Origin: a bacterium
Lineage (GTDB): Bacteria; UBA8248
Assembly (NCBI GenBank): GCA_965207065.1
Contig: OZ242260.1
Location: 2,810,017 to 2,874,016 of the forward strand
Reading direction: 5' to 3'
Length of the DNA stretch: 64,000 nucleotides
Shown: one piece after another, positions 1-64,000 of the stretch
Layout: each line of letters starts with the position of its first letter
Numbering within the stretch: the first letter of the stretch is position 1
Notes under the pieces: generated by a model
Seen by the model: the letters and a program-made list of their open reading frames with translations, nothing else
Told to the model about the DNA's origin: nothing
The model's database searches: none
Made by a program: the position numbers and the translations under genes

Positions 1-86
1 AAAAAATCCGCCATGTTTTGGCTAGCGTATTCAAATGATCGTGAGGGGAGGCGGGAGGCGCTTCCCGGGATCGAAGGGGGGGGAGA

Positions 87-1235
87 ATGAGTGATACGAC
101 GTTTTTTACACTGGATCAGGAGCCGCCGTGTAGCGCGAGAATCGCGGTCGTCGGCGTAGGAGGGGGCGGAGGAAACGCCATCAACACCATGATTTCAGCG
201 GGCATGGAGGGTGTTCAATTCGTGGCCGCGAACACGGATTCCCAGGTTTTGGAGCGTTCTCTCGCGTCCGACAAAATCCAGCTCGGCAAGGAGTTGACGA
301 ATGGACTTGGGGCCGGTGGCAACCCCGAGGTAGGCAGGAAAGCCGCTCTGGAGGACACAGAGTGTCTCTCGGAATTCATGCAAAACCTCGAGATGGTGTT
401 CGTCACGGCAGGAATGGGTGGTGGTACGGGCACGGGTGCGGCTCCCGTCATCGCTCGCATTGCGAAAGAGGCAGGGGTGCTGACGGTGGGCGTCGTCACC
501 AAGCCGTTCGACTTCGAGGGTCCGCGCCGGATGAATCAGGCCGACGAGGGCATCGAGGAACTGCGTGACGCCGTGAACACGCTCATCACCATCCCCAACC
601 AGCGTCTCCTGGGCATGGTCGAGCGCTCCACGCCGATGATGGAGGCTTTCCAGAAGGCGAATAACGTCTTGTTGCAGGCGTGTAAGGGTATCGCCGACCT
701 CATCACCACGCCCGGTTTGATCAATCTCGATTTCGCCGACGTGCGCACCATCATGCGCGACATGGGCGGGAAGGCCCTGATGGGCAGCGGCACGGGCCAG
801 GGCGAGAATCGCGCCGTCATCGCCGCGCAGAACGCCATCAACAGTCCGCTGCTCGAGGAAGGGACCATCGAGGGTTCCCGGGGCGTACTCATCAACATCA
901 CCGGCGGTCAGGATCTTTCCCTCTTCGAGGTGAACGAGGCCTGCAGACTCGTCCATGAAAAAGCGCACCAGGACGCCAACATCATTTTCGGTTCGGTAAT
1001 TGACCCGAACCTGGACAACCAGATTCGCGTGACGGTAATCGCAACGGGCTTCGGGAGGGAATCTATTCGCGAAGTTCCTCCCCTGGAAGCGGAAGCGACG
1101 GGCACCGAGGGCGGGAAAATCTCGGTTCCTGCGTATATCCGCCTGAAAAGTAACAAGATGCAACCTGGCGTCCCGGATAATCTGGAGGATGACGATCTGG
1201 ATGTGCCCACTTTCCTGCGCAAGCAGGTTGACTAA
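87..1235 (+). CDS. ftsZ: cell division protein FtsZ
   Basis: Tubulin/FtsZ signature GGGTGTG ([18 protein letters not shown]) and N-terminal GVGGGGGNA glycine-rich GTP-binding loop; RBS-like gggagaATG. Confidence 0.97.
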
Positions 1236-1445
1236 CCCCCACACGTCGTTCGGTCGAGGGGGCCTCTCTCGCGCCTGACGACGCATTCCCCATGGACGCG
1301 ACTGGGGGAGAGCATTCTCCCCCAGCCCCGCCTTTCTCAGGGCATGGGCCCGTTTCTTGTGGCGTCACGGACCTCTCATTATAATGAGAGCCGGACAAGG
1401 AGTTTACGGAAGGGTGTACGGTAATTTCTCGTCGTCCGGGATGGG

Positions 1446-2249
1446 TTGCGGATGATTTCTCTGGAACGCCACGAATCCGGCAGCGTTGAATTTCTCAGCT
1501 CACCCTTGCTGGATGAACCCGGTTTCTTGCGTCATGGGTTCAGCACCCGGAGGGGAGGGGTGAGCGAAGGCCGGTTCCGTTCCTTGAACCTCGGCCGCGC
1601 CAGGGGTGAAGATCCCGAAAACGTAGCGGAGAACAGAAGGCGCTTTTTTGAAGCCGCCGATTTTCCGGCGCGACGCCTGGTGGAAGCGAAACAGGTGCAC
1701 GGGTGCGACGTTCTCGTGGCGGAGCAAACATCTCCCGGTGAAAGAACGTGCGGAGACGCCCTGATCACGAACGCTTCGGGTTTGGGGCTGGCGGTCCAGA
1801 CGGCGGATTGCATTCCCGTGCTCATCGCAGACGCGCGGAAGGTGGCCGTCGCAGCCGTGCATGCGGGACGCAAGGGAGTTGCCGGCGGCGTTTTGTCCGC
1901 GACCATCGAGCGGATGCGGGAGGAATACGGCTGCGATCCCAGGGATATGCGGGCCGCTTTGGGCCCCGCCATTTCCGGGGAACGCTACGAGGTGGGCGAG
2001 GAGTGCCTGCCGCCTTTTCGCGAACGGCACCCAAACTGGAGGGATTTCGCCACGCCCCTGGGGAGGGGCAAGTGGCTGCTGGACCTCCCCCTGGCGGCGA
2101 GGCTTCAGTTGGCCTCTGCAGGGATTCCCGAAAGCCGGATTGGTGCGCCGGGGCCTTGCACGTTTTCTGAATCATCAAAGTTTTTCTCCTACCGCCGCGA
2201 CGGGCCTCAGACGGGGCGACTGCTGTCGGCCGTCTGGATAGGAGGGTGA
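1446..2249 (+). CDS. pgeF: YfiH/PgeF family (DUF152 laccase-domain) protein
   Basis: Protein length and composition typical of the YlmD/YfiH family; position directly downstream of ftsZ as in conserved ylm clusters; TTG start in track. Confidence 0.75.
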   Translation: MRMISLERHESGSVEFLSSPLLDEPGFLRHGFSTRRGGVSEGRFRSLNLGRARGEDPENVAENRRRFFEAADFPARRLVEAKQVHGCDVLVAEQTSPGERTCGDALITNASGLGLAVQTADCIPVLIADARKVAVAAVHAGRKGVAGGVLSATIERMREEYGCDPRDMRAALGPAISGERYEVGEECLPPFRERHPNWRDFATPLGRGKWLLDLPLAARLQLASAGIPESRIGAPGPCTFSESSKFFSYRRDGPQTGRLLSAVWIGG

Positions 2250-2962
2250 GGAATACGGTGAGTGAAGTTGGGCAGCGATACGAGATGGTGAAGGAGCGTG
2301 TGGCGGATGCGGCACTCGCCTCTGGCCGGAACCCGGATGAAATTCGCCTTCTGGCCGTGAGCAAGACCCAGCCGCCCGAGCGCGTCGTCGAAGCGATCGA
2401 TGCGGGCGTCGACATCATCGGGGAGAACCGGGTGCAGGAAGCCCAGCGCAAAAGGGGTGAAATCGACCCCGGGGTCGCGGGCAGGGCGAGGTGGCATCTC
2501 ATCGGCGGCCTGCAAAGGAACAAGGCCCGCACCGTGCCCGGACTGTTCGACGTGGTGGAATCGGTAGATTCCCTCGCCCTGGCGCGCGAGTTGAACAAGC
2601 GCGTGGGTGTCGCGGGAGAAGACCCCCTGGACGTGTTCATACAGGTGAACACGGGGGCGGAAACCCAGAAGGGAGGGGTCGCCCCGGCGGATGCGATAGC
2701 GCTCGTGCGCGATGTTTCCGCGCTGGAAGCCTTGCGGGTGGTCGGCTTGATGTGTATTCCTCCCCTGGGGCGGGAGGCGGAGGAGAGCCGACCCCATTTC
2801 GAGTTGTTGAGAAAATTGAGGGATGAGGCCCGGGACGGAGGGTTTTCTCACGTCCGGGAGTTGTCGATGGGCATGTCGAACGACTTCGAAGTCGCGATAG
2901 CCGAGGGAGCGACGCTCGTCCGCATCGGCACGGCCATTTTCGGGCCGAGAGGAGAGAACTGA
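2246..2962 (+). CDS. yggS: YggS-family pyridoxal-phosphate homeostasis protein
   Basis: Alanine-racemase-N-like fold sequence (LLAVSKTQP, ENRVQE, RWHLIGGLQRNK); overlaps stop of upstream gene. Confidence 0.8.
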   Translation: MRNTVSEVGQRYEMVKERVADAALASGRNPDEIRLLAVSKTQPPERVVEAIDAGVDIIGENRVQEAQRKRGEIDPGVAGRARWHLIGGLQRNKARTVPGLFDVVESVDSLALARELNKRVGVAGEDPLDVFIQVNTGAETQKGGVAPADAIALVRDVSALEALRVVGLMCIPPLGREAEESRPHFELLRKLRDEARDGGFSHVRELSMGMSNDFEVAIAEGATLVRIGTAIFGPRGEN

Positions 2963-3055
2963 AGCGAATTTGAATCAGGCCAATCATTTCAGTAGGATGG
3001 GCTGGTTCCGGCGTTCGGGGCGATTTCGAACCTATATGCGAAAGGTATTTGGAAT

Positions 3056-3862
3056 ATGTCGGAAATCCTTGTAGTCGGTGGCGGCAACATGGGCGAAGCG
3101 CTCGTCATGGGGATGGTGAATTCCGCCTATGCGAAAGTCGACGACATCGTCATCGCGGAGCCCCTGGCGGAGCGCGCCGAACATCTCCGGCAAGCTTCGG
3201 GATTTGCCGTGGTGTCCGATGGGGCCGAAGCGGCTCCCGAGGCGGAAAAAGTGGTGATCGCAGTGAAGCCGCAGGTGCTCGACGCTGTTCTGGGTGGGCT
3301 GAGGGACGCTCTCGCGCACCGACCGCTCCTGATTTCAGTCGTCGCGGGCGCGTCCACGAGCCGGTTCACGGGAATTCTGGGCGATGAGGCGCGCATCGTC
3401 CGCGTCATGCCGAACACGCCCGCCCTCGTGGGAGAAGGCGCCGCGGGGCTATGCGCCGGCGGAGGGGCGTCGGAAGCGGATTTATCGCAAGCGAAGCAGC
3501 TTCTGGAGTCCGTCGGCAAGGCAGTGGTCTTGCCTGAATCGCTGATGGATGCCGTGACTGGCTTGTCGGGCAGCGGTCCCGCGTATGTCTTCCAATTCAT
3601 CGAGGCGCTGGCGGACGGCGGGGTGAGGGCGGGCCTGCCCCGTGAGGAGGCGATGCTGCTGGCGACCCAGACCGTTTTGGGCTCCGCGCGGATGCTTCTC
3701 GAAACGGGAGAGCATCCGGGCCGCCTGAAGGACATGGTGGCCTCGCCCGGGGGAACGACCATCGCCGGCTTGCATGCGCTCGAAAACGGGGGACTGCGCT
3801 CCGCCGTCATCAACGCCGTCAGCGCCGCCGCGCGCAGAAGCGAGGAACTGGGCCGTGGCTAG
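3056..3862 (+). CDS. proC: pyrroline-5-carboxylate reductase
   Basis: N-terminal Rossmann motif VVGGGNMGEAL and ProC-like C-terminal region (ASPGGTTIAGL). Confidence 0.9.
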   Translation: MSEILVVGGGNMGEALVMGMVNSAYAKVDDIVIAEPLAERAEHLRQASGFAVVSDGAEAAPEAEKVVIAVKPQVLDAVLGGLRDALAHRPLLISVVAGASTSRFTGILGDEARIVRVMPNTPALVGEGAAGLCAGGGASEADLSQAKQLLESVGKAVVLPESLMDAVTGLSGSGPAYVFQFIEALADGGVRAGLPREEAMLLATQTVLGSARMLLETGEHPGRLKDMVASPGGTTIAGLHALENGGLRSAVINAVSAAARRSEELGRG

Positions 3863-3889
3863 TCTGCTTTTCGATATGAGGGTTCGGTC

Positions 3890-4186
3890 GTGTTCTTGAT
3901 ATCGAATTTCATGAACGGAATCGGGGTGATTCTCAGCTATCTGCTGACCATCTACATCTGGATCATCATCATCCGCGCGCTTTTGTCGTGGGTGAACCCG
4001 GATCCCTATAATCCGATTGTTCAGATATTGTATCGCCTGACGGAGCCCGTGCTGGCTCCCGTGCGCTACCGGATGCCCGACATCGGGGGCATCGATGCGA
4101 GTCCGATCGTGGTTTTGTTGATCATATTCTTTTTGCAAAGTTTCCTGGTTCAAAGTATCTTTGACCTGGCAAACATGTTGCGTTGA
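3890..4186 (+). CDS. YggT family membrane protein
   Basis: 98-aa hydrophobic protein with YggT-like motif (IIIRALLSWVNPDPYNP), conserved position after proC. Confidence 0.75.
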   Translation: MFLISNFMNGIGVILSYLLTIYIWIIIIRALLSWVNPDPYNPIVQILYRLTEPVLAPVRYRMPDIGGIDASPIVVLLIIFFLQSFLVQSIFDLANMLR

Positions 4187-4206
4187 TTATCACCTGGGGA
4201 GTGGAG

Positions 4207-4782
4207 ATGAAGTACACGGGCCATGACGTTCGAAGCCATCGTTTTTCGAGCAAGATGCGGGGCTACGATCGGCTCGAAGTCGATGCGTACCTGTTCAAGG
4301 TGGCCGACTGGCTGGATCAGTCGGTGCGGAAAAACGAACAGCTCAGCCTGCAATGCAAGGACCTCTTCGATCAATACAATGGCTTGAGAGAAGAGCACGC
4401 CAATCTGCAGAAAATCCTCATCTCCGTAAACGAACTCAGGGATCAGGCCGCGGCCAAGTCCGGCGAAATGGTGGAAAAAGCGGAAACCGACGCCGAGGAA
4501 CTCATCAATGAGGCCGAAGTCGAGGCGAATAAGATACTCGTGAAAGCCGAACAGGATACCGAAAAACTGCGTGAGGAGATCGCGAGGTTAACGGAACAGA
4601 GGGATAAGATTCTTGCGGATCTGTATGAGACGTTTCTCTCCCAGATTCGAACACTCGAGGTCGAAGGCGTCCGCATGGGGGTCGACCTCGCCCGCCTCCA
4701 TGAGGAAGGCGAAGAGGTTCCTGACGAGAAAAGTGAAAACGTCATCAAGCTGAACCAGAAAGCGGAGGGCGATGCGTCGTGA
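4207..4782 (+). CDS. DivIVA domain protein
   Basis: N-terminal DivIVA motif (F..KMRGYDRLEVDAYL) followed by coiled-coil; start moved to ATG 4207 preceded by ggaga. Confidence 0.75.
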   Translation: MKYTGHDVRSHRFSSKMRGYDRLEVDAYLFKVADWLDQSVRKNEQLSLQCKDLFDQYNGLREEHANLQKILISVNELRDQAAAKSGEMVEKAETDAEELINEAEVEANKILVKAEQDTEKLREEIARLTEQRDKILADLYETFLSQIRTLEVEGVRMGVDLARLHEEGEEVPDEKSENVIKLNQKAEGDAS

Positions 4783-5072
4783 TCGGCCTCCGCGAGGAGG
4801 CGGACGGCGTCAGCTTTGAGGTTCGGGTCCAGCCGCGTTCATCCAAAATGGAAATCACCGGAGTCCAGGACGGCGCCCTGCGGGTGCGGCTGACGGCGCC
4901 GCCCGTGGAAGGCGCCGCAAACATACAGTGCATCGAGTTGCTCTCCCGTAAAATGAAGGTTCCAAAACGCTCCATACGAATCGCCTCGGGCGCGAGAGCG
5001 CGCAGAAAGCGCCTGAAGGTCCTGGGACTGGGCATCGAAGAGGTGAGGGATATCCTGAGCGCCATGGCGTAG
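4779..5072 (+). CDS. DUF167 (YggU-like) protein
   Basis: 97-aa ORF with YggU-like sequence (GALRVRLTAPPVEGAAN); start overlaps divIVA stop. Confidence 0.65.
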   Translation: MIGLREEADGVSFEVRVQPRSSKMEITGVQDGALRVRLTAPPVEGAANIQCIELLSRKMKVPKRSIRIASGARARRKRLKVLGLGIEEVRDILSAMA

Positions 5073-5152
5073 AAGCCATGTGCCCGCGCAAAGCGATGAA
5101 TGAGAGAATCCGGATGGGCGGGAAAAAAGAGATTGAGGGAAATTTTCACACC

Positions 5153-6202
5153 ATGGCGTTTCGGGACGGCGCTCTCGTTCTTCTCGATCAGCGGAAACTT
5201 CCCCGAGAAGAGGTGTATCTCGAATACCGCACGGAAGACGATGTGGCCGAGGCCATCAAGACCATGGTGGTGCGCGGCGCGCCCGCCATCGGGATAGCGG
5301 CGGCTTATGGCATGGCCCTGGCCGCCGCCCGCCACGCGGGTTCAGGCGGCGATGCGCAGCGCGAGGCGCTCGAGCGGGCGGCCCGGGTGCTGGGCGACAC
5401 GCGCCCCACGGCGGTGAATCTCTTCTGGGCGATAGAAAAAATGATGGCGCACGTCGACCATAGCGACTCGGCGCCCGAAGGGCTGGCCGATGAACTCCTC
5501 CGCCTGGCGAGGGATATGCACGAGGAGGACGCCGCGATTTGCCGCCGGATAGGCGACCTGGGCGCTGAGTTGCTGCAGGAGGGGAGCAGCGTTCTCACCC
5601 ATTGCAACGCCGGCGCGCTTGCGACCGCAGGCTACGGCACGGCGGGCGGCGTGATTCGCAGCGGCTTTCGGGACGGACGGGTGCGGGAGGTTTTCGTGGA
5701 CGAGACCAGACCCTTCCTGCAGGGAGCGCGCCTCACCGCCTGGGAGTTGAGCCGCGACGGCATCCCCGTCGTGCTCATCACCGACAACATGGCCGCGCAT
5801 TGCATGAGCCTGGGAAGGATAGACGCGATTGTGGTAGGTGCGGACCGCGTGGCCGCGAACGGGGACGTCGCCAATAAAATCGGCACGTATGGCCTCGCGG
5901 TGCTCGCGAGAGAACACGGGGTGCCCTTTTACGTGGCGGCGCCGACGAGCACCGTCGACATGGAGGCGAAAAGCGGCGCGGACATTCCCATCGAAGAACG
6001 CCCCGAGGAGGAGGTTCGCTCCTTCGGCGGCCGGCCCGTCGCGCCGGAGGGGGTAAGCGTCTTCAACCCCGCTTTCGACGTGACGCCCGCGCGTTTCGTG
6101 GACGCCCTGGTGACGGAGCGGGGGGTAGTGCGCCTCGCGGAAGGGGAGTCTCTCGGCCTATACTACAAGATGTCAGGTTTGCCGTTTCAAAGCGAGATGT
6201 AG
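5153..6202 (+). CDS. mtnA: S-methyl-5-thioribose-1-phosphate isomerase (eIF-2B alpha/beta/delta family)
   Basis: MtnA-like sequence (LLDQRKLP, MVVRGAPAIGIAAAYG, ANKIGTYGLAVLA); start set to in-frame ATG 5153 after gaggga. Confidence 0.85.
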   Translation: MAFRDGALVLLDQRKLPREEVYLEYRTEDDVAEAIKTMVVRGAPAIGIAAAYGMALAAARHAGSGGDAQREALERAARVLGDTRPTAVNLFWAIEKMMAHVDHSDSAPEGLADELLRLARDMHEEDAAICRRIGDLGAELLQEGSSVLTHCNAGALATAGYGTAGGVIRSGFRDGRVREVFVDETRPFLQGARLTAWELSRDGIPVVLITDNMAAHCMSLGRIDAIVVGADRVAANGDVANKIGTYGLAVLAREHGVPFYVAAPTSTVDMEAKSGADIPIEERPEEEVRSFGGRPVAPEGVSVFNPAFDVTPARFVDALVTERGVVRLAEGESLGLYYKMSGLPFQSEM

Positions 6203-6212
6203 ACTGCTCGTG

Positions 6213-6242
6213 TTGACTTCCGGCACGCGTGCGGGCTATAAA
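6213..6242 (+). promoter_or_regulatory. candidate sigma70-like promoter for tRNA-Asp (TTGACT -35, TATAAA -10, 18-nt spacer)
   Basis: Hexamers read directly about 40 nt upstream of the tRNA 5' end. Confidence 0.3.
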
Positions 6243-6281
6243 CCGACATTCTTCGGGCGGTTTTGAAGAGTTGTTTTCATG

Positions 6282-6359
6282 GGGGCTGTAGCGAAGTTTG
6301 GTTATCGCGCTGGCCTGTCAAGCCAGAGATCGCGGGTTCGAGTCCCGTCAGCCCCGCCA
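6282..6359 (+). tRNA. tRNA-Asp (anticodon GTC)
   Basis: Manual cloverleaf: acceptor GGGGCTG/CAGCCCC, D-stem GCGA/TCGC, anticodon stem CTGGC/GCCAG with loop CTGTCAA, T-arm GCGGG-TTCGAGT-CCCGT, encoded CCA. Confidence 0.9.
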
Positions 6360-6672
6360 CTTTCAACTCCGCTCAGAATCTTCGCCTTTAAAGAGTATAC
6401 AGGCGAATATGCCGCTCATTCTCATGCCGACGTCAGAATTCGGGCGAGCTTTGGTCTTCGGCGGGGTGTTGGTGTATAGTAAATTTTAATGTATTCAATT
6501 TATTTTATTTATAGATTAAATTTCGCTTTCCTACATCATGAGCGAATCATTCATGATTTACCGGCGTATGGTTTGATCGGTGTCGATGGTATGTCGACGC
6601 TGTAAGACTTTGCGTCTTTTTACAACTCCTTGGGCCGTCTCAAGGAAGTCTTCTATTTCGAGGAGAAACGGA

Positions 6673-7662
6673 ATGAAAAGATTTGTTGGTTTCGCACTGG
6701 CCGCCGCGTTCGTAGTGGGTACGTTCGTGGTGGTCGCACCGGCCGAATCGGCGACGCTGCGAATCGGCGCGCACCGCTCCATGTGGGGTTCTTTCGAGAT
6801 TATCGCCGACCGCATGGGCTACTGGAAGAAAGAGGGCCTCAAATACACAATCGGCCACTTCAAGCAGGGCAAACTGATGCGCAACGCCATCATCCAGGAC
6901 AACCTGGATACCGGCACCACGGGTTTCTCGCCCTTCACCACGGCGATCTCCAAGGGCGCGCGGATCATGGGCATCGGCGTGACGGCGAACATGTGTGAAG
7001 CCATCAACATCATCGTGCCCGTGAAGTCGAAGGCGAAGAGCCTCAATGATCTCAAGGGCTCGGTGTTCGCCAACAAGAAGGGCACGAGCACGGACTTCTC
7101 CTTCCAGGCCTTCGTCCTTCCCGCGTATGGCCTGAAAAGCTCCGATTTCCCGCTTCTGAGCGTCCGCGCCACCGAGCGCATCGCCGCGCTGATATCCGGC
7201 GCCGCCAAGGCGGCCATGGTCGGCGAGCCGCAGGGTGAAATCGCCCGCGAGGCCGGCTACGTCCGCTATCTTGAGGACCTCTGCAAGTACGACAACCCGA
7301 GCATGATGCACGTGGGCAACCCCCAGACCATGAAAAAACACCCCGACCTTTACTACAAATACTTCCGGGGTTGGCTGAAGGCCCACCAGTTGGTGAAGAA
7401 CGACCCCGAGAAGTACGCCAAGGTCTATACCAAAGCGTTGCAGGAAGTCGGCGACAAGGCCAAGGAGAGCACCACGCTCAAGGTCATCAAGAAGCTGAAG
7501 TCCGAATTGTACCTGAGCGATCGCGTGAGGAGCTACCTGAACAAGATGGGTGACAAGCAGAAGGAATTCGGCTGGATCAAGAGCCGCCCAGACTTCAGAA
7601 AGAGCCCGTGGCTGAATGACTCCATCCTCCGCAAGGCCGCGAAGGACATCGGCTTCAACTAG
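6673..7662 (+). CDS. ABC transporter substrate-binding protein (nitrate/sulfonate/taurine NitT/TauT-like)
   Basis: Signal peptide (MKRFVGFALAAAFVVGTFVVVAPAES) then SsuA/NMT1-like periplasmic binding fold; start set to ATG 6673 with aggaga RBS. Confidence 0.8.
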   Translation: MKRFVGFALAAAFVVGTFVVVAPAESATLRIGAHRSMWGSFEIIADRMGYWKKEGLKYTIGHFKQGKLMRNAIIQDNLDTGTTGFSPFTTAISKGARIMGIGVTANMCEAINIIVPVKSKAKSLNDLKGSVFANKKGTSTDFSFQAFVLPAYGLKSSDFPLLSVRATERIAALISGAAKAAMVGEPQGEIAREAGYVRYLEDLCKYDNPSMMHVGNPQTMKKHPDLYYKYFRGWLKAHQLVKNDPEKYAKVYTKALQEVGDKAKESTTLKVIKKLKSELYLSDRVRSYLNKMGDKQKEFGWIKSRPDFRKSPWLNDSILRKAAKDIGFN

Positions 7663-7692
7663 GCGACACGTATACGCAAGACGCAAAACAAA

Positions 7693-7730
7693 AGCCCCCG
7701 GGAGTATCCGCTCCCGGGGGCTTTTGTTTT
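7693..7730 (+). terminator. Rho-independent terminator
   Basis: Perfect 12-bp GC stem AGCCCCCGGGAG/CTCCCGGGGGCT, 6-nt loop, then TTTTGTTTT; A-run on the 5' side. Confidence 0.75.
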
Positions 7731-7804
7731 GCTGGAGCCGGATGATCACGCCCTGGATCGGGTTGTTGAAAACGCCTTCATCGGTCGGGGTCGCGGTATT
7801 CGGT

Positions 7805-7970
7805 AGTCAGACAGGCTCCCGTGTTTGTCCGAGGTCGCTGTAGGGACAGGTTGTCCCTACGGGCTCACCTCCCGCCGTCATTCCGGCGGCGCCAAATTCC
7901 GAGTGAGGAGAGGTTTTTCAACAACCCCAAGTAGAGGGTTTGTAGGGACAGGCCCCTGTGCCTGTCCGAG
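7805..7970. repeat. cluster of REP-like palindromes (GTAGGGACAGG...CCTGTCCCTAC family)
   Basis: Palindrome gtagggacaggttgtccctac at 7840-7860; gtagggacaggcccctgtgcctgtccga at 7942-7968 recurs identically at 49236. Confidence 0.5.
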
Positions 7971-8232
7971 GCATCCGGACCTCTTCTTGCAAAGCGCAAC
8001 CGCTGGGATGGAATGGAAATACAAATACGGGTGGACATAGAGGTTCATGGCGGCCACGGAGGGCCGCCCCTACGGAAGCTCCACCGCCTTTTGAAACCAA
8101 TCCCCCACAGGGGGCTATTTCCTGTATCTGTGGGTAGTAGAAGGTGCGCGCAGGACTCATCCTCCCGAAACATAAAAAAACCGGGCGCGACTCTCGTCGC
8201 GCCCGGCAGGTAAGCGTTTGTATTTGTTCTGG

Positions 8233-9159
8233 TTACACTTTTTTGTCCTGCGCGCCCATCGCCTCCATCATACCCCAGCGGATGACGGTGCGGCTCTCGA
8301 TGGGCTGGAAGAGCGCCTTCTCGAGAATGAAGCCGAAAAGCCCAAGTACGGAAAGAGCAACCATCATGAACGCGATGTCGAGGTATTCCTGCGCGTCGAA
8401 AATGCCGGCGGAAAGTCCCCAGCGGATGCCCGCGAACGCCTCCGCCCCCACGCCGGCGCGCCAGGCGCGCGCCAATCCGATGCGCAGACCGCTCAGAATC
8501 ATCGGGAGCGAGCCGGGCAGGACGACGGTGCGGAAAATCGTCATCTTGTCCGCGTTCATCGACTGGGCCGCGCGTATCCATACCGGGTTCACGGTTTTCA
8601 CCCCCGTCCAGACCGCCATGGCGATGGGCAGGAACGAGGCGAAGGCCGTGATGACGATGACCGTCTGATCTCCGATGCCCGACCAGATGACGACGATGGG
8701 TGTCCACGCGATGGCCGGAATCGGCAGCAACACGGAGAGAAGCGGCACGAAGAACGATTCCCAGAAAGCGAAGCGTCCCATCAAGATTCCCACGATGGTG
8801 CCCACGATGGCGGCGATAAAGAACGAGAACGGAAGGCGCCACGCGGTGTTGAGCGTATGGAGCAGAATCGGGCTCTCAAAAAGTTTCCAGATCTGATCCA
8901 TGATTCCCAGGTTCGGGTTCTCGGCCAATGCACGGAACAGGGGATCGGTGACGAGTTCCCATGCCCTGAAGACAATCGCGTCCACGGTGGGGAAGAGCCT
9001 GCCCTGGTTGCCCTGGGCCTGCATGGCGGCGACTTGCCAGATGGCGAGGATGACGATGAACGGGTAGATCGGCCTGAGCTTCACCCAAATGGGCGACCTC
9101 ACCTCTTTTTTCTTCTCGTCCAACGATGGAGGAACAGGCGTTGCCTCGGTTGTCTGCAT
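8233..9159 (-). CDS. ABC transporter permease (NitT/TauT family)
   Basis: Multi-TM protein with the binding-protein-dependent permease fold typical of SsuC/TauC. Confidence 0.85.
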   Translation of the reverse strand: MQTTEATPVPPSLDEKKKEVRSPIWVKLRPIYPFIVILAIWQVAAMQAQGNQGRLFPTVDAIVFRAWELVTDPLFRALAENPNLGIMDQIWKLFESPILLHTLNTAWRLPFSFFIAAIVGTIVGILMGRFAFWESFFVPLLSVLLPIPAIAWTPIVVIWSGIGDQTVIVITAFASFLPIAMAVWTGVKTVNPVWIRAAQSMNADKMTIFRTVVLPGSLPMILSGLRIGLARAWRAGVGAEAFAGIRWGLSAGIFDAQEYLDIAFMMVALSVLGLFGFILEKALFQPIESRTVIRWGMMEAMGAQDKKV

Positions 9160-9172
9160 GGATAATTCCTCT

Positions 9173-9919
9173 CTAAAAATCGCGAATCAAATCGTTCACG
9201 TGTTTTTGCAGTTTGATGAACTCGGGCGCGAGGTCGTCGCGGGGCCTGGGTAGATCGACTCTCACGATCTCGCGGATTCTCCCCGGATTCGGTACAAACA
9301 CGACGATCCGGTTCCCGAGATAGACGGCTTCGCTCAGGTTGTGCGTGACATAGAGGATCGTCTTTTTCGTCTTCTGCCATACGTCGACGGTCAACTCCTG
9401 CAACTCCTCGCGCGTCTGGGCGTCGAGCGCGCCGAAGGGCTCGTCCATCAGTAGGATTTGCGGGTCGAACGCCATGGCTCTCGCCACCGCCACGCGCTGG
9501 CGCATACCGCCCGAGAGGTTGTGGGGAAAGAAATCGGCAAATTCCTCGAGGCGGACGAGACGAAGAAACTCGAACGCGATTTCTCTGCGCTCCTTCTCGG
9601 GGAAGTTTCTGATCTCGAGGCCGTATTCCACGTTCTGTCTGGCCGTGCGCCACGGGAAGAGGGCGTATTCCTGGAACACGACGCCCTTGTCGTAGTCCTG
9701 GGTGAGCGTTTTTCCGTCCATGGTGATTGTGCCCGCGGTGATCTCGACGAAGCCGGCGAGCATGTTCAGCAGCGTCGTTTTTCCGCAGCCCGAAAGCCCC
9801 ACGAGGCAGATGAACTCGCCGTCCTCGATGTTGAGGGTCACATCCTCGAGAGCGTGGACTCTTCTTTCGGGTGTGTCATAGATTTTTCTCAAATTCTGAA
9901 TCGATATTTTGGTTACCAT
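9173..9919 (-). CDS. ABC transporter ATP-binding protein (NitT/TauT family)
   Basis: Walker A GLSGCGKTT, signature LSGGMRQR, Walker B LLMDEPFGALD; start set to internal Met (MVTKISIQNL). Confidence 0.9.
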   Translation of the reverse strand: MVTKISIQNLRKIYDTPERRVHALEDVTLNIEDGEFICLVGLSGCGKTTLLNMLAGFVEITAGTITMDGKTLTQDYDKGVVFQEYALFPWRTARQNVEYGLEIRNFPEKERREIAFEFLRLVRLEEFADFFPHNLSGGMRQRVAVARAMAFDPQILLMDEPFGALDAQTREELQELTVDVWQKTKKTILYVTHNLSEAVYLGNRIVVFVPNPGRIREIVRVDLPRPRDDLAPEFIKLQKHVNDLIRDF

Positions 9920-10205
9920 AAATAATAGTATTCCCAATATGATGAAAGACATAGCCTTTCGGGTGAATTGAAATCGAAACGAAGCAGGATGATTCTAGCA
10001 AATACATAACGAGAGAGAAACCGCAATTATACTTTCACGATGATTTGTAATAATCTCATGTTCGTTCATCTATGTTGATGAGTGGCTCACAGCCAAAAAG
10101 TATTGATATTGCTTGAGATTTGGGTGTATCCCCAAGTCATGTGAATATTGGTTTGCTCCGTATGCCGGGATGAATCCCGGGCGGGAATACCGGAAAGGGT
10201 TCTTG

Positions 10206-11429
10206 ATGGATGGTCGACTTCCGCTGGAGGGGCTTCGGATACTGGCGGTGGAGCAGTTCGGCGCGGGGCCGCTGGCCTCGCAACTGTTGGCGGACATGGG
10301 GGCCGAGGTCCTGAAAATCGAGGACCACGCCGTGGGCGGCGATTCCGCGCGGCCCGTCCCCCCGTATGCCCTGCCGGACAACGACAGCTATTATTTCCAG
10401 TCCTTCAACCGCAACAAGAAGAGCGTCGCGCTTAGGATTCGCACGCCCGAGGGCAAGGCCATACTGCGAAGACTCGTGCCGAAAGCGGATGCGCTCTATG
10501 CGAATTGCCGGGGTGATGCGCCGGAGAAACTCGAATTAACATATAAACACTTAAGCCCCTACAACGAGAAAATCGTGTGCTGTTTCCTCTCAGGCTACGG
10601 GATGACGGGACCCAGAGCGCCCGAGCCGGCCTATGACTACCTCATGCAGGCCTATGCGGGCATCATGGACCTGACGGGAGAGCCCGACGGTCCCCCCACC
10701 AAGGCGGGCGTGAGTTTCGTGGATTTCTCGGGCGGGTTCATATCGCTCGTCGGCCTGCTGGCCGCGTTGTGGGAGGCGAACCGCACCGGCAAGGGCAGGG
10801 ACGTAGACGTTGCGCTCATGGACGGCGCCCTGGTTCAGCTTGCGTACATGGCCACCTGGGCGCTCAACTGCGGCTACGTGCCGCAAAAATTCTCCCGAAG
10901 CGCGCATCCCTCGATGGTGCCCGCGCAGAATTTCGAGACCAAAGACGGCTGGATAAGCGTGCTTTGCCTGAAACAGAGTTTCTTCCCCATCCTCGTCGAG
11001 CGCATGGGGATGCCGGCGCTGGCCGAGGACCCGCGCTTCAAGCTGGCGCAGGATCGTTTCGAGAACCGGGTAGTTCTGCTGGATATTCTCGAAAGGGCGT
11101 TTCAGGAAAAGACGAACGCGGAGTGGACCGACCTGCTCCAGGGCCACGTTCCCTTCGCGCCGGTGAACACCGTGGCGCAGGCGATGGAAGACCCCCAGAT
11201 TCTGGCGCGGGACATGATTGTCGAGATGGAGCACCCCGCGGCGGGGACGATGAAGGTACTGGGGCCGCCCATCAGGCTGCCGGGCGCGGATATGAAGTAC
11301 AAGCGGGCGCCTTATCTGGGCGAGCACACGAGAGAGGTTCTGGGCGATCTGCTCGGTATGGAGGATGACGAACTCGAGGTCTTGAGAGAGAAAAATATCG
11401 TATCCTGGAACACTCCGCCTGAGGGGTAG
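10206..11429 (+). CDS. CoA transferase, family III (CaiB/BaiF-like)
   Basis: Family III CoA-transferase N-terminal pattern (LEGLRILAVEQFGAGP...LADMGAEVLKIE); start set to in-frame ATG 10206. Confidence 0.8.
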   Translation: MDGRLPLEGLRILAVEQFGAGPLASQLLADMGAEVLKIEDHAVGGDSARPVPPYALPDNDSYYFQSFNRNKKSVALRIRTPEGKAILRRLVPKADALYANCRGDAPEKLELTYKHLSPYNEKIVCCFLSGYGMTGPRAPEPAYDYLMQAYAGIMDLTGEPDGPPTKAGVSFVDFSGGFISLVGLLAALWEANRTGKGRDVDVALMDGALVQLAYMATWALNCGYVPQKFSRSAHPSMVPAQNFETKDGWISVLCLKQSFFPILVERMGMPALAEDPRFKLAQDRFENRVVLLDILERAFQEKTNAEWTDLLQGHVPFAPVNTVAQAMEDPQILARDMIVEMEHPAAGTMKVLGPPIRLPGADMKYKRAPYLGEHTREVLGDLLGMEDDELEVLREKNIVSWNTPPEG

Positions 11430-11484
11430 CGCGCAGGACAGAGAGAATATTCCGGGTTTCATTCACATTATTGGAGGTGATCTC

Positions 11485-11913
11485 ATGGCGGATTTGCCTG
11501 TACCGCAAGTCGTAAATTCCCTGGACGTGGACGAGGACAAGGCCTATGAGCCGCCCTACGATATTCGCTGGGGCGTGAACCAGGAGACGACGGGGACGGA
11601 TACCATCACGATGGGGAGAACCATCATCCCGCCCCGGGGCCGCAACGCGCTGCACTATCATAAAAACTGCGACACCACGATCTACGTGGTGAAAGGCCCC
11701 ATCAACATTTACTGGAAAGATGGGGAAGAGATCGAAAGAAAGGAAATACCCGTCGGCCACTTCGTCTATTTCCCCTGCGGGTGCATTCACGGGCAGGAGA
11801 ACCCGAGCACGGACGGACCGGCGGAGTTGATTTTCACCTACGGCGGAATGCCCAACAAGGAAGCGGCCGGCACGACGTTCGTGGACGACCCGAGAGACCC
11901 GCTGAGAGACTAG
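11485..11913 (+). CDS. cupin domain protein
   Basis: Short beta-barrel-like protein with His-rich cupin motifs ([17 protein letters not shown]); ggaggtg RBS upstream. Confidence 0.6.
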
Positions 11914-11968
11914 CTTTCGCTTTTCCGGGGCGCTTTCCATCCGTTCGCCATCGACCGAGAATGAGGAG

Positions 11969-12865
11969 ATGAGAACACGCATGTTTTCCCCACGATTCCT
12001 CGTTTGTCTGCTCCTCACATGCTTCCTGGGCGTCACCGGCTCGTTCGTTCATGGACAGCAGGCCAGGAAGAAAATTTCCGGCTTCGACGGCGCTACGCTG
12101 GTGCACGTGCCCCCGGGCTGGTTCGTGATGGGCAGCAAACACGGCGACAAGGACGAGCGCCCGCCCCGGAAAATCTTCGTGCCGGGTTTCTGGATCGGCG
12201 AGACCGAGGCGACGGCGGAGCGCTTCGCGCGCTTCGTCTCCCAAACGGGCTACAAGACGACGGCCGAGAAGCGGAAATGGTCCTGGACCTGGGACGCTTC
12301 CTTGAGGAAGGGAAAGGGCGGCTGGCGAAAGACGAAGGATGCGAATTGGCGCCGGCCCGAAGGTCCGAAGTCGAACTGGAAAAGCGTTCCGAAACAACCC
12401 GTCTCGCACGTGAGCTGGCCCGACGCGGAAGCCTATTGCCAGTGGGCGGGCAGGCGCCTGCCGACCGAGGCGGAATGGGAGCACGCGGCGCGCGGGGGGG
12501 ACGGAAGACGCTACCCCTGGGGCAAGGCGCGCGACGCGATGAGAGCCAACCTGAAAGGGGGAAAGGACGGATTCCCCGGCGTCGCCCCCGTGGGCCGCTT
12601 TCCGAAAGGCGCGAGCCCGTTCGGGGCGCTCGACATGTCCGGCAACGTCTGGGAGTGGGTGGCCGACCGCTATGGATCGAGAGCCTATAAGAAAATGGCC
12701 GAGCGCGACCCGCACGGCCCTGCAAAAGGAAAAACCAGAGTCGTTCGCGGCGCGTCCTGGGGTAGTCCGGTCGCCTGGGCCACGGCGCACAACCGCTACC
12801 ACCGCCCGCCCGATTATACGAACAACAAGATCGGCTTTCGCTGCGCCACGGGTGAGGGTGGTTGA
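11969..12865 (+). CDS. formylglycine-generating enzyme family protein (FGE-sulfatase/SUMF1 domain), secreted
   Basis: N-terminal signal peptide; FGE motifs ([58 protein letters not shown]). Confidence 0.8.
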
Positions 12866-13054
12866 TAGGGCCTTCGCTGCATGGGAATGAGCGGCGGTGA
12901 GGGGATGAAAGCAAAGCTGCGCGTGCGAGAGGGCGAATATCATGGCCGGAGACGCACGACGCGATTGTCCATAAGCGGCAAACGCAGAATACACGCTGCA
13001 GATGGCTTGCGACTCGTCAGGAATAGAGCAGGAAAATCAGACTGAGCACCGTCT

Positions 13055-13315
13055 TTATTTCGACGTTCTTTCAATCAGGGCTTCCAGCGCTCTCATACTT
13101 TCTCGGTGACGGGCATCCAGAGCGGCCATAGTTTGCTCATGCCAGCGCTTGCTTTCCTCGTGCAGGCGCTGGCTTTGTTCTTCCCTTCTCTCTGTGCCGC
13201 GTTGCATCAGCCTCAGCCCGTACCAGATGAGCGCGCATTGTCCGACGCCCACGATGAGCGATATGAAGGCGTGAACTGCAGAAATCCAGAGCGTAAGTAT
13301 TTCGAATTCCGTCAT
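13055..13315 (-). CDS. small membrane protein, paralog A of a 3-member family
   Basis: 86 aa; one hydrophobic helix (LWISAVHAFISLIVGVGQCALIWYGL) then charged tail ending HRESMRALEALIERTSK. Confidence 0.55.
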   Translation of the reverse strand: MTEFEILTLWISAVHAFISLIVGVGQCALIWYGLRLMQRGTERREEQSQRLHEESKRWHEQTMAALDARHRESMRALEALIERTSK

Positions 13316-13540
13316 CTTTTCCTCTCCGCGGGTCTGGATTGGGAGTGGAGTAGTTTTTCAAATATGACGCACAGAGAAGGATAAATCAACGTCCGCCTTC
13401 GCTCGCATCATGTCATTCGTTCGGATTGCCCCGGAAGAATGGGTTGCGCCACCGGGATGATGGACTGACGCCGCGCGAGAGGCGCGTGCATCAAGAAAAT
13501 GCCGAGGGAAATCAGACGGAGCGCCGGTTTTTTTCTCCGC

Positions 13541-13792
13541 TCACTTCGACGTTCTCTCAATCAGGGCTTCCAGGGCTCTCATGCTTTCGCGGTGGCGGGT
13601 GTCCAGAGCGGCCATGGTTTCTTCATGCTGCTTGTCTCTGGCTGCCGAAGCGCGGCTCATCTGTTTCAGCCCATACAAAATGAGAAAACACTGAACGCTG
13701 CCCACGATGAGCGATATGAAGGCGTGAACTGCAGAAATCCAGAGGCCAATACGTGATAGTTCGAGCGTCGCTAATTCAAATTGCGTCATCAT
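13541..13792 (-). CDS. small membrane protein, paralog B (tandem duplicate of A)
   Basis: 83 aa; shares GLWISAVHAFISLIVG..QC and an identical C-terminal 17 aa with A; about 60 bp of upstream DNA also duplicated. Confidence 0.55.
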   Translation of the reverse strand: MMTQFELATLELSRIGLWISAVHAFISLIVGSVQCFLILYGLKQMSRASAARDKQHEETMAALDTRHRESMRALEALIERTSK

Positions 13793-13981
13793 TTCCTCTC
13801 CGCGGGTCTGAATTGGGAGTGGAGTAGCCTCTCGAATATGAAGGATGGTGGAGGATAAAGCAACTTTCGCCGTTGCTCGTATTACGATTATCGTTCTGGA
13901 TGTGCGACGGTCTTCATTTTGTGGAAATTCTTGCCGACCTATTCGTCGGGCGCAGGGTCGCCGCTATCTGAGCAAAAACCC

Positions 13982-14947
13982 TCAATTCGTCGGCGCGGGT
14001 GGCACGACGAGCACGCCGTGCGCCCCGTTTCCCACGCGGATTGTCCTGATGTTGCGGTGTGATTTCGCGTCCATCACGAACACTTCTTTCGAATCGCGGT
14101 TCGTCACGTAGGCGAGCGCGCCGTCGGGCGTGAAGGCGATGAGGTCGGGCCGTATGCCCTGCTTCACGCTGGCGACGCGCTTTTGCGAGGGAAGCGAGAA
14201 GACCGACACGCGGTTTTTGTGCGGGAGGGTGACGTAGAGGAACTTCCCGTCCGGCGTGATGAGGGTGTCGTGCGGCTCGCCGGAGAGTTTGATGGTGCGG
14301 ATGATTTCCAGGGTATCGAGGTCGACCACGCTGTAGGAGTTCCGCTCCCCGTTCATAACGTAGAGCCTTTTGCCGTCGGGCGTCACGTCGATTCCCTCGA
14401 TGTAGTGGCCCGCCTCGATTTGTTTGACGGGCTTTCTCGTATCGAGATCGACAACGGAGACGTCCTCGCTGAGCTCATTCGCCACGAAGGCCCGGCGGCC
14501 GTCGGGGCTCAGCTTGATGTTCACCGGGTTGTTGCCGCCGTGCTTGATGAGGCCGATGACCTTGCGCGCCGCGACGTCGAGGATCGTCACGTTGTCCGAA
14601 TATGTGTTCACGAAATAGGCGCGCTCGCCGTCGGGGGAGAACGCCAGGTTGTAGGGGTCGCGCCCCGCGCGTACGCGGCGGACGAACTTGAGCGTATGCG
14701 TGTCGAAAACGCGCACGAAGGCGCTGCCGTCGTTGATGACGTAAGCGTGGCGCCCGTCGGGCGCGAGGGAGAGACGGTTCGCCTTCCTGCCCGCGGGGAT
14801 CGTTGTGATGACCTCATGCGAATTGCGCGAGATGACGCTCAGCGTGCCGTCGCGCGTGTTCGTGACCAGAATCCGCTCGCCCGCCGCAAGCGCGCTGGCG
14901 GGAGCCAACAGCAGAAAAATGATGAGTGTGGTGACCGCTTTGTACAT
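13982..14947 (-). CDS. YVTN-family beta-propeller repeat protein, secreted
   Basis: Signal peptide (MYKAVTTLIIFLLLAPASALAAG) and repeated about 40-residue units with Y(V/F)(T/V)N cores (AYVIN, AYFVNT, LYVMN, LYVTL, AYVTN). Confidence 0.75.
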   Translation of the reverse strand: MYKAVTTLIIFLLLAPASALAAGERILVTNTRDGTLSVISRNSHEVITTIPAGRKANRLSLAPDGRHAYVINDGSAFVRVFDTHTLKFVRRVRAGRDPYNLAFSPDGERAYFVNTYSDNVTILDVAARKVIGLIKHGGNNPVNIKLSPDGRRAFVANELSEDVSVVDLDTRKPVKQIEAGHYIEGIDVTPDGKRLYVMNGERNSYSVVDLDTLEIIRTIKLSGEPHDTLITPDGKFLYVTLPHKNRVSVFSLPSQKRVASVKQGIRPDLIAFTPDGALAYVTNRDSKEVFVMDAKSHRNIRTIRVGNGAHGVLVVPPAPTN

Positions 14948-14958
14948 GATGGAGGAAC

Positions 14959-15396
14959 CTACCGGCCTTGTTGCTTCAAAAACGCCTCTTTCGCCCTGGG
15001 GTCGAAGCGGCAATTGCACATATTGCGGATCAGGGCCACCAAATCACGAATCTCTCGTTTTGTAAACACGTTGCCCCAGGGCGGCATGATGGGGGAGAGG
15101 TCGCTCGCCCCGCCCCCGTGGGTGATGGTGCGCACCATGTCCTCGTCCGAGAACTGGGCCATGTCCTTCCCGTCGGTGAGATTGCGGGGGCTCACGGGAA
15201 GCTTCTTGGTGTTGTTCACCCCCTTGCCGTCTCCCTTGGGGCCGTGGCACTGGATGCAGTACCAGCGGAAATTCTCCGCAGCGCTCACGCGGCTTGCGGA
15301 CTCCTCCGCGCCTGCAAGCAAGGGCGCGCCCGCCGCGACGGCGATGATGCAAGCGGATATGAACAATCCACCGATGAGACGTGATGAACGCTTCAT
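14959..15396 (-). CDS. c-type cytochrome (mono-heme)
   Basis: Signal peptide and one CxxCH heme-binding motif (CIQCHG). Confidence 0.8.
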   Translation of the reverse strand: MKRSSRLIGGLFISACIIAVAAGAPLLAGAEESASRVSAAENFRWYCIQCHGPKGDGKGVNNTKKLPVSPRNLTDGKDMAQFSDEDMVRTITHGGGASDLSPIMPPWGNVFTKREIRDLVALIRNMCNCRFDPRAKEAFLKQQGR

Positions 15397-16112
15397 TTGA
15401 AACTCGCGATATAGGCGGCGAGAGCGATGAAATCCTTCTCGCTCAGCCGGGTGAACGGCTTATCCCCGTACACCGGCATTCTGCCGTTGGGGTTGTAGCG
15501 CGCAGGTTTTTTGAGGAAAGCCACGATGAAATCGGGGTTCAGCCGGCGTCCCGCATCCTTGAAATGGGGCGCGCTGTGGCCGCCGACCTCAATTCGAGTC
15601 CGGTAGACCGTTTTTCGTATCGCGACCATATGGCACGAATAACACGGCTGTTTTTTCTGAAACAGTATCCTCGCGCGCCTGAGCACTTTTCTGGGGATTT
15701 TCTTCCATCGCGGAACGACGCCCACCGGCATTTGCGGGTCTTTTAAGCTCTCCAGATAGGCTGCGACCTTGGCCGCATCTTTTTCTGCAAGGACGGGATG
15801 CGGGTATTTCCCCCGCTTCATGGCGCCGTAGATGACGCCGCGAAAAGGTTCCGGCTTGGCCAGCCATTGCGCCAGAAAGCCGGGCCGGAACTTGCTGCCC
15901 GCATACCAGAGCGTGGGGCCTTTGATCCCGTGGCGTGCAGGCGGGGGGATCCTGTTTTCAGGGCCTTTGCGGGTGTGACAGCTTCCGCAGTTGTTATTCT
16001 GAAAGAGCGCCTTTCCCTCATCGAACTCCGCACCTTGCGAGGCAGTAGGCGCAAGCAGGAGAAAGCAAATTCCCGCGAACGCGAGGGGAAGCGTCTTGTT
16101 GATGCGTTTCAT
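15393..16112 (-). CDS. di-heme c-type cytochrome
   Basis: Signal peptide and two CxxCH motifs (CGSCH, CYSCH); 4-nt overlap with the downstream cytochrome gene. Confidence 0.8.
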   Translation of the reverse strand: MKRINKTLPLAFAGICFLLLAPTASQGAEFDEGKALFQNNNCGSCHTRKGPENRIPPPARHGIKGPTLWYAGSKFRPGFLAQWLAKPEPFRGVIYGAMKRGKYPHPVLAEKDAAKVAAYLESLKDPQMPVGVVPRWKKIPRKVLRRARILFQKKQPCYSCHMVAIRKTVYRTRIEVGGHSAPHFKDAGRRLNPDFIVAFLKKPARYNPNGRMPVYGDKPFTRLSEKDFIALAAYIASFK

Positions 16113-16187
16113 CCAGATAGTCTCGTAATCTTCTAGATAGTTTCGCTAGTCTCGGGCGGTCGCGTCGTGAAGTTTGCCGAAAAAGCC

Positions 16188-17258
16188 TTATTTCGGCAAC
16201 TCGGGGGCCTTGACTTCGGGGAGGTCGCCCGTGAGCGCGCCCATGAAGGCGATCAGGTCCGCTTTTTCGGTCTTCGTGAGCTTCAGGGGCTTCATGTCCG
16301 GGTCAAGATGGGGGTTCGGATGGCCACCTTCCTCATAGAAATCGACCACTTCCTCCAGCGTGGCGAAGCGGCCGTCGTGCATGTAGGGCGCTGTCTGGGT
16401 GATGTGGCGAAGCGTGGGCGTCTTGAACTTGCCCCGGTCCTTTATTTTCCGGGTGATTTTCTCCCTTCCAACCTGCAAAGGCTTCTTGTCCATCCCGACG
16501 CCTAAGTTGTGGAACTTGTCGTCCGTGAAGGGTGCGCTGAACTCATCCACCAGGTGGCATTTCACGCAATTGCCCTTTTTCATGAAAACCTCGAATCCCC
16601 TGATCGCCCGGGGCGATAGCGCTGACTCATCGCCTCCGTATTTCCAGCGGTCGAAGGGGGAATTTCCTGAGAGCAGGGTGCGCTCGAAGGTGGCGATGGC
16701 CTGAACCACGCGCTCGAGACTGACCCCGGGACTCCCGAATGCCTCATTGAACCGCGCGCGGTATTCGGGGATTGCGCCGAGCGTTTTGATAATCCTCGCC
16801 TCATTGGATGCCATTTCGCTCGGATGGAGGATGGGCCCCCTGGCCTGCTCCTCGAGGCTCGCGGCGCGCCCGTCCCAGAAGTGGGTTTCGTTGTAGGCGG
16901 CGTTGATGACCGTGGGGACGTTCCGGAGCGTGAGCCTGCCGTCAAAGCCCGTACCGTACTGGCGCGCATTCGAGAATCCGCGCCGGGGCATGTGGCAGGT
17001 CGCGCAGGAGACCTTCCCGTCGCCGGAGTAGCGTTTTTCGAAGTAGAGCATCTTGCCGAGTTCGATCTTGGGCCGCGTCATGGGGTTGTCATCGGGCACG
17101 GGAACGTCGTCGAGGCCCAGGGGAGGTTCCGGGGGGAGTTCCACTTGCGGGCGCCCATCCTGCGCGTGCGCCGGTGGCGCAGGCATCCACCCGAGCGCCG
17201 GGATCAGGAGACACAGCGCCGCGATCTGCGCGAGGTGATATATGGACTTTCTCTTCAA
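16188..17258 (-). CDS. di-heme cytochrome c peroxidase (CcpA/MauG family)
   Basis: Two heme motifs CATCH and CVKCH; CCP-family conserved stretches (FSGDGKVSCATCH, ETHFWDGRAASLEEQA, KTPTLR, APYMHDG). Confidence 0.85.
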   Translation of the reverse strand: MKRKSIYHLAQIAALCLLIPALGWMPAPPAHAQDGRPQVELPPEPPLGLDDVPVPDDNPMTRPKIELGKMLYFEKRYSGDGKVSCATCHMPRRGFSNARQYGTGFDGRLTLRNVPTVINAAYNETHFWDGRAASLEEQARGPILHPSEMASNEARIIKTLGAIPEYRARFNEAFGSPGVSLERVVQAIATFERTLLSGNSPFDRWKYGGDESALSPRAIRGFEVFMKKGNCVKCHLVDEFSAPFTDDKFHNLGVGMDKKPLQVGREKITRKIKDRGKFKTPTLRHITQTAPYMHDGRFATLEEVVDFYEEGGHPNPHLDPDMKPLKLTKTEKADLIAFMGALTGDLPEVKAPELPK

Positions 17259-17295
17259 GGCGGAGCACCGTCCAGGGTAGATAGGGCTCTCTGCA

Positions 17296-17688
17296 TTATG
17301 ACCTTTTCAGCAACTCGATGCTGACGCCATCGGGCGCCTCGATGAAGGCGATCTGCGTCGTCGGGTTGAATTGCACCGGTTCGACGGTGAATTTCACGCC
17401 TTTTCCCTTGAGGTCGTCGCAATAGGCCTGAAAATCGCCTGCGATCTGGAAGGCGAAATGATCCGTCCCCCATTCGAGGCCGCCCTTTTCGCCCGCGCTT
17501 TCGCCGGTTCTCTCCCCGCGGACGATGACCGTGGCGCCGTTGAATTTTACGGGGATCTGCGGCGCGCCCTTGAACACGCCGCCCTCTCCGCGCTCGCCGC
17601 CCAGGTTCTCGACGAACCAGTTCACGCTCGCCTCGGGGTCTTTGCTGATGACGTGCACGTGATCGAATACGATGCTGGCTGAACTCAT
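17296..17688 (-). CDS. VOC family (glyoxalase/bleomycin-resistance fold) protein
   Basis: 130-aa protein with VOC-like beta-alpha-beta-beta-beta pattern (HVHVISKD, HFAFQI). Confidence 0.65.
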   Translation of the reverse strand: MSSASIVFDHVHVISKDPEASVNWFVENLGGERGEGGVFKGAPQIPVKFNGATVIVRGERTGESAGEKGGLEWGTDHFAFQIAGDFQAYCDDLKGKGVKFTVEPVQFNPTTQIAFIEAPDGVSIELLKRS

Positions 17689-17772
17689 TTCTTATTTCTC
17701 CTTTCGCTTAACCGTCCCGAGCCGCGCGAGGAGAATCTCGCGCCCCGATTTTATCCGGCCGCTCTCTGTTGT

Positions 17773-18423
17773 TTAACCTTCCCAGGTGACGTCCCCGAAT
17801 TCATCAGGCGCAGGCCTTCCTGCGGCCCGGAATCCGGCGACTTCCGCCTTGCTCTGCGCGACGGTGCTGTTCGCCCCGTGGCCGGGGTAGAGAACGGTAT
17901 CGTCGGGCAGGGCGAAGACCTTGTTCTCGATGGAATCGAGCGACTTGAGCAATTGGTCGTGATTCCACGTTTTTCCGGGGCCGCCGGGGAAAATCGTATC
18001 CCCGCATACGCAGTGGCCCGGGTAGAGGAACATCAGCATACCCTTGCAGTGGCCGGGCGTGTGGATGGCCTTGAGGGTGATCTCGCCGAATGTGATCTCT
18101 TCGCCGTCCGCGATGGTGAAATCGGGGCTGATGCCGAACTCCCTGGCGTCCTCGGCGTGCTGGCCCAGGGGCGCGCCCGTGCGGCTTCGCACCTCATCGA
18201 GCGCGTCGATGTGGTCGCCGTGGCAATGGGTCTGTAGAATGTATTTGGGCGTGGCGCCTTCGCACGCGGCGAGAATCGGCTCGGCGGAATGAGAGGTGTC
18301 GATGATGACGCACTCTTTCGTCGCCTTGCACGTCAGCACGTACACGTTGTTGCTGTAGGGGCCGATGTTGAGTTTTTGGAAATCGAGTGCGGGAAGGTCC
18401 ACTCTCTGGTCGAATTCACCCAT
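17773..18423 (-). CDS. MBL-fold metallo-hydrolase
   Basis: Metallo-beta-lactamase motif HCHGDH and downstream His/Asp/Cys ligand positions. Confidence 0.8.
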   Translation of the reverse strand: MGEFDQRVDLPALDFQKLNIGPYSNNVYVLTCKATKECVIIDTSHSAEPILAACEGATPKYILQTHCHGDHIDALDEVRSRTGAPLGQHAEDAREFGISPDFTIADGEEITFGEITLKAIHTPGHCKGMLMFLYPGHCVCGDTIFPGGPGKTWNHDQLLKSLDSIENKVFALPDDTVLYPGHGANSTVAQSKAEVAGFRAAGRPAPDEFGDVTWEG

Positions 18424-18519
18424 GTCGTTTTCTCTCCTTTGTCTGATGAAGACCTGTGTTCATGAAGACGAGGTGACAGGAAACTTTACTGCCTTAACCG
18501 GGCGGACCACAACTGCAAG

Positions 18520-19206
18520 GTGAGAATTTTCGTGGACAAACCCTTCGTATACGCGAACCTGGCGATGACGCTCGACGGAAAAATCGCAGGCCGCGACCGC
18601 GCGGATTTCTCCCTGGGCTCCAAAGCGGATCGCCTGGAGATGGATCGACTGAGAGCCTGTGCGGACGTCGTGGTATGGGGCGGGCAGACGCTCAGGACGG
18701 CGCGGCATCCAGCACGGGTGCGCGAGGAATCCCTCGCCCGCGAGCGCGTGGAACGCGGCCTGCCACCGCACCCGGCGAACGCCGTGATCACGAAAAGCGG
18801 CGATTTCCCGAAAAATTTGCCGTGGTTTGCGAACGATGAGATTGAGCGGTACATATTCACCGCGCCTGAGGGTGCGCGCCGCTTAGAAGAAGCCCATACG
18901 GGAAACGCGCGAATCGTGGTTCTGGACGAGGCGGGATCCCTCCCTGAGCAGGTGCTGGCCTATTTTAGCGAGCGGGGGATGAAGCGCGTGCTTCTCGAGG
19001 GCGGGGGTTCCCTGGTATGGGAGTTCGCCCGGCATATCGATGCGTTTCACGTGACGCTCACACCATGGCTGGCGGGGGGCGCATCCGCACCGACGCTCAT
19101 GGACGGGCCGGGTTTTCCCTCGGGCGAGTTTCTTGGGCTCACGCTCGAGGAGGCACGCAGAGAAGGGGATGAGCTGTTCCTGCGCTACAAGGCGAAGACT
19201 GTGTGA
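18520..19206 (+). CDS. RibD C-terminal domain / dihydrofolate reductase family protein
   Basis: DHFR-like reductase pattern (ANLAMTLDGKIA, RVLLEGGGSL, HVTLTPWLAGG). Confidence 0.7.
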   Translation: MRIFVDKPFVYANLAMTLDGKIAGRDRADFSLGSKADRLEMDRLRACADVVVWGGQTLRTARHPARVREESLARERVERGLPPHPANAVITKSGDFPKNLPWFANDEIERYIFTAPEGARRLEEAHTGNARIVVLDEAGSLPEQVLAYFSERGMKRVLLEGGGSLVWEFARHIDAFHVTLTPWLAGGASAPTLMDGPGFPSGEFLGLTLEEARREGDELFLRYKAKTV

Positions 19207-19294
19207 TGGCCTGTCCACCGAGGGTGTTGAGAAAGTTCCTTTTCAGGGGATAGAGGGGACGCCCCGCTCGTCTTCCTTCTGCCTTGAAAACCAA

Positions 19295-19460
19295 CCCCCC
19301 CTACCCCCCCTTAACAGGGGGGCAAGAAAAAACAAAAGCTCCCCTACCGGCGGCGGGCGTCGCCTTTTTATACCCCCCTGACAAGGGGGGGTAGGGGGGG
19401 TTGCTTTTCAAGTCGGCGGCCGTCGTTTTACTCCCCTAACAAGGGGGTCGGGGGTTTTTT
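19295..19460. repeat. tandem C-run/G-run hairpin repeats (three units of about 60 bp)
   Basis: Three hairpins cccc-ttaaca-gggg, cccccc-tgacaa-gggggg, cccc-taacaa-gggg, each followed by a related ggcggcgggcgtcgcctttt-type segment. Confidence 0.5.
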
Positions 19461-19530
19461 GTAGGGGTCGCATATATGCGACCCGCCTTTTTCGCCGCCC
19501 GCCATGGGTCGCATGGTATGCGACCCCTAC
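19461..19530. repeat. REP-like inverted pair (gtaggggtcgcatatatgcgaccc / gggtcgcatggtatgcgacccctac)
   Basis: Two near-reverse-complement 24-bp units separated by about 21 bp; same GTAGGG...CCCTAC termini as the other REP-like copies. Confidence 0.5.
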
Positions 19531-19686
19531 ATAACCACCACGATCCGCAAGGGACTATTCCACCAGCCGCCCACCGCGCGGATTGAACCGCCACCGCGCC
19601 GTGTGGTACTCATGGAAGTCTAAAAATCATGTTCTCATGACATTCCAACGGTTGCATTGCGATGATGTCGCCGGGAGGAGGAAGCC

Positions 19687-20676
19687 GTGGCCACCAGGGC
19701 GAAGCGAAGATCGGCAAAACCGAAGAGGTTGACGAAAAAGGACTTGAACGCGATGTACCGCAACATGCTGCGCATCCGCCGCTTCGAGGAGAAGACGGAC
19801 GAGTTCTTCATGGCGGGCCGGGTAAAGGGGGCGGTTCACGTGAGCATCGGGCAGGAGGCGTGCTCGGTCGGCGTCTGCACGGCGCTGAACGATGAGGACG
19901 CCATCCTGACCACCCACCGGGGCCACGGGCACTCCATCGCCAAGGGCACCCGGATGCCCGAGATGATGGCCGAGTTGCTTGGCAAGTCCACCGGCCTCTG
20001 CAAGGCGCGCGGCGGCTCCATGCACATCGCCGACATCTCGAAGGGCCACTACGGCGCGCACTCCATCGTGGGGGCGAACATGCCGATGGCGACGGGCATG
20101 GGCCTCGCCTATCAACTGGAAGGCACGGGCCGCGTGGCGGTGGTCTTCTTCGGCGACGGCGCGTCGAACCAGGGCAGTTTTCATGAGTCGATGAACCTGT
20201 GCGCCATCTGGAAGCTGCCGGTCATCTTCTTCTGCGAGAACAACCACTACGCGGTGAGCTACCACGTGGAGCGCTCCACGGCGGTGAAGGACATCAGCGT
20301 GCGCGCGCAGGGCTACAACGCGCCCGGCGTAACGGTGGACGGCATGGACGTTGTGGCCGTCTACGAAGCGACCGCCGAGGCCGTGCGCAGGGCGCGCGAG
20401 GGCGGCGGCCCGAGCCTGATCGAGGCGAAGACCTACCGCTTCTTCGGCCACTCGCGCGGCGACCCCCAGTTCGGCCCCTACCGCACGAAGGAAGAGGTGG
20501 ACGAGTGGAGAAAGCGCGATCCGCTTACCATCGCGGCGAAGATGCTCAAAATGACGGAAGCGCAGAAAAAGGCGCACTTAAAAGCCGTGGACGATGAGTT
20601 GAACGGGGCTATCGACTTTGCGGAGCAAAGCCCGGAAGCGACGCTCGAATCCGCACTCGAGGACGTATACGCGTAA
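19687..20676 (+). CDS. TPP-dependent 2-oxoacid dehydrogenase E1 component, alpha subunit
   Basis: TPP-binding motif region (GDGASNQGSFHESMNLCAIWKLPVIFFCENNHYA); GTG start in track. Confidence 0.9.
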   Translation: MATRAKRRSAKPKRLTKKDLNAMYRNMLRIRRFEEKTDEFFMAGRVKGAVHVSIGQEACSVGVCTALNDEDAILTTHRGHGHSIAKGTRMPEMMAELLGKSTGLCKARGGSMHIADISKGHYGAHSIVGANMPMATGMGLAYQLEGTGRVAVVFFGDGASNQGSFHESMNLCAIWKLPVIFFCENNHYAVSYHVERSTAVKDISVRAQGYNAPGVTVDGMDVVAVYEATAEAVRRAREGGGPSLIEAKTYRFFGHSRGDPQFGPYRTKEEVDEWRKRDPLTIAAKMLKMTEAQKKAHLKAVDDELNGAIDFAEQSPEATLESALEDVYA

Positions 20677-20731
20677 AGAAACCCCATCCCCCGGCGCTGC
20701 GCGCCCGGTGAGAACCCTGGAGAGAGGCGAC

Positions 20732-21712
20732 ATGCGAGAGATTACTTTTGTGGATGCGTTGACCGAGGCCCATCACGAGGAGATGGAGCGCGATGAGCGC
20801 GTGATCGTCATGGGCGAGGACGTGGAGCTGGCCTACGTCTTCGGCGTCACGAAGGGGCTGGCCGAAAAATTCGGGCGCGACCGCGTGCGCGACACGCCCA
20901 TCAGCGAACTCGGCATCGTGGGCGCGGGCGTGGGCGCCGCCATGGCGGGCTACCGGCCCATCGTCGAGATCATGTTCATGGACTTCATCATGCTGGCGAT
21001 GGACCCGCTCATCAACCAGGCGGCGAAGCTGCGCTACATGCTGGGCGGGCAGTTGAGCGTGCCGCTCGTGGTGCGCACCCCGGGCGGCGGCGGCGTGCAG
21101 TACGGTCCCACGCACAGCCAGTGCCTGGAAGCCTGGTTCATGCAGATACCGGGCATCAAGGTGGCGGCGCCGAGCGACCCCGCCGACGCCAAGGGCCTCA
21201 TGTGCGCCGCGATTCGCGACGACAACCCCGTGCTCATGGTGGAGCACAAGATGCTCTACAAGATGAAGGGCCCCGTGCCCGAGGGCGAGCACGTGACACC
21301 TTTCGGGCAGGCCGCCGTGAAGCGAGAGGGCACGGACATCACCCTCATCGGCGTTGGCTACCAGGTGCACAACTGCCTGGCGGCGGCGGATGAACTCGCG
21401 AAAGAGGGGGTCAGCGCAGAAGTGGTCGACCCCAGGACGCTGGCCCCGCTCGATACCGGGACGCTCGCCGAATCGGTCCGCAAGACGAACCGCTGCATCA
21501 TCGTCGAGGAAGGGCACCTGAGGAGCGGCGTGGGTTCGGAGATATCCGCGGCCGTTCAGGAGGAAGCCTTCGACTACCTCGACGCCCCCATCGGCCGCGT
21601 GGCCGCCCTCGACGCGCCCATCCCCTTCGAGCCCCGCTTAGAAGATTTCGTGCTCCCCAACACGGCGAACGTCGTCGACGCCGCGAAGAAGGCGTTGGGG
21701 GTAAGTGTGTAG
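20732..21712 (+). CDS. 2-oxoacid dehydrogenase E1 component, beta subunit (transketolase-like)
   Basis: E1-beta pattern (MREITFVDALTEAHHEEMERDERVIVMGEDV); start set to in-frame ATG 20732. Confidence 0.9.
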   Translation: MREITFVDALTEAHHEEMERDERVIVMGEDVELAYVFGVTKGLAEKFGRDRVRDTPISELGIVGAGVGAAMAGYRPIVEIMFMDFIMLAMDPLINQAAKLRYMLGGQLSVPLVVRTPGGGGVQYGPTHSQCLEAWFMQIPGIKVAAPSDPADAKGLMCAAIRDDNPVLMVEHKMLYKMKGPVPEGEHVTPFGQAAVKREGTDITLIGVGYQVHNCLAAADELAKEGVSAEVVDPRTLAPLDTGTLAESVRKTNRCIIVEEGHLRSGVGSEISAAVQEEAFDYLDAPIGRVAALDAPIPFEPRLEDFVLPNTANVVDAAKKALGVSV

Positions 21713-21737
21713 GGGAAGGAGTGGGTTTGTTGATTTC

Positions 21738-21838
21738 GTAGGGGCGGACCTGTGTGTCCGCCCTGCGCGGGTGTCCATAGAGCCACCACGTCATCGAATC
21801 AAACGGTAAACCGGGCGGACACACAGGTCCGCCCCTAC
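21738..21838. repeat. MITE-like element: perfect 26-bp inverted repeats flanking about 49 bp
   Basis: gtaggggcggacctgtgtgtccgccc (21738-21763) and its exact reverse complement gggcggacacacaggtccgcccctac (21813-21838). Confidence 0.55.
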
Positions 21839-22171
21839 GGGTCAATCCCTCAGAAAATCCGTAACTGAATGGCGGCGGAAGCGGATACCCCTGCGGGGGG
21901 AATGACGAATACGCCCCGGACAGGTCGCGACCTGTCCCTACAATTCAAGAGAGACTGCCTATTCCTCGCTCCACGCCTTCTCGTACTTCGCCCGGTGCTC
22001 TTTTGGCAGCGGGGAGGCGAAATACGATATCCCGACGAAGAGCACCGTGTTCACCAGCAGGCCGAAGAAGCCCGGCAACGTCCCGTCTCGGTAAAACCAC
22101 GATCCGTGCAAACCCACACGCCCTTGCATGCGACCTGTTCATGGACTATATTCAGTCCACAGGAGGCGGCC

Positions 22172-22447
22172 ATGACCCTTTCGGACCGGATAAAACCCAT
22201 CAGTTACCTCAAGGCGCACGCCGCGGAAATCGTCCGCACGCTCGGGGAGCGGGGAGAACCCCTGGTGATCACCCAGAACGGGGAAGCCAAGGTGGTCATG
22301 CAGGACATCGACAGCTACGAGCAGATGCAGGAGACGCTCGCCCTGCTCAAGATTCTCGCCCTGGGCGACCGCCAGATTGAAGCCGGGCAGACGCAGCCCG
22401 CTGCCGATGTGACGGCGCGGCTCCGGGAGCGGCTCCCGGCCCGCTGA
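22172..22447 (+). CDS. type II antitoxin, Phd/YefM family
   Basis: About 91 aa (MTLSDRIKPISYLKAHAAEIVRTLGERGEPLVITQNGEAKVVMQDIDSYEQMQETL); aggagg RBS; stop overlaps toxin ATG (TGATG). Confidence 0.8.
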   Translation: MTLSDRIKPISYLKAHAAEIVRTLGERGEPLVITQNGEAKVVMQDIDSYEQMQETLALLKILALGDRQIEAGQTQPAADVTARLRERLPAR

Positions 22448-22773
22448 TGCCTTTCGCGGTTCACCTGACCGAGGACGCGGCGCGCGACCTGGAAGATATC
22501 TGCGAAACCATCGAACGGCGCGATTCACCCGCCGGCGCCGCCCATGTGCTCGACAGAATCGAAGAGGCGTTTACCGGCCTTTGCGAACATCCCCGGCGCG
22601 GCGCTTTCCCGAAGGAATTGCTGGATATCGGGATTCGCGAATACCGCGAGGTATTTTTCAAGCCCTACCGGATTATCTACCGGGTGCGGGAGGAGAGCGT
22701 ATATGTGCTCCTGATCGCCGACGGCAGGCGCGACATGCGGACGCTGCTGGAGCGGCGTTTGCTTTTGGCGTGA
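22447..22773 (+). CDS. type II toxin, RelE/ParE family
   Basis: 108 aa with ParE/RelE-like sequence (YRIIYRVREESVYVLLIADGRRD); translationally coupled to the Phd-like gene. Confidence 0.8.
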   Translation: MPFAVHLTEDAARDLEDICETIERRDSPAGAAHVLDRIEEAFTGLCEHPRRGAFPKELLDIGIREYREVFFKPYRIIYRVREESVYVLLIADGRRDMRTLLERRLLLA

Positions 22774-22941
22774 AACACGAACCGAGTGAATTTAAGAGTG
22801 TGCGCGTAGCCGGGCGGTTGAAGGGGAGGATGCCCGGCGAACCCTCCCTCATCGGTCGGGTTCGACTCTTTGACTTCCCGCGCGCCCTAGGCGAGACTGA
22901 TCGAACTGGCTGCTCCACGAGGACAGACCGGAAATAGCCGA

Positions 22942-23274
22942 ATGACGGAATACGAAGCCGCAAACCTTGCCGTGCAACAATCTGCCCTCGCCTTGCAACA
23001 AGCCGCGATATGGGTCGCCGCCGCCGTCGGGGCCGCGCAATGCAGCCTCATCGGAATTGGCCTCTACATCATGCGGCAGGCCTCGAAGCAACGCGACGCC
23101 CTGCACAGGGAAACCATAACGGCGCTGAACGCTCAGCGTGAGGCGCAAAGCGAACAGCACCGGGAAACCATGAAGGCGCTGGAAGGCCAACACAAGGCGC
23201 TGGAAAACCAGAGCGAAGCGCTCCGGGAACTCATCCGCCGTACGTCTGCGCCTTCGGCGCAGGAGGACGGTTGA
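22942..23274 (+). CDS. small membrane protein, paralog C of the 13055/13541 family
   Basis: 110 aa; shares ME(F/Y)E N-terminus, hydrophobic helix with conserved QC (AAVGAAQCSLIGIGL) and C-terminal HRETMKALE...LIRRTS. Confidence 0.5.
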   Translation: MTEYEAANLAVQQSALALQQAAIWVAAAVGAAQCSLIGIGLYIMRQASKQRDALHRETITALNAQREAQSEQHRETMKALEGQHKALENQSEALRELIRRTSAPSAQEDG

Positions 23275-23572
23275 AGTGAGAATCACCGCCTCCTCCGTCT
23301 TTTCTCTTTCCTTACCCTAGCTTCCAAGCGCGCGCATTTTTCGTGCAAAATGAAGAACTGCTTTGCGCGCACACGTGCGGAGGCGAAGCCGGTGCGGTGG
23401 TAGAGGATGTGTCAAAGGGAGCGGTTTTCGAGATGTTTGTTTCTGGTCTTGATGTCATGTATAATTTTCTCATCATCGGCAATTCATAAGATATTGTGGG
23501 TTTTGCGGCTCCTGCCGTGGACCGACAATTCAAGCCAGCGGGAATGCCCAATCTACAGAGGAGATTGGAGCA

Positions 23573-25342
23573 ATGTCCTCACGCCGAGCCCTGATCGATG
23601 TCGCCCTAGGCAATGAACCTGCGGAACTCGCCATCACGAATGGCCGCGTCGTCAATGTACATACCCGTGAAATCTATAGCGCCGGGGTTGCAATAAAAGG
23701 CGACCGGATAGCGGCGGTCGGCGATATCGATTACGCGATCGGTGAGAACACGGAAGTGATCGACGCTGAGAACCGCTATGTAACACCCGGCCTGGTCGAC
23801 GGCCACCTCCACATGTATCACTCCTACCTGGGCGTGAACGAGTTCGTCGAGGGGATGCTGCGGCATGGCGTCACCGCCTACGCAGACGGCTTCTATGGCC
23901 AGGGGATCGTCGGCGGCCGGGAAGCGATCCGGTTTTTCAAGGATGCGCTCGAAGCCACCCCTCTCAGGCTTATATTCCTGGTCCCCACCCTCTCGCACCT
24001 GCAGAACCGCGAACTCGGCCTCGAGCCCACACCAGGCATCAGCGTAGAAGAGATGAACGAGATGCTCGACTGGGAAAACTGCGTGGGTCTGGAGGAACCG
24101 CCGTTCCTGCCGGTCTGCGAGAAGTGGGAAGATTATCTGGACCTCTTCGACCGGTGCCTGGAGCAGCGCAAAACGATTACGGGGCATGCCGCCGGCGCCA
24201 GTTGGCGCCAGATGCAGGCATACGCCGCGGTCGGGACCAGTACCGACCACGAGTCCGTTGCGACCGACGAGGCGGTCGACAAGACCCGGGCCGGCTTTCG
24301 CCTGCTCATGCGTCTCGGGTCAGGCGCGATTGACGTGCCCGAACTCGTAAAGGCGTATCTTGAGCACAAGGTCGACCCGAGAGCGCTTGCCATGTGCGCC
24401 GATCTCGCTTCGCCGGAGAAACTGCTGCGCGAAGGCGGAGTCGATGCAAATATCCGCGTGGCCGTTCGAAATGGCGTGCCGCCTGTAATCGCGGTTCAGA
24501 TGGCGACCATCAATGTCGCCGAGGCCTTCTATTTGCAGAGGGACATGGGGGCGGTCGCTCCAGGCCGCTACGCCGACATCCTGCTCGTCGACGACCTGGT
24601 CACATTTGATATCTCCCGCGTATTCGTCGGCGGGGAGACCGTAGTCCGGGACGGCGAGTTCCTGGCGGACCTGACCCCCATCGAGTATCCAGGCAACTTC
24701 CGCGGGACGGTCAGGATCGAACGTGAGATCGCCCCTGTTGCTCTCGAACCTCGGACCGATGAGGAGGGCCCGGTGACCGTTCGGGTGATCGGCGTGACGG
24801 ACGGCAGCCTCGTAACCGATGACGGAAGGGCGGTCCTCGACGTTAAAGACGGCGTGATTCAGCCGGATCTTGACAACGACGTCCTGCCGCTGACGATGGC
24901 CGATCGGTTCGGCAAGGGAGGGGGGCGCATCGGCAACGGCTTCGTGCGCGGCTTCGGGCTGAAGCGCGGGGCGATTGCGTCGACCGTCAACGCCGTCTGC
25001 GAGAATCTGGTTGCGGTCGGCGCGAGCACGTCCGATATGGCGTTCGCCATGAACAAGCTCGCCGAGATCGGCGGCGGAAAGATAGTCGTTGCCGATGGCG
25101 AGATCCTCGCGCTGGTGGAGTTGCCCCTTCTCGGGCTTTTGTCCGAAGAACCGACGGAGACGGTTACGGCGAAGTTCGACAGGGCGTTCGACGCCATACG
25201 CGATCTCGGGTGCGATCTCGCGAGTCCGTTCTCGCAGCTTGAGTTCAGCTTCGCCTGCGGCGAAATCGGCGATCTGCGGCTTTCCGACGAAGGGTTGTTG
25301 CGGGTTGACCCGCCGGAGATGGTGTCGTTGGTCGTAGAATGA
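23573..25342 (+). CDS. adenine deaminase-like amidohydrolase
   Basis: 589 aa; N-terminal metal-binding His pair (TPGLVDGHLHMYHS) and overall adenine-deaminase-like length/layout. Confidence 0.6.
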   Translation: MSSRRALIDVALGNEPAELAITNGRVVNVHTREIYSAGVAIKGDRIAAVGDIDYAIGENTEVIDAENRYVTPGLVDGHLHMYHSYLGVNEFVEGMLRHGVTAYADGFYGQGIVGGREAIRFFKDALEATPLRLIFLVPTLSHLQNRELGLEPTPGISVEEMNEMLDWENCVGLEEPPFLPVCEKWEDYLDLFDRCLEQRKTITGHAAGASWRQMQAYAAVGTSTDHESVATDEAVDKTRAGFRLLMRLGSGAIDVPELVKAYLEHKVDPRALAMCADLASPEKLLREGGVDANIRVAVRNGVPPVIAVQMATINVAEAFYLQRDMGAVAPGRYADILLVDDLVTFDISRVFVGGETVVRDGEFLADLTPIEYPGNFRGTVRIEREIAPVALEPRTDEEGPVTVRVIGVTDGSLVTDDGRAVLDVKDGVIQPDLDNDVLPLTMADRFGKGGGRIGNGFVRGFGLKRGAIASTVNAVCENLVAVGASTSDMAFAMNKLAEIGGGKIVVADGEILALVELPLLGLLSEEPTETVTAKFDRAFDAIRDLGCDLASPFSQLEFSFACGEIGDLRLSDEGLLRVDPPEMVSLVVE

Positions 25343-25370
25343 CGCAAACCGGAAACAAGAGGGAGAGATC

Positions 25371-26132
25371 ATGAGTGACGGAAAGCTGGCGGGCCGCGTC
25401 GCAATCGTGACCGGTGGATCGCGGGGGCTTGGACAGGCGATTGCGTGGGAATTCGCGAATGAGGGCGCCGACGTGGCCGTGGTCGGCCGAGACGAAGACG
25501 CCCTCTCTGAAACGATTGACGGCATCGAGCAGCGCGGCGGAAAGGCCGTCGCCATTGCGGCGGAACTCCGTGAAGTCGCCTCGATTCCAGGGGTCTTCGA
25601 CAAAGCCGAGAGCGAACTCGGCGAGTCGACGATTCTTGTCAACAGTGCGGGCGTACAGGGGGATCGTCCTGCGCTCGATGTCACCGAGGAGCAGTATGAC
25701 GAAGTAGCCGACACCAACATGAAGGCGCTGTTCTTCTGCTGCCAGGAGGCCGGCAAGCGGTGGATCGATCGCAAGAGCGGCGGGCGCATCATCAACCTCG
25801 GCTCTATTTTCGCCGTCGTCGGGATGCCCAATTTCTCGGTCTATTGTTCAACAAAAGGCGGCGTGCTGCTGCTGTCCAAAGCGCTCGCGATCGAGTGGGG
25901 GCCACACGGAATCAACGTCAACCTGATCGGCCCCTGCGCCACGATGACAGACATGGTAAGGCCGCTGTTCGACGACCCCGATTTCAAGGCGGCTTACATG
26001 CCGCGGGTGCCCGCAGGCGCCCTTCCAGAACCCCTGGACATCGGCAGGGCAGCCGTCTTCCTGGCCTCGGACGACGCTCGGATGATCCATGGACACCATC
26101 TACTCGTCGACTCCGGCTATACGACCAACTAA
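25371..26132 (+). CDS. SDR family oxidoreductase
   Basis: Cofactor motif TGGSRGLG, NSAG, catalytic YxxxK (YCSTK). Confidence 0.85.
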   Translation: MSDGKLAGRVAIVTGGSRGLGQAIAWEFANEGADVAVVGRDEDALSETIDGIEQRGGKAVAIAAELREVASIPGVFDKAESELGESTILVNSAGVQGDRPALDVTEEQYDEVADTNMKALFFCCQEAGKRWIDRKSGGRIINLGSIFAVVGMPNFSVYCSTKGGVLLLSKALAIEWGPHGINVNLIGPCATMTDMVRPLFDDPDFKAAYMPRVPAGALPEPLDIGRAAVFLASDDARMIHGHHLLVDSGYTTN

Positions 26133-26150
26133 TCGAGGTTCGGGGGGGCT

Positions 26151-27254
26151 GTGACCCTGGTGACTGACCAAAGCGATACACCAGGCGGTCCTATAGCAGT
26201 CGACCAACCCGGGAACGGTCCCCAACAGGTAACGACCTGGGCCGTCGGCGCTTTGGAACGTACGCGTGGTCTGCTGCGTCACGAGGTGCAGCTGCTGCTC
26301 GCCCTCGTCCTCCTCTACCTCGGGTTTTCGATCATAGAACCCGACATCTTTATCTCCATCAGGACCATCGAGAATCTCGCCAGACAGGCGGGCGTCCTGC
26401 TGGTCGCCAGCGTCGGGCAGATGCTGGTGCTCGTCGTGGGCGGGTTCGACATCTCGGTCGGAGCTACCGCGGGACTCGCATCCACGGCGCTCGCGCTGCT
26501 CGTTGACGATTTCGGGTTGTACGGGGCCGTTACGGCGGCGTTGGCGCTCGGAGCCCTTGTCGGCTCCGTCAACGGTCTTGTGATCGCGTATCTGGGGGTC
26601 AATCCCTTCGTGGCTACATTGGCGATGCTGACATTCCTGACCGGGTTGTCAAACGAACTGAGCAGCGGCGCTTCGGTTCCGATTACCGACCGGGGTGTGA
26701 GCGCGTTCGGGGCGGACGAGTGGGGGCCGCTGCCGGGGACAATGGGCGTTGGACTGGTAGTCGTATTCATTGCATACCTGCTTCTCAACCGCCTCAGGGC
26801 GGGTCTCTACATCTATGCGATCGGGGGGGGGCGCGAGACGGCGCGTCTGTCGGGGATTTCGGTCGCCCGTTACGAGGTTCTCGCCTATGCGATGTGCGGC
26901 TTTTTTGCGGCCGTCGCCGGGGTCATGCTCGCATCCAGGGTCACGCTGGGACAGGCAAGCCTCGGGGCTGGCCTGGAGCTTGAATCCATCGCCGCGGCGG
27001 TGATCGGGGGCGCCGCGATCGGCGGCGGAGTCGGCCGGCTGCTTGGCGCTGCGATGGGGGTGGGGATCTTGACGGTTCTCACCAGCGGTCTCGAGATCGT
27101 CGGTGTTTCGGAGTTCGCGCGCCAGATGGTTACCGGCGTCGTGCTGGTTGTAGCGGTCGCCTTCAACCAACGAGGACGGCTGGGTGAATGGGCGATCTTC
27201 AAGCAAGCGAAATTACTGCTCCGCGGCCGCGGCGAACGGCCCCGCGGTCCTTGA
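26151..27254 (+). CDS. ABC transporter permease (monosaccharide/ribose-type)
   Basis: Multi-TM, Gly/Ala-rich helices typical of RbsC/branched-chain-type permeases; start uncertain. Confidence 0.75.
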   Translation: MTLVTDQSDTPGGPIAVDQPGNGPQQVTTWAVGALERTRGLLRHEVQLLLALVLLYLGFSIIEPDIFISIRTIENLARQAGVLLVASVGQMLVLVVGGFDISVGATAGLASTALALLVDDFGLYGAVTAALALGALVGSVNGLVIAYLGVNPFVATLAMLTFLTGLSNELSSGASVPITDRGVSAFGADEWGPLPGTMGVGLVVVFIAYLLLNRLRAGLYIYAIGGGRETARLSGISVARYEVLAYAMCGFFAAVAGVMLASRVTLGQASLGAGLELESIAAAVIGGAAIGGGVGRLLGAAMGVGILTVLTSGLEIVGVSEFARQMVTGVVLVVAVAFNQRGRLGEWAIFKQAKLLLRGRGERPRGP

Positions 27255-27290
27255 CGCAACATATCGTTTCCACTGCCAAAGGAGAACACC

Positions 27291-28412
27291 ATGCGTATGA
27301 AATATTTGATTGCCATGCTGAGTCTCGTCACGTTGATGCTTATGTTCTGGGGAGGGAGCGAGGTGAGCGCCCAGGCCATCAAGATCAGTCCAAAAGATGC
27401 GGCCTATGCGAAGTATCAGGCGCTTTCGACGGCGAAGAAGTTGCATTCGAATCTTCCCTGCACGGTTTCTCCTACCCCGAAGGAAGCCGCTGCGTACCGC
27501 GCGCCAAAGGCGAAGCGCAGGTACACGATCGGCTTCATGGAGCCCACGCTGGCGGGACACTATTACCAGGCAGGCTCGAGCGGCGCGGTCAAGGCCGCCA
27601 AAGAGGCGGGCGTGAAGCTCGAGTTCGTTTCGGCGGGCACCGGATACGCGTCGCCCGAGCAGCAGTTCAAACAGGCCGAGCGTCTCCTGCTGAAAGGCGT
27701 GGACGCAGTCGCCGTCATCCCGACCGATATCCAAGGCGGGGTCGCAATCACCAACCTTTTCCTCCGCGAGAAAATTCCGGTCGTGATCGTGGCCACCGAG
27801 TCCAGCTCGCCGGATGCATACATGGTGATGCAGGACGACTACCAGATGGGCCGAGATTCGGCTGACCTGCTGGTGAAAGAGACCGGCCCGAATGCCGGGA
27901 AGGGCATCGTGATCGCCGGGCCGGCCAACGCCACCTGGTCTGCCAAGCGGGCGGCCGGTTTCGCGGATCGGGTGAAAGAAAAATACCCGGGCGTCAAGAT
28001 CGCCGTCTCGGCGACGCAGAATGTCGATCCCGCCCAAGGGCTGAAATCATTCGAGAACGCGGTTCAGGCCCATCCTGATATCAAATGGGTGTATTCGGTC
28101 TTTAACCTGCTGCTCGATCCCGACTCGCTGCCGGCGCGGTACAAGAAAGTGGCTTTCGTCACGAACGGCCTGGACCCTGCCTCCATTCAGGATTTGAAAG
28201 AGGGTCAATACTCGACGATCATCGGCATCACACCGACTCCGATGGGGTACCAGGGGGTCGGTCACGCCGTGTCGATCCTGAATGGCGATCAGAACGTGCC
28301 CGCCCTGGTGTGCATCCCGCTGACGCGGTACACCGCAAAAGACATGCCGCCCGACAAAACGGCGGTGACGCTGGAGCTTATCCAGAAAGGGTTTGAGGTC
28401 TCGGCTAAATAA
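27291..28412 (+). CDS. sugar ABC transporter substrate-binding protein (periplasmic binding protein family)
   Basis: Signal peptide; PBP type I fold pattern (YTIGFMEPTLAGHYY, VDAVAVIP). Confidence 0.75.
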   Translation: MRMKYLIAMLSLVTLMLMFWGGSEVSAQAIKISPKDAAYAKYQALSTAKKLHSNLPCTVSPTPKEAAAYRAPKAKRRYTIGFMEPTLAGHYYQAGSSGAVKAAKEAGVKLEFVSAGTGYASPEQQFKQAERLLLKGVDAVAVIPTDIQGGVAITNLFLREKIPVVIVATESSSPDAYMVMQDDYQMGRDSADLLVKETGPNAGKGIVIAGPANATWSAKRAAGFADRVKEKYPGVKIAVSATQNVDPAQGLKSFENAVQAHPDIKWVYSVFNLLLDPDSLPARYKKVAFVTNGLDPASIQDLKEGQYSTIIGITPTPMGYQGVGHAVSILNGDQNVPALVCIPLTRYTAKDMPPDKTAVTLELIQKGFEVSAK

Positions 28413-29997
28413 TGACCAACCAGCAGCGCTTCGCTCGCGAGCCTGGTGGTCGCAGAGGATGGAATTGCTGAATTCCCCGGTCGAAGAACGTCGCGTTCCC
28501 GCCATCGGGATGCAGAACGTCACCAAAACGTTCCCCGGCGTAAGGGCTCTGGATCGCGTCAGTTTTGATGTCGACCACGGTGAGATACACGCGCTGGTCG
28601 GGGAGAACGGGTCGGGAAAGTCCACACTCTTGAAGCTGATGGTGGGCGCTTTCCCGATGGACTCCGGGCAGATCCGCATCAACGGGGATGAGGTGCGGCT
28701 GCGCTCACCGCGTGAAGCCAGGAAGCGATACGGCATCAAGTTGATGCCGCAGGATGTCGAACTGTGCGGGCAACTGATTACCGGTCGCAACATCATGCTG
28801 GGCCTCGAGGGGGCGCTGGTCGACCGGAACAGGCTCTCGCGCCGCGAGCGATCCATGACGACGGAAGTCCTCCGCCTGATCGGCGCTCACGTGGATCCCC
28901 TGGTCTTGGGGGAGGATTTAAGCACACCGGAGGCCCGGTTTATCCAGATCGCCCACGCACTCTTGCCTCCGGTGAACGTGGTCCTTTGTGACGAGCCGAC
29001 GGCGGTGCTCTCCGCAGTAGATGCCGAGGCGCTGCTGGCCACCCTGACCCGGATTCGGAGCGAAGCGGGTACGGCCATTGTGTATGTCAGCCACCGGATC
29101 GGTGAAGTCCTCCAGATAGCCGACCGCATCACTATCCTGCGCGACGGCCTCAGCGTCGGTACGTTCCGGCGCGACGAGATCGACCGGCAACAAATCATTG
29201 AACTGATGACCAAGTCCGCGCGCGCCGGCAGGCAAGGGGCGCCGGCTCAAGACGCTGCCCGGAGCGCAGCGAAAGGAGGCAAGCTGGCGGTTAAGTCGCT
29301 CAGGCTCGGTCGAAGCTTTTCAGACGTTTCGTTCGAAGTAGAGGCGGGACAAATTGTGGGAATCGCCGGCGCCCAGGGTGCGGGATTCGGCCCGCTGCTC
29401 GCTACTATCGCGGGCCGTACTAAATACGACGCCGGCTCAATCGAACTGGATGGGGTCTCCATTCCGCCCGGATCGACCACGAGTGCGTACAGACATGGGG
29501 TCGCGCTGGTCCCTGCCGACCGGCGGCAAGCGGGCATCGTCCCATCACTCACGGTTCGGGAGAACATCGCCTTGCCCGTTTCAGGCTCGCTGGGGCGATA
29601 CGGTTTCCGGCTTCGCCGGACCGAGCGGGAGACGAGCCGAAAGAGCGCTGAGATATTCGATATCAGGGGAGCCGGGTTGAACACCCTGGCCGGGAACCTG
29701 AGCGGCGGCAACCAGCAGAAACTGGCGATTGCCCGATCCCTTCAGGGGGATCCCAAGTTTCTCCTCCTCGAAGAACCCACGCAAGGCATCGATATCGGCG
29801 CCAAGTCCGAGATCCGCCATTACATCAGCAGGCTCGTCCGTGACGAAGGAATGGGCGCGCTGGTTGCAAGCTCCGAGTTTGAAGATCTCATCGGCTTTTC
29901 GGACGTCCTCCATGTGATGCGCCTGGGCCGGGTCGTCGCGACGTTCGACGGGAAGACGGCGACCTACTCGGATATCCTTCACGCAGCGCTCCCGTAA
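28393..29997 (+). CDS. sugar ABC transporter ATP-binding protein with two tandem nucleotide-binding domains
   Basis: NBD1 Walker A GENGSGKST, Walker B VVLCDEPT; NBD2 signature LSGGNQQK, Walker B LLLEEPTQGID; true start probably downstream (MELLNSP or MQNVTKTF). Confidence 0.85.
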   Translation: MRSRLNNDQPAALRSRAWWSQRMELLNSPVEERRVPAIGMQNVTKTFPGVRALDRVSFDVDHGEIHALVGENGSGKSTLLKLMVGAFPMDSGQIRINGDEVRLRSPREARKRYGIKLMPQDVELCGQLITGRNIMLGLEGALVDRNRLSRRERSMTTEVLRLIGAHVDPLVLGEDLSTPEARFIQIAHALLPPVNVVLCDEPTAVLSAVDAEALLATLTRIRSEAGTAIVYVSHRIGEVLQIADRITILRDGLSVGTFRRDEIDRQQIIELMTKSARAGRQGAPAQDAARSAAKGGKLAVKSLRLGRSFSDVSFEVEAGQIVGIAGAQGAGFGPLLATIAGRTKYDAGSIELDGVSIPPGSTTSAYRHGVALVPADRRQAGIVPSLTVRENIALPVSGSLGRYGFRLRRTERETSRKSAEIFDIRGAGLNTLAGNLSGGNQQKLAIARSLQGDPKFLLLEEPTQGIDIGAKSEIRHYISRLVRDEGMGALVASSEFEDLIGFSDVLHVMRLGRVVATFDGKTATYSDILHAALP

Positions 29998-30404
29998 GGG
30001 TTGTCGCTGAGGCTGCGGCGAACGGCGCCGGATTGGCGCGCAACCTCGCCGGGGCATCCTGTTCATGGAGCGACCGCAATCCCTCGTGTCTGATCTTCAT
30101 CGTGCGATTGCAACGCGCAGCGCCTTGCGCCACATGCGGCCTGTTTTTATGTAGCTCAGTCTTCTTCATCGAAAGACGGCATCCGCATTTCCCCGCAATT
30201 GCTGTGTCCAAGTTTCCGCCCGTATGGAGCACAATCCCGCGCGGGAAAAATTGTTCCCGACGACTCAAGGAGGGGAGAACATGGAAACGGCGATTCGGCA
30301 ACCATCGGGATTGTTCTTCTCCCCGATCGGAATCGACCCGCCCGCGTCCCGGAATCGATGGGTAAGAAATAAGCGAAAAAAGCAGAAAACAATTCGATAA
30401 AATT

Positions 30405-30435
30405 AGATAAATTCACGGGGTTTTTCGATAAATTT
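30405..30435 (+). promoter_or_regulatory. 31-bp motif AGATAAATTCACGGGGTTTTTCGATAAATTT, copy 1 (upstream of VOC gene)
   Basis: Identical to the reverse complement of 47936-47966; contains GATAAAT direct repeats; lies in an AT-rich tract. Confidence 0.4.
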
Positions 30436-30539
30436 CCGAGATAAAAAAAGCGGCGGTATGCCATAATTGCGCCTGGAAAAACCGGCGGAAATGAGGGGGG
30501 CGTGCGTCCCCGAACCGATGGCGCAAGAGGAGGCGCGAG

Positions 30540-30983
30540 ATGGGTCTGGTGAGCATCAACCATACGAGTTTCACTGTGTCGGACGCGGTGGCGATAGCCG
30601 GGTGGTACTGCGAAATGCTTGATTTTACTATCGTTTCGGTCGATACCCGGCCCCAGGACTACAGCGAGAAGGTGACGGGCATCACAGGCGCGGACCTGCG
30701 AATCGTCTACATCAAAGGCGGGGGCTACCACATCGAGCTGGTCGAATACGTGGGCGCGCCCGGCGTGAAGATTGACACCGCCACGAACAACGTGGGCAGC
30801 GCGCACATCGCCTATAACGTCAATGATCTCAAAGGGATGTACGAGGCGCTGGGGCCCAAGGGGGTGAGGTTCGTCTCGCCGCCCGTGCCCGTCACGCAAG
30901 GCCCCAACACGGGCGGATTCGTCGTCTATCTCGAGGATCCGGACGGCAACACGCTCGAACTCATCGAGAGGCCGGGCGCGTAA
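30540..30983 (+). CDS. VOC family protein (glyoxalase-like)
   Basis: 147 aa with VOC-fold pattern (INHTSFTVSD, HIELVEY, HIAYNVNDL). Confidence 0.7.
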   Translation: MGLVSINHTSFTVSDAVAIAGWYCEMLDFTIVSVDTRPQDYSEKVTGITGADLRIVYIKGGGYHIELVEYVGAPGVKIDTATNNVGSAHIAYNVNDLKGMYEALGPKGVRFVSPPVPVTQGPNTGGFVVYLEDPDGNTLELIERPGA

Positions 30984-30994
30984 TCAGATAAGAA

Positions 30995-31711
30995 TCAGAG
31001 CGTTACGCTCTCCCCCGGCTCCAGGACGATGACTTCCGTATCCAGGCCGCGTTTGCGCACCTCTTGGGTGAACGCCTCTGGCGTTCCCGTCAAGTGGGGC
31101 AGGCTCGAGTGGTGGATGGGCACGACGCGCTTCGCCTCCAAGAGCTCGCACGCCAGCGCCGCCTGGCGCGCGCCCATGGTGGCCCTGTCCCCGATGGGCA
31201 GGCAGCACAGATCGGGCGCATAGAGGTCGGCGATGATTCGCATGTCGCCGAAAACGGCGGTATCTCCCGCGTGGTAAAGGCGTTTGCCGTCCTCGAAGGT
31301 GAGAATCAGGCCGCAGGGCTCGCCCGTATACTTGAGTTCCGGGCCGTAGGCGCCCCCGTGAAAGGCGTGGGTGAGGGTGAGCTGGACGCCGCCGAAATCG
31401 ACCGTGCCGTCCTTTCCCATGGGCGTGGCGTGGGAGCCCAGGTCGTGTTCTGCGGCTATAGTGCGGATGAGGTCCATGTGTCCCGCCACCGGGCATGGGT
31501 TCGCCTCGAAAACGGGGATGACGTCGGCCGTATGGTCGAAATGGCCGTGGGTGAGGCAGATGAGGTCGGCTTTTTGCGGTGTCTTGAGTTCAGGCGGGCA
31601 TACGGGGTTCTTCTCGAGCCAGGGGTCGATGTAGATGCGCTTGCCCCCGTCCGTTTCAACCAGAAACGTCGATTGCCCATGAAATATCAGCGTTGCGCCC
31701 ATGTTTCGCAT
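30995..31711 (-). CDS. metal-dependent hydrolase, MBL fold (UPF0173-like)
   Basis: MBL motif CLTHGHFDHT and downstream His/Asp ligands. Confidence 0.8.
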   Translation of the reverse strand: MRNMGATLIFHGQSTFLVETDGGKRIYIDPWLEKNPVCPPELKTPQKADLICLTHGHFDHTADVIPVFEANPCPVAGHMDLIRTIAAEHDLGSHATPMGKDGTVDFGGVQLTLTHAFHGGAYGPELKYTGEPCGLILTFEDGKRLYHAGDTAVFGDMRIIADLYAPDLCCLPIGDRATMGARQAALACELLEAKRVVPIHHSSLPHLTGTPEAFTQEVRKRGLDTEVIVLEPGESVTL

Positions 31712-31743
31712 TACCTCCTAAGTGTTTGAATTACCAATGAAAT

Positions 31744-32634
31744 CTATAAGTATTCGCGGAACCAAGCCGTCGTTTCCGTGAGAGCCATCTCGAAGAGTTC
31801 CGGGTTGTTCACCTGGTAGACGTCGTTGTGGCGTCCCCTGGGAAGCATGACGATTTTCTTTGGCTCGCCGCAGGCCGCGTAGCAGGCGTGCGCTTCTGAG
31901 GGAGGAACCATGACGTCTTCTTCCCCGTAGATGAACAGGACGGGCCGGGGCGAGATTTTGCCGACCACCCATTCGGGGCGATAGCGAAAACAAGCCTCCA
32001 CGCTTTCGAGGTCGAGTTCGAGCACCTCCTCGGAGCCGTGTTCTTCCAGCGTCATCGGGGGTTTGGGGTTGTCCGGGTCGTCGCTGTAGATATCGTGGCG
32101 GATGATGGTTTCCCGCTCGTTGGTGGTGACGCGCTTGCGGGCGGCTTCCCGTACCCGGGACTGGAAGGCGAGCCATTCATAAGGCCTCCTCAATGTCTTC
32201 AGCCAACGCTCGCCGTCATGCACTCCCACGGCGGAGACGGTCGCCTTCACGCGCTCATCGAACGCCGCGGCCCAGATGGCGTGAGCACCCCCAAAACTCG
32301 TGCCGTACAGGCCGATTCGCTCGGGGTCCACGCCTTCTACGGTTTGCAGACAGGTGATTCCGTCGTAGGTGTCCTGGGCCTGTTCCAGCGGGCGGTGGCG
32401 TCCGCGAGCGCCCTCGCTCACACCGTAGCCGCGATAATCGGGCGCAAGGGTGAAAAACCCCGCTTTGCTCAAGTGGGTGGGCATGTCGATTGTGGCCAGG
32501 TTCTTTCGTCCGCTGTATCCTGTCACGCAGACGATTCCCGGTCGAGGCGGGTCACCGGGTTTCCAGTTGTCCGGGCGGTACAGATGCGCGGCGATTTTGA
32601 GGCCGTCGCTGAAATAAGTGATATCTTCGTGCAT
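31744..32634 (-). CDS. alpha/beta hydrolase fold protein
   Basis: Nucleophile elbow GTSFGG in an alpha/beta-hydrolase-length protein. Confidence 0.7.
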   Translation of the reverse strand: MHEDITYFSDGLKIAAHLYRPDNWKPGDPPRPGIVCVTGYSGRKNLATIDMPTHLSKAGFFTLAPDYRGYGVSEGARGRHRPLEQAQDTYDGITCLQTVEGVDPERIGLYGTSFGGAHAIWAAAFDERVKATVSAVGVHDGERWLKTLRRPYEWLAFQSRVREAARKRVTTNERETIIRHDIYSDDPDNPKPPMTLEEHGSEEVLELDLESVEACFRYRPEWVVGKISPRPVLFIYGEEDVMVPPSEAHACYAACGEPKKIVMLPRGRHNDVYQVNNPELFEMALTETTAWFREYL

Positions 32635-32844
32635 TTTAGTTTCCTTTTTAATGTATTAAATTACAATTGATTAGAGAATACCGGGTTTTTGACACACAGG
32701 GCTACTGCTGATAGGAGTAAGAAGGCATACAATACACGGTCTTTCTCGAATTTCCGAGAAACTGACGTTCCTGGAAAAGCCGCATGGGAAGTATGTCACG
32801 GAAAGTTTGGCGCCGCCGCTTGTAGAGGAGATACTGATTAAATC

Positions 32845-34170
32845 ATGTCTCGTCAAAAAATCTTCCTCATTCTTGCCGTTCTGGTTCTTGTAGTAGGCGT
32901 AGCGATCACGAAGTTGCTGATCGAGAATCGACCAGAACCCGAGACAGTGACTCCCACCGCACCACGCAGATTCGTCAGGACCATGCTCTTGAAAAAACAG
33001 GACAAAACCTTCTGGGTCAATGGGTTCGGAACCGTTCGGCCCAAAACGGAGCTTTCCATCGTGCCTGAAGTATCCGGGAAAGTGGTCATGCGATCATCTG
33101 GGTTCAGGACCGGCGGCTTCATCAAGAAAGGGGATGTGCTTTTCCGAATCGACCCTGCGGATTACAAACTCGCCATCGAGCGGCGAAAAGCGGAAATCGC
33201 GCAACTCAGAGCCGATATCGCTCGATTGAGGCAGGAGGAGAAGAATCACCAGGCCGATCTGGACATCACCGAACGCCATATGGAGTTAGTTGCTCAGGAA
33301 ATGGAACGCAACGAAAGATTGCGAAGACAAGGCGTTATTTCTTCTGGTCAATACGATCAGTCCCAACAGAATTTCCTCAGGCAGGAGAGAACGGTTCAGT
33401 CTATCAGGAACATGCTGGCGCTGCTGCCCGTTCAGTTGAGACAGAAACGCGCGGCGTTGAGAGCGAACCAATCGGAACTCAAAAGAGCGACTCTGCAATT
33501 GTCTCGGACCAAAATCGTGGCTCCTTTTGATGCTCGGGTGCGAGAGACGGGTTTGGAAATAGGAGATTTCGCCAGTGCGGGTAAATCCGTGGGCAAAATT
33601 TATGATGTTTCAGCACTGGAAGTCCCTGTTTCACTGCCGGTTGAGGATGCGCGCTGGGCGTTTCGCCGTATTCGGGAAGTATCCTTTCCCCGTAGCCAAG
33701 AAGAGGTAAAGCCTTTTTTCCCCGCTGCCAGGGTATCCTGGAGTCAGTTCGGCAAAAAGTTTGAATGGACTGGGCGGGTGTCTCTCGTGGATTCCGGGCT
33801 GGATGAGTCCACGCGCGCGCTCACACTCGTAGTTGAAATTTCTGAACCCATGAAAAATTGGATATCTGGAGAGCACCCTCCCCTTTTTGTGGGGATGTTC
33901 GTTGAAGTGAAAATCGAAGGCATCACGATGCCAGGCGTGTTCGTCATTCCGCGCACCGCATTGCGTGAACGGGATCACGTTTATTTGTTGGACGAAGGGA
34001 AATTAAGGATTCAAAAAGTGGAAGTCATTCGAAAAGCTCAGGATGGCGTCGTGATCAGAAATGGAGTGAGTGAAAACGCCCGTATCATTCTTTCCGCTGT
34101 CCCCGAGCCCGTCTCCGGCATGATACTCAACGAACAAAACGGGATTCCTGGCGGGGCATCCACGCAATGA
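32845..34170 (+). CDS. efflux RND transporter periplasmic adaptor subunit (HlyD/MFP family)
   Basis: N-terminal TM anchor, coiled-coil, lipoyl-like and beta-barrel regions; overlaps start of downstream RND pump. Confidence 0.85.
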   Translation: MSRQKIFLILAVLVLVVGVAITKLLIENRPEPETVTPTAPRRFVRTMLLKKQDKTFWVNGFGTVRPKTELSIVPEVSGKVVMRSSGFRTGGFIKKGDVLFRIDPADYKLAIERRKAEIAQLRADIARLRQEEKNHQADLDITERHMELVAQEMERNERLRRQGVISSGQYDQSQQNFLRQERTVQSIRNMLALLPVQLRQKRAALRANQSELKRATLQLSRTKIVAPFDARVRETGLEIGDFASAGKSVGKIYDVSALEVPVSLPVEDARWAFRRIREVSFPRSQEEVKPFFPAARVSWSQFGKKFEWTGRVSLVDSGLDESTRALTLVVEISEPMKNWISGEHPPLFVGMFVEVKIEGITMPGVFVIPRTALRERDHVYLLDEGKLRIQKVEVIRKAQDGVVIRNGVSENARIILSAVPEPVSGMILNEQNGIPGGASTQ

Positions 34171-37100
34171 AGCAAATTCTGGCTTGGTCTGCACGCCATA
34201 CCGTTTTCGCCAACCTTTTGATGGTGATAATGATAATCATCGGCGTTTTCGCCGTTTTTCAAATTCGCAGTGAATTGATCCCTCAATTCGCCCTAGATCG
34301 GGTTAGCGTCAAAGTAACGTGGGAGGGCGCGAGTCCCATGGAGGTGGAAGAGGGAGTTTGCATCAAAATCGAAGAAGCCTTGACCGGTGTCGAGGGGGTA
34401 AAAAAAATCACTTCGGTTGCCTATGAAGGGCGATGTGAAATTGCAGCGGAACTGCATGCCTGGATCAAGAGTTCCCGGGATTTGATGGAAGATATCAGAA
34501 GCGAAATCGACCGCATCAAAACATTGCCCGAGGATATAGAAAGGCCCATCGTTTCGGAAGTGAAGCGGATACTTCAGGTAATTGACATCTCATTGTTTGG
34601 CAATGTTTCGGAAGAAGTCCTGAAACGAAAAGCCACGGAGATCAAAGATGAATTGCTGGAAATGCCCAACATTTCCAAAGTAGTTTTGAGCGGCTTGAGA
34701 GATTGGGAAATATCAATCGAAGTTTCAGAGGAGATGTTGCGCCGCTTTGGGCTCACTTTTGAGCGAGTTGGAAATATCATTCGCAAAAACGTGCTTGAAC
34801 TCTCGGGTGGGGATATCCGTTCTGCGGAGCGAAGAATCAGAATCAGGACATTGGGGAAGCGTTACACGGGTCTGGAATTCGAGCGGCTTGAAATACTCAC
34901 CCGACAAGACGGTACCATCTTGAGACTCGGTGATATTGCTCGAGTGGTCGACGCTTTTGAAGAAAGCGATAAAACGGGTCGGTTCGATGGGAAACCGGCT
35001 GCGCTCATCACGGTGTATAGAACCGATGAGGAAGATGCGCTTTCGATTTCTAAAGCAGCAGTTGGATACGTTAAGAAAAAGCGCGAGGAATTACCTGAAG
35101 GGTTGGATTTGGTCCATTGGGCGGATACCTCGCGTTTGATACAGGACCGGCTCGATCTTTTAATGAGAAACGGGCGCGTCGGACTCGTTTTGGTTTTCTT
35201 CTCCATGTGGTTGTTTTTAAACATTCGTCTTTCATTTTGGGTGGCCATGGGAATTCCCGTCTCCCTGTTGACGGCGCTCGGTTTTTTGAATTTCACCGGC
35301 GGTACTCTCAATATGCTCTCGATGTTCGCCTTCATCATGGTTTTAGGGATACTGGTGGACGACGCCATTGTAGTGGCTGAAAATATCTATTCCCATATGG
35401 AAAGAGGGAAGAATCGCGTTCAGGCCGCTATCGACGGCTGTTATGAAGTTGTCCTGCCGGTTATCGCCACTGTCGTGACATCTATTGTGGCTTTCGCTCC
35501 CTTGCTTATGGTGGAAGGAACTGTCGGGAAATTCATGGCGGTGCTTCCGGCGGCTATCATCGCCGCGTTAATCGCTTCTCTTATCGAGTCATTATTTATT
35601 CTGCCGGCTCATTTGGGTCATTGGGTGAGGTCGCCCAGGTCGGGTGGAATATCAGCGCGCGTGAGGAAAGCCATCGATAGTGCAATCAACTGGCTTATCT
35701 ATCGGTTTTATGCGCCGATTCTGAAATTTTGTCTCAACGCCAGATATCTGGTCATCTCTCTGGCTTTGGTGGTTTTTATGGTGACAGTAGGATTGGCTGT
35801 GGGTGGGCATGTGAGATTTTTGTTTTTCCCTAAGCTCGATTCCGATTGGGTGGAAGCCAGAATTCTGTTCCCTCCGGGAACCCCGATTCGGCAAACGCGA
35901 AACGCGGCGCAAAGGATTGAGCAGGCAGCCGTTGCCCTTGATGAGGTTTTTCGTTCGAAAACGGGTGAGCCGATCGTGAAACATATATTCACGACGCTGG
36001 GCGAGCAATTTGGCCAAAACCGTGAGCGTGTCGCGGGGGGCAGCCATATGGCGCATTTGATTGTGGAGTTGCTGCCCTCGGAGGCCAGAGGAATTAGTGG
36101 GGAGGAAATTACAAACCGCTGGCGCGAAAATACAGGAAAAATTCCGGATGTATTGAGCCTAACTTTCGGTTCCGGGAGAGCCGGCCCGCCTGGCGGTAAA
36201 CCTATCGATGTGCAGTTCTATGGTGATGACATCGAGACATTGAGAAGTGTATCCACGGAATTCAAGCGGGAGTTAACAAAATATCCTGGTATATATGACA
36301 TTCAAGATGACTTCAGGCCCGGAAAGCTTGAATTCAGAACATCATTGAAGCCACAGGCGCGGGTGCTTGGCGTGAGCCTCGATGACTTGGGGCGTCAGTT
36401 GCGCGCGCGCTTTTTCGGGCTGCAGGTCCTGCGTCTACAACGCGGCCGGGATGACGTGAAGGTCAAACTTCGCTATCCGCCCGAGGAGAGGCGCTCTATC
36501 GAAGACATCAGGAAAATGAGAGTCAGGGCGTCCTCAGGGGCCGAAATCCCTTTCCATGAGGTGGCGGAAGTCGAGATGGTTCAAGGGCTTGATGAAATCA
36601 GGCGTGTGTCCAGAGCAAGGGCGATCAACGTAACAGCTGAAATCAACCAGGGCCGGGCCAATCCCACCGAGGTTCTGAACGACTTGAAGGCGAATTTCTT
36701 CCCAAAGTTCCTGAACCGCCAAAACGGAGTAGGGGTTAGATTCGAAGGTCAGGCAAAAGAGACGCAGGAGTCATTCAACAGTCTGTTTCGCGCCTTTGCG
36801 CTAGCGATTGCCGTCATTTTTGCGATTTTGGCCACTCTGTTCAGAAGCTATTTCCAGCCCATAGTCGTCATGAGCGCGATTCCGTTTGGGATTGTTGGCG
36901 CCATTTGGGGGCATATCATCCTAGGGTACGATATCTCGATATTGAGTATGTTTGGCATCTTGGCGCTTACCGGGGTTGTGGTGAATGACTCTTTGGTGCT
37001 TTTGGATTTCGCAAATCGGAGTATCAAAGACGGAATGCCGATAGAAGATGCGCTACAGCAGGCCGGTGTCGCAAGATGGAGAGCGATTGTTCTAACGACA

Positions 37101-37355
37101 ATGACGACCGCCGCAGGATTGGGGCCGATGTTGTTCGAGAAAAGTTTTCAGGCGCAATTCTTGATTCCCATGGCGATTAGTCTGTGTTTCGGGCTGCTTT
37201 TCGCCACGGTGATAACGCTTGTTCTGGTTCCTGTAATCTCTTTAATTGGAAACGACTTCGGCCGGTTTTGGTGGCGTATATGGACGGGCAAATGGCTTAC
37301 GAGAGAAGAAGTGGATGTACATTCTCCGCAGAAAGAAGGAGAAATCCACGCCTGA
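34167..37355 (+). CDS. efflux RND transporter permease (AcrB/AcrD/AcrF family)
   Basis: 1062 aa, two 6-TM bundles with large periplasmic loops; AcrB-type motifs (GILVDDAIVVAENI, GVVVNDSLVLLDF). Confidence 0.9.
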   Translation: MKQILAWSARHTVFANLLMVIMIIIGVFAVFQIRSELIPQFALDRVSVKVTWEGASPMEVEEGVCIKIEEALTGVEGVKKITSVAYEGRCEIAAELHAWIKSSRDLMEDIRSEIDRIKTLPEDIERPIVSEVKRILQVIDISLFGNVSEEVLKRKATEIKDELLEMPNISKVVLSGLRDWEISIEVSEEMLRRFGLTFERVGNIIRKNVLELSGGDIRSAERRIRIRTLGKRYTGLEFERLEILTRQDGTILRLGDIARVVDAFEESDKTGRFDGKPAALITVYRTDEEDALSISKAAVGYVKKKREELPEGLDLVHWADTSRLIQDRLDLLMRNGRVGLVLVFFSMWLFLNIRLSFWVAMGIPVSLLTALGFLNFTGGTLNMLSMFAFIMVLGILVDDAIVVAENIYSHMERGKNRVQAAIDGCYEVVLPVIATVVTSIVAFAPLLMVEGTVGKFMAVLPAAIIAALIASLIESLFILPAHLGHWVRSPRSGGISARVRKAIDSAINWLIYRFYAPILKFCLNARYLVISLALVVFMVTVGLAVGGHVRFLFFPKLDSDWVEARILFPPGTPIRQTRNAAQRIEQAAVALDEVFRSKTGEPIVKHIFTTLGEQFGQNRERVAGGSHMAHLIVELLPSEARGISGEEITNRWRENTGKIPDVLSLTFGSGRAGPPGGKPIDVQFYGDDIETLRSVSTEFKRELTKYPGIYDIQDDFRPGKLEFRTSLKPQARVLGVSLDDLGRQLRARFFGLQVLRLQRGRDDVKVKLRYPPEERRSIEDIRKMRVRASSGAEIPFHEVAEVEMVQGLDEIRRVSRARAINVTAEINQGRANPTEVLNDLKANFFPKFLNRQNGVGVRFEGQAKETQESFNSLFRAFALAIAVIFAILATLFRSYFQPIVVMSAIPFGIVGAIWGHIILGYDISILSMFGILALTGVVVNDSLVLLDFANRSIKDGMPIEDALQQAGVARWRAIVLTTMTTAAGLGPMLFEKSFQAQFLIPMAISLCFGLLFATVITLVLVPVISLIGNDFGRFWWRIWTGKWLTREEVDVHSPQKEGEIHA

Positions 37356-37530
37356 TATTATGCTTCATAGTTTTATCGAATGGAACTACTTGCGGGAATG
37401 TATTTATTCAATTCCCCCAAAAGTTTGCTTTCATTATTGATTGTAATCTCGAATACGAATGAGTTTAGGAGAACAAGATTTTATGTCCTCAGAATTTGAT
37501 GTGCGCTACGGTGAAGAGGTAGGAGACAAG

Positions 37531-38583
37531 ATGGAAGCGGTCGTGATGACCGCACCTGAAAATTTGGAAATACAGTCCGTTCCCGTTCCGGAACCGGGCA
37601 TCGGGGAAGTGCTCGTGAAAGTGGAATGCACCACGATTTGTGGTACAGACATAGAGATCATCAAAGGCGGTCACCTCCCCAACTGGCCGCCCCGGCTTCC
37701 GGCCATCCTGGGGCATGAATGGTCGGGCAGAATTGTGGCTATGGGCCCGATGACTGAGGGTTTCGGTCTCGGTATGGGTGATGCCGTGGCTGGGACGAGC
37801 CATGCTGGATGCGGTGCCTGTCGCATGTGCCTCATAGGCCGTTATAATCTCTGTTATAATTACGGGAATACAGTCACTGGTCATAGGCAGTACGGGCATA
37901 TCACGCAAGGCTCGTATGCGGAGTATGTCGTCAACAACATACGTGCGTTGCACAAAATGCCCGAGGGAATGTCGCTTGAGTATGGGTCGGCCGTGGACCC
38001 TGCTGCTTGCGGGCTCTGGACGGCGAAGCGTGCTGGCATCAATCCTGGCGATACGGTCGTGATATTGGGTTCCGGACCCATCGGTGTTTTTGCATATGAA
38101 TCCGTCAAGGCGATGGGCGCAGGACGCATAATCGTTGTGGGCGGTGGCAGGAGGCTCGAGATTCTAGAGGAACAAGGCGCTGAAGTTGTCAGTTACCGAG
38201 ATGGCGGTGTGCCGGAACGGATTGATGAGATGACCCGCGGGAAAAAAGCCAACGTCGTGCTGGAGACGGCTGGAACCACGGATAGCTTCAAATGGAGTGT
38301 GGATTGCGGCGGCAAAGGCGCGCGAGTCGCCATTACCGGCATACCGGACAACATTCCTGATATGGCATGGAAGCGCGTCGTGCTCGAGGAAATGGATATT
38401 TTTGGTGTTCGGGCGAATCCCAACTGTGGAGATGAAGTATTATCACTCATTCAAGCCGGCAGGATGAATGTGGACCCATACATTACTCATCGGTTCCCCC
38501 TCAGAGAATACCAAGAAGCGCACGATACGTTTGTGGCTCGAAAAGATGGCGCTTTGTTGGTGAACCTGACTCCTGGAGCATAA
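37531..38583 (+). CDS. zinc-dependent alcohol dehydrogenase (MDR family)
   Basis: Zn-ligand region CTTICGTDIEI, structural-Zn Cys cluster (CGACRMCLIGRYNLC), Rossmann GSGPIG; start set to MEAVVM. Confidence 0.85.
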   Translation: MEAVVMTAPENLEIQSVPVPEPGIGEVLVKVECTTICGTDIEIIKGGHLPNWPPRLPAILGHEWSGRIVAMGPMTEGFGLGMGDAVAGTSHAGCGACRMCLIGRYNLCYNYGNTVTGHRQYGHITQGSYAEYVVNNIRALHKMPEGMSLEYGSAVDPAACGLWTAKRAGINPGDTVVILGSGPIGVFAYESVKAMGAGRIIVVGGGRRLEILEEQGAEVVSYRDGGVPERIDEMTRGKKANVVLETAGTTDSFKWSVDCGGKGARVAITGIPDNIPDMAWKRVVLEEMDIFGVRANPNCGDEVLSLIQAGRMNVDPYITHRFPLREYQEAHDTFVARKDGALLVNLTPGA

Positions 38584-38588
38584 CGACA

Positions 38589-38990
38589 ATGTCTCAAGGC
38601 GAGATGAAATATGGCGCGAAGATGATTGCGGAGGCGAAGCTCGAAGCCGTTCCGAATCCATCAATGCAGCGCGATTACGTTGTAGATTTCACCATTCCCG
38701 AATTCACTTGTCTTTGCCCGCTCAGTAATTTTCCCGACTTCGCCACAATTCGCATCAAATACGTTCCTGGTGAAATGATAGTGGAGTTGAAATCCTTAAA
38801 ACTCTACATCAATAATTACAGGGACCGGGAAATATTTCATGAACAGGTGGTCAGCACCATCCTTGACGACTTGGTTGAGGTTTGCGCGCCGAAATGGGTG
38901 TGGATTGAAGGGGATTTTAACGTTAGAGGAAATATAAAAACAAAAATTCGAGCCACGCATGGTGTGAGACCACCAGATATTCCGGAATAG
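38589..38990 (+). CDS. queF: NADPH-dependent 7-cyano-7-deazaguanine reductase
   Basis: QueF motif E(S/L)K(S/A)hK(L/Y)(Y/F/W) present as ELKSLKLY; catalytic Cys context EFTCLCPLSNFPDFA. Confidence 0.85.
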   Translation: MSQGEMKYGAKMIAEAKLEAVPNPSMQRDYVVDFTIPEFTCLCPLSNFPDFATIRIKYVPGEMIVELKSLKLYINNYRDREIFHEQVVSTILDDLVEVCAPKWVWIEGDFNVRGNIKTKIRATHGVRPPDIPE

Positions 38991-39089
38991 ACGAATCGCT
39001 GATCAACTTGTAACGTTGCTCGGTGCAAAACAACTAACTTATAGTACTTAACATTAAACCCGATGAATTAAGCCATATTTCTCAATGAG

Positions 39090-41345
39090 GTGGAAATGAC
39101 AGACTATAAAGTCGCGGGCATGGGCCTTACACGAATCGATGCACCTGACAAAGTAGCTGGCAGTGCAAAATATGCGGCTGACGTTCCATCGAGCCGTTCA
39201 CTCATCGGTCTAGTCTTGGGTAGTCCGCATCCGTATGCGAAAGTACTGAGCGTAGATGCGAGTGAGGCGCGTAAGATACCTGGCGTCCGGGCAGTCGTGA
39301 CGCGAGATGACGCCCCCCGCATTCGATTCGGCGCCAACATCAAAGATCAGAGTTGGTTTGCGCAGGATGGCTTTGTTCGATATGGCGGAGAACCTGTGGC
39401 TGCTGTGGCCGCCGAAGATATGGATGCCGCTCAAGCGGCAATTGAATCGATTCAGGTGGACTATGAAGTTTTAGAGCCAGTGGTAAACGGCTTGGACAGC
39501 CGGGCAGGCGAGGGTCTTGCCGTCCACGAAGATTGGCAAGATTTGGGACTTGGCCCGAATGCAGACAAAAACATTATCGCCCGATTTGAAAAAGAAATTG
39601 GAAATGTCGACGCCGGATACAAAGAGGCGGATCGCATTTTTGAGCACACATTTTCTACACCATTCGTACATGCCGGCTATATTGAGCCTCACGCTTGCGT
39701 TGCCGAGGCAGGTGCAGACGGAAAAGTCACAATCTGGACAACCACGCAGGATGCATGGTCCATCCGGGCGGACGTGGCTGAGGCGCTTGGCCTCCCGGCA
39801 ACTCATGTTCGAGTCATTCCTACTGAAATCGGCGGTGGGTTTGGCGCTAAGCTAAAGAGTACTTATGAGCACCTAGCCGCTCTTTTGGCTTTGAAAACTG
39901 ACCAGTCTGTGCGCATGGAGATGACGCGCGAGGAAGATCATATCGGGGTGAATCCGAGACACCCGCATTTCATTACGATCCGCACAGCGGTGAAGAATGA
40001 TGGTACATTTGTCGCTCGGGAGCTTGATGTCACGATGGATCATGGCGCCTATGGCCGAGGCGCACCGTTTCAATGCAGTAGCAAGATGCTGATGGGTTCA
40101 TGCTCGTATCGTATCCCCAACGTTAGGATTCGTGCTTGTACGGTATATACCAATGGCCCCGTTTGTGGTCCCGTGCGTGCTCCCAGCGGTCCCCAGTACC
40201 ACTTTGCCACTGAAGTGCAGATGGACATCATCGCGCGCGAGATGGGGATTGACCCACTCGAGATAAGGCGAATTAATTCCCTTCGGCCTGGAGATGAGAC
40301 GCTGGCTGGGAAGGAGCCGGCTCCGTCCATGCGTAGTGTGCTTGACTCAACTGCCGTGGAAGGCATGTGGGGAAAGAAAATTGAGGCTAACGGAGAGCTC
40401 GAGGGAGATGGCTGGAAGCTCGGCCGCGGCATAGCTTGCGGATATTGGCCGGGTCCTGGGGAGGCGTCTAGTTGCACGGTTCGCCTGAATCAAGACGGCA
40501 CCGTACAAGTGGTAGCGGGAACGGTGAACCTTACGGGTATGAGCACTTCCATATGCCAACTTGCCGCAGAGGAATTGGGCGTTAGTTTGGATGAAGTGCG
40601 GTACACGAACGGAGATACAGATTCGGTTCCCGAATCATCGGCGGCGTCAGGCAGTAAGGCGACGCGCGCGGTTGGAATGGCAACTTTGAGTGCCGCCCGT
40701 GATTTGCGGAACAAAATCTTGAATGTGGCGAGTATAAAACTCGAAGCCGCTGCGGATGATCTGGTTTTGGAAGATGGACAAGTCAAAGTGGCTTCAGCGC
40801 CCGACCGAGCTATGTCTCTTGCACAGGTGGCCAAGGCGGCGCCTGAAATTCAGGGATTTTTAATCGGACAAGGTGAAAGCGCAAAGCCTCCCCCATGTCC
40901 GATACATACCGGACAGGTGGCGGATGTAGCCGTGAATCCGGAGCTTGGTGAGGTCAGGGTTTTGCGCCTTACATGCGTGCAGGACGTGGGATTTGCCATA
41001 AACCCATTGTCCGTGGTGGGACAAATTGAAGGCGCCATGCTCCAGGGACTCGGATTGGCCCTCATGGAAGAGCAACCCAGGCGCCCGGATGGTAATTTGC
41101 ATGGCGATACCTTCCATGAATATCTGATACCTACCAGCATGGATATGCCTGAATTGAATGCCGTTTTGTATGATAACCCGGCCGAGGGTACGCCCTATGG
41201 GATGCGAGGCGTGGGTGAACCGCCCATTGTGGCGACTGCGGCGGCGATTGTGAATGCCATTCAAGACGCTGTTGGTACACCAGTTTTCTCATTACCTGTT
41301 GGCCCGCATCATATTCGAGAGGCTCTGGCTACGAACAGCGTATAA
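39090..41345 (+). CDS. xanthine dehydrogenase/aldehyde oxidase family molybdopterin-binding subunit
   Basis: 751 aa; a/b hammerhead plus MoCo-binding domains (PHACVAEAG, GGGFGAK, GVGEPPIVATAAAI); no adjacent 2Fe-2S or FAD subunit genes. Confidence 0.85.
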   Translation: MEMTDYKVAGMGLTRIDAPDKVAGSAKYAADVPSSRSLIGLVLGSPHPYAKVLSVDASEARKIPGVRAVVTRDDAPRIRFGANIKDQSWFAQDGFVRYGGEPVAAVAAEDMDAAQAAIESIQVDYEVLEPVVNGLDSRAGEGLAVHEDWQDLGLGPNADKNIIARFEKEIGNVDAGYKEADRIFEHTFSTPFVHAGYIEPHACVAEAGADGKVTIWTTTQDAWSIRADVAEALGLPATHVRVIPTEIGGGFGAKLKSTYEHLAALLALKTDQSVRMEMTREEDHIGVNPRHPHFITIRTAVKNDGTFVARELDVTMDHGAYGRGAPFQCSSKMLMGSCSYRIPNVRIRACTVYTNGPVCGPVRAPSGPQYHFATEVQMDIIAREMGIDPLEIRRINSLRPGDETLAGKEPAPSMRSVLDSTAVEGMWGKKIEANGELEGDGWKLGRGIACGYWPGPGEASSCTVRLNQDGTVQVVAGTVNLTGMSTSICQLAAEELGVSLDEVRYTNGDTDSVPESSAASGSKATRAVGMATLSAARDLRNKILNVASIKLEAAADDLVLEDGQVKVASAPDRAMSLAQVAKAAPEIQGFLIGQGESAKPPPCPIHTGQVADVAVNPELGEVRVLRLTCVQDVGFAINPLSVVGQIEGAMLQGLGLALMEEQPRRPDGNLHGDTFHEYLIPTSMDMPELNAVLYDNPAEGTPYGMRGVGEPPIVATAAAIVNAIQDAVGTPVFSLPVGPHHIREALATNSV

Positions 41346-41376
41346 ATCACACCCGATACTTATCAAGGAGAATCCA

Positions 41377-42042
41377 ATGCCTGTAGACGAAGGAACAAGT
41401 TTGCCGGATAGTTTGGGCGTGACCGATGAGATGATGGCATGTCCTTTACCAAGGTTGCCTTTCGTTGATCCTGACAATGTTCCCGACGAACTCAAGGAAG
41501 AACTCGCTCCGCTCTACGATTGGTCGAAACGGATGTGGGGCACTGTCCCACGCTTTTTACAGCTTTTGGGAAATTCACCCCCTACTGTGGAAGGATGGAT
41601 GTTGCTCGACCAGAAGCTCCGTACGAATCGATTGAAAACGGAGTCCGATTACATTCGACTCATGGAACTGGTCATCGTCAAAACGGCCATTTTGACAGAG
41701 TGCAACAACTGAATCGGGCACAATGTGGAGCTCGGTCGAGCTCTGGGTCTTACGCAGGATCAAATCAACATGTTGGAAGGCGATGATTGGAATGAAAGTG
41801 ATTTGTTCGATGACAAGGAGAAAGCCGTTATCCGTTGGGCGGATGAAGTATCGAAGTTCAGAGCGAAGAACAATGACTTCGCATTCAATGAGATGAAAAA
41901 ATATTTCTCCAATCGGCAGATCGTGGAACTCACTTTTATTTGTGGGATGTGGCATCTTTCGGGAAGACTGGCCGAGGCGCTCCACCTGGTTGTGGAACCA
42001 CCGGGAGGGCGCATCGAATTTCAGGCAGAAGACATGGCGTAA
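41377..42042 (+). CDS. carboxymuconolactone decarboxylase/AhpD-like protein with in-frame UGA (probable selenocysteine) at 41710-41712
   Basis: Track ORFs 41254..41712 and 41725..42042 are in the same frame, separated only by TGA; joined sequence ELVIVKTAILTECNN-U-IGHNVELGRALGLT matches the CMD catalytic Cx2Cx3H motif with U replacing the 2nd Cys; aaggag RBS before ATG 41377. Confidence 0.65.
41726..41745 (+). promoter_or_regulatory. SECIS-like hairpin 14 nt downstream of the in-frame UGA
   Basis: ug-GAGCUC-GGUC-GAGCUC-ug: 6-bp GC-rich stem extendable by two G-U pairs, GGUC tetraloop. Confidence 0.4.
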
Positions 42043-42315
42043 ACACAAGCTTCATCGTCAAATACATTTGTTGAGCGATCCTTGCGTTGTGTCGTTTTGG
42101 CTTGATATACGCGTGCGCATACAAATCATCTCCAACATTTGCTCATCTGAAATTCATCTTTCCGGCTTCCATTTTCGTTTTTTCGACTGACTATTTCATC
42201 CGCCCATGATATGAAACATGTTTTGAACAATGCATTTTTATCGGTTGAAAAATAAGGATATATACATAAAAAAAGAATTGCTTTTTTTGAAGATTTTTGT
42301 ATACTCACGCGCTTT

Positions 42316-42546
42316 GTGATGTCGCCTGTGAATAATCCGGGCAAATTCGAATTGAGCCGCCCAATGAATGAGGAAGAAATGCTCGAGTTCAATGAAAGTG
42401 TTGCTGTCTTGGATCAAGAGTTTTTCGCTGAGTCTGGCGATGTTTTGCCAACGGATGTGGACAATGATGTGTCTGATGACGGTGCAAGTAACGATTTCTC
42501 CTTCTTAAGTGACGGCGAAGGAGGCAATGCTCCTGCTGCTTATTAG
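42316..42546 (+). CDS. small acidic hypothetical protein
   Basis: 76-aa Asp/Glu-rich ORF in an AT-rich segment, followed by a strong terminator; no recognizable domain. Confidence 0.35.
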   Translation: MMSPVNNPGKFELSRPMNEEEMLEFNESVAVLDQEFFAESGDVLPTDVDNDVSDDGASNDFSFLSDGEGGNAPAAY

Positions 42547-42570
42547 CATCCAACAGGAGAAAATGATTCA

Positions 42571-42605
42571 GCGCCCGGTTGAGATTTCAGCCGGGCGTTT
42601 TTTGT
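42571..42605 (+). terminator. Rho-independent terminator
   Basis: Stem CGCCCGG/CCGGGCG with 12-nt loop followed by TTTTTT. Confidence 0.7.
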
Positions 42606-42643
42606 CCTGAAATATCTGTAATATGGAATTTACTTCATAACTA

Positions 42644-43504
42644 TTGGAAGAAATTGTGATGGCGACAGACGAACTGACGATTCATCATGAAGACTTGCGT
42701 GGCCGCATTCTCTCAACGGATTCGATGACCTATTTTGACGAAAGGGTTGAAGAACGGGACGTTCTCATTGGAGGCTCTTACGCCGCACGCATGACGATGG
42801 CGTGGGCAATGCGCCTGGGTGCGAGGGCAATCGTTGCCCATGCGGCAGGAGTAGGAAAAGATGACGCGGGTATAAGCGGTCTCCGGTTGGCCCAGGAATA
42901 TCATGTGCCTGCATTGGCATGTGAGACAATGTCCGCAAGACTCGCCGTTGGAGTATCCGTTTATGAAGGCGAAGTCGGCCATGCGAATCAAGTGGCCCAA
43001 AGTCTCGGTGTTGAAATCGGTCAATCCATTGCTGAAGCTTCGAAAATTTTGCTCGATGCCGATGTGGGCCGGGAAGTGATTGTGGAGGAAAGCCTGGATG
43101 ATAGAATTTATGAGCTAGAGCATTTGCCTGATGGTAACATACGCGCTTCATGGGGAATTCCCGTCCTGCGTTCTATCCAGGAACCAAGGCCCCAAGATGT
43201 TTTTATCCAAGCCTCGCATTGCGGACTTACTCTCGTACCGCATGTCATGAAGCTTAATTTAAAGGGTGTTATTGCCAATGATGCAGGACGGGGGAAAGAT
43301 GACTCCGGCATCGCATCTTTCCCCTACCTGGCGCGGGAGGGGATTGCGGTGGCGGCGGTCGGCGCCATGAGTGCGCGAATTGGTGATGTGATGAGCACCT
43401 GGCAGGAAGGCATTATTTCATGCATGAACGAAGTGGCGGAGAAGCGTGGGGTGCGAGAAGGCATGATGACGCGAGAGGCGGCTATCGCAATGCTCAATGC
43501 GTAG
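42644..43504 (+). CDS. hypothetical protein with internal duplication
   Basis: 286 aa; two homologous halves each containing A.G.GKDD(A/S)GI(S/A) (AAGVGKDDAGISGL / DAGRGKDDSGIASF); no family recognised. Confidence 0.5.
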   Translation: MEEIVMATDELTIHHEDLRGRILSTDSMTYFDERVEERDVLIGGSYAARMTMAWAMRLGARAIVAHAAGVGKDDAGISGLRLAQEYHVPALACETMSARLAVGVSVYEGEVGHANQVAQSLGVEIGQSIAEASKILLDADVGREVIVEESLDDRIYELEHLPDGNIRASWGIPVLRSIQEPRPQDVFIQASHCGLTLVPHVMKLNLKGVIANDAGRGKDDSGIASFPYLAREGIAVAAVGAMSARIGDVMSTWQEGIISCMNEVAEKRGVREGMMTREAAIAMLNA

Positions 43505-43522
43505 GATTTACCAGAAATTATC

Positions 43523-43598
43523 TGGTGGAGGTGAGGGGATTCGAACCCCTGACCTCGTGGGTGCGATCCACGCGCTCTCCCATCTGAGCTACACCCCC
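43523..43598 (-). tRNA. tRNA-Ala (anticodon CGC)
   Basis: Minus-strand cloverleaf GGGGGTG-TA-GCTC-AGATGGG-AGAGC-G-CGTGG-ATCGCAC-CCACG-AGGTC-AGGGG-TTCGAAT-CCCCT-CACCTCC-A-CCA; G3:U70 Ala identity pair present. Confidence 0.9.
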
Positions 43599-43654
43599 AC
43601 AAAAGGAACTTGAAGGTAGGCGAAGGAGCTACGGGTGTCAAGTGAAATAGGGAG

Positions 43655-43944
43655 AGCCGATGAAGAACTCCCCCTAGGAGACTTCACCGGCTCTCGACCT
43701 GCCACAGAGTCCGCCCGTTTCCCCCGCAGCAGGGAGTTGCTTTTGACTAAAGTGGGAGCCAAGGACTCAACCCCTGAGGTATATTATCCTTGGCTCCCGA
43801 TCCTGCTGCAGAGTCCGCCCGTTTCCCCCGCAGCAAGAAAATTCACTGAAATTCCATTTTGGTGAGAGTCGGGGGACAACCCTCCAAGGATTTTCCCCCG
43901 ACTCTCGTCCCGTCGCAGAGTCCGCCCGTTTCCCCCACGACGGG
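43655..43944. repeat. tandem array of alternating hairpins: three copies of a conserved 21-nt loop CAGAGTCCGCCCGTTTCCCCC with variable closing stems, interleaved with three long perfect hairpins
   Basis: Cores at 43705-43725, 43809-43829, 43916-43936; stems cctgcca/cagcagg (imperfect), ctgctg/cagca, cccgtcg/cgacggg; intervening hairpins with 8-, 12- and 13-bp stems. Confidence 0.6.
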
Positions 43945-43953
43945 TAAGCTATA

Positions 43954-46900
43954 TCAAGAACATCCACTCGTCGCGCCACAAGTCATACATTTCAGGCACG
44001 TCCCGTTTCGCACTAAGGTGAACAAACCACAATCGCTGCAAGCTTCCCCCTCATACCCTTTCGCGCGGGCTTCTTCGATGCGTGAATCAATTGCGGAGCT
44101 TGCTTCCGTTATGGGTGTCATCGAAGTTTGGGTGGATTCTGTCTCATAATTCAGACTTATCCGGTCGCTGCGCGGTGCGCTTGCATCCGGTCCCGGGAAT
44201 ATGGTTTGAATCTCTTCTTCTTCCTCGGTATCGAATTCCGGAATCTCTTCCTGGGGGCGCCCGATGGTGTCGCTCCTCAAGTCCTCCGACACGACTTGCG
44301 CCAGGTCGTGGCGACCGAGATATGAAACCGCCAGTTCACGGAAGATGTAATCGATGATGGATGTGCTCATCTTGATGTGCGGGTTGCCCGAGACCATACC
44401 CCCCGGCTCGAATCGTGTGAATACGAAGGCATCCACGAATTCATCCAATGGGACGCCGTGTTGGAGCCCCAGCGAAATTGCGATGGCGAAACAATTCATG
44501 AGGCTTCTGAAGGCAGCGCCTTCTTTGTGCATATCTATGAAAATTTCGCCGATGGAGCCGTCCTCGTACTCACCGGTTCTAAGATATACCTTGTGACCGC
44601 CAATGACGGCTTTTTGTGTGTATCCACCGCGGCGGGTAGGCAACTTGCGTCTTCTGGACTGGTAAATGATCCGGCGCACAATCTGCTGGGCTACATGCAC
44701 GGGGGCACTTTGGGTAGCTGGTTCTTCTTCGCCGATATCACTGAAGAGTTCTGCTTCGCTTTGTGCGGAAAGTGGTTGGCTTAGTTTCGAGCCATCGCGG
44801 TAAATCGCTATGGCTTTGGTCATCCGCTGCCACGATTCGTTGTAGATGTCTAAAATATCTTGAATCGTTGATTCCGCGGGCATGTTGATGGTTTTGCTGA
44901 TGGCGCCAGATATGAAAGGCTGCGCCGCCGCCATCATTCGAACATGGGCCATGGGGCTGATGAAACGCTTGCCTTCTCGTCCGCATTTGCTCGCGCAATC
45001 AAAAACGGCTAGATGCTCTTCTTTTAGGTGGGGCGCCCCCTCAAGCGTCATTTTCCCGCAAACGAAATCATTCGCTTCGCTGATTTGTTCTGGAGTGAAA
45101 CCAATGGCTTCGAGCAGATTCAGGTTCCAGTCGGCTATTTGCGCTTCGCTGAGCCCTAATTGCTCAATGCAGAAGTCATCACCGAGGGAATGTTTGTTGA
45201 AGGCGAACTGGATTTCAAACGCCCCTTCGAGAGCAGCTTCCACTTTTTCCAGAGCCTTGCTCGTAAACCCTTTCTCGTGCAAAGACTCTGGATTGATATG
45301 AGGAGCATTCGTGAGGGTCCCCCGCCCTCGGCAGTAGGCGACGATTTCGCGGATCTCTTCATCGTCATAGCCTAGATGCCGCAAGGCAGCGGGAACGGAT
45401 TGGTTGATGATCTTGAAATAACCGCCTCCGGCCAGTTTTTTGAATTTCACCAAAGCAAAATCCGGCTCGATTCCCGTTGTGTCACAATCCATCACCAAAC
45501 CAATTGTGCCTGTCGGCGCGATGACAGTGGCTTGTGCGTTCCGGTAGCCGTTTCGATAGCCGATGGCCAAAGCATCATCCCACGCCTCACGCGCCGCTTG
45601 GAGAAGATAATGGGGGCAGATTTCCGCAGCGATTCCTGCTGGTGCCTTCGAGAGCATTTCGTATTCTGCCTCCGGCACAGAATAAGCTGCGCGGCGGTGG
45701 TTTCTCAGAACCCGCAACATGTGCTCTTGGTTGTCCTGATACCTTGAGAAAGCGCCCATTTCCCCTGCCATCTCGGCGCTGGTGGCATACGAGCAGCCGG
45801 TCATGATGGAGGTGAGAGCGCCGCACCATGCTTCCGCTTCAAGTGAGTCGTAAGGGATGCCAAGAACCATTAACAAGGTGCCCAGATTGGCGTACCCAAG
45901 TCCTAAAGTTCGATACTCGAATGAGCGTTTGGCTATTTCCGGACTGGGGAATTGCGCCATCAGTACTGAAATTTCGAGGACGACTGTCCATAGGCGAATA
46001 ACATGACGATAGTCTTCTATCTGAAAGTGGTTTTTTTCAGTATCCAAGAATTTTATGAGATTCATCGACGCTAGATTGCATGCGGTATCATCCAAGAACA
46101 TGTATTCTGAGCAAGGATTAGAGCCGTTGATGCGACCATCGGCGGTGCACGTGTGCCAGTCGTTGATGGTTGTGTCAAATTGAAGGCCAGGGTCTGCGCA
46201 ACACCACGCTGCATATCCAATCTGATTCCAAAGTTCTTTCGAACTGACGGAGTCCGCGATTTCGCCGTCAGTGCGCCGTATCAGGTTCCAATCCGAGTTT
46301 TTCTCGGTAGCTTCCATAAAATCATCTGAAACGCGGATGGAATTGTTCGAGTTTTGACCGGAAACCGAGATGTAGGCCTCGCCTTCCCAATTTGTATCGA
46401 GCTCTTCGAACTCGATTTCGGTGATGCCTTGACGTGCAAGTTGGAGAGTCCGATGGATATAATTATCCGGAACGCCGGCGAGTCTTGCGGCCCGAATTGC
46501 TTTGGTGAGTGATGGGTTTTTATCCGGCTGGTACAAGTTGCCATTCAAGCTCAGGTTCTTTCCTTCCAGGCAAGCCCCGAGAATGGCGTTCATGTGCCGG
46601 TTGCACATCTTGCTGCCCGAAACCAGGGCGGCCACTTTCTGTTCTTCGTGCACCTTCCAGTTGATGAATTCCTCGATGTCGGGGTGGTCGATGTCGAGCG
46701 TGACCATTTTCGCCGCGCGCCGAGTGGTGCCGCCCGACTTGATCGCGCCCGCGGCGCGATCCCCAATCTTGAGGAAACTCATGAGGCCGGAGCTTCTTCC
46801 ACCTCCTGAGAGAGATTCCCCCTCCGCTCTCAAATTCGAGAAATTCGTGCCGGTGCCCGAGCCGTATTTGAAAATGCGCGCCTCGCGCGTCCATAAATTC

Positions 46901-47550
46901 ATGATCCCGCCCTCGTTGACGAGATCATCTTTCACCGATTGGATGAAGCACGCATGCGGTTGAGGACGCTCATAGGCGTTGGTGGAGCGGAGTATTTCCC
47001 CGCTTTCGGGATCGCAATAAAAATGTCCCTGGGCGGGGCGCGTGATGCCGTAGGCCCAGTGCAGGCCCGTATTGAACCACTGTGGCGAGTTGGGGGCCGC
47101 CATCTGGCTCGCTAGTATGTATAAAAGCTCCTCATAGAACGCTTTGGCGTCTTTTTCCGCGTGAAAATAACCGTGTTTCCAGCCCCAATAGGTCCAGCAT
47201 CCCGCCAGGCGATGGAAAACGTCCCGGGCGTCGCGCTCGCTTCCGAATCGCTCATCCTCGGGCAGGGACTCAAGTTTTTCCGTGTCCGGCTCCGAGCGCT
47301 GCAGCCATTCGGGCACTCCCTCTTCGGAAACTTTGTTTAAATGTGTGGGGACGCCGGCTTTTCGGAAGTATTTTTGCGCTAGAATGTCGACGGCCACCTG
47401 AGACCAGCTCTCAGGCGCCATGATGTCCTTCGCTTCGAAGACGACCGAGCCGTCCGGGTTGGTGATGCGCGAGGTGCGCGGCGTGAAACCGACCTCGCCG
47501 TACGCGTCATCTCCGGCCCGGGTGAATCGCCTCGTAAACTCCACGCCCAT
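43954..47550 (-). CDS. nrdJ: adenosylcobalamin-dependent ribonucleotide reductase (class II)
   Basis: 1198 aa; class II RNR layout with Cys-rich C-terminal tail ([22 protein letters not shown]); ggagga RBS before ATG. Confidence 0.9.
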
Positions 47551-47614
47551 TCTCCTCCGCTAGGAACGCCCCGCTATGCCGGGGTCATATTTAGTATGGC
47601 GAAATCAAGCGGCA

Positions 47615-47716
47615 ACACTAAATGTAGTATGCTTTGCCCCCGTCTGTCAATACCCTGAAAACGGATATACACAAAATATATGCGATTACCCACACCTTAT
47701 CCCCAAATATTGTGTT
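47615..47716 (-). promoter_or_regulatory. candidate NrdR boxes upstream of nrdJ
   Basis: Coding-strand 16-mers cgcatatattttgtgt and (c)aacacaatatttgggg spaced 32 bp centre to centre, plus atactacatttagtgt; resemble consensus acaCwAtATaTwGtgt. Confidence 0.4.
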
Positions 47717-47935
47717 TTCCTGTGGAAAACCGGCGCAAACAGGAAAACAAGGGCTGAAAACCGCTTCGCCGCCCCACGCAGCCTCGATTTCCGGAGCCTC
47801 GGCGCGCCTTGAATCGGGGGCGCAGGAGCGCGTGAACTCAAAGAGCGTGGCCGCCGGCCGGCGCGCTTTTGCCGCGCAGAACAAGCACCGGAAACGCCCG
47901 CAAACATGCTCCGGATGCGCCCGGAAGAGCGTCTG

Positions 47936-47966
47936 AAATTTATCGAAAAACCCCGTGAATTTATCT
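47936..47966 (-). promoter_or_regulatory. 31-bp motif AGATAAATTCACGGGGTTTTTCGATAAATTT, copy 2 (upstream of nrdJ)
   Basis: Exact reverse-complement match to 30405-30435. Confidence 0.4.
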
Positions 47967-48430
47967 GTATTTATCGTATTTTTCGGAATTGTTCAGGGGT
48001 GATTGTCCTCGACTTCGCCGCCCCGGCCGCGTCCCGATGACTCCCTCTCTCACGCACTGACGACATGTCTGGAGAGTCATCGAACGGGCCGATCTCCCGG
48101 CGGCGAGGCGCGGTTGCAAGAGCGAAGACCGCGCGTCGAGCAGGAGGATGGTACACCTTTCCGGAACGCGCACCTGCGGGGAAATGCGCGCTTCCCGGCG
48201 GCGGACCTCATCGGCGCGCGCGCCCTCATCACCCAGGCGCTCGATGAGCGGGCCGCAAGTTTCCGCGAACGCTTCGGCATCCGCGCGTTCTCGGAGCGCG
48301 AGTCGCTCATGCTGCTGTTGAGGATATCGGAGTCGAGAGACGTGTTTTAGGGCAGGGCGTGCACGGATTCGAGGATAGGCGGCTTGGCGCAAGGTTGGCT
48401 GAGCGATGGATTATCGCAGCTACGCACCGC

Positions 48431-48796
48431 TCAGTCCTGCTCCAGGAGGACGGCCAGCTTCTCCAGCGCTTCGCCCACCACGCGCGGCGGAGCCTGCGAC
48501 GCGAGGCGCGCCTTTCGCGCCCGCCAGTCGAGGCTCTTCACCTGATCGGCGAGCACCACGCCCGTAACGGGGCCATCGGCGGGGAGCGCCACCTCGAAGG
48601 GATAGCCCTTGGCTCTCGAAGTGACGGGACAGAGGAGCGCCAGACTGCTTTTCTCGTTATAGCTTCGCGGGCTGACGACCAGCGCGGGGCGGCGGCCCGC
48701 CTGCTCATGCCCCGCCTGGGGGGTGAAGGAGAGCCAGACGACGTCGCCCCTGCCCGGAACGTAGTCCGCGTCCGAAACCACCGGTCTCGCTACCAC
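48431..48796 (-). CDS. mazF: type II toxin, MazF/PemK family endoribonuclease
   Basis: PemK/MazF pattern (GDVVWLSFTPQAGHEQAGRRPALVVS, LCPVTS, VVLADQVKSLDWRARKA). Confidence 0.85.
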   Translation of the reverse strand: MVARPVVSDADYVPGRGDVVWLSFTPQAGHEQAGRRPALVVSPRSYNEKSSLALLCPVTSRAKGYPFEVALPADGPVTGVVLADQVKSLDWRARKARLASQAPPRVVGEALEKLAVLLEQD

Positions 48797-49029
48797 GCCT
48801 CAATGCCCTGCGCCGGGCCTGCGTCCTGTTCGGCGTGGAGGTTGTCCGCGTTCATCTCAGCGAGCATGTCGGCCAGCCGGTAGCCTCTCTTGCGCATCAC
48901 CACCCTGTCGCCGCGCGCGCTCATCTCGATGGCCGAACCCTCCCGGACGCCCCATTGCTCGGCGATGGGCTTCGGGATGCGGACGGCCAGGCTGTCGCCC
49001 CACTTTGCGATATGCGATTTCGCGCCCAT
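48790..49029 (-). CDS. mazE: type II antitoxin, MazE/AbrB-SpoVT family
   Basis: 79 aa with swapped-hairpin motif (AKWGDSLAVRIPKPIAEQWGVREGSAIEM); overlaps mazF start. Confidence 0.8.
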   Translation of the reverse strand: MGAKSHIAKWGDSLAVRIPKPIAEQWGVREGSAIEMSARGDRVVMRKRGYRLADMLAEMNADNLHAEQDAGPAQGIEAW

Positions 49030-49235
49030 GCGGTTATCCTCCTCTCAAATATTTATATCTATAATATATATCTATTTGAAGGTGGTGTCGAAGGGAAGGG
49101 ATTTCTTAATACTCACACCAGGCATGTTTGCAATTAATCCCCCCTTGATAAGCATCGACGACCGATATAATAGGTTTACGTTTATGTTCGGTATTCCGGC
49201 GCATGCCGGAATGAAGGTGAAGAACCGCGTCCGCC

Positions 49236-49307
49236 GTAGGGACAGGCCCCTGTGCCTGTCCGAAGCCTCTCTTCCGGCAAGGGACAACCACGGGGGGTTG
49301 TCCCTAC
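49236..49307. repeat. REP-like palindromes
   Basis: 49236-49263 identical to 7942-7968; second palindrome gggacaaccacggggggttgtccctac at 49281-49307. Confidence 0.5.
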
Positions 49308-49517
49308 TGCGAAAACCAAAACTCCTCTTTTCTTGGTCGAGTGTGACTAAAAGGAACCGCATATATGTAGCCTGTGGTCGGAAGGCGAAAAGGGAGGGTC
49401 GCATTATGTGTGTGACAACCCCGAGGAGGGGTTGCCACCTACATACGGTGTGGATATTTCAATCCCGGTCTCGATAATCAACTCTGGCGTCGGTCGACCC
49501 CATCGGCGCGCGCTGAA

Positions 49518-50252
49518 TTATCCGCGTGTTTTGTCCGTGCTGAAAGCTCCAGGCATTTCGTCCCACGTCCTGTCGTCCAGCGTTCGGCCCGTCTTTTTCT
49601 TGAACACGCCGCCCCATTGCTTGAAGAAAAAGGGCGTACCGCTGTGCACGCAGTTGTCGCGAATCTCTCTCACCCAGTCCGGCTCCATAAGCCTTGCGCC
49701 CGGCCCGGATTCCCCGCCGACGATCACCCAGTCGATGCCTGTAAAGTCCAGGCCCGGCAAAGGACCCAGCAGGGGTTCGAGAGAGAGAAACTTCGTCCGG
49801 GCACCGGTTTCTCGGAGCGGCCCCAGACGTCCGAGCCATTTTTCGGATTCGATGCTCGCGCCGAGCCAGATGTTGGGCGTCCAGTTCAACTTCCTGCCGA
49901 GCAGAGCGGCCCGGCCCGGGCGCTTGGTGAGCACCTGAAACGTGTGCCGGGTCGAGCGGTTCATCACGTCGAAAACGGACTCGATGAAACCGGACGGCAC
50001 CGATTGATGAAACAGATCGGACATGGAGTTGACGAATACGAGGCGCGGTTTCTTCCATCTCAGGGGTTCATCGAGAGAGGACTCGTGGGTGGCGAGGGAG
50101 AACCCGTTCTTGTACTTCTCGACTCCCATACTTTGGAGCCGTTTCGACATTCTCTCGGCGTAGCAGTGCTTGCATCCGGGGCTGATCTTCGTGCAGCCGG
50201 TCACCGGGTTCCAGGTCATCTCGGTCCACTCGATGCTGGAAATCGTCGACAT
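49518..50252 (-). CDS. phage Gp37/Gp68 family protein (DUF5131)
   Basis: N-terminal [27 protein letters not shown] Cys motif characteristic of that family. Confidence 0.75.
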
Positions 50253-50494
50253 GGCTAGATGTGCTCCAGTACGTGCTTTGCAATCCGAGTAGCTGGCTTG
50301 ATTCCTCTAGGATTGCCTACGCAAAATAAAAAAACAAACAACGCCGAATTCTTGGAATTTCTGAAAGTCCGGGAATTATTGAGAAACCGGTCTCCAAAGA
50401 GGTGTTCAAGGTTTCTCTTGTAGATGGAGATAAGGTTGTCTGTTTGACTCTTACGACGGGCTCATTTGATCTTAAGGGCTTATCAATGAACCAA

Positions 50495-50911
50495 TCAAAT
50501 ACTGAGAATGAATTCATCCTTGTACATGGTAAAATGAACTTCCGAAAGAAAATCCATGCCAAGCAATACATCAAAATTTTCAGGCTGGAACGGAAGTAGG
50601 GAAACTTCAATTTCCTTGCCTCGTAGATTGAGCCATGCTCCGGCTCCTCCCCCCGACGCCTCTATTTGATCTCCAATCGGGATGTCGACCTTGACCCTGT
50701 ATTTTTCAGTTTGGATTGGATCCCCGCTGACGGGAATGATGTCGGTAAAACCGATGCTGGACAGTTTTCCTTCATCGACCACCTTCTGAGATATCATGGT
50801 GCCTTGCGCACCCGTATCCAGTATCGCCGGATAGGATTTAGGCTCGGTCCGCGCCGATGGCGGGCTCCCGATCGAAATGGCGACAAACAGGCGGATTTCC
50901 CTGTTTTCCAC
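50495..50911 (-). CDS. retropepsin-like (clan AA) aspartic protease
   Basis: 138 aa with active-site LDTGAQ in a pepsin-like half-barrel-length protein; lower-GC segment. Confidence 0.7.
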   Translation of the reverse strand: MENREIRLFVAISIGSPPSARTEPKSYPAILDTGAQGTMISQKVVDEGKLSSIGFTDIIPVSGDPIQTEKYRVKVDIPIGDQIEASGGGAGAWLNLRGKEIEVSLLPFQPENFDVLLGMDFLSEVHFTMYKDEFILSI

Positions 50912-50949
50912 TCGACCCCGGAATGTAGGGATTTAGAGTTTATTTGACT

Positions 50950-51225
50950 TCAGGATTTGGGTAGACACATGGTGAAAACGCCGAGAGATATTGGCGGTTC
51001 GCCAATTTTTTCAATCGAGAAATTACCGAGACCGAATTTCTCGCAGCCAATCGCATATGCGTCACCGCTATCGTCATATATTTCCACAACTTCCCCGTCA
51101 TGGAGCAATGCCGCCCTTCCGAAGTGTTCGGCCTCCATTTCTTCCTTTATGGCGTTGTACGCAGCTCGGTTCTTAACAAGCTGTGAGTTCATCTTCCTAC
51201 CCTCCCGCAAGTAGGCGAATATCAA
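50950..51225 (-). CDS. small hypothetical protein upstream of the retropepsin-like gene (possibly DUF5678-like)
   Basis: 91-aa ORF, same strand, 38 nt upstream of the protease gene; family assignment is from memory only. Confidence 0.4.
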   Translation of the reverse strand: MIFAYLREGRKMNSQLVKNRAAYNAIKEEMEAEHFGRAALLHDGEVVEIYDDSGDAYAIGCEKFGLGNFSIEKIGEPPISLGVFTMCLPKS

Positions 51226-51362
51226 TCCCTGAAGGATTGAAAATCATCGCATATTTTTAGCTGGAAGTTAACTCTATATTCACAGTTCATACTCCCACCT
51301 GGCAAGGACAAGTGATTATGCTTGTCCTTCAAGCGTAAAGCGGCACTGCTCCCGCCGGAAAT

Positions 51363-51643
51363 TCATTCCCGGAACAAATCGGAGTGCGAACCCGTGCGGA
51401 CGAGGCGCAACTCGTTTCCTCTGATGCGGTAGATCAAGAGCCAGTCCGGCTCGAAGTGGGCTTATTGGGATCCTCTCCATATTCCGCGCAGCGGATGATC
51501 GAGATTGCGCGCAGGCAGCGGCTCCTGGCGGATGAGCGAGTTGAGCAACTCCCGCAGTTTGGTGAGGTCTTTCCCTCGCCTCCGGGCTCTTCTCACGTCG
51601 CGCTTGAATTGCGATGAACCAGTACTTACAGACCCAAATCCTC
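51363..51643 (-). pseudogene. YafQ-like (RelE superfamily) toxin gene interrupted by an in-frame TAA
   Basis: Frame reads ...FKRDVRRARRRGKDLTKLRELLNSLIRQEPLPARNLDHPLRGIWRGSQ-stop-AHFEPDWLLIYRIRGNELRLVRTGSHSDLFRE; stop at 51462-51464. Confidence 0.5.
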
Positions 51644-51883
51644 GAACAACTCCTCGGCGCTGTCGAAGCGCTCCCCCTTGCCCTCGTCGAGTTCTTTCAT
51701 CGCCTTGCGGGTGGCGGGGTTCGGCGCGCGGACGACGAAGGGCAGCCTTCGCTCCTCCGCCACGCGCATCATGAGCAGGCGAATCGCATCCGATACCGAA
51801 AGGCCCATCGCGTTCAGCGCCTCCGTGGCACGGGCCTTGGTCTCGCTGTCGATTCGGGCGCGGACTACAGTATCCGTCGGCAT
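51626..51883 (-). CDS. type II antitoxin, RelB/DinJ family
   Basis: 85 aa with ribbon-helix-helix N-terminus (VVRARIDSETKARATEALNAMGLSVSDAIRLLMMRVA). Confidence 0.75.
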   Translation of the reverse strand: MPTDTVVRARIDSETKARATEALNAMGLSVSDAIRLLMMRVAEERRLPFVVRAPNPATRKAMKELDEGKGERFDSAEELFEDLGL

Positions 51884-52056
51884 TTGGCGTCCTCCTCTCG
51901 TGTAGCCTCATTGTAGCTACATCACCTCGTCCCCCATGTCAAGGGCAATTCCCTGTGGTTTTAGACTGAATCCCTCCCCCCGTTTGGCATCGGCGCGGAA
52001 CCTTGGTCTAATGGTCGCGGTTTTTTTCGTTGAGCGCCTTACCCGAAGGAGGAAGT

Positions 52057-53463
52057 ATGGCGGCGTATGACGTGGCGGTGATCGGAGGGGGGCCTGCGGG
52101 CTATGTGGCGGGCGTGCGCGTCGCGCAGAGCGGCGGAAGCTGCGTGGTCATCGAGCGCGACGAGCTGGGCGGCACCTGCCTGAACTGGGGCTGCATCCCC
52201 AGCAAGAGCTTAATCGCCGCCGCGGAAGTTTTGAGGAACATCAGGAACGCGGACGCCTACGGGGTCGAAGTCACGGGCGAGGTGCGCGCCGACCTCGCCG
52301 CCATGGTCGAGCGCAAGGACAAGATTGTCGCAGGCCTGGTGAAGGGAATCGGCGGGCTGTTCAGGGCCCACGGGGTGGACCACATGGCGGGCGACGCCGA
52401 GATTCTGGAGATGGGCAAGATTTCCGTGCGCGGAAAAGAAGGGGAACACGAGATAGTCGAGGCCGATAAGATCATCATCTGCACCGGTTCCCGGCCCGCG
52501 CAGATTCCCGCCTTTCCCATCGACGGCAATAAAATCATTTCTTCCGAGCAGGCCGTGCACCTGAAATATCTGCCCGAGCGGTTGCTCATCGTCGGCGCGG
52601 GCGTCATCGGCTGTGAGTTCGCGTGTCTCTATAAAGAGCTTGGCGCCAGGGTCGTCATGGTGGAGTTGCTCGACCGGGTCCTGCCGCTGGGTGATGAGGA
52701 TGTCTCGAAACTCATGGCGCGTGAATTAAGAAAACAGAAGATCAAGGTGCGCCTGAATGAGAAGTTAACGGGCGTCTCGCGCAAGGATGATGAGATGGTC
52801 GCGCAATTCGAGGGTTCGGACGAAGAAGAGCGCGCGGACCTCGTGCTCGTCTCCGTGGGCCGGACGATGAACACCGACGGCCTGGGTCTCGAGCGAATCG
52901 GCGTCGAACTCGGCCCGCGCGGCGAGATCAAGGTGAACGAGATGATGGAGACGAACGTGGCGGGAGTCTACGCGGCGGGCGACGTGGTGGGCGAGCCCAT
53001 GCTCGCGCACGTGGCCTCGGCGGAAGGGGTCGCTGCGGCGGAAAACGCCATGGGCGCGGAGATACGGATGGATTACCGCGCGATTCCGGCGGGCATCTTC
53101 ACGCATCCCGAGATCGGCGTCGTCGGCATGGCCGAACACGAGGCGGAGAAGGCGGGTCACGCGGTGCGCGTGGGCAAGTTCTCGGTTCGCGCTCTCGGCA
53201 AGGCGCAGGCCGAACGCGCGCTGGAAGGCGAGGTGAAGGTCATCGCCGACGCGGGGGATGACGCCATTCTGGGCGTGCACATCGTGGGCGCCCACGCCGC
53301 CGACATCGTGCACGAGGCCGCCGTCGCCATGCAGCACCGCGTAACCGCCTCCGACCTGGCCGGCACCATCCACTCCCACCCCACGCTTTCGGAAGCCGTC
53401 ATGGAGGCGGCATTGGACGTGCACGGCGAGGCCATCCACGCCCCGCCGAGGAAACGTTCATAA
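52057..53463 (+). CDS. lpdA: dihydrolipoyl dehydrogenase
   Basis: FAD motif VIGGGPAGY, redox-active disulfide GGTCLNWGCIPSK, NAD motif and C-terminal interface His (HSHPTLSE). Confidence 0.9.
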   Translation: MAAYDVAVIGGGPAGYVAGVRVAQSGGSCVVIERDELGGTCLNWGCIPSKSLIAAAEVLRNIRNADAYGVEVTGEVRADLAAMVERKDKIVAGLVKGIGGLFRAHGVDHMAGDAEILEMGKISVRGKEGEHEIVEADKIIICTGSRPAQIPAFPIDGNKIISSEQAVHLKYLPERLLIVGAGVIGCEFACLYKELGARVVMVELLDRVLPLGDEDVSKLMARELRKQKIKVRLNEKLTGVSRKDDEMVAQFEGSDEEERADLVLVSVGRTMNTDGLGLERIGVELGPRGEIKVNEMMETNVAGVYAAGDVVGEPMLAHVASAEGVAAAENAMGAEIRMDYRAIPAGIFTHPEIGVVGMAEHEAEKAGHAVRVGKFSVRALGKAQAERALEGEVKVIADAGDDAILGVHIVGAHAADIVHEAAVAMQHRVTASDLAGTIHSHPTLSEAVMEAALDVHGEAIHAPPRKRS

Positions 53464-53549
53464 GGGGTTGTTGACCCTCCCCCGAATCGGAAGTGTTCAC
53501 CGTCATTCCGGTGTCGGTCCCGACTGAAGAAGGGGGGCTGCGGAATCTT

Positions 53550-53577
53550 GTAGGGACAGGTCGCGACCTGTCCCTAC
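53550..53577. repeat. REP-like perfect palindrome gtagggacaggtcgcgacctgtccctac
   Basis: Same core as 21918-21941 (ggacaggtcgcgacctgtccctac); further palindromes follow to about 53720. Confidence 0.5.
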
Positions 53578-53944
53578 GGGTAATAAAGTGACTCGGCGTA
53601 TGCAGTTGACCGGGGAAAGAGGAGACAACATTCCTCCCTTGTAGAGCACTCAACAACCACTCCCCCCTTGAGGGGGTCGGGCTTCCCGAGGGGAAAGCCC
53701 GACAGAGGCCGAGTCCTTTGGACGAAGGCCGATGTGGTGGGGGGTGACTCGCGTTAATTGTGCATTCCGAATCATACCCCCCACCGACTCGCTTTCGGGC
53801 TTGCGCCCTCAGCTCTTCGTCGGTCTACCCGAGGAGGATAGACCGACCCTCAAGGGGGGAGTGAAATTTAGCGCGCTCCTTTTGTGGACTTTTTCAACAA
53901 CCCCTATAGAGGCCCTCGAAACAGCTTGGCGGATTCCGTGGCGG

Positions 53945-54925
53945 CTAATACGGCACGTCGATGAGCATTCCATCGCCGGAGCGCATGTCTTCTTCCAATA
54001 GCTCGCGCATCGCCCTGGTCACCGGGCCGGGCTTTCCGTCCCCGATGACCTGATCGTCCCACTGCACCACGGGGGCGACGTATATCGAGCTACCGATCAG
54101 CATCATCTCGGCGGACGCCTTGGCCTCGGCCACGGGAATGTCGTCCACCACCACGTCTTTGATGACGCCTTGATCCACGAGTCGGCTCGCGAGTTCTAAA
54201 AGCCGCTTCACCGTGCAGCCCGAAAGAATGTTCTCGAACCTGGGATGCCGCAGTACGCCGTCCGCCGTCACGAAGGCGCAGTTCATGTTCGAGCCCTCGC
54301 CTACGTTCCCCGCCTCGTCCACGAAGATGCCGTTGTCGAGGCCGTGTTCCTTCGCCTCCATCTGCATGAGGGTGTTGGGCAGGTAGTTCGTGCTCTTGGT
54401 GACCGCGTAGAGCGGCGGCTTGATGGGGTAGGTGGTCGTCATCACGCGCATTCCCTCGGCGTAGTAGCGCTCGGGGTAGTCGAGGCCGCCGAAGATCATC
54501 ACGAAAAAGGCGGGCTTGGCGTCGCCTGCGGGTATCAGCCCCAGGTTGCCGGTGCCGGAAGAAGCCCAGTAGCGGATCGAGCCCTCGCGGCGGCCTGAGA
54601 GCGCGCTCGTGCGGATGACGATCTCGCGCATCTCCTCGCGGCTCGGGAGTTCGAGCTTGGAAGCCTCCGCTGAGCGGATGAAGCGGTCCAGGTGGTTCTC
54701 CAGGTCGTAGATCTTCCCCTCGATGATGGCCGCCGTGTCGAAGATGCCGTGACCCCGGTGGACCATGTGGTCGTCGAAGGGGATGACCATCAGGTCGGGG
54801 TCCGTCACCACGCCGCCCAGGTGGCTCGAGTAAAACGCCGAATAATCGACCTCCTGCGCCGCGCGCAGGTTCTTGAGACTATCGAGAACGTCCTCTCTCG
54901 TGAGGGCGTTTATGCTTTCCGACAT
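53945..54925 (-). CDS. branched-chain amino acid aminotransferase (class IV aminotransferase)
   Basis: Class IV aminotransferase pattern; start set to MSESINALT with aaggaga RBS. Confidence 0.75.
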   Translation of the reverse strand: MSESINALTREDVLDSLKNLRAAQEVDYSAFYSSHLGGVVTDPDLMVIPFDDHMVHRGHGIFDTAAIIEGKIYDLENHLDRFIRSAEASKLELPSREEMREIVIRTSALSGRREGSIRYWASSGTGNLGLIPAGDAKPAFFVMIFGGLDYPERYYAEGMRVMTTTYPIKPPLYAVTKSTNYLPNTLMQMEAKEHGLDNGIFVDEAGNVGEGSNMNCAFVTADGVLRHPRFENILSGCTVKRLLELASRLVDQGVIKDVVVDDIPVAEAKASAEMMLIGSSIYVAPVVQWDDQVIGDGKPGPVTRAMRELLEEDMRSGDGMLIDVPY

Positions 54926-55103
54926 GGTCTTCTCCTTATGCCTTACAGCTTTACCCCGGAAATTCGGGAACCATTCTTTTGGATGAAACCTCATATCATT
55001 CGAATTTGTCCGCATGATGCCGTGTGGGTGATTTTCGGGCAAGGGCCTGCTACATTATCGCCCGGTTGGTTCGGGCAGATAGGGTGTGCTGGAGGCATGG
55101 TCG

Positions 55104-56246
55104 ATGCAGGACGATCTTTATTTGAACGACGAGCAGAAGATGGTGCGTCAGATGACGCGGGATTTCTGCGAGCGCGAGATCGCTCCCCGGGCGTCGGAGA
55201 TAGACGAGGGCCGCTTCCCGGCGGAGGTCGTGAAGAGCATGGGCGAACTCGGGCTGATGGGCCTCACCGTGCCGGATTCCTACGGCGGAGGGGGCGCGGA
55301 CCCCGTCTCGATGGCGCTGGCGACCGAAGAGGTTGCGGCCGCGTGTCCTTCGACGAGCGCGATTTTCGCCGCGCACAACTCGCTGGTCTGCGAGCCTGTC
55401 CATCGCTTCGGCAGCGAGGGGCAAAAAGAACAATTTCTGCGCGGCCTGGCGAGCGGTGTGTGCATCGGCGCATTCGCCCTGACGGAGCCGGGCGCGGGTT
55501 CGGACGCCGCCTCGCTCACCACCAGCGCCGTGCGCGAAGGGGACGCCTACCGCATCAACGGCGTCAAGCGCTTCATCACCAGCGGCAAGCAGTCGGGCCT
55601 GTGCCTTCTCTTCGCGGTGACCGATCGCGCCATGCGCCACAAGGGGCTGAGCGCCTTCCTGGTTCCGCGCGAATCCCGAGGCTTCGAGGTCGTGCGCAGC
55701 GAGGACAAGATGGGGATGCACGGCTGTTCGATATCAGAGCTTCGCTTCGACGCCGTGGAACTGCCCGAGGCGAACCGCATGGGGGAGGAGGGGCAGGGCT
55801 TCGAACTCGCGATGCGGATACTCGATTCGGGTCGTATCATCGTCGCAGCCCAGGGTCTGGGCTTCGCGCGGGCGTGTCTCGACGCCTCGGTGGCCTATGC
55901 GCGCGAGCGCGAGACGTTCGGCGTCCCGATCAAGGATCACCAGCCTGTTGCGTGGAAGCTCGCTGACATGGCCACGCGCGTCCACGGCGCGCGTCTGCTC
56001 ACCATGAAGGCGGCGCGGCTCAAGGCGGCTGGCGCGCCCTATTCGGCCGAAGCCTCTATCGCCAAGGTGTTCGCCACCGACGCCGCCCAGCGTAACGCGG
56101 AAGAAGGCGTTCAACTCCACGGGGGCAACGGCTACATGCGCGAGTATCCCGTGGAGCGCTTCTACCGGGCTTCGAAGGTGACGCAGATCTACGAGGGCAC
56201 GAACGAGATACTCCGTCAGGTCATCGCCAAGCACCTGCTCAACTGA
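55104..56246 (+). CDS. acyl-CoA dehydrogenase
   Basis: ACAD motifs (FALTEPGAGSDAAS, QIYEGTNEI); start set to ATG 55104 after ggagg. Confidence 0.85.
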   Translation: MQDDLYLNDEQKMVRQMTRDFCEREIAPRASEIDEGRFPAEVVKSMGELGLMGLTVPDSYGGGGADPVSMALATEEVAAACPSTSAIFAAHNSLVCEPVHRFGSEGQKEQFLRGLASGVCIGAFALTEPGAGSDAASLTTSAVREGDAYRINGVKRFITSGKQSGLCLLFAVTDRAMRHKGLSAFLVPRESRGFEVVRSEDKMGMHGCSISELRFDAVELPEANRMGEEGQGFELAMRILDSGRIIVAAQGLGFARACLDASVAYARERETFGVPIKDHQPVAWKLADMATRVHGARLLTMKAARLKAAGAPYSAEASIAKVFATDAAQRNAEEGVQLHGGNGYMREYPVERFYRASKVTQIYEGTNEILRQVIAKHLLN

Positions 56247-56300
56247 AAAGAAACCCGCCCGCCGCCCATTATCGAGTAACATTCAAGTAAGAAACTGTTT

Positions 56301-56364
56301 TGTCGCTCACGTATGAACGACAAAGCTGTTTGTCGCTCACTTTTGGGCTAAAGTGAGCGACAAG
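56301..56364. repeat. direct repeat + hairpin upstream of fic (copy 1)
   Basis: gctcacgtatgaacgacaaagctgtttgtcgctca (56306-56340) repeated at 57611-57646 with one mismatch; 11-bp-stem hairpin ttgtcgctcac/gtgagcgacaa. Confidence 0.5.
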
Positions 56365-56437
56365 AGCATCGTCGATTTCATTTTCAAGAGAGAAATTGTA
56401 ACATTAAGGGCTAGTTCCGGGGTGACTGAGTGCTTTT

Positions 56438-57610
56438 TTGCGCGTTGACAGTCATCATCATTCACCAATGTATAAAGAGTTTTGGAGAGGACTGATGCCT
56501 CCGGTTCATTACCACGAAGGGCGTTTCCCCCCGGAGAAAAGCCTCGATTGGGGAGCGCTGGCACCGTTACTCGGCCCGGCGGCTGCGGCTCTGGCGCGCT
56601 ACGACGAGATACTCAACGTCGTTCGTAACCCCGAATTATTGCTTGCGCCCTTGACTACCCAGGAGGCGGTGCTCTCCTCGCGCATCGAGGGCACCCAGGC
56701 CACCATGGGTGAGGTATTGGAGTTCGAGGCGGGGCAGGAGGTGGACTCTCCCGAGCGTCGTGACGACATTGAAGAAGTACGCAACTACCGCACCTCGATG
56801 AGAGAGGCGGAGGAGATGCTCACCGCACTCCCGCTGTCCTTAAGAGTCGTCCGAGAGGCGCATCGCGTATTGCTTTCCGGGGTGCGCGGGAGGAACAAAT
56901 CTCCCGGTGAGTATCGGCGTATCCCGAATTGGATCGGGCCGCCAGGGTGTTCCATCGATACCGCCAAGTTCGTGCCCATCGGGGCGGAGAAGCTCGACGA
57001 GGCCATGAGCGCATGGGAGCGCTATATCCACCAGGAAACGCCCGATCTGCTGGTGCAGGCGGCCGTCCTGCACGCTGAGTTCGAAGCCCTGCACCCTTTC
57101 CTGGACGGTAACGGTCGCCTGGGGCGGATGCTGGTTCCTTTGTTTCTATGGCAGCGCGGTCTCATCAGCCGTCCCATGTTCTACATCAGCGCCTATTTCG
57201 AGGCGCATCGCGATGCGTATTACAATGGGTTGCTCGCCGTCTCGCGCGACGACGATTGGACGGGTTGGTGCAAGTTTTTTCTCGAAGGAGTGCGAGTGCA
57301 GGCGGAGGACAATCTCGCCAAAGCCCGGGCCATTCTCGAGCTTTACGAGGACATGAAAATACGTGTAACGGAATTGACCCGCTCCCACTACGCCGTCCAC
57401 GCCCTGGACTGGATTTTCGAGCGTCCGATTTTCCGCAGCATTCATTTTGTGAACACGGCGGACATCCCTGAGCCGACGGCGCGCAGGGTGTTGCGAGTGC
57501 TTCGGGAAAATGAAATCCTGAATGTTGTCAGAACCGGGAAAGGCCGCCGCTCGACGATTCTGTCGTTTCCTGACTTGCTAAACATTGCGGAGCAAAGAAA
57601 GCTGTTTTAA
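56438..57610 (+). CDS. Fic family protein (AMPylase), class II with N-terminal inhibitory motif
   Basis: Fic active-site motif HPFLDGNGRLGR; N-terminal SSRIEG matches the (S/T)xxxE(G/N) inhibitory-helix motif. Confidence 0.85.
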   Translation: MRVDSHHHSPMYKEFWRGLMPPVHYHEGRFPPEKSLDWGALAPLLGPAAAALARYDEILNVVRNPELLLAPLTTQEAVLSSRIEGTQATMGEVLEFEAGQEVDSPERRDDIEEVRNYRTSMREAEEMLTALPLSLRVVREAHRVLLSGVRGRNKSPGEYRRIPNWIGPPGCSIDTAKFVPIGAEKLDEAMSAWERYIHQETPDLLVQAAVLHAEFEALHPFLDGNGRLGRMLVPLFLWQRGLISRPMFYISAYFEAHRDAYYNGLLAVSRDDDWTGWCKFFLEGVRVQAEDNLAKARAILELYEDMKIRVTELTRSHYAVHALDWIFERPIFRSIHFVNTADIPEPTARRVLRVLRENEILNVVRTGKGRRSTILSFPDLLNIAEQRKLF

Positions 57611-57646
57611 TGCTCACGTATGAACGACAAAGCCGTTTGTCGCTCA
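57611..57646. repeat. direct repeat downstream of fic (copy 2)
   Basis: Begins immediately after the fic stop codon; degenerate related copies continue to about 57690. Confidence 0.5.
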
Positions 57647-57718
57647 TTTATGGACGAAAATGATTGACAAAACCATTTGTTGTGCATTTATTAACGACAT
57701 ACGCATCTCCGCCCAGTC

Positions 57719-58414
57719 ATGGAGATGAATAAGCCGATGTCAGCCTCACGTTTTCGTTCGAAAGGTTTCTGGAAGAAGCGGACGCCTCGCGCGCGCTTGC
57801 GCCGCCATGTGGCGCTCGCCATCGTCCTCGCATTCTTCGTCAGCGGCTGCGTCACGCCCACGCCGAGGCGGCAGGGGAACATCTGCGAGATTTTCGACCA
57901 GCAGCCCGACTGGTACGACTACGCCCGCGCGTCCGAGAAACGCTGGGGCACGCCGGTGCACGTGCTCATGGCGTTCGTGAAGAAAGAATCGAGTTTCCAG
58001 AGCCACGCGAGGCCGCCCATGCGGTGGTTCCTGTTCATCCCGCTCGGCCGCCCCTCCACGGCGCTTGGCTATGCGCAGCCCCTGAACCAGACCTGGGGGG
58101 ACTACAAGGCGGAGCGCGGCAGCTGGCTGAGCAGCCGCACGCGCATGAAGGATGCGCTCGACTTCGTCGGCTGGTACAACGCCAAGTCACGGCGCGAACT
58201 GGGCATTTCCCTGAACGACGCGCACAGGCTCTACCTCGCCTATCACGAGGGAAGGGGCGGCTACCGGCGCGGAACGTGGAAGAAAAAGCCGAAAATCCGC
58301 CGCGCGGCGCGGCGCGTGGCCGAGACCGCCCGGCTCTACAAGGCCCAGCTCGCGCGCTGCGAATCGAGGTTCCGGTGCGATTCGTGGTATCAGGTCTGGC
58401 CCTTTTGCCGCTGA
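57719..58414 (+). CDS. hypothetical lipoprotein
   Basis: Basic N-terminus, hydrophobic segment and lipobox-like FVSGC; no recognised domain. Confidence 0.45.
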   Translation: MEMNKPMSASRFRSKGFWKKRTPRARLRRHVALAIVLAFFVSGCVTPTPRRQGNICEIFDQQPDWYDYARASEKRWGTPVHVLMAFVKKESSFQSHARPPMRWFLFIPLGRPSTALGYAQPLNQTWGDYKAERGSWLSSRTRMKDALDFVGWYNAKSRRELGISLNDAHRLYLAYHEGRGGYRRGTWKKKPKIRRAARRVAETARLYKAQLARCESRFRCDSWYQVWPFCR

Positions 58415-58424
58415 GGATTACTGA

Positions 58425-59105
58425 ATGATTCCGTACCGTATTCTTAAATGCCCTGCGATTGTCCTCTGCGTTCTGACCGCCTTTCTCATCCTTACTCCCG
58501 GCGTTCTCCTGGCGCAGGAGATCGTGCTCGGCCGCTTCTCGGCGGGCGACCTCTCCGGCTGGGAACCCAAGAGTTTCGAGGGCGAGACCAGGTATCGACT
58601 CGTCAAGTTGCGAGGCGGCGAAACGGTCCTCGAAGCGGTGAGCAACGCGGCTGCGTCCGGCCTGGTGCTCAAGCGGAAGATCGACCTCACGAAAACGCCG
58701 ATTCTCATCTGGCGCTGGCGGATCGAGCGCCCCGTCAACCCGCCGGATGAGTTGTCCAAAGAAGGAGACGACTTCGCCGCCCGCGTCTATTTCCTGGCGC
58801 CCGGCGCCGGCTGGCTCTCTTTTCCGGATTCGGTCGTCTACGTCTGGGCCAGCGGGCAGCCTGTAGGCTCCGCCTGGCCGAACCCCTACACCAAGAAGGC
58901 CCACATGGTCGCCGTCGATTCAGGCGCGGGCCTCGCCGGGCAGTGGCGGACCCATCGCCGGAACATGCGCGCGGATTTCAGGCGCTACTTCGGCCGCGAC
59001 ATCACCGAGATCACCCACATCGCCATCATGACCGACACCGACAACAGCAAGCTCTCGGCCCGCGGCTGGTACGGCGATATCCGCGTCGCCTCCGCCGGAC
59101 CATAA
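58425..59105 (+). CDS. secreted hypothetical protein (possibly DUF3047-like)
   Basis: Signal peptide (MIPYRILKCPAIVLCVLTAFLILTPGVLLAQ); family assignment tentative. Confidence 0.45.
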   Translation: MIPYRILKCPAIVLCVLTAFLILTPGVLLAQEIVLGRFSAGDLSGWEPKSFEGETRYRLVKLRGGETVLEAVSNAAASGLVLKRKIDLTKTPILIWRWRIERPVNPPDELSKEGDDFAARVYFLAPGAGWLSFPDSVVYVWASGQPVGSAWPNPYTKKAHMVAVDSGAGLAGQWRTHRRNMRADFRRYFGRDITEITHIAIMTDTDNSKLSARGWYGDIRVASAGP

Positions 59106-59138
59106 AATAAATCGAACTAACCAACAGGAAATTAAATC

Positions 59139-59768
59139 GTGCATGTAGCCGTGATCGATATAGGAAGTCCTAAGAATAATAATATCGGTTGGGCTCTCGT
59201 GGGCGATAAAGCCGATTGCGGTACTAATCTGGACGAGTGTGCGAAAGTTCTCGCCCAAGTGCTTAAAACTGAACCCTTGGCACTTGGTTTTGAGGCTCCG
59301 ATGTTCGTACCTATGAGAAATGAGCCTTTTAGTCTAACGAGCGCACGTTGTGGCGAGACGGGGGAGGGTATTAGTAGACCATTCTCGGCCAGCGCTGGCG
59401 CCTCAGTCTTGGTCACTTCTACGGTGGTCGTGCCTTACGTTCTTCGTTGTCTCAGGAAAACTGTTCCAGACGTGACGGCGACGCTTGATTGGAATGGCTG
59501 GCCAAATGAACCCAGACAATCGAGTCGGATGCTTCTATTTGAGGCTTTTGTCACGAACCAGGATAAAGCTAGGCAGCACTTTGAAGATGCCCGGTTGGCG
59601 GCTAAGGAACTCTACACCAAGCTCAGGGGCAATAAGAAAATCGAATCATCTGTGACGGTAGATAAATGTTTCAGTATTCTCGGTGCCATGATGTTGCGGA
59701 CTGGATTGTCTAAGGATATTTCTGTGCTATCTCAACCATGTTTAGTAGTCAGGCCAAACACTGAATAG
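59139..59768 (+). CDS. hypothetical protein with RNase H-like (RuvC/YqgF-type) N-terminal motif
   Basis: N-terminus MHVAVIDIGSPKNNNIGWALVGD resembles RuvC-I/YqgF motifs; gene is markedly lower in GC than its neighbours. Confidence 0.45.
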   Translation: MHVAVIDIGSPKNNNIGWALVGDKADCGTNLDECAKVLAQVLKTEPLALGFEAPMFVPMRNEPFSLTSARCGETGEGISRPFSASAGASVLVTSTVVVPYVLRCLRKTVPDVTATLDWNGWPNEPRQSSRMLLFEAFVTNQDKARQHFEDARLAAKELYTKLRGNKKIESSVTVDKCFSILGAMMLRTGLSKDISVLSQPCLVVRPNTE

Positions 59769-59814
59769 TGAAAGAGTTATAGTTCCACGTATGTGTTGAC
59801 ATGGAGCTACCCAG

Positions 59815-60654
59815 CTATTCGCCGGGCTGTTCCTTGTTTTTTTCGATGGCCGCCATCGCCAGTTCGCGGTCTTCGGGGTCTTCCACGCGGCGCGCGGTAT
59901 CGAGAGCGGCGTCGATTTGCCCCTCTTGCGCCTGCGCCAAGGCGATATCCCGGTAAGCCCAGGAGCGATATGGAGCTTTACCGATGCCGCTTGCGGAGTT
60001 GAGAGCGACGGGGAAATCTCCTGCGTTCGCCTGGACCGTCGCGATTTCCTGCAAGGCCCAGGAGCGCCAGGCAGGGTCGCCGATTTCACGGGCGTTCTGA
60101 ACGGCTGCGGTGAAATCCCCCGCCTCGGCCATGCCCATGACGCTTCGCCACGCATTTTCGGAAAGGCTTTTCTCGTCGCGGATCTCCTCGATCGCCTCCA
60201 GAGCGGCGTTCAGCGTGTGGGAGGCGATGGCGGCGGCGGGACCACTCTGGATGGCGGAGAAGTGCTTGAGCGCCTGCATTTGATCGTCGGGGTCGTCGAT
60301 GCGGCGTATCGTCTCGATGGCTTCGCTGATTTGTCCCGCCCTCGTCTGCGCAATGGCGATTTCACGCAAGGCGGAGGCGTAAAAAAGAGCGCTTCCGATG
60401 CCTCGCGCGGTCTCGATAGCGGCGTCGATATCCCCCGCCTGCGCCTGTGAGCCGGCGAGCTCACTCAGATGAATGGAGCGGTTGGTGATTTCGCTCAGGA
60501 ATCGCGAGATTTCGGCCTCGGGCGTGAGCTCCCGGCCGTCGAGCGTCTCCTCCCGGATTTCCGCGCTTTCCGGCAGGAAAGAAGCCGGAGGCTTCTCCTC
60601 GGCTTCGCTCGAATTCCCCATAAATCGCATCAAACTCCGAAAAATGTTTCTCAT
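59815..60654 (-). CDS. TPR-like helical repeat protein (tandem paralog 1)
   Basis: Repeated about 31-aa units (A..A..IGDP..RS.AL.EIA.AQA.AG); about 90% identical to 60968-61819. Confidence 0.6.
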   Translation of the reverse strand: MRNIFRSLMRFMGNSSEAEEKPPASFLPESAEIREETLDGRELTPEAEISRFLSEITNRSIHLSELAGSQAQAGDIDAAIETARGIGSALFYASALREIAIAQTRAGQISEAIETIRRIDDPDDQMQALKHFSAIQSGPAAAIASHTLNAALEAIEEIRDEKSLSENAWRSVMGMAEAGDFTAAVQNAREIGDPAWRSWALQEIATVQANAGDFPVALNSASGIGKAPYRSWAYRDIALAQAQEGQIDAALDTARRVEDPEDRELAMAAIEKNKEQPGE

Positions 60655-60967
60655 CTGGGTCCTCGTCTATCGGTATGAGAGATTTCATATTGAACGCGAT
60701 GTTTTTCCACAGGATTGATATCGTTAGCCTTGTTCTAAGCAGTCATTATCATCTCGTTTGTTTTGATTTGCAAAAGAAAAAGCACTCAAGAAGCCGAGAT
60801 TACGTATTATCGCCATAGATATTATATTGTAAATACCAATATTTATAGGATTACTATGAATCGAGGCTGATGCCGAACAGGCAGGGTCGGTGAGAATGCG
60901 CGCTCATCTTTGCTCCTCGATCGCCTCGGCGAAGCGCTCGGCGATGTCGGCGGCGCGGCTTGGCGCG

Positions 60968-61819
60968 CTATTTACCGGGTTGTTCCTTGTGTTTTTCGAT
61001 GGCGGCCATCGCCTGCTCGCGGTCTTCGGGGTCTTCCACGCGGCGCGCGGTGTCGAGAGCGGCCTCGATTTGCTCCTCTTGCGCCTGCGCCACGGCGATA
61101 TCCCGGTAAGCCCAGGAGCGGTACAGCGCCTTGCTGATGCCGCTTGCGGAGTTGAGAGCGGCGGGGAAATCTCCCGCCTGCGCCTGACCCGTCGCGATTT
61201 CCTGCAAGGCCCAGGAGCGCCAGGCAGGGTCGCCGATTTCACGGGCGTTCTGAACGGCTGCGGTGAAATCCCCCGCCTCGGCCAGGTCCATGACGCTTCG
61301 CCACGCATTTTCGGAAAGGCTTTTCTCGTCGCGGATCTCCTCGACCGCCTCCAGGGCGGCGTTGATCGCTTGGGAGGCGATGGCAGAGCCGGGACCACTC
61401 TGGATGGCGGAGAAGTGCTTGAGCGCCTGCATCTGATCGTCGGGATCGTCGATTCGGCGTATCGTCTCGATGGCTTCGCTGATTTGTCCCGCCCTCGCCT
61501 GAGCAATGGCGATTTCCCGCAAGGCGGAGGCGTAAAAAAGAGCGCTTCCGATGCCTCGCGCGGTCTCGATGGCGGCGTCGATATCCCCCGCCTGCGCCTG
61601 TGAGTGGGCGAGCTCGCTCAGATGAATGGAGCGGTTGGTGATTTCGCTCAGGAATCGCGTGGTTTCGGCCACGGGCGTGAGCTCCCGGCCGTCGAGCGTC
61701 TCCTCCCGGATTTCCGCGCTTTCCGGCAGGAAAGAAGCCGGAGGCTTCTCCTCGGCTTCGGGCGAAACCCCCATGAATCTCATCAAACTCCGGAGTATGT
61801 TTCTCATCCGGGTCCTCAA
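60968..61819 (-). CDS. TPR-like helical repeat protein (tandem paralog 2)
   Basis: Same architecture; N-terminus MRNI(F/L)RSLMRFMG shared, upstream sequence partly shared. Confidence 0.6.
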   Translation of the reverse strand: MRTRMRNILRSLMRFMGVSPEAEEKPPASFLPESAEIREETLDGRELTPVAETTRFLSEITNRSIHLSELAHSQAQAGDIDAAIETARGIGSALFYASALREIAIAQARAGQISEAIETIRRIDDPDDQMQALKHFSAIQSGPGSAIASQAINAALEAVEEIRDEKSLSENAWRSVMDLAEAGDFTAAVQNAREIGDPAWRSWALQEIATGQAQAGDFPAALNSASGISKALYRSWAYRDIAVAQAQEEQIEAALDTARRVEDPEDREQAMAAIEKHKEQPGK

Positions 61820-62052
61820 TTATCCCTTGCTGGATTATTCACCTTGATTCAAACTGATCGTCCATACAAGGTTCATGTGATTGTGTCGCACTGTGAAAAT
61901 ATTATCTTCGCATTCGCTTTATTTTGCAAAAAAAAAGCACTCGAACAACTGGAATTATTGATAGTTGCCACGAGAATGGCGGGGAAAGCAAAAAATGAAA
62001 GGAAAAACAGGTCCGATGCCTCGTTCGGCAGGACGGGAAACTCGCGCGGCTC

Positions 62053-63984
62053 CTACTCCTCTATCGCCTCGGCGACGAGTTCGGCGATGTCGGCGGCGCG
62101 GATGTTCTTCTCCGGGTCGAGCGTCTTGAGAGCGTCATCGAACATCTGCATGCAGAAAGGACACGAGACGGCGGCGGTTTCGGCCCCGCATGCCTTCACG
62201 TCCTCGAGCCGCTCGTGGTTGATGCGCTTTTTGGGGTCATCGTCCATCCATGCGTAGCCGCCGCCCGCGCCGCAGCAAAGCGAGCGCGAGCGGTTGCGCG
62301 CGAGCTCGGTGAAGCCGCCGTCGGATATCTGGTGCAGCACCTCGCGCGGGGCGTCGTACACGCCGTTGTGGCGGCCCAGGTAGCAGGGGTCGTGGTAGGT
62401 GATGGAGCCGAGCGATTTCTTGAGCTTGAGTTTTCCTGATTTTATGAGTTCCGCGATGAGCTGCGTGTGGTGCACCACCTCGTAGTTTCCCCCGAAGTCG
62501 GGGTATTCGTTCTTGTACGTGTTGAAGCAATGCGGGCAGGTGGTGATGATTTTCTTCACCTCATAGCCGTTCAGCGTCTCGATGTTCTGTTTCGCGCACA
62601 TCTGGAAGGTGAACTCGCCCCCGGCCCGACGGGCGGGGTCGCCTGTGCAGACCTCCTCCGCGCCCAGGATGGCGAAGTCCACGCCCGCGGCTGAGAGTAT
62701 CTTCACCATCGCCCGCGACACCTCGATGTTGCGGTCGATCATCGAACCCGTACAGCCCACCCAGTAGAGATATTCCGCCTTCTCTCCGCTTGCGAGGACT
62801 TTCACGTCGAGGCCCTCGTACCATTCCTCGCGGTTGTGTTGCGCGCCCACCCAGGGGTGTTGCCGCTCGTCCATCGACTTCAGGAACTGGCGCGCGTCCT
62901 CGCTCGTTTTGGATTCCATCATCACCAGGTAGCGCCGCATGTCCACCATCTTGGGGATGTGCTCGATGAATACCGGGCACTCCTGCTGGCAGGCCCCGCA
63001 GGTGCGGCAGCCCCAGAGTTCTTCTTCCAGGACGGCGGGTTCGTCCCCGGGCTCGCCGAACAGGGGCGTCCTCTCGCCGGCTTCACCGTTTTCCGCGAGC
63101 GCCGCCGGGCCCGTCTCGCTCAGGTGCGTCTTCATGTCCTGGATCAGCTTTTTGGGGCTGAGCGGCACCCCGCTCATGTAGGCGGGGCAGACGTCCTGGC
63201 AGCGGCCGCAGTTCGTACACGCGTCCAGATCCAGCAGGTTTTTCCAGGTGTACCCCTCGATCTTCTCCACCCCCAGGGTTTCCAGCGCCTCGGGGTCCGC
63301 TTCCATCGTCGCCTCGATGTCGATGAAGCTCAGCTTGCCGCTCGACTCCAGATTTCTGCAGAACATGTTCAACAGGCCGTACCAGATGTGGTTGAACTTC
63401 CCGAAGCCCATGTAGCCGAGCAGGACGAACGCAGTAATGGCGTGGAACCACCAGTTGATGCGGTGGAGGAACCGGAGCGTCTCGAGGCTCAGCCCCTGGA
63501 GAGTCAGGGCGACCGCGTAGCCGCCCGGCGACCACGGGGCCAGGGCCGGGTTGTGTCTGAGTTCGGTTGCCGCGATGCGCAGCCCTTCCACGACGAAGCC
63601 CTGCACGAAAACGAGCAGGAGCAGCCACAGCGCGAGGTAGTCGTCGAGCACGGAGTTCATGCGCTCGGGCTTCATCACCAGGCGCCGCCAGAGGGCCATG
63701 AGTATTCCGACGATCCCCAACAGCCCGAAGCCGTCGCTGAGCAGCGAGTAGCCCAGGTAGAGGTTTCCCTTGAGATAGTGGATTCCCGTCCATTCCTGAA
63801 CGGCGATCATCGAAGTGGCGATCAGTTCGACGAAAAAGCCGTAGAAGATGAACAGGTGCATGAGGCCGGGGTAGGTGTCCCGCAGCATCCGTCGGTGGAG
63901 CACCAGCTCATCCACAACCCCCCAGAGGCGTTTCACCGGTTTGTCGGTTCTCATTTCGCCGCCGCCCAGGCGCCACAACCTCAC
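62053..63984 (-). CDS. membrane-anchored Fe-S oxidoreductase (N-terminal NarI-like membrane domain fused to HdrD/DsrK-like 4Fe-4S + CCG domains)
   Basis: N-terminal multi-TM region; ferredoxin motifs CTNCGRCQDVCP and CRTCGACQQECP; two Cys-rich CCG-type segments (CTGDP...TTCPHC, CCGAGGGY...CPFC). Confidence 0.8.
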   Translation of the reverse strand: MRLWRLGGGEMRTDKPVKRLWGVVDELVLHRRMLRDTYPGLMHLFIFYGFFVELIATSMIAVQEWTGIHYLKGNLYLGYSLLSDGFGLLGIVGILMALWRRLVMKPERMNSVLDDYLALWLLLLVFVQGFVVEGLRIAATELRHNPALAPWSPGGYAVALTLQGLSLETLRFLHRINWWFHAITAFVLLGYMGFGKFNHIWYGLLNMFCRNLESSGKLSFIDIEATMEADPEALETLGVEKIEGYTWKNLLDLDACTNCGRCQDVCPAYMSGVPLSPKKLIQDMKTHLSETGPAALAENGEAGERTPLFGEPGDEPAVLEEELWGCRTCGACQQECPVFIEHIPKMVDMRRYLVMMESKTSEDARQFLKSMDERQHPWVGAQHNREEWYEGLDVKVLASGEKAEYLYWVGCTGSMIDRNIEVSRAMVKILSAAGVDFAILGAEEVCTGDPARRAGGEFTFQMCAKQNIETLNGYEVKKIITTCPHCFNTYKNEYPDFGGNYEVVHHTQLIAELIKSGKLKLKKSLGSITYHDPCYLGRHNGVYDAPREVLHQISDGGFTELARNRSRSLCCGAGGGYAWMDDDPKKRINHERLEDVKACGAETAAVSCPFCMQMFDDALKTLDPEKNIRAADIAELVAEAIEE

Positions 63985-64000
63985 GCGCTGGTAGATACCG

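Follow-up and report, generated by a model that had tools for sequence, protein, structure and literature searches.

The GTAG-tagged REP superfamily (Di Nocera, De Gregorio & Rocco 2013, BMC Genomics 14:522, PMC3733652) is defined by stem-loops of 20–40 bp with stems of 6–13 bp and an unpaired terminal GTAG. It comprises 24 families, several of which can share one genome, and its subfamilies differ by complementary changes within the stem. The stem bottom consists of G-C pairs. Its members form head-outward (HH) homo- and heterodimers spaced by 20–100 bp and lie between convergent or unidirectional ORFs; a RAYT partner has been proposed, and REPtrons have been described (PMC3733652).

A second group of REPs accompanies TnpA_REP (RayT) proteins of subclass 2.4, equivalent to Bertels RAYT group 4 (Quentin et al. 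2018, BMC Genomics 19:475, PMC6006769). These REPs include a 'canonical long' form with three G-C pairs (GGG) at the stem bottom and a 'double foot' form whose two ends read GT[AG]G and C[TC]AC; in-gene insertions are described, and the subclass is patchy across phyla, mainly in Cyanobacteria and Bacteroidetes (PMC6006769). The E. coli TnpA_REP is a monomeric Y1 HUH enzyme that reads REP/BIME as ssDNA (Messing et al. 2012, PMC3479197), and its structure is cited as 4ER8 in PMC6006769.

GTAG-tagged hairpins in the window

The window, which is the whole 64-kb stretch of DNA that was analysed, belongs to a lineage of Nitrospinota, and it contains 11 short hairpins composed of GTAG, an 8-bp G/C-rich stem and a 4–6-nt loop, distributed over five intergenic regions. 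Across all units, stems are 7–9 bp, loops are 3–6 nt and lengths are 21–28 nt. The best explanation is that the palindromes are very probably GTAG-tagged REPs, several of them arranged as head-outward inverted dimers in the manner of REPINs. The first-pass annotation had proposed a dispersed REP-like family, and its identification agrees with the anatomy of both GTAG-tagged REPs (PMC3733652) and subclass 2.4 REPs (PMC6006769); every palindrome it cited is present at its coordinates, and two further copies, 8048–8073 (− strand) and a relic at 7803–7832 (+ strand), were missing from its list. The elements are as follows.

7803–7832, + strand: probable degenerate class I REP relic, assigned with low confidence; GTAG TCAGACAGGC tcccgt GTTTGTCCGA
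7840–7860, no strand: miniature 'double-foot' REP; GTAGGGACA ggt TGTCCCTAC
7942–7967, + strand: class I REP; GTAG GGACAGGC ccctgt GCCTGTCC
8048–8073, − strand: class I REP; stem GGGCGGCC, loop ctccgt
19461–19530, no strand: class II HH dimer, REPIN-like; two inverted hairpins, 21-nt spacer
19461–19484, + strand: class II dimer arm; GTAG GGGTCGCA tata TGCGACCC
19506–19530, − strand: class II dimer arm; GTAG GGGTCGCAT acc ATGCGACCC
21738–21838, no strand: class I HH homodimer, REPIN-like; GTAG GGGCGGAC ctgtgt GTCCGCCC twice, 49-nt spacer
21738–21763, + strand, and 21813–21838, − strand: homodimer copies; arms of 27 nt, 100% complementary
21918–21941, − strand: one-footed class III REP; GTAG GGACAGGT cgcg ACCTGTCC
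49236–49307, no strand: class I HH heterodimer, REPIN-like; 20-nt spacer, between mazE and a DUF5131 gene
from 49236, + strand: heterodimer arm; GTAG GGACAGGC ccctgt GCCTGTCC
49282–49307, − strand: heterodimer arm; GTAG GGACAACC ccccgt GGTTGTCC
53550–53577, no strand: class III 'double-foot' REP; perfect palindrome GTAGGGACAGGTCGCGACCTGTCCCTAC, between convergent genes

Three architectural and sequence classes are present: class I has an 8-bp stem and the loop CYSYGT, class II has the stem GGG(T/C)CGCA and the loop TATA, and class III is a perfect double-foot palindrome. The non-coding hairpin units, typically ~24–28 nt long, carry an unpaired 5′ GTAG 'foot', which in double-foot copies pairs with a 3′ CTAC. 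Stem structure is conserved and neither GTAG nor the loop varies, but the stem sequence changes by compensatory substitution. The copy at 8048–8073 is one mismatch away from GTAGGGGCGGCCCTCCGTGGCCGCCC, the commonest metagenome variant. The relic at 7803–7832, seen in a relaxed hairpin scan, has a loop (tcccgt) that fits CYSYGT and a stem with wobble pairs and mismatches.

Distant copies share exact sequences. The reported identity between the copy at 7942 and 49236–49263 extends over 28 of 28 positions (GTAGGGACAGGCCCCTGTGCCTGTCCGA, 7942–7969) with differing flanks, and the reported copy at 49281–49307 is, as 49282–49307, the inverted partner of 49236–49261. The inverted repeats at 21738–21838 are perfect, as had been claimed, but their arms measure 27 nt (21737–21839) rather than 26 bp. 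Likewise, the core said to be common to 21918–21941 and 53550–53577 is an identity of 24/24 to 53554–53577, and the first of the two has the terminus CCCTAC at its 3′ end only; 21918–21941 is therefore a one-footed copy of the 53550–53577 palindrome.

Folding calculations show that the three HH dimers each form one long hairpin, with z-scores from −6 to −9 (19461–19530: −26.1 kcal/mol, z = −7.1; 21738–21838: −41.8 kcal/mol, z = −8.9; 49236–49307: −26.5 kcal/mol, z = −6.0). There are four head-outward pairs in the window, three of which fold as a single hairpin; 8048–8073 and 7942–7967 face outward across 81 nt, yet each folds separately, and the pair does not qualify as a REPIN. The double-foot copies also fold, with −13.2 kcal/mol (z = −5.5) for 53550–53577 and −9.5 kcal/mol (z = −5.5) for 7840–7860 as ssDNA.

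The hairpins are far more frequent than expected. The window has 10 perfect GTAG-headed hairpins, compared with 0.09 ± 0.29 (maximum 1) in 100 first-order Markov simulations, and GTAG directly precedes 10 of the 228 perfect hairpins, more than any other 4-mer (the next unrelated head occurs 5 times). Moreover, GTAGGG occurs 30 times versus an expected 14.5 ± 3.7, and a degenerate class I pattern with up to three mismatches has six matches in the window and 0.00 in shuffles. Two other element classes were rejected: a CRISPR array, given the irregular spacing, the inverted copies and the lack of cas genes among the neighbouring genes scanned, and Rho-independent terminators as a class for the whole set, given a T-run after 19465–19484 only and not after the 10 others. 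A search of the window against Rfam 15 at the gathering threshold returned only two tRNAs and matched no REP hairpin.

Stem covariation and comparison with known systems

Covariation was calculated across 77 distinct class I sequences that were chosen by head and loop only. In this set, 94.2% of cells pair, compared with 80.7 ± 0.9% in shuffles and 32–52% in slid controls. Of the 86 unique sequences matching in head and loop, 9 that were evidently there by chance had been dropped, which slightly raises the paired percentage. Double-sided changes occur in six of the eight class I stem pairs (102 cells versus 33.7 ± 9.1).

The elements resemble the superfamily of Di Nocera and colleagues in their tag, stem-loop size, complementary subfamilies, HH dimers, gap types and coexisting families; Nitrospinota is absent from the phyla listed in PMC3733652. 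The REPs of subclass 2.4 are matched by the double-foot copies at 53550–53577 and 7840–7860, by the GGG stem bottom in the GGGCGGAC, GGGTCGCA and GGGCGGCC stems and by a patchy distribution across phyla, and they differ from the GGACAGGC and GGACAACC stems, which start with GGA and have two G-C pairs only.

More distant systems share the architecture in part. In the REPINs of Pseudomonas fluorescens SBW25, reportedly described by Bertels and Rainey in 2011, a pair of REPs in inverted orientation is separated by a short spacer and forms one hairpin; the Pseudomonas RAYT belongs to group 3, equivalent to subclass 2.5. They resemble the window's dimers in that an inverted REP pair makes one long hairpin and behaves as a conserved unit, and they differ in REP sequence and RAYT group. 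E. coli REP/BIME share a 5′ GTAG guide tetranucleotide beside a palindrome, imperfect in E. coli, but their stems are longer and bulged, and they form BIMEs that contain sites for IHF or gyrase; neither feature is seen in the window. The subterminal hairpins of IS200/IS605 elements (IS608, ISDra2) similarly combine an ssDNA hairpin with a guide or cleavage motif and a Y1 HUH transposase; however, they bound a tnpA element, with or without tnpB, whereas the window elements are cargo-free and 24–100 nt long.

Placement within the window

All 11 copies are intergenic, although intergenic DNA makes up 16% of the window. In this small sample, two of six convergent, three of 26 unidirectional and none of six divergent gaps hold copies; 21738–21838 begins 26 nt past the stop codon of an E1-beta gene. 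The neighbouring features are as follows.

7683–7732 and 8180–8207: bona fide terminators beside gene ends, distinct from the REPs
22187–22773: Phd/ParE toxin-antitoxin module, adjoining a REP-bearing gap
48431–49029: MazEF toxin-antitoxin module, adjoining a REP-bearing gap

The proximity to toxin-antitoxin (TA) modules that had been pointed out is thus present for two of the five copy-bearing gaps, and the other three have no adjacent module. A distinct inverted-repeat element of 130 bp also lies nearby (19283–19412).

Occurrence and turnover beyond the window

The closest readable relative of the source genome is the MAG RHO1_bin_79, with 86% DNA identity. REP copies are found in every related locus examined, and related Nitrospinota MAGs (L039, L041, L084, L093 and L094), other phyla and metagenomes share the window's REP classes as well as entire dimers, so the family is not confined to the window by local duplication. 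In particular, the whole class II dimer (the 19461–19530 unit) is conserved in L094, L093, L039 and L084, while the AGGC/AACC heterodimer of 49236–49307 is also found in L041, L094 and L039; across homologous dimers the spacer length varies from ~7 to ~80 nt. Identical REPs of 24–31 nt occur in Nitrospinota, Latescibacterota, an Arenicellales genome, Bacteroidota and Patescibacteria, and the exact class III 24-mer accounts for 42 of the genome-scan matches, across several phyla.

The copies are dispersed and are turning over between related genomes. Within the gap at 7663–8232, each gene has a strong terminator of its own, and the REPs are located beyond these; the orthologous L093 region keeps the gene-proximal terminators but not the REPs, having a different REP complement between them. 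Extrapolating from 11 copies in 64 kb, a genome would carry a few hundred copies.

The proposed RayT partner enzyme

The elements had been likened to REPs mobilised by RAYT transposases. The same hairpins do accompany RayT genes elsewhere, but searches with phmmer and a custom HMM found no RayT/Y1_Tnp ORF in the 64-kb window or in 15 loci (~120 kb) from relatives, and protein searches returned no RayT assignable to the window's lineage. Because the readable DNA of the window and its relatives contains no RAYT gene, we infer the transposase link in the source genome. Elsewhere, the class III hairpin is beside or within Y1_Tnp-type ORFs (L066, L101, L057, L040 and L098), class I hairpins flank or sit within RayT ORFs (L188, L187, L224, L239, L172 and L236), and the RayT genes of L249 and L187 carry the AGGC/AACC heterodimer in frame. 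The proteins of the RayT ORFs with class I hairpins have the REP-associated tyrosine transposase as their best NCBIfam match, and many such proteins carry the JGI name 'REP element-mobilizing transposase RayT'. The matching RayT clade also lies inside type I restriction-modification (R-M) operons in six of the nine contexts examined.

In the proposed mechanism, a Y1 HUH enzyme from the TnpA_REP/RayT family would bind the hairpins in their ssDNA form, as in E. coli and Pseudomonas; it would probably belong to subclass 2.4, and its gene would be located elsewhere in the genome. Such a RayT may read the GTAG tag and the stem and then cut and rejoin beside the hairpin. Its action in trans would disseminate and maintain the elements, and copies would survive chiefly downstream of genes, where insertions may be harmless.

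Alternative explanations

The hairpins could instead be mainly host-functional, kept by selection without transposase spread, which we consider unlikely; the same low probability applies to the specific roles meant, namely terminators, attenuators, 3′ mRNA stabilisers and sites bound by gyrase or nucleoid proteins. Their position downstream of genes, in convergent and unidirectional gaps, the T-rich tail and terminator-like score of the copy at 19465–19484, and comparable roles documented for REPs of other bacteria (PMC3733652) all agree with such functions. However, 10 of the 11 copies lack the T-run, the genes around 7663–8232 have conserved terminators of their own that leave the REPs beyond them, and identical 24–28-nt sequences occur at unrelated loci, in unrelated phyla and within or beside RayT genes. 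Identity across loci and phyla, together with the proximity to RayT, is what characterises a mobile repeat. The host-functional and mobile views are partly compatible, because REPs are often co-opted.

That the inverted dimers are MITEs, deletion-derived remnants of a DDE-type IS that retain its terminal inverted repeats, rather than Y1-handled REPs, is highly improbable. Three units do have inverted arms of 24–27 nt around a short spacer, and the clearly different 130-bp element is close by, but every arm alone is a GTAG-tagged hairpin, and the sequence also occurs as single hairpins and as double-foot palindromes that have no partner. The wide range of spacers in homologous dimers also speaks against MITEs, as do the lack of flanking direct repeats at the window elements and of a DDE transposase adjoining them in the window.

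There is very little chance that the palindromes are operators of the adjacent TA modules or of other local regulators: Phd/ParE and MazEF adjoin two of the REP-bearing gaps, but three of five gaps have no such module, and 21918–21941, the copy nearest to Phd, lies ~245 bp upstream of the antitoxin start. Its sequence recurs in many phyla and at 53554–53577, where the flanking genes are dihydrolipoamide-dehydrogenase-like and an aminotransferase and no TA module is nearby. A chance pattern or local duplication inside the window, favoured by nothing except the small sample (n = 11 copies), has a negligible probability given the excess over simulation and the copies in other genomes and metagenomes, and local duplication is excluded because the flanks of the copies are unrelated.

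Implications

The scattered palindromes are genuine copies of a well-known selfish bacterial DNA hairpin type. The GTAG REP/REPIN kind is already known, and what is new here is its host, the little-studied Nitrospinota, to which these families are extended. Further, REP subfamilies and even whole dimers are common to different phyla, which bears on whether the inheritance of REP-RAYT systems is strictly vertical.

A more speculative proposal, which is rather doubtful, is that the enzyme maintaining the REPs is a subclass 2.4 RayT that is a regular part of type I R-M and defence operons, typically in the order hsdM-hsdS-(rhuM)-rayT-hsdR, and not a free-standing domesticated transposase. If so, the GTAG hairpins and their spread across phyla would be linked to what defence islands do or how they move, possibly because a nuclease for ssDNA hairpins works together with R-M, or because REP families are swapped with R-M cassettes among bacteria of a shared habitat. 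Should the R-M placement of RayT prove general, it would connect the biology of REPs with defence islands.

For annotation of the window, the hairpins account for spurious ORFs (for example, 49072–49404) and for long intergenic regions, and they are best masked as REPs.

Architecture of the hairpin elements

The identification of the window's dispersed palindromes as GTAG-tagged REP/REPIN elements is supported. The first-pass annotation had described a REP-like family; that observation is confirmed, as the elements are present, far above chance and intergenic, and the interpretation is supported by features that match both GTAG-tagged REPs and the REP types of TnpA_REP (RayT) subclass 2.4. Re-reading the cited coordinates and scanning for GTAG directly 5′ of a perfect hairpin yield the following elements.

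Hairpin elements of the window (coordinates, strand, description)
7803-7832: probable degenerate REP relic, from a relaxed hairpin scan
7840-7860: miniature element, GTAGGGACA-ggt-TGTCCCTAC
7942-7967 (+): single hairpin
8048-8073 (-): single hairpin
19461-19484 (+) / 19506-19530 (-): inverted pair
21738-21763 (+) / 21813-21838 (-): inverted pair
21918-21941 (-): single hairpin
49236-49261 (+) / 49282-49307 (-): inverted pair
53550-53577: perfect palindrome

Three architectural classes are common to the window and its relatives. In class I, GTAG precedes a hairpin with 8 bp in the stem and the loop C-Y-S-Y-G-T; its observed stems are GGACAGGC, GGACAACC, GGGCGGAC and GGGCGGCC. In class II the stem after GTAG is GGG(T/C)CGCA, and its loop is TATA or a variant, followed by the return stem. 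Class III is a single perfect palindrome, GTAGGGACAGGTCGCGACCTGTCCCTAC, that presents a GTAG foot on either strand. Four pairs carry outward-pointing GTAG tags, three of which fold as one long ssDNA hairpin (folding z of -7.1 for 19461-19530, -8.9 for 21738-21838 and -6.0 for 49236-49307); the pair 7942/8073 folds into two independent hairpins. GTAG-tagged REPs were defined by Di Nocera et al. (2013, PMC3733652) as 24 families from several phyla, whose stem subfamilies differ by complementary changes and whose head-outward (HH) dimers, 20-100 bp apart, occupy convergent and unidirectional gaps. Subclass 2.4 REPs come in two forms, 'double foot' and 'canonical long', and the stem of the latter has G-C pairs at its bottom (Quentin et al. 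2018, PMC6006769).

The identities reported earlier between distant copies stand on re-reading: 7942-7969 is the same as 49236-49263, and 21918-21941 the same as 53554-53577. The inverted repeats at 21738-21838, described as perfect over 26 bp, are indeed fully complementary, with arms of 27 nt (21737-21839). Local duplication had been named as the competing origin of the copies; identical copies have unrelated flanks, so that segmental duplication is ruled out. Further, an imperfect inverted repeat (7760-7788 / 7899-7927; GGGTTGTTGAAAAC... / ...GTTTTTCAACAACCC) encloses the REP relic and the miniature double-foot REP, and its left arm is kept in locus L093, from a related genome.

Departure from chance and covariation

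A chance origin is rejected, since simulations fall far below the observed number of GTAG-headed hairpins: 100 first-order Markov simulations gave 0.09 ± 0.29 (maximum 1), whereas GTAG precedes 10 of the window's 228 perfect hairpins (stems of at least 7 bp, both strands) as the commonest 4-mer. Among the other heads, TAGG, a shifted register, accounts for 11 and the next unrelated head for 5. GTAGGG occurs 30 times in the window, compared with 14.5 ± 3.7 expected, and the degenerate class I pattern, with up to 3 mismatches, has 6 matches compared with 0.00 in shuffles.

Covariation was examined by searching the window and all loci with head and loop only (GTAG-N8-CYSYGT-N8), which returned 256 instances and 86 distinct sequences; 72 of the 86 have at least 7 of their 8 positions paired, through 26 different stems. 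After 9 obvious chance matches were left out, the 77 remaining class I sequences have 94.2% paired cells, compared with 80.7 ± 0.9% when shuffled and 32-52% when the partner is slid. Double-sided changes affect 6 of the 8 stem pairs and 102 cells, compared with 33.7 ± 9.1; GTAG and loop positions C13, G17 and T18 never vary, in part because of how the search was set up. The pairing and the double-sided changes thus indicate that class I structure is conserved while stem sequence drifts.

Genomic setting

According to a rough ORF map with Pfam assignments, all 11 copies fall within intergenic DNA, which accounts for 16% of the window, and are spread over five gaps. Of the convergent gaps, 2 of 6 contain REPs, as do 3 of 26 unidirectional and 0 of 6 divergent ones.

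Gaps that contain REPs
7663-8232: convergent; NMT1-like binding protein and ABC permease
19207-19686: RibD_C-domain gene, then E1-alpha
21713-22186: E1-beta, then Phd/ParE
49030-49517: DUF5131 gene upstream of the gap, mazEF downstream, all on the minus strand
53464-53944: convergent; dihydrolipoamide-dehydrogenase-like gene and class IV aminotransferase

The reading of the hairpins as transcription terminators is rejected because a T-run follows just one copy. The two convergent genes of gap 7663-8232 are ended by strong intrinsic terminators of their own (7683-7732 and 8180-8207; one has T-runs and a stem that pairs perfectly over 22 bp, and in the other a stem of 12 bp precedes T7), and the REPs of that gap are placed between them. 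CRISPR, toxin-antitoxin operator and MITE readings were weighed and rejected, and no Rfam family matched the window's hairpin elements. Two ORFs that span the REP dimer 49236-49307 (49072-49404, minus strand, 110 codons; 48890-49477, plus strand, 195 codons) have a poor codon-position GC pattern and are probably artefacts of the repeat.

Relatives and turnover

The pattern GTAGGGACAGG-N4-8-CCTGTCC matched at least 119 loci in representative genomes. One of them, L093 (Nitrospinota MAG RHO1_bin_79), is collinear with window positions 2016-8775 at 83-90% identity, and the window is accordingly placed in Nitrospinota. The MAG names RHO1, COS4 and SB0662 hint at a possible origin in sponge metagenomes. 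Both terminators of gap 7663-8232 are conserved in L093 and the REP content of the gap is different: a class II dimer and one class I copy in L093, a double-foot copy and two class I copies in the window. A tblastx search for more syntenic relatives, for empty-site comparison, found none besides L093.

Whole dimers were found again in four loci of the related Nitrospinota group (L039, L041, L084 and L094), and some of the MAGs are labelled just 'bacterium'. Across relatives, class II dimers have a partly conserved spacer of about 21 nt, and genomic copies of the class I heterodimer (AGGC arm and AACC arm) have spacers of about 7-22 nt. Apart from REPs, the related genomes L063 and L094 share with the window, at 70-78% DNA identity, a segment (22868-23406) made up of a small ORF without a Pfam match (22942-23274) and the sequence on either side of it.

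Spread beyond the lineage

The exact 24-mer GTAGGGACAGGTCGCGACCTGTCC accounts for 42 of the genome-scan matches listed, in Bacteroidota (Pontibacter, Chitinophagaceae and others), Patescibacteria and Nitrospinota, at locus GC of 0.32-0.67; by our own arithmetic, chance would provide about 0.004 matches per 596 Gb. Complete chromosomes of Latescibacterota and Arenicellales carry class I copies that combine the GGACAGGC stem with close CYSYGT loops, and in a Nitrospirales chromosome this stem comes with a related loop; outside the lineage, such copies reach 31-37 nt of identity to the window. In metagenomes, the degenerate class I pattern matched at least 120 contigs with GC of 0.39-0.71. Identical REPs of 24-31 nt (class III palindrome, class I GGACAGGC stem) are present across phyla of very different G+C, which points either to REP-RayT systems having spread horizontally or to a very strong constraint by the enzyme.

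Loci with identical REPs
Nitrospinota group: L017, L041, L073
Patescibacteria: L006, L028
Bacteroidota: L013, L022, L057
Latescibacterota: L045, L047
Arenicellales: L079, L100

In a Bacteroidetes MAG (L070, 1886-2173), four tandem 88-bp units each contain a class III REP and conserved flanks; they form a REP cluster amplified in tandem rather than a CRISPR array.

Link to RayT genes

RayT genes were sought in six-frame ORFs of the window and 119 loci by a Y-motif regular expression, by phmmer with two queries (one an E. coli RayT sequence, for auxiliary use only) and by a custom five-sequence HMM built from RayT-like ORFs. All three found no RayT gene in the 64-kb window or in about 120 kb of relatives' DNA. 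Protein-database searches, including chimeric queries carrying the peptides that window REPs would encode in frame, found no RayT assignable to the lineage and matched solely RayTs of other lineages; the contigs of three database proteins with ACAACC-type peptides (P0125, P0129, P0241) have no similarity to the window except the REPs themselves.

In other genomes, RayT-like ORFs adjoin or overlap the hairpins. A RayT-like gene lies beside a class III hairpin in 5 of the 119 genome loci listed (L066, L101, L057, L040, L098; the L040 protein is above the Pfam Y1_Tnp threshold) and beside class I hairpins in 6 of the 120 metagenome contigs listed (L188, L187, L239, L172, L224, L236). The L188 gene has a double-foot palindrome on each side and an HH dimer inside, in frame, and the L224 gene has REP arrays at both flanks. 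The hairpin-linked proteins form a very large family, many named 'REP element-mobilizing transposase RayT' by JGI, and their best NCBIfam match is REP-associated tyrosine transposase.

In-frame REP dimers follow just after the HUH motif of RayT (e.g. ...MPNHIHGIVVLVGAAPRGRPD...GQARGPAPTLSLPDVVHRFK). A REP-encoded peptide occurs within 25 residues after this motif in 101 of the best 120 matches to the L188 protein, a count partly biased by such words in the query. The dimer inside the L249 gene is 78% identical to window 49236-49307 over 77 nt.

RayT genes with an in-frame REP dimer
L187: 340-1113
L188: 494-1222
L241: 3338-4159
L249: 277-1011
Database proteins: P0121-P0296

By analogy with E. 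coli TnpA_REP work cited in the REP papers, we infer that a Y1 HUH enzyme, acting in trans, would recognise and cleave the ssDNA hairpin, guided by GTAG. RAYT 'REPtrons' were described with GTAG REPs (Di Nocera et al. 2013), and in-frame REP dimers in RayT genes were already reported for subclass 2.4 (Quentin et al. 2018). Given these two descriptions, every feature found here, even those initially surprising, is already known at the level of kind; new from the window are the host lineage and the sequence subfamilies. Nitrospinota are not mentioned in Di Nocera et al. (2013), and a search for literature on repeats in sponge Nitrospinota found nothing relevant.

RayT within restriction-modification operons

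The class I-linked RayT clade, whose proteins are subclass-2.4-like and which carries class I REPs, was examined in nine independent contexts, and in six of them it lies within a type I restriction-modification (R-M) operon; this is a small sample without a control set, from loci picked regardless of gene context. Typical arrangements are hsdM-hsdS-rhuM-rayT-hsdR or hsdS-rayT, with stop and start codons overlapping or abutting in most of the six.

Contexts of class I-linked RayT genes
L188, 491-4311: hsdM-rhuM-hsdS-rayT
L240, 2300-10307: RhuM, DUF1016, rayT, hsdS, hsdR
L244/245 (Methylococcus), L244 772-8823: hsdM-hsdS-rhuM-rayT-hsdR
L246 (Nitrospira MAG), 5023-6627: N6_Mtase fragment upstream of rayT
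L247/248, L247 2977-8087: hsdS, two more genes (one DUF3644), then rayT
L250, 922-3071: hsdS directly upstream of rayT
L241-243: RhuM and AAA_15 gene, not an R-M operon
L249: RAMP gene, not an R-M operon
L239: non-defence neighbourhood

PADLOC gave no match and has no model for these proteins. The word 'restriction' is absent from Quentin et al. (2018), and no mention of RayT in defence or R-M islands was found in that paper, in Di Nocera et al. (2013) or through a literature search.

Other features of the window

The window contains type II toxin-antitoxin modules or remnants (Phd/ParE, 22187-22773; MazE/MazF, 48431-49029; RelB, 51626-51883) and a retroviral-type aspartyl-protease-like ORF (50495-50911). 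An unrelated second repeat family is represented by a 130-bp element at 19283-19412, with 48-nt inverted arms (CTTGAAAACCAA-C7-TA-C7-TTAACA-G6-CAAGAAAA); it looks MITE-like, and the family has at least 9 full or half copies in L020 and more in L021, L039 and L109.

Further, a block at 32800-47600 has G+C of 0.49-0.54, compared with about 0.60, a weaker third-position GC bias and no intergenic GTAG hairpins, and may be acquired DNA. Its genes include an RND efflux pair, an alcohol dehydrogenase, QueF, an aldehyde-oxidase/xanthine-dehydrogenase-like gene and a class II ribonucleotide reductase, and it contains a tRNA-Ala (43523-43598).

What the first reader, a model, noticed from the sequence alone, without database searches (positions are those of the whole stretch)
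13055..13860. Tandemly duplicated small membrane-protein genes with a third paralog 9 kb away
ORFs of 86, 83 and 110 aa (13055-13315, 13541-13792 on minus; 22942-23274 on plus) share an ME(F/Y)E N-terminus, one hydrophobic helix with a conserved Gln-Cys, and a C-terminal HRE(S/T)M(R/K)ALE...LI(E/R)RTS motif. Paralogs A and B share an identical 17-aa C-terminus and about 60 bp of upstream DNA (ctccgcgggtctggattgggagtggagtag), so the duplication includes the regulatory region. One pair follows the cytochrome/YVTN operon; the third follows a Phd-ParE module. I do not recognise the family.
Basis: seen in the sequence. Interest (0 to 1): 0.55.

Follow-up and report, generated by a model that had tools for sequence, protein, structure and literature searches.

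The report
Unnamed family of modular membrane-helix proteins
The three small ORFs are real genes of a widespread but never-described family of single-pass membrane proteins, each one long helix built from a variable number of 7- and 11-residue modules; the genes multiply in tandem arrays in a marine-sponge symbiont and its relatives, and their function is still unknown.

Summary
ORFs A (13055-13315, -), B (13541-13792, -) and C (22942-23274, +) are paralogs, and they are the only three copies in the window. They are protein-coding: substitutions concentrate at codon position 3, and synonymous changes outnumber non-synonymous ones only in the sense frame.

The family is large: 556 and 831 hits with two profiles, and 443 clusters at 50% identity. 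It matches no Pfam, NCBIfam, PHROG, PADLOC, PDB or Rfam entry, and I found no paper on it.

Each protein is predicted as one continuous helix, probably with the N-terminus outside the cell and the C-terminus inside. The layout is:
- a conserved N-cap, MTE[FY]ExA[ST]L;
- 0-4 heptads;
- a membrane segment with G-x-x-Q-C;
- a variable run of 7/11/18-residue modules, each carrying [RQ]-H-x-E-x-M;
- a conserved C-cap, AL..LI[ER]RT.

Gene copy number (2-4 in the A/B array) and module number (C is 110 or 124 aa) differ between genomes 93-98% identical in the flanks. Each copy in this lineage has its own promoter-like site. No neighbouring gene is conserved, and the Phd-ParE link is incidental.

Function is inferred only. 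My best guess is a self-associating, membrane-anchored helical rod of tunable length with a His/Met seam that may respond to metal or pH. Interest is moderate.

The parts
13055..13315 (-). Gene A, 86 aa, F-type family member (MTEFE...LIERTSK). It has no N-terminal heptad and carries one extra 11-residue module relative to B.
   Evidence: ORF. Paralogy. Family HMM E = 1e-27. AlphaFold2 predicts one helix over residues 3-85 with pLDDT 92.5. Coding signature.
13541..13792 (-). Gene B, 83 aa, F-type family member with one N-terminal heptad (ATLELSR).
   Evidence: ORF. Its sequence is identical to database protein P0001, which occurs on 18 contigs. HMM E = 2e-26.
22942..23274 (+). Gene C, 110 aa, Y-type family member (MTEYE...LIRRTSAPSAQEDG).
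   Evidence: ORF. HMM E = 1e-44. AlphaFold2 predicts one helix over residues 3-101 with pLDDT 72. The orthologue is 110 aa in L003/L007/L008 and 124 aa in L001.
13316..13389 (-). Promoter-like site and leader of A: TTGATT (13389-13384), 17-nt spacer, CATATT (13366-13361), then a leader of about 40 nt holding CUCCaCUCC...GGAGaGGA, then ATG.
   Evidence: Read from the sequence. The same layout occurs in all 57 distinct upstream regions. The hairpin is no more stable than shuffled sequence, z = -1.2.
13793..13863 (-). Promoter-like site and leader of B: TTGCTT (13863-13858), 17-nt spacer, CATATT (13840-13835), then the leader.
   Evidence: Hairpin z = +0.1, so it is not supported.
22870..22941 (+). 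Promoter-like site and leader of C: TTGACT (22870-22875), 17-nt spacer, GAGACT (22893-22898), then a leader with CUCCACGAGGAC. The ribosome-binding site reads GGAA here, where orthologues have GGAG.
   Evidence: Orthologous leaders fold with z = -2 to -3.7.
13030..13054 (-). Conserved 3' flank of A. It pairs with 13505-13534, the matching flank after B.
   Evidence: Direct repeat D4, 80% identity.
13505..13540 (-). 3' flank of B with a GCGGAG...CTCCG(T/C) hairpin followed by CTGATTTCC. This is a terminator-like site between array units.
   Evidence: conserved in every array unit of L001/L003/L006. It was not called by the strict terminator scan.

Best explanation
A, B and C belong to an undescribed, widespread bacterial family of small single-pass membrane proteins.

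**Shown**
- They are real coding genes under purifying selection.
- Each protein is predicted as a single uninterrupted helix made of five parts:
  1. an N-terminal cap, M-T-E-[FY]-E-x-A-[ST]-L;
  2. 0-4 copies of a 7-residue module;
  3. a hydrophobic segment with G-x-x-Q-C-x-L-I-x-x-G-L;
  4. a polar amphipathic helix made of a variable number of 7-, 11- and 18-residue modules, each carrying [RQ]-H-x-E-[TA]-M-x-A-L;
  5. a C-terminal cap, AL..LI[ER]RT[SA].
- Genes multiply by tandem duplication and by dispersal. Gene number and module number change between near-identical genomes.
- In this lineage every copy has its own promoter-like site. No partner gene is conserved.

**Inferred**
- The N-terminus faces outward and the C-terminus faces the cytoplasm.
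- The helices self-associate through the membrane-embedded Gln (and Cys) and through the amphipathic stripe. This would give a membrane-anchored rod whose length on both sides is set by module number.
- His and Met sit in that stripe alongside Leu and Ala. Association, or binding of a ligand, is therefore probably controlled by a metal ion or by pH.
- The two conserved caps would be the contact points for whatever the rod connects.
For: **Coding**
- Mean entropy at codon positions 1/2/3 is 0.57/0.45/0.98. Synonymous:non-synonymous is 3320:1559 in the sense frame and lower in every antisense frame.
- A vs B gives 14 synonymous against 8 non-synonymous codon changes.

**Breadth**
- 556 proteins with the close profile and 831 with a distant profile.
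- 443 clusters at 50% identity with E <= 1e-3, of which 136 have E <= 1e-10.

**Architecture**
- AlphaFold2 predicts a single helix for both A and C.
- The length of the N-terminal part is quantised at 22/29/36/43/50 residues.
- The module logo from 944 units is D-x-[RQ]-H-x-E(92%)-[TA]-M-x-A-L, and 309 of 315 members carry at least one H-x3-M.
- His and Met of the last module are nearly invariant even at 24% mean column identity.
- C-domain periodicity is about 100 degrees per residue, with His and Met in phase with the hydrophobic stripe.

**Topology**
- 262 of 262 members have more Lys+Arg in the 15 residues after the hydrophobic segment than before it (3.8 vs 0.5).

**Dynamics**
- The A/B array has 2, 3, 3 or 4 copies in genomes 93-98% identical in the flanks.
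- The C orthologue gains one heptad on each side of the membrane in L001.
- Arrays of 2, 3 and 6+1 copies occur in distant relatives.

**Autonomy**
- TTGxxx-N17-hexamer lies 66-79 nt before the ATG in 57 of 57 distinct upstream regions.
- Neighbours are unrelated metabolic genes.
Against: - No experiment and no expression data support any function.
- Oligomerisation was not modelled. Only monomers could be predicted.
- A periodicity of 3.6 residues per turn with high Glu/Arg/Gln content also fits a stable single alpha-helix spacer rather than a coiled coil.
- A cytoplasmic location is not the typical setting for His/Met metal sites, which are mostly periplasmic.
- The H-x3-M spacing differs from the HxxM/MxxH motifs of known silver/copper binders.
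- No metal-related neighbour gene recurs.
- The topology rests on the positive-inside rule alone.
Confidence: 0.4

Rival explanations
1. Membrane-damaging small toxins of the type I toxin-antitoxin or holin kind. A small hydrophobic peptide is kept silent by a structured leader and an antisense RNA, and forms pores when made.
For: - Tandem arrays whose copy number varies between strains.
- Every copy has its own promoter-like site.
- Y-type leaders can pair an anti-Shine-Dalgarno CUCC or CCCAC with the ribosome-binding site, z = -2 to -3.7.
- The membrane segment is rich in small and polar residues.
- One copy sits beside a Phd-ParE module.
Against: - The proteins are 73-227 aa with a conserved polar domain of 40-180 residues, unlike the usual toxins of under 60 aa.
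- No antisense promoter was found in the unit.
- The antisense ORFs are non-coding.
- Distant arrays have only 68-nt spacers, which leaves no room for an antitoxin RNA gene.
- Leader hairpins of A and B are no better than shuffled sequence, and the stems show no covariation.
- There are no hits in phage, plasmid or viral collections and no PADLOC or PHROG family.
Confidence: 0.07
2. Passive spacers or tethers. The variable region is a stable single alpha-helix or coiled-coil ruler. The function lies in the two conserved caps, which bind a partner protein on each side of the inner membrane, for example a sensor, a transporter or an envelope component. His and Met would be structural, not ligand-binding.
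For: - Both ends are conserved while both spacer lengths are quantised and variable.
- The Glu/Arg/Gln-rich composition and 3.6-residue periodicity fit a straight helix.
- Many known bacterial small membrane proteins act by binding larger membrane proteins (my own background knowledge, not tested here).
Against: - No partner gene co-occurs.
- His, Glu and Met inside the modules are as conserved as the caps, which a pure spacer would not need.
- Ten or more paralogs per genome is unusual for a dedicated adaptor.
Confidence: 0.25
3. Stress-induced membrane protectants whose translation is switched on by heat through an RNA-thermometer-like leader. This would be analogous to small heat-shock or phage-shock proteins.
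For: - Short leaders of 35-45 nt have three different ways of pairing with the ribosome-binding site: CUCCA/UGGAG, CCCAC/GUGGG and UCCaCUCC/GGAGaGGA.
- The predicted energies of -7 to -16 kcal/mol are in the range I recall for known RNA thermometers (my own recollection, not tested here; energies).
- The architecture resembles PspB (my own recollection, not tested here).
Against: - No Rfam thermometer family matches.
- The stems are invariant within groups, so there is no compensatory evidence.
- The A and B hairpins do not differ from shuffled sequence.
- Distant relatives lack this leader (L055).
Confidence: 0.1
4. Non-functional ORFs inside a repeated non-coding element.
For: The units are repeated, they lie in intergenic DNA, and long ORFs are also open on the antisense strand.
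Against: - The codon-position and synonymous/non-synonymous signatures favour the sense frame only.
- All indels are multiples of 3, and in fact of 21 or 33 nt.
- Reading frame, start and caps are conserved in 443 clusters at 50% identity, and in MAGs labelled Nitrospinae/Nitrospinota, Deltaproteobacteria and Thermodesulfobacteriota.
Confidence: 0.02

Closest known systems
Borrelia Bdr (Borrelia direct repeat) proteins (features recalled from memory)
   Same: A multicopy paralogous family of small helical inner-membrane-anchored proteins. Members differ mainly in the number of short (11-residue) repeat modules. The function of that family is also poorly understood.
   Different: - Bdr proteins are anchored by a C-terminal segment, whereas these have it near the N-terminus.
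- Bdr genes lie on spirochaete plasmids, whereas these are chromosomal in uncultured marine lineages.
- There is no sequence similarity: no Pfam hit of any kind.
- This family has variable modules on both sides of the membrane and a His/Met motif.
Small bitopic inner-membrane proteins with a cytoplasmic coiled coil: PspB (PF06667) and YhcB/ZapG (DUF1043)
   Same: Size of 70-130 aa, an N-terminal membrane segment with the N-terminus outside, and a cytoplasmic amphipathic helix.
   Different: - Those are single-copy genes with fixed length, in defined operons or functions.
- There is no profile match.
- They have no modular repeats, no H-x3-M motif and no intramembrane Gln-Cys.
SilE/PcoE periplasmic silver/copper-binding proteins
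   Same: Repeated His...Met pairs on helices, within an otherwise polar sequence rich in Gln, Glu and Arg.
   Different: - SilE and PcoE are secreted soluble proteins with HxxM/MxxH spacing (i, i+3).
- Here the spacing is strictly i, i+4 (221 of 258 His-to-Met pairs), the domain is predicted cytoplasmic, and it is membrane-anchored.
- There is no homology.
Type I toxin repeat arrays of E. coli (Ldr/Rdl long direct repeats, Ibs/Sib)
   Same: Repeat units of about 0.5 kb, each with its own promoter and a small membrane-protein gene. The units are tandemly arrayed, with an extra copy elsewhere, and copy number varies between strains.
   Different: - Those toxins are 18-35 aa and each unit encodes an antisense RNA.
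- These proteins are 73-227 aa with a conserved polar domain, and no antisense gene is detectable.
Pfam DUF6479
   Same: Seven of 28 distant family members give weak matches over the membrane segment.
   Different: The best E-value is 0.0067 and the one score printed (13.8 bits, P0155) is far below the 25.4-bit cut-off. Only the hydrophobic segment matches. This is not evidence of membership.

Membership tests
Any curated protein family (Pfam-A, NCBIfam, PHROGs, PADLOC) or solved structure | Profile match at or above the curated threshold | tested here: not met
   There were no significant hits for A, B, C, two long relatives or 28 distant members. A PDB profile search gave a best E-value of 0.47.
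Type I toxin-antitoxin (Ldr/Rdl-like) | Toxin is a very small (under about 60 aa), mostly hydrophobic peptide | tested here: not met
   The window proteins are 83-110 aa and the family spans 73-227 aa. More than half of each protein is a conserved polar helix.
Type I toxin-antitoxin (Ldr/Rdl-like) | Cis-encoded antisense RNA gene overlapping the toxin mRNA | tested here: inconclusive
   No antisense promoter-like site lies in 12850-14050, and spacers of 68 nt in the distant arrays leave no room for one. Transcription itself cannot be tested here.
Type I toxin-antitoxin (Ldr/Rdl-like) | Tandem repeat units with strain-variable copy number | tested here: met
   The array has 2, 3, 3 and 4 units in the window, L001, L003 and L006.
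Type I toxin-antitoxin (Ldr/Rdl-like) | Toxicity on overexpression | not testable with these tools
   This needs an experiment.
Borrelia Bdr family | C-terminal membrane anchor and sequence similarity to Bdr | tested here: not met
   The hydrophobic segment lies at residues 4-40, near the N-terminus. No profile match to any Pfam family was found.
Borrelia Bdr family | Paralogs differ by the number of short repeat modules | tested here: met
   Modules of 7, 11 and 18 residues account for the differences. N-terminal lengths are 22/29/36/43/50 residues and C-domain lengths are 41-179 residues. This is an analogy only.
SilE/PcoE-type His/Met metal binders | Repeated HxxM/MxxH motifs in a secreted protein | tested here: not met
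   The His-to-Met spacing is i+4, not i+3. The N-terminus is acidic with no signal-peptide-like region, and the domain is predicted cytoplasmic.
SilE/PcoE-type His/Met metal binders | Binds Cu(I)/Ag(I) | not testable with these tools
   This needs titration of a purified peptide.
RNA thermometer (ROSE, fourU and similar) | Match to a curated RNA family | tested here: not met
   An Rfam search of 12000-24000 at E <= 1 found nothing in the leaders.
RNA thermometer (ROSE, fourU and similar) | Conserved hairpin that occludes the Shine-Dalgarno sequence | tested here: inconclusive
   Three different anti-Shine-Dalgarno solutions exist. The stems are invariant within groups. The z-score is -2 to -3.7 for Y-type leaders but -1.2 and +0.1 for A and B.

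The most novel reading that the evidence does not exclude
The family is a new class of length-tunable transmembrane helical rods. Homo- or hetero-oligomers of co-expressed paralogs would form a continuous bundle across the inner membrane. A ring of Gln/Cys inside the bilayer and a cytoplasmic His/Met seam would bind or conduct a metal ion, or sense pH. Rapid gain and loss of 7/11-residue modules and of whole genes would adapt the bundle to life inside marine sponges.
Probability: 0.12. Interest if true: 0.75.

Novelty: new variant of a known kind. Interest (0 to 1): 0.45.

Why it matters
- It defines a sizeable protein family (hundreds of clusters, up to ten or more genes per genome) that no database names. 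It gives clear diagnostic motifs that could seed a new family model.
- The strictly quantised, fast-changing module numbers on both sides of the membrane make it a natural system for studying how repeat-built helical proteins evolve.
- It may also help in studying how helix length matters at a membrane.
- The window genome is about 95% identical to a Nitrospinae bin from the sponge Aplysina aerophoba. The few named relatives (Nitrospinae/Nitrospinota, Deltaproteobacteria and Thermodesulfobacteriota MAGs) are uncultured. The family is therefore also a candidate niche-specific factor for these symbionts.
- None of this is yet tied to a function.

Tried and rejected
- **Family libraries.** Pfam, NCBIfam, PHROGs, PADLOC and PDB sequence profiles gave no credible match. 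Weak DUF6479, HemX-like and coiled-coil hits were rejected as compositional or membrane-segment-only.
- **RNA families.** Rfam found nothing in the leaders.
- **Mobile or viral origin.** No relatives turned up in IMG/VR, phage or plasmid collections.
- **Conserved partner gene.** Clustering the flanking ORFs of 48 loci gave only synteny groups of unrelated metabolic genes. Distant loci were likewise uninformative.
- **Link to Phd-ParE or the cytochrome/YVTN operon.** Rejected, because Phd-ParE is missing in a 98%-identical genome.
- **Antisense ORFs as the real genes.** Rejected by the codon-position and synonymous/non-synonymous tests.
- **Leader hairpin as a proven regulatory structure.** Not established. 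There is no covariation and the z-scores are mixed.
- **Recent intragenic tandem duplication in the window genes.** Tandem Repeats Finder found none.
- **Fold search.** Not run, because a single-helix model gives meaningless matches.
- **Literature.** Searches for the motif strings found nothing relevant.
- **First genome-collection scan.** The mixed alignment failed for lack of a conserved stretch. I repeated the scan with the Y-type alignment only, so F-type and distant copies are undercounted there.

Full report
**1. Observation**

The three ORFs are present as described: A 13055-13315 (-, 86 aa), B 13541-13792 (-, 83 aa) and C 22942-23274 (+, 110 aa).

- A and B share 76% identity over aligned columns. 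C shares 43% with A.
- tblastn against the window gives 1e-28 for A/B, 8e-13 for B/C and 1.5e-8 for A/C. Nothing else is credible.
- A family HMM finds exactly these three copies in the 64 kb.
- The A/B duplication is a 474-486-bp unit. Similarity spans 13030-13422 and 13505-13896. It includes 134 nt upstream of the start codons at 78% identity, with a near-identical core of about 45 nt, and about 30 nt after the stop codons.
- The two coding indels between A and B are 21 nt and 33 nt, which is one heptad and one 11-residue unit.

**2. These are genes, not chance ORFs**

- Between A and B, 58 aligned codons differ at positions 1/2/3 by 4/7/16. There are 14 synonymous and 8 non-synonymous codon changes.
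- Across 51 distinct family sequences, mean entropy per codon position is 0.57/0.45/0.98.
- Synonymous:non-synonymous is 3320:1559 in the sense frame. In the three antisense frames it is 1185:3694, 2372:2634 and 633:4423.
- The long antisense ORFs (13106-13384, 13499-13756, 22849-23286) are therefore by-products of the sense genes.

**3. Size and spread of the family**

- A profile of the three proteins finds 556 proteins at E <= 0.01, none with a Pfam domain.
- An exhaustive HMMER scan of 1.84 billion cluster representatives finds 443 clusters at E <= 1e-3, of which 136 have E <= 1e-10.
- A profile of distant members finds 831 proteins.
- The few named hits are hypothetical proteins of 'Nitrospinae/Nitrospinota bacterium' and 'Deltaproteobacteria bacterium' MAGs. 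One locus (L055) is from a Thermodesulfobacteriota MAG.
- Locus L004 is contig MPNJ01000001 of GCA_002238965.1. Accession MPNJ00000000 is bin107, classified as Nitrospinae, from the sponge Aplysina aerophoba: 4.9 Mb, 59.5% GC (PMC5649159).
- L001, which shows the same gene layout as L004 in this region, is about 95% identical to the window. The window has 58.2% GC. The window therefore comes from a close relative of that symbiont.
- No relatives were found in IMG/VR, phage or plasmid collections.
- There is no match in Pfam, NCBIfam, PHROGs, PADLOC, PDB sequences or Rfam. A search for the motif strings found no paper.

**4. Anatomy of the protein**

There are two subfamilies:
- F-type: MTEFE...LIERTSK, which includes A and B.
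- Y-type: MTEYE...LIRRTSAPxxxDG, which includes C.

Distant relatives keep the same plan. From N- to C-terminus:

1. N-cap M-T-E-[YF]-E-x-A-[ST]-L.
2. Zero to four heptads, ALQQASL-like in Y-type and LEISRIG-like in F-type. The distance from the start to the G-x-x-Q motif is strictly 22, 29, 36, 43 or 50 residues.
3. A hydrophobic segment with G(100%)-x-x-Q(96%)-C(75%)-x-L-I-x-x-G-L.
4. A basic juxtamembrane stretch.
5. A polar helix built from modules of 7 residues (QHRENMA), 11 residues (QHRETMKALDS) and 18 residues (an 11-residue unit plus REAQSEQ).
   - The logo from 944 units is D-x-[RQ]-H-x-E(92%)-[TA]-M-x-A(71%)-L(58%).
   - 309 of 315 members carry at least one H-x3-M.
   - His-to-Met spacing is i+4 in 221 of 258 His-to-Met pairs counted at spacings 1-7.
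6. C-cap AL..LI[ER]RT[SA](P).

Other structural points:
- Family members range from 73 to 227 aa, and all of that variation is in module number.
- AlphaFold2 predicts one uninterrupted helix for C (residues 3-101, pLDDT 72) and for A (residues 3-85, pLDDT 92.5).
- The C-domain is amphipathic with a period of about 100 degrees per residue, or 3.6 residues per turn. This matches 7+11=18 residues in five turns. His and Met are in phase with Leu, Ile and Val.
- In 262 of 262 members the 15 residues after the hydrophobic segment hold more Lys+Arg than the 15 before it (3.8 vs 0.5), and the N-tail is acidic. By the positive-inside rule, the N-terminus is outside and the repeat domain is cytoplasmic. 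This is an inference.

**5. Genome dynamics**

- Four genomes that are 93-98% identical to the window in the flanks carry the A/B array between the same YVTN and FGE-sulfatase genes.
- The window has 2 units (83, 86 aa). L001 has 3. L003 has 3. L006 has 4. Some units are mosaics.
- The C orthologue is 110 aa in the window, L003, L007 and L008. It is 124 aa in L001, with one heptad added on each side of the membrane.
- One related chromosome (OZ244799.1) has at least nine dispersed Y-type loci. Another contig (CBDBEV010000001.1) has at least seven.
- One Y-type locus is syntenic across 11 species-level genomes, so some copies are old.
- Distant relatives also form arrays: six in tandem plus one nearby in L058 with 68-nt spacers, three in L056 and two in L057.

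**6. Context and regulation**

- No neighbour gene recurs. Flanks encode unrelated enzymes, including RidA, YqeY, cupin, an aconitase subunit, SnoaL-like protein, glycine reductase, nitrile hydratase and capsule genes.
- The Phd-ParE module beside C is absent in L007, whose flank is 98% identical. An SSF transporter sits there instead.
- All 57 distinct upstream regions have a TTGxxx hexamer 66-79 nt before the ATG. After 17 nt comes GA[AG]ACT, CATATT or TAGAGT.
- In the window these sites are:
  - A: 13389-13384 and 13366-13361.
  - B: 13863-13858 and 13840-13835.
  - C: 22870-22875 and 22893-22898.
- Similarity between non-orthologous copies extends about 30 nt further upstream into a C-rich box.
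- The leaders of 35-45 nt offer three different pairings with the ribosome-binding site. These stems are invariant within groups, so there is no covariation.
- The leaders are more stable than shuffled sequence only for Y-type copies (z = -2 to -3.7). For A and B they are not (z = -1.2 and +0.1).
- I treat translational occlusion as a lead, not a finding.
- The ribosome-binding site of C reads GGAA in the window and GGAG in its orthologues.

**7. How it probably works**

Shown: a coding, conserved, modular single-helix membrane protein that evolves fast in copy number and module number, in stand-alone units.

Inferred, at about 0.4 overall:
- The helices self-associate. A Gln inside a membrane helix is a strong association driver (established knowledge). 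The small-residue pattern G-x3-C-x3-G in Y-type favours tight packing. The amphipathic stripe continues on both sides of the membrane.
- The result would be a membrane-anchored rod whose length on each side is set in steps of about 1 nm.
- His and Met are as conserved as the Leu positions and lie in the stripe. This points to a ligand- or pH-controlled interface rather than a purely structural core.

Rivals:
- A passive spacer or adaptor whose caps bind partners (0.25).
- A heat- or stress-switched membrane protectant (0.1).
- A type I-toxin or holin-like pore former (0.07).
- Non-coding repeats (0.02, effectively refuted).

**8. Comparison with known systems, and novelty**

- The closest analogies are Borrelia Bdr proteins (a multicopy family with variable 11-residue repeats, but tail-anchored), PspB/YhcB-type small bitopic coiled-coil proteins, SilE/PcoE His/Met binders, and the Ldr/Ibs repeat arrays.
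- In each case a defining feature was tested and not met, as listed in the membership table. I file the family under none of them.
- It is an undescribed family with a recognisable general architecture, so I rate it a new variant of a known kind.
- Interest is moderate (0.45). The modular quantisation and the breadth of an unnamed family are notable, but no function is established.

Noticed in passing
window 21737-21843 (+): A very long, near-perfect hairpin with a stem of about 27 bp (GUAGGGGCGGACCUGUGUGUCCGCCC / GGGCGGACACACAGGUCCGCCCCUAC). Its MFE is -81.8 kcal/mol and z = -8.3. It lies just upstream of the Phd-ParE module. Rfam gives only sub-threshold miRNA-like hits. Similar 'gtaggg...cctgtcc' palindromes lie downstream of family copies in L039, L040 and L052.
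   Followed up: partly
window 19270-19530: An intergenic region packed with short C-run/G-run palindromes, such as CCCCCCCtaCCCCCCCttaacaGGGGGG and GGGGTCGCATATATGCGACCC. These look like REP-type repeats. The same 'aaaaccaaccccccctaccccccc' motif occurs downstream of family copies in L027, L038, L046 and L048.
   Followed up: partly
window 22838-22864 (+): The hairpin CGAACCC-N13-GGGTTCG lies immediately upstream of the -35 hexamer of gene C. Related 'ccctcc...ggtcgggttcga' sequences precede non-orthologous copies (L026, L047), so part of the upstream flank seems to travel with the gene.
   Followed up: partly
window 21869-22773 (+), compared with L007: The Phd-ParE toxin-antitoxin pair is a strain-variable insertion. 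In L007, whose flanks are 98% identical, an SSF-family transporter and a 62-aa ORF occupy the site.
   Followed up: partly
window 13106-13384 (+), 13499-13756 (+), 22849-23286 (-): Long ORFs are open antisense to all three family genes, and to most relatives. The codon-position and synonymous/non-synonymous tests show that they are not the coding frames.
   Followed up: yes
window 22929-22934 (+): Gene C has GGAAAT where all orthologues have the Shine-Dalgarno GGAGAT or GGAGAG. This may weaken translation of this copy.
   Followed up: no
L058 2770-5315 and 7337-7708: A distant relative carries six family genes in tandem with 68-nt spacers, plus a seventh 2 kb away. They sit inside a capsule/glycosyltransferase cluster. 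The stop codon of the last tandem gene (5001-5315) overlaps the start of a 630-aa protein that has no Pfam domain.
   Followed up: partly

Follow-up and report, generated by a model that had tools for sequence, protein, structure and literature searches.

A Xanthine Oxidase/CoxL-Family Molybdenum Subunit Encoded without Nearby Partner Genes beside an AhpD-Fold Selenoprotein Gene

The stretch of bacterial DNA analyzed here (64 kb, referred to as the window) encodes a molybdenum (Mo)-cofactor-binding large subunit of the xanthine oxidase/CoxL family with no genes for partner subunits nearby, directly beside the gene of a genuine selenoprotein with an AhpD fold. An entire clade, and not this locus alone, is partnerless. 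The clade consists of approximately 35 protein clusters that share 57-100% identity; homologues P0001-P0035 are 57-95% identical, and past P0035 identity falls sharply to 43-45%. Members were confined to metagenome-assembled genomes of the Nitrospinota/Tectomicrobia type.

Results

The Mo subunit gene (39090-41345, forward strand) begins with a GTG codon and encodes 751 amino acids. The three-domain architecture of the family was present in full by Pfam (Ald_Xan_dh_C, E = 3e-23; MoCoBD_1, 2e-71; MoCoBD_2, 2e-64), with all domains well above their gathering scores. Forty-two solved family members aligned with the protein end to end, and the best solved relative was the alpha subunit of 4-hydroxybenzoyl-CoA reductase (1RM6_A, 302 bits). 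Q220 (TTTQ), GGGFGAK at residues 248-254, R363, and E710 (GVGEPP) were kept in 33/33 clade members and in the outgroup; these are the catalytic residues of the family, with Gln220 close to the Mo=O group, Arg363 in the xRxxGxPQ loop, and Glu710 serving as general base. The dN/dS of the gene was 0.036, 0.039, and 0.027 in comparison to loci L006, L001, and L017, respectively. Because these values are only 0.03-0.04, the gene is under purifying selection, and it encodes an intact catalytic subunit. It was full length in 33 cluster representatives, and the median length was 752 amino acids in the clade compared to 745 in the outgroup, the differences being indels of 1-8 residues only. This comparison of lengths and indels with the outgroup showed no FeS or cytochrome domain fused onto the clade Mo subunits. 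Residues C462, C603, H284, and H676 are invariant in the clade and absent from canonical relatives. An intrinsic Fe-S site formed by four clade-specific cysteines was considered and is not claimed, since two of the four are missing in P0024-P0026.

Every NCBIfam equivalog score of the Mo subunit was less than half of its cut-off, and no substrate can therefore be assigned to it. The best match was TIGR03194 (HcrA), the 4-hydroxybenzoyl-CoA reductase alpha subunit, at 462 bits against an equivalog cut-off of 995. The likeness to HcrA includes end-to-end alignment, the same three domains of the Mo subunit, the motifs TTTQ and GGGFG, and a catalytic Glu at the same position; however, HcrA has the partners HcrC (FeS) and HcrB (FAD/4Fe-4S), neither of which is encoded near the window gene, and identity as HcrA was rejected on the score and the missing partner genes. 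CoxL-type subunits (COG1529; CO dehydrogenase forms I and II and their relatives) are of the same family and the same size. The form I aerobic CO dehydrogenase CoxL was nevertheless rejected, with TIGR02416 scoring 253 against 991 and the loop reading CGPVRAPSGPQ instead of VAYRCSFR with its Cu-binding Cys, so that VRAPSGPQ stands in place of the AYRCSFR active-site loop. Xanthine dehydrogenase proper was ruled out by motifs and model cut-offs.

The initial annotation had stated that the 751-residue subunit has no neighboring 2Fe-2S or FAD subunit genes, and motif, tblastn, and Pfam searches found this to be true for all 64 kb. A six-frame search of the whole window turned up neither the Fer2 nor the Fer2_2 cysteine motif. 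CoxS and CoxM queries had no tblastn match in the window, and control loci were matched strongly. Pfam searches of the 49 window open reading frames (ORFs) detected no Fer2, Fer2_2, FAD_binding_5, CO_deh_flav_C, XdhC, AIRS/SelD, or Moco-biosynthesis domain. Beyond the window, CoxS and CoxM were not found in L001-L026, L031, L032, L039-L042, or L119. Neither a separate [2Fe-2S] subunit nor such a domain (Fer2 plus Fer2_2) was encoded within 10 kb in any clade locus, compared to 7 of 7 control loci in which the [2Fe-2S] subunit gene was present. The FAD subunit (FAD_binding_5 plus CO_deh_flav_C), which is optional in the family, likewise had no tblastn or Pfam match in the window or the clade loci, and was matched in L027-L030, L033, and L034.

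Clade members occur in five gene contexts, none with FeS or FAD genes within 10 kb. These are (ADH-)QueF-Mo-AhpD in the lineage of the window, which includes metagenome-assembled genomes labeled Nitrospinota; QueF-Mo-YnfA in L020/L021; shikimate dehydrogenase, Mo, and sigma-70 in L004/L032; amidohydrolase-Mo-HpcH aldolase in L031; and glyoxalase-Mo with CheA in L119. A possible AhpD remnant after the Mo gene of L020 was rejected, as this 110-amino-acid ORF is YnfA/UPF0060. Outgroup loci at 43% identity carry adjacent partners, in the order FAD-FeS-Mo in L033 and Mo-FAD-FeS in L034, and more distant relatives (28-37% identity) also have adjacent partner genes. Partners adjoin the Mo gene in the four alphaproteobacterial loci L027-L030 and in L045 as well. 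When the CoxS of L045 was used as a protein-database query, the best 120 matches were dominated by proteins of Chloroflexi/Bacillota type; none fell on a contig matched by length to the Mb-scale contigs that bear the partnerless gene, which carries no weight for or against partners elsewhere. It is unusual for the xanthine oxidase/CoxL family, whose subunit genes are almost always adjacent, that a partnerless state has lasted over approximately 40% sequence divergence and in five contexts. A literature search for coxL genes without partners, or for Mo subunits that stand alone, returned nothing relevant.

The Mo gene lies downstream of queF and an MDR dehydrogenase gene and directly upstream of the selenocysteine (Sec)-containing AhpD-like gene, a placement that the initial annotation had given correctly. 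An RND efflux pair, comprising a membrane-fusion protein and an AcrB-type pump (32845-37355, forward strand; HlyD_3, ACR_tran), heads the conserved block and is syntenic in L001-L003 and L005-L026. Behind it, all on the same strand in the lineage of the window, are the MDR zinc-dependent dehydrogenase (37459-38583; ADH_N plus ADH_zinc_N, with no NCBIfam equivalog cut-off reached), which ends 5 nt upstream of queF, and then queF (38589-38990), Mo, and AhpD. The queF product is a preQ1 synthase of the unimodular type (TIGR03139, 148.8 bits against a cut-off of 86.9); as it passes this equivalog cut-off, there were no grounds to regard it as a non-housekeeping nitrile reductase. The Mo and AhpD(Sec) genes are 31 nt apart, with no terminator in the gap and nothing in it comparable to the strongest intrinsic-terminator-like hairpin downstream of the block (42570-42599, forward strand), which has a 13-bp stem and a T-run and follows a 76-amino-acid acidic ORF.

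The initial annotation had named a lack of conserved linkage in relatives as a refutation, and such a lack was not what we saw. Approximately 30 related loci have the Mo and AhpD(Sec) genes adjacent, the most divergent (L003) with 61% identity of the Mo subunit, but the AhpD gene is not beside the Mo gene in the other four clade contexts. The most persistently linked neighbor is queF, with QueF-Mo kept even in L020/L021, where the ADH and AhpD genes are lacking. We also tallied the neighbors of AhpD-like genes elsewhere, using a GC3 filter and manual selection. Most Sec-type homologues adjoin unrelated enzymes with no pterin enzyme nearby, and the neighbors included a luciferase-like monooxygenase, CN-hydrolase, glyoxalase, ADH, FAA hydrolase, and creatinase. 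Two other lineages have genes of AFOR-type W/Mo aldehyde oxidoreductases beside Cys-type homologues, and in L045 a Sec-type copy is linked to a canonical CoxS-L-M cluster. A literature search on the link between CMD proteins and AFOR returned nothing relevant. The linkage of Mo and AhpD(Sec) genes is thus not obligate in either direction.

The AhpD-like gene (41377-42042, forward strand) is a single frame of 221 codons whose only in-frame TGA (41710-41712) falls within the motif E-C-N-N-U-I-G-H. All 33 distinct Sec-type sequences have TGA at this position, 15 Cys-type homologues have TGC or TGT, and the column is an invariant Cys/Sec in the alignment with homologues. The first Cys of the motif is Ser in many Cys-type relatives, so the partner thiol is not universal. 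A SECIS-like hairpin (41727-41744, forward strand; GAGCUC stem, GGUC loop, GAGCUC stem) appears in the centroid fold and starts 15-16 nt past the UGA. Its loop was GGUC in 33/33 sequences, and all six pairs were present in 31/33, nine of those with one G-U pair. In a purpose-made analysis of synonymous sites, the mean minor-allele frequency was 0.021 in the hairpin compared to 0.16-0.22 in the flanks, and the synonymous sites of the hairpin were frozen in UGA-bearing genes only. No Rfam model matched the hairpin. The product scored 23.8 against a cut-off of 23.0 for Pfam CMD, and the NCBIfam model "YciW-related (seleno)protein" also matched the ORF. A structure model of a homologue, P0123 (54% identical, pLDDT 87.4), which stands in for the window protein, gave 37 significant matches, all of them AhpD/CMD structures. 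These data indicate that the gene encodes a genuine selenoprotein with an AhpD fold. Existing annotation pipelines split it into two ORFs of 111 and 105 amino acids.

The protein resembles the AhpD-like selenoproteins ("AhpD-like 1", COG2128, of the GOS selenoproteome; TIGR01926-type) in the CMD/AhpD fold, the CxxU motif with a downstream His, the SECIS hairpin, and the marine and metagenomic distribution of its family. However, its scores do not reach the trusted cut-offs of the NCBIfam models available (46 against 310 and 33 against 82), and COG2128 is a candidate assignment.

Discussion

The initial annotation had suggested that the co-location of the two genes could reflect a functional tie to the selenium-dependent Mo hydroxylases. 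Those enzymes (Eubacterium barkeri nicotinate dehydrogenase and xanthine dehydrogenase; purine hydroxylase) belong to the same superfamily, and selenium is likewise used by the organism. Selenium would then be delivered to the Mo center, with the neighboring selenoprotein as part of that system, and the organism must presumably possess SelD, which is required to make Sec. However, the established class carries its selenium as a labile ligand other than Sec, and its markers are the accessory genes YqeB, YqeC, YgfJ, and SelD (PMC2276186). No YqeB/XdhC-like, YqeC, YgfJ, NTP-transferase, or SelD/AIRS gene was found among the 49 window ORFs or in the gene tables of the related loci, and the Mo subunit scored far below cut-off with TIGR03311 (302 bits against 830) and TIGR03313 (279 against 1102). 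In the window, unlike in the hydroxylases, selenium is carried as Sec by a small redox protein distinct from the Mo subunit, and AhpD-fold CxxU proteins have redox functions. The proposed tie did not survive these comparisons; the Mo subunit is not a selenium-dependent Mo hydroxylase in the established sense, and delivery of selenium to its Mo center is very improbable.

The missing partner genes could also mean that a large-subunit gene was left to decay, without function, after the loss of its operon partners. The dN/dS values, the full-length reading frames, and the retention of all catalytic motifs across 57-100% identity rule out such a pseudogene or relic, the chance of which we regard as negligible.

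Two further explanations deserve more weight. The Mo and selenoprotein genes may be co-transcribed through inherited synteny only, with unrelated functions and with the AhpD-like protein as a general antioxidant. A 15-kb block, from the RND pump to a class II ribonucleotide reductase, is syntenic in the same genomes, so the single adjacency of Mo and AhpD carries little extra weight. The neighbors of AhpD-like genes elsewhere are heterogeneous, and the AhpD-like CxxU selenoprotein family is abundant in marine metagenomes (PMC2398784). Against this, the Mo and AhpD genes stay 31 nt apart, with no terminator between them, while the neighbors come and go (TenA is inserted in L002, and the genes downstream of AhpD differ among L001, L002, and L003), and at least three independent lineages have pterin-dependent oxidoreductases close to homologues. 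We consider this explanation rather unlikely. Alternatively, the enzyme may stand alone, having dispensed with the FeS/FAD wire, with its Mo cycled directly by a two-electron partner. The adjacent CxxU selenoprotein would take this role where it occurs; in its absence, the role would fall to other thiol proteins or to a second substrate, and the reaction could possibly run in the reductive direction, as in 4-hydroxybenzoyl-CoA reductase. The closest characterized homologue is indeed a reductase, the clade is partnerless in five contexts next to canonical sister groups, and Cys462, Cys603, and His284/His676 are clade-specific and invariant. The tight coupling of Mo and AhpD(Sec) in approximately 30 loci, the AhpD-like homologues beside AFOR-type enzymes in two lineages, and the Sec-type copy with CoxS-L-M in L045 point the same way. 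However, every characterized member of the xanthine oxidase family has, to our knowledge, 2Fe-2S clusters. The four clade contexts without an adjacent AhpD gene, the lack of a nearby pterin enzyme at most Sec-type AhpD-like genes, and the loss of two of the four clade-specific cysteines in P0024-P0026 also argue against a stand-alone enzyme, which we judge to be unlikely. Mo-cofactor-only enzymes that take electrons from small redox proteins do exist, such as biotin sulfoxide reductase BisC and YedY/MsrP. They offer a functional analogy, being pterin enzymes without a built-in FeS wire, but they belong to the DMSO reductase and sulfite oxidase families, and no comparable case within the xanthine oxidase family is known to us. 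A bolder form of this idea is more speculative and quite improbable: the protein would be the first enzyme of its family without an iron-sulfur wire, its Mo cycled in two-electron steps, or serviced (e.g., by cofactor re-sulfuration), by a dedicated CxxU AhpD-fold protein, with Cys462, Cys603, and the His residues as a docking or relay site and the AFOR neighbors reflecting a general role as pterin-enzyme helper.

The explanation that we favor, at about even chances, is that the protein represents a new, uncharacterized subfamily of the xanthine oxidase/CoxL (COG1529) family, an intact subunit that is served by partners encoded elsewhere. The Mo subunit would hydroxylate an aldehyde or N-heterocycle at the Mo cofactor, and the two electrons would exit via 2Fe-2S (possibly also FAD) subunits from another locus, which a paralogous enzyme might use as well. 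The CxxU protein may be a co-expressed generic thiol/selenol redox helper (a peroxide or disulfide reductase) and would not donate selenium to Mo. Partners elsewhere are plausible because sponge symbionts carry a greatly expanded set of CoxL paralogues, which reaches approximately 29 in a single Tectomicrobia genome, and 64% of symbiont genomes contain coxSMLG sets (PMC8941161). More than half of the CoxL-type genes in symbionts have no known substrate (PMC8941161). Speaking against the favored explanation are the persistence of the partnerless state over such divergence and so many contexts, the invariant C462, C603, H284, and H676 gained by the clade, and NCBIfam scores too low for a substrate to be assigned.

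These results define a coherent CoxL subfamily that was encoded alone in all clade loci examined. They also add a selenoprotein gene that is cleanly validated, its SECIS element leaving a recognizable mark on synonymous sites. Few enzyme families of uncultured bacteria, sponge symbionts included, are as expanded and as poorly understood as that of the CoxL-type genes, which are routinely labeled "CO dehydrogenase". If the partners come from another locus, subunits may be shareable between paralogous Mo enzymes, which would change how these genes are counted and annotated. If no partners exist, 2Fe-2S clusters could no longer be regarded as a requirement of the family.

Organization of the locus

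The Mo subunit, a member of the xanthine-oxidase/CoxL family, is encoded on the plus strand at 39090-41345 (GTG start, 751 aa) and has the complete architecture of Ald_Xan_dh_C, MoCoBD_1, and MoCoBD_2. Upstream of it lie an RND pump pair (32845-37355), an MDR zinc dehydrogenase (37459-38583), and queF (38589-38990), the last scoring above the TIGR03139 equivalog cut-off. The AhpD-like gene (41377-42042, plus strand) begins after a 31-nt spacer and consists of one frame with a single interruption by TGA. It is followed by a very acidic 76-aa ORF (42316-42546), a strong terminator (42570-42599), a 286-aa ORF (42644-43504) with an internal two-fold repeat (AG[V/R]GKDD[A/S]GI ... SAR), a tRNA-Ala, and a class II ribonucleotide reductase on the strand opposite to the Mo gene. 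The 286-aa ORF had no significant Pfam or NCBIfam family, and conservation of both small ORFs was limited to the closest relatives.

The region from the pump to the ribonucleotide reductase (32800-47600) had a GC content of about 0.50-0.53 and GC3 of 0.5-0.6, with flanks of about 0.61 and 0.75-0.85. The close relatives L005, L010, and L014 showed the same dip, but L001, L002, and L020 did not, which suggests that in the sub-lineage of the window a lower-GC relative was the source of this block, through replacement or acquisition. A RibD_C-E1alpha-E1beta set directly before the pump in L001-L003 is about 11 kb away in the window (18520-32634); the insertion encodes a Phd/ParE pair, adenine deaminase, SDR, sugar ABC transporter, glyoxalase, MBL hydrolase, and alpha/beta hydrolase. 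Next to the reductase gene, a small, mobile-looking patch of uneven GC (48434-50911) encodes a PemK/MazF toxin, a DUF5131 (phage Gp37/Gp68-like) protein, and a retropepsin-like aspartyl protease. Two tandem paralogues of about 280 aa each (59818-60654 and 60971-61819, minus strand) have near-identical N-terminal halves and a weak TPR match as their sole domain hit.

A clade of Mo subunits without adjacent partners

The initial annotation had described the Mo subunit as lacking neighboring 2Fe-2S and FAD subunit genes. Three independent checks, each spanning 64 kb, were performed. Six-frame scans found no Fer2/Fer2_2 cysteine motifs, tblastn with verified CoxS (2Fe-2S) and CoxM (FAD) queries gave no match, and Pfam scans of 49 window ORFs found no Fer2/Fer2_2, FAD_binding_5/CO_deh_flav_C, XdhC, Moco-biosynthesis, or SelD-type gene. 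All three were negative, and the observation is therefore confirmed.

In a database search, the Mo subunit matched 35 clusters with 57-95% identity, each derived from MAGs that were either unlabelled or labelled Nitrospinota/Tectomicrobia; beyond these, identity fell sharply to 43-45%. We retrieved 36 clade neighborhoods, which fell into five contexts. About 30 loci, with identity down to 61%, had the order RND pump-(ADH)-QueF-Mo-AhpD(Sec). The others were pump-QueF-Mo-YnfA (L020 and L021), a lone Mo gene between shikimate dehydrogenase and sigma-70 genes that are both on the opposite strand (L004 and L032), amidohydrolase-Mo-HpcH aldolase (L031), and glyoxalase-Mo followed by a chemotaxis operon (L119). 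No CoxS or CoxM homologue was present within 10 kb of the Mo gene in any clade context examined. In contrast, the two outgroup members inspected (43% identity) had the orders FAD-FeS-Mo (L033) and Mo-FAD-FeS (L034), and the small subunit was also adjacent in four alphaproteobacterial relatives (28-30%) and metagenome contig L045. The partnerless state is, therefore, a heritable property of the clade and not an accident of the window locus.

The Mo gene is under purifying constraint, with dN/dS of 0.03-0.04 against orthologues 88-96% identical. Q220 (the Gln of TTTQ), the GGGFGAK loop, R363, and E710 (the general-base Glu of GVGEPP) were kept throughout, and length was 752 aa in the clade compared to 745 aa in canonical subunits, with no domain added. 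Judged from its sequence, the gene is functional and its product an intact, constrained catalytic subunit for the molybdenum cofactor. The best family model was 4-hydroxybenzoyl-CoA reductase alpha (462 bits; cut-off 995), XdhA-type models were also among the best, and all were far under cut-off. The best solved structure was 1RM6_A. The characteristic loop of form I CO dehydrogenase is missing. Cys462, Cys603 (C-P-I-H/Y), His284, and His676 are invariant in the clade and missing in canonical relatives, and Cys203, Cys629, His318, and His740 are near-invariant in the clade. Residue 261 is also among the clade-conserved Cys/His missing in canonical relatives.

The AhpD-like selenoprotein

With Cys in place of the TGA (41710-41712, plus strand; motif E-C-N-N-U-I-G-H), the product of 41377-42042 matched Pfam CMD and the NCBIfam 'YciW-related (seleno)protein', and the UGA position is an invariant Cys in homologues. 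In a set of 33 distinct sequences with the UGA (proteins 58-100% identical, genomic GC 0.37-0.71), synonymous sites were near-frozen in the codons GAG CTC GGT CGA GCT, 15-16 nt past the UGA, whereas flanking four-fold sites varied freely (mean minor-allele frequency 0.021 in the hairpin versus 0.16-0.22 in the flanks). The frozen bases fold into a hairpin of six base pairs whose GGUC loop is invariant, and the pairing was retained in 31 of the 33 (9 of these with one G-U pair). The same five codons were variable in 15 Cys-encoding homologues. The predicted structure of homologue P0123 (54% identical, pLDDT 87) matched exclusively AhpD/CMD-fold structures. The ORF encodes a genuine CxxU AhpD-fold selenoprotein. 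Among marine selenoproteins, the CxxU AhpD-like family is both well established and abundant (PMC2398784; PMC13188914). Public gene calls in L001-L003 break the gene into unannotated ORFs of 111 aa and 105/108 aa, a systematic mis-annotation of this family in public records.

A second, distant (27%) AhpD-like gene, divided over two ORFs, was found at 820-1473 of L119, 9 kb upstream of the partnerless Mo gene of this Nitrospinaceae MAG, and may be another Sec-containing copy. The P0123 matches included the CMD-fold debrominase Bmp8 (6OHI), which carries out thiol-dependent reductive dehalogenation; that the CxxU protein of a sponge-associated bacterium might instead act as a dehalogenase is purely speculative.

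Linkage of the Mo subunit and the selenoprotein

It had been suggested that the co-location of the two genes may be functional, and this interpretation was partly supported, in that their linkage is conserved. The 31-nt gap has no terminator, and the selenoprotein is probably co-transcribed with the Mo subunit. Adjacency persisted to 61% identity despite changes in other neighbors, such as a TenA insertion in L002 and differing genes after AhpD among L001, L002, and L003. However, synteny among these genomes extends over the entire block, which makes this conservation weak evidence, and clade members in the four other contexts had no AhpD gene beside the Mo gene.

Sec-type homologues (58-69% identical) on other metagenome contigs adjoined unrelated genes (luciferase-like monooxygenases, CN-hydrolases, glyoxalases, MDR dehydrogenase, FAA hydrolase, and creatinase). 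Cys-type homologues (51-60% identical), whose motif is S-I-N-C and which therefore lack the first Cys, directly adjoined AFOR-family tungsten/molybdenum aldehyde:ferredoxin oxidoreductases in two lineages, one comprising L035 (7942-10660), L036, L037, and L057 and the other L038 (3331-5979), L063, and L064. In L045, a Sec-type copy lies 6 kb downstream of a canonical CoxS-L-M set. From these cases, a pterin enzyme is nearby in roughly 3-5 of about 15 lineages, which may be an enrichment.

A link to the selenium-dependent molybdenum hydroxylases was not supported. Such enzymes carry labile, non-Sec selenium at the molybdenum and are marked by YqeB, YqeC, YgfJ, and SelD (PMC2276186). The Mo subunit scored 302 bits (cut-off 830) and 279 bits (cut-off 1102) against the selenium-related models, none of the four markers was present in the 64-kb window or related loci, and the selenium here is instead the Sec residue of a separate AhpD-fold redox protein.

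Proposed function

With moderate confidence, we infer as the most likely scenario a hydroxylase with partners encoded elsewhere. The Mo enzyme would hydroxylate an aldehyde or N-heterocycle, electrons would exit via 2Fe-2S (with or without FAD) subunits from distant genes, and the selenoprotein would be a generic helper reducing peroxide or disulfide. MAG isolate names suggested a sponge-symbiont setting, and sponge symbionts very commonly carry CoxL paralogues and coxSMLG sets (PMC8941161). Alternatively, the clade enzyme could have no FeS wire at all and be cycled by two-electron thiol/selenol partners. We consider this unlikely, and the specific version in which the selenoprotein is that partner quite improbable. 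If true, FeS-free cycling would be unprecedented in this enzyme family. The Mo subunit itself represents a new, uncharacterised subfamily of a known enzyme family, its partnerless gene organization is unusual and heritable, and its neighbor is a selenoprotein of a known kind.

Follow-up and report, generated by a model that had tools for sequence, protein, structure and literature searches.

A probable AhpD-like selenoprotein gene with a conserved SECIS-like hairpin past its in-frame UGA in a Nitrospinota genome

Introduction

AhpD-like selenoproteins, which carry selenocysteine (Sec) in a CxxU motif, entered the literature with a 2005 analysis of the Sargasso Sea, in which 27 sequences were assigned to COG2128 (PMC1088965). 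By the time of the 2008 GOS survey, AhpD-like proteins ranked as the fourth most abundant selenoprotein family, with 299 sequences in the group AhpD-like 1 and 70 in the group AhpD-like 2 (PF02627) (PMC2398784). Reviews from 2022 and 2026 still list an 'AhpD-like protein, COG2128 (YciW)/TIGR01926, CxxU'. The initial annotation of the locus described below, made from its sequence, had called AhpD-like selenoproteins a reported family, and both surveys and the later reviews bear this out.

Two Cys enzymes of the same fold provide points of reference. In AhpD of Mycobacterium tuberculosis, the second active-site cysteine, Cys133, cross-links to Cys61 of AhpC, and Cys130 is partly buried (PMC6626918). 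The tetrabromopyrrole debrominase Bmp8 (PDB 6ohi/6ohj), also of the CMD/AhpD fold, relies on redox-active thiols and is described as acting through the oxidation of Cys residues to a disulfide (PMC5577590).

Here we describe a locus within a 64-kb stretch of DNA that was analysed as a whole (the window), and to which all coordinates refer; homologous loci are designated by L numbers. Positions 41377-42042 very probably constitute one gene for a 221-residue AhpD-like selenoprotein (COG2128/YciW-related, CMD fold), with decoding of its UGA directed by a SECIS element. The product is like the established family (COG2128/YciW, CxxU; 'AhpD-like 1') in its CMD/AhpD fold, in having Sec for the second Cys, in the existence of Cys homologs, and in the placement of a bacterial SECIS directly past the UGA, although it scores below the cutoffs of the family's NCBIfam models, TIGR01926 and NF053654. 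Its assignment to that family was made by published description (fold, motif, SECIS placement, Cys homologs) rather than by comparison with the representative MCB9421940.1. With the CMD-like, or 'AhpD-like 2', selenoproteins it shares the CxxU motif and a PF02627 match just above the gathering score. The marginal nature of that Pfam match, together with a chain of roughly 220 aa that has an additional region at its N-terminus, sets it apart from this second group and places it nearer the TIGR01926/YciW type.

Results

A single UGA interrupts one reading frame

The features of the gene are as follows.

41377..42042, + strand: AhpD-like selenoprotein coding sequence, 221 codons including one probable Sec codon; stop codon TAA at 42040-42042
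41365..41370, + strand: Shine-Dalgarno-like AAGGAG, read from the sequence, 6 nt 5' of the start codon
41701..41703, + strand: TGC codon for Cys109, residue 1 of the C-N-N-U motif
41710..41712, + strand: in-frame UGA, proposed Sec codon for residue 112; a nearly invariant Cys column in homologs, TGA in 26/26 loci

The open reading frames 41254..41712 and 41725..42042 share a common frame, and the TGA at 41710-41712 is the sole interruption between them, confirming the arrangement from which the initial annotation had started. The true start is ATG 41377; the upstream gene runs to 41345, and the start at 41254 falls within its 3' end. The span first proposed, 41377-42042, proves to be exactly that of the gene, from this ATG to the TAA. 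Across the stop the peptide reads ...ELVIVKTAILTECNN-U-IGHNVELGRALG..., or, with a longer flank on the N-terminal side, ...LMELVIVKTAILTECNN-[UGA]-IGHNVELGRALG....

Gene callers split the gene, as had been anticipated, into products of 111 aa and 105 aa in every assembly seen, and at least three more independent assemblies (ENA, Logan) show the same pair. A relative about 85% identical in nucleotide sequence, L001, keeps both the TGA and the hairpin described below, with synonymous changes on both sides. L001 lies on a contig of 2x coverage and carries a 1-nt homopolymer insertion inside the gene. Another copy, L002, is a 5'-truncated remnant with TGG (Trp) at the UGA codon.

The UGA column among homologs

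A scan of GTDB species-representative genomes found 27 loci, all but one of which are full length. TGA stands at the identical column in every one of the 26, which come from four phyla: Nitrospinota (many of these sponge-derived MAGs), Candidatus Tectomicrobia, Rhodospirillales, and Acidimicrobiales. Among these loci protein identity is 55-100%, nucleotide identity is roughly 70-98% where alignment is possible, and no further stops or frameshifts occur. The motif is C-N-N-U in 24 loci and S-D-Y-U, with Ser for the first Cys, in the other two. Several genomes, including that of Nitrospinae bacterium bin107, also encode a second paralog, about 62% identical and likewise with a TGA.

The occurrence of the same split in independent assemblies, its retention in L001, and the 26 of 26 homologous loci show that the TGA is no sequencing artefact. 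More broadly, the chance that the TGA is a nonsense mutation or a sequencing or assembly error, leaving a pseudogene or an artefact, appears close to nil. The insertion in L001 and the truncation of L002 do demonstrate that errors and decay occur in public sequences, but the TGA recurs at one column across four phyla and in at least four independent assemblies from the same species, purifying selection is equal past the TGA, the frame is otherwise intact in all 26 loci, and the spread of protein identities among the loci excludes a single contaminating source.

A search with the joined protein returned 16 full-length Cys-type homologs, of about 219 aa and 50-60% identity, and in all 16 the residue at the UGA column is Cys, as part of an N-C-x-G-H-N motif. 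The first motif Cys is present in only four of these; the remainder read S-I-N-C. Most Cys-type homologs can do without the first Cys, in keeping with an assignment of Sec to the attacking position.

Within a library comprising 1.84 billion representative proteins, only 37 clusters (50% identity) belong to the subfamily. Eight cluster representatives break off in C-x-x precisely where the query has residues 110-111, the mark left by gene callers that stop at the Sec-UGA. A full-length Sec-form protein of the subfamily was not found in a collection of 5.8 billion protein clusters.

Selection continues past the UGA

Among close orthologs, pairwise differences at codon positions 1, 2, and 3 number 83, 28, and 464 before the UGA, and 58, 35, and 381 after it. 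The bias after the UGA indicates that the downstream half is translated in the same frame.

A rival reading has two separate genes in the region, one for a 111-aa N-terminal protein and one for a 105-aa protein started at GTG 41725. Gene callers annotate it so in every assembly seen, and this GTG, five codons past the TGA, is present both in the window and in the closest relatives. Elsewhere, however, the codon is GTC, GTA, GTT, TCG, or ATC, and in eight loci the first in-frame start comes 61 codons past the TGA; comparison of the 26 loci found no conserved restart codon after the TGA. Residues G114, H115, and N116, encoded between the UGA and GTG 41725, are invariant and align with the Cys-type homologs, full-length single-chain Cys homologs exist, and the modelled AhpD fold spans both halves. 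Two separate genes therefore are an extremely improbable reading. The initial annotation had allowed that close relatives might carry two independent functional ORFs; with no conserved restart and the same codon-position selection in both halves, the relatives show nothing of the kind.

A SECIS-like hairpin fixed at synonymous sites

The candidate decoding element is a single hairpin.

41726..41745, + strand: bacterial SECIS-like hairpin, identified by its fold, synonymous-site conservation, absence from Cys forms, and fdhF-like loop

In its core, GAGCUC at 41728-41733 pairs with GAGCUC at 41738-41743 to give 6 bp (4 G-C and 2 A-U), closed by the apical loop GGUC at 41734-41737. The stem begins after a gap of 15 nt from the UGA, and the loop lies 21 nt past it. 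All of this is as the initial annotation described. Two wobble pairs, between 41726-27 and 41744-45, lengthen the stem. Bacterial SECIS elements have a published consensus of a small, G-containing apical loop about 16-37 nt from the UGA.

The folding energy of the hairpin is ordinary (z = -0.39 versus shuffles), and stability was dropped as evidence on that ground. The significance of the hairpin instead rests on conservation. Codons +6 to +8 past the UGA are GAG or GGG, CTC, and GGT in the 26 Sec-form loci, with the Leu CTC and the Gly GGT of the hairpin fixed in 26/26 while GC content among the loci spans 37.6% to 71.5%; at other Gly and Leu codons of the same gene, the third position differs in 50-70% of pairs. 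The sole synonymous variation within the stem is CGA/CGG, which turns a U-A pair into U-G. Locus L022 shows a compensatory change from A-U to G-C (GGGCUC...GAGCCC), for which L027 represents the G-U intermediate. Over the set of loci, 91% of cells are paired, versus 16-58% in slid registers. Since the stem hardly varies, covariation lends it thin support, with double-sided change at only two of its pairs.

Cys-type genes are unable to form the hairpin. In one of them, L035, the peptide V-E-L-G-R is kept, but its codons differ (GAA CUG GGC CGU) and the hairpin is absent. Rfam gave no matching SECIS family; a gathering search of the whole window and a permissive search of 41600-41900 yielded tRNAs and chance matches only.

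The hairpin is like the SECIS of Escherichia coli fdhF, the sequence of which was checked against 5,419 E. coli genomes, in its position within the coding sequence right past the UGA, its short G+C-rich stem, and its GGUC loop. Unlike in fdhF, the loop is at +25..28 from the U of the UGA rather than +22..25, one codon further, the stem has another sequence, and no bulged U is evident.

Genetic code and selenocysteine machinery

TGA is the stop codon of 6 of the 23 Pfam-confirmed genes in the window, so the genetic code is standard. Within the 64-kb window, ARAGORN found tRNA-Asp and tRNA-Ala only, with no tRNA-Sec, and Pfam recognized SelA, SelB, or SelD in none of about 35 of the larger window proteins. 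In a search for other selenoprotein genes of the window, a crude read-through list and a screen for UGA plus hairpin produced, besides the present gene, only off-frame-looking peptides.

The window is 98.5% identical in nucleotide sequence to MPNJ01000001.1 of Nitrospinae bacterium bin107, and the AhpD-like protein is 100% identical. Evidence for the machinery comes from published tables for that genome rather than from the window's own record. Table S4 of Slaby et al. 2017 lists two SelA, one SelB, and one SelD for bin107, and the same study reports none of the three for free-living Nitrospina gracilis (PMC5649159). The initial annotation had named a genome devoid of Sec machinery as grounds for abandoning the selenoprotein reading, and SelA, SelB, and SelD are on record for this close match. 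BSepDB, in 2026, classes bin107 (GTDB UBA8248) as Sec-utilizing and credits it with 48 selenoprotein genes, which puts it among the ten richest bacteria; the database admits a genome only if two or more Sec-pathway genes are present, and its method is tblastn with all known families, followed by iteration (PMC13326102). By virtue of this method, the present gene is likely among the 48.

Read-through of the UGA without Sec, by a near-cognate Trp or Cys tRNA or under a reassigned code, might be suggested by the TGG of L002 and by the want of a tRNA-Sec in the window. It is nevertheless very unlikely. TGA ends confirmed genes in the same window, the homologs have Cys rather than Trp at the column, L002 is a truncated remnant, an fdhF-type GGUC hairpin is conserved only in the TGA forms, and SelA, SelB, SelD, and 48 selenoproteins have been reported for the genome (bin107).

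Fold, family, and active site

The joined product matches the Pfam CMD model PF02627 over residues 95-157, spanning the UGA, at 23.8 bits against a cutoff of 23. The initial annotation had proposed an alignment to this model and a check for Cys at the TGA column of Cys-containing homologs; the Cys is there. Scores of 45.7 bits for NCBIfam NF053654 (YciW-related selenoprotein; cutoff 310 bits) and 33.4 bits for TIGR01926 (peroxid_rel, peroxidase-related enzyme; cutoff 81.8 bits) place the protein outside both models. Since these scores fall well below the cutoffs, the gene product, judged by sequence comparison, is assigned to a divergent subfamily of the AhpD-like selenoprotein family. Four homologs bear the JGI name 'alkylhydroperoxidase family enzyme'.

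A profile search of the PDB returned AhpD/CMD proteins only, among them 2gmy (2e-15), PA0269, 2oyo, and the Deinococcus radiodurans AhpD 6k40, and in the family profile the Sec column falls on the second Cys of the CxxC found in solved proteins with the CMD/AhpD fold. For the CxxC homolog P0003, 54% identical, AlphaFold gives an all-helical model (pLDDT 87, pTM 0.84) that has the redox motif at a helix N-terminus and finds AhpD/CMD-fold chains in all 37 of its significant Foldseek matches. On this model, the AhpD fold spans both halves of the gene product.

The subfamily motif is K-T-x5-C-N-N-U-x-G-H-N. The protein is like AhpD of M. tuberculosis (Glu118...Cys130-x-x-Cys133-x-x-x-His137) in fold family, in the position of the motif at a helix N-terminus, and in the alignment of Sec with Cys133. 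It is unlike that enzyme in that Sec takes the place of Cys, the His is at +3, the Glu is either E or Q, and no ahpC is adjacent. Compared with solved AhpDs, sequence identity is about 16-20%, and the product here is monomer-sized, at 221 aa. The initial annotation had recognized the CMD catalytic segment E...CxxCxxxH. Alignment of CxxU with it stands, but the His is found at +3 (C-x-x-U-x-x-H-N) rather than +4, with Asn116 in the canonical His column, and at position 97, which corresponds to the upstream Glu, 14 of the 26 Sec forms have E and the other 12 have Q. The canonical proton relay of AhpD, Glu...CxxCxxxH, in which the Glu is invariant and the His stands at +4, thus is not reproduced. 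Because its spacing and its invariant Glu are not kept, the biochemical role of the protein is uncertain.

The TGA had been assigned, in addition, to the resolving Cys of the catalytic CxxC. It does fall at the second Cys column, but in M. tuberculosis AhpD it is this second Cys, Cys133, that attacks Cys61 of AhpC, so Sec replaces the attacking Cys rather than the resolving one. Cys109 is the probable resolving partner of Sec112. Placement of Sec at the attacking residue is usual for selenoenzymes.

A conserved gene neighborhood

The genes upstream and the hairpin downstream are these.

37459..38583, + strand: gene of the Zn-dependent alcohol dehydrogenase family (ADH_N, ADH_zinc_N), first of the cluster; synteny in L001, L006-L012, L022, L027
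38589..38990, + strand: gene for a QueF-like protein of 133 aa (PF14489, 1.3e-33); synteny
39090..41345, + strand: molybdopterin-binding subunit of the xanthine-dehydrogenase/aldehyde-oxidase family (MoCoBD_1, MoCoBD_2, Ald_Xan_dh_C)
42570..42599, + strand: strong terminator-like hairpin, 13-bp stem then a T run; consensus match only

The gene for the Mo-binding subunit ends 31 nt 5' of the selenoprotein start, on the same strand. It sits directly upstream of the Sec gene in L001, L003-L015, and L022/L027 as well, with 62-99% amino acid identity; in distant carriers of the cluster, from Nitrospinota and Tectomicrobia, the identity is 62-74%. Carriers of the conserved cluster, in which the Mo-hydroxylase subunit is a stand-alone one, are sponge-associated Nitrospinota (UBA8248) and Tectomicrobia. 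The Sec gene probably is co-transcribed with the ADH, QueF-like, and Mo-hydroxylase subunit genes, and the hairpin at 42570..42599, going by its sequence, would likely mark the end of the transcription unit. The ADH/QueF-like/Mo-subunit order is absent around the second paralog and around the alphaproteobacterial and actinobacterial copies. Near the second paralog (L021) lie a BglII restriction-modification system and a GNAT gene, an uninformative setting. Annotated neighbors of the gene in the window comprise the ADH, QueF-like, and Mo-hydroxylase subunit genes, an RND efflux gene, and a class II RNR gene; there is no AhpC/Prx gene among the annotated window genes, a set that does not take in every small ORF.

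These surroundings bear on whether the protein, though a true selenoprotein, might serve in something other than AhpC-type peroxide defence: as a redox partner of the Mo-hydroxylase, QueF-like, and ADH proteins, or as a Sec-dependent dehalogenase like Bmp8. The order of the ADH, QueF-like, Mo-subunit, and Sec genes is kept across Nitrospinota and Tectomicrobia, the canonical AhpD relay is altered, AhpC/Prx is missing from the annotated neighbors, and Bmp8 (6ohi) appears among both profile and fold matches, all of which speak for such a role. We consider it rather unlikely even so, as the second paralog and the alphaproteobacterial and actinobacterial copies do without the neighborhood, and Bmp8, 14-15% identical, ranks below about 19 other AhpD-fold chains. 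Bmp8 differs also in being a Cys enzyme that belongs to the bmp biosynthetic cluster. The dehalogenase idea likens the protein to Bmp8 and to Sec-dependent deiodinases; brominated metabolites are abundant in the host sponge.

Discussion

The gene is very probably a genuine selenoprotein gene and an ordinary member of a family described since 2005. If UGA 41710 is decoded as we propose, translation would not terminate there; the GGUC hairpin 15 nt downstream would serve as the SECIS and recruit SelB-GTP-Sec-tRNA(Sec) to the ribosome, so that Sec would be inserted. We infer this insertion step from the sequence features together with the reported SelA, SelB, and SelD. The product would be an all-helical oxidoreductase of the AhpD fold, with Sec at a helix N-terminus in the position of the attacking Cys. 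There, the selenolate of Sec112 may attack an oxidised substrate or partner, whether a peroxide, a sulfenic acid, or a disulfide, to form a selenenylsulfide with Cys109 that would then be re-reduced. Redox chemistry between Sec112 and Cys109 is probable, by homology to characterized AhpD.

Family, motif, mechanism, and the selenoprotein richness of the genome have all been published already, and no concept is changed; at most, this is an uncatalogued member of a known family. The main value of the result is a correction of annotation, as split gene calls yield two meaningless fragments. With Sec-form genes split and no full-length entry available, the redox proteome of sponge symbionts is under-described. 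The locus also offers a teaching case for Sec detection: Sec pairs with Cys in homologs, synonymous sites keep the SECIS fixed across loci of 38-72% GC, and Cys-type genes provide a control.

A more specific suggestion is that the Sec protein acts within the conserved cluster, either protecting the Mo enzyme or serving as its redox relay, or else as a Se-dependent dehalogenase of brominated metabolites from the host sponge. By analogy, this is conceivable, but we hold it to be distinctly unlikely. Bmp8 shows that the AhpD/CMD fold is capable of thiol-based reductive dehalogenation, and a link from there to a sponge rich in bromometabolites is speculation. If true, a role as Mo-enzyme partner or as dehalogenase would be new for the AhpD-like selenoprotein family. 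The conserved link to Mo-hydroxylase, QueF-like, and ADH genes provides a testable lead on the physiological role of AhpD-like selenoproteins.

Genomic context of the selenoprotein gene

The AhpD-like selenoprotein gene lies immediately after a cluster encoding a zinc-dependent alcohol dehydrogenase (Zn-ADH), a QueF-like protein of 133 aa and a molybdenum (Mo) subunit of the xanthine dehydrogenase family. Features of the region are as follows.

16188-17258, minus strand, di-haem cytochrome c peroxidase
37459-41345, Zn-ADH, QueF-like protein and Mo subunit cluster
41377-42042, plus strand, AhpD-like selenoprotein
42644-43504, plus strand, 286-aa ORF directly downstream of the selenoprotein gene
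43954-47550, minus strand, class II (B12-dependent) ribonucleotide reductase with TSCPD domain, 1198 aa
59815-60654 and 60968-61819, minus strand, two paralogous TPR-like repeat proteins
62053-63984, minus strand, CCG/4Fe-4S/NarI-like fusion protein (HdrD/DsrK-like)

The order Zn-ADH, QueF-like protein, Mo subunit, selenoprotein is kept in Nitrospinota and Tectomicrobia. The Mo subunit stands alone, with neither an FAD nor a 2Fe-2S subunit gene next to it; ten CoxL homologs have been reported in Nitrospinae bacterium bin107. The 286-aa ORF had no match in Pfam, and is found at 85-99% identity in every close relative (L001 and L003-L011). The ribonucleotide reductase, the peroxidase and the CCG/4Fe-4S/NarI-like fusion are redox-related genes near the selenoprotein.

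Elsewhere in the window, a unit of about 1150 bp, containing periodic 99-nt repeats, is duplicated in tandem at 59814-62110, with 92% identity between copies across the first 300 nt; this duplication encodes the TPR-like proteins. A perfect 20-nt palindrome, GGACAGGTCGCGACCTGTCC, occurs in identical copies at 21918-21937 and 53554-53573, both intergenic and 31 kb apart (chance expectation 0.01), the latter within a 15-bp stem. It may be a REP-like or terminator element.

Variant copies and a second paralog

L002 (Logan SRR27730035, 365-811) is a GC-rich, 5'-truncated copy in which TGG (Trp) replaces the TGA codon, yet its 16-nt SECIS core is retained without a change; decay of the gene or a chimeric assembly is the probable explanation. 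At L001 (10001-10670 of a 2x-coverage contig, ENA ERZ25071132), a 1-nt insertion in a run of C, probably an assembly error, frameshifts the N-terminal half, so that the protein predicted by the gene caller, P0019, runs past the TGA in a different reading frame.

Several genomes with the selenoprotein gene, bin107 among them, also encode a second AhpD-like paralog (L020, L021, L023, L025, L026, L028, L029 and L031) of 216 aa and about 62% identity, with TGA at the identical column and the same hairpin. In bin107 this paralog (L021, MPNJ01000003.1) does not neighbour the Mo cluster; a BglII-type restriction-modification pair lies there instead, together with a GNAT gene.

Selenocysteine forms lacking the first cysteine

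In two MAGs, ODZ_NOB7a and PW3.concoct.202 (L022 and L027), S-D-Y-U replaces C-N-N-U, so that selenocysteine (Sec) is present without the first Cys, mirroring the Cys-type homologs with S-I-N-C. Judged from this motif, a one-residue Sec mechanism would appear to exist within the AhpD-like family.
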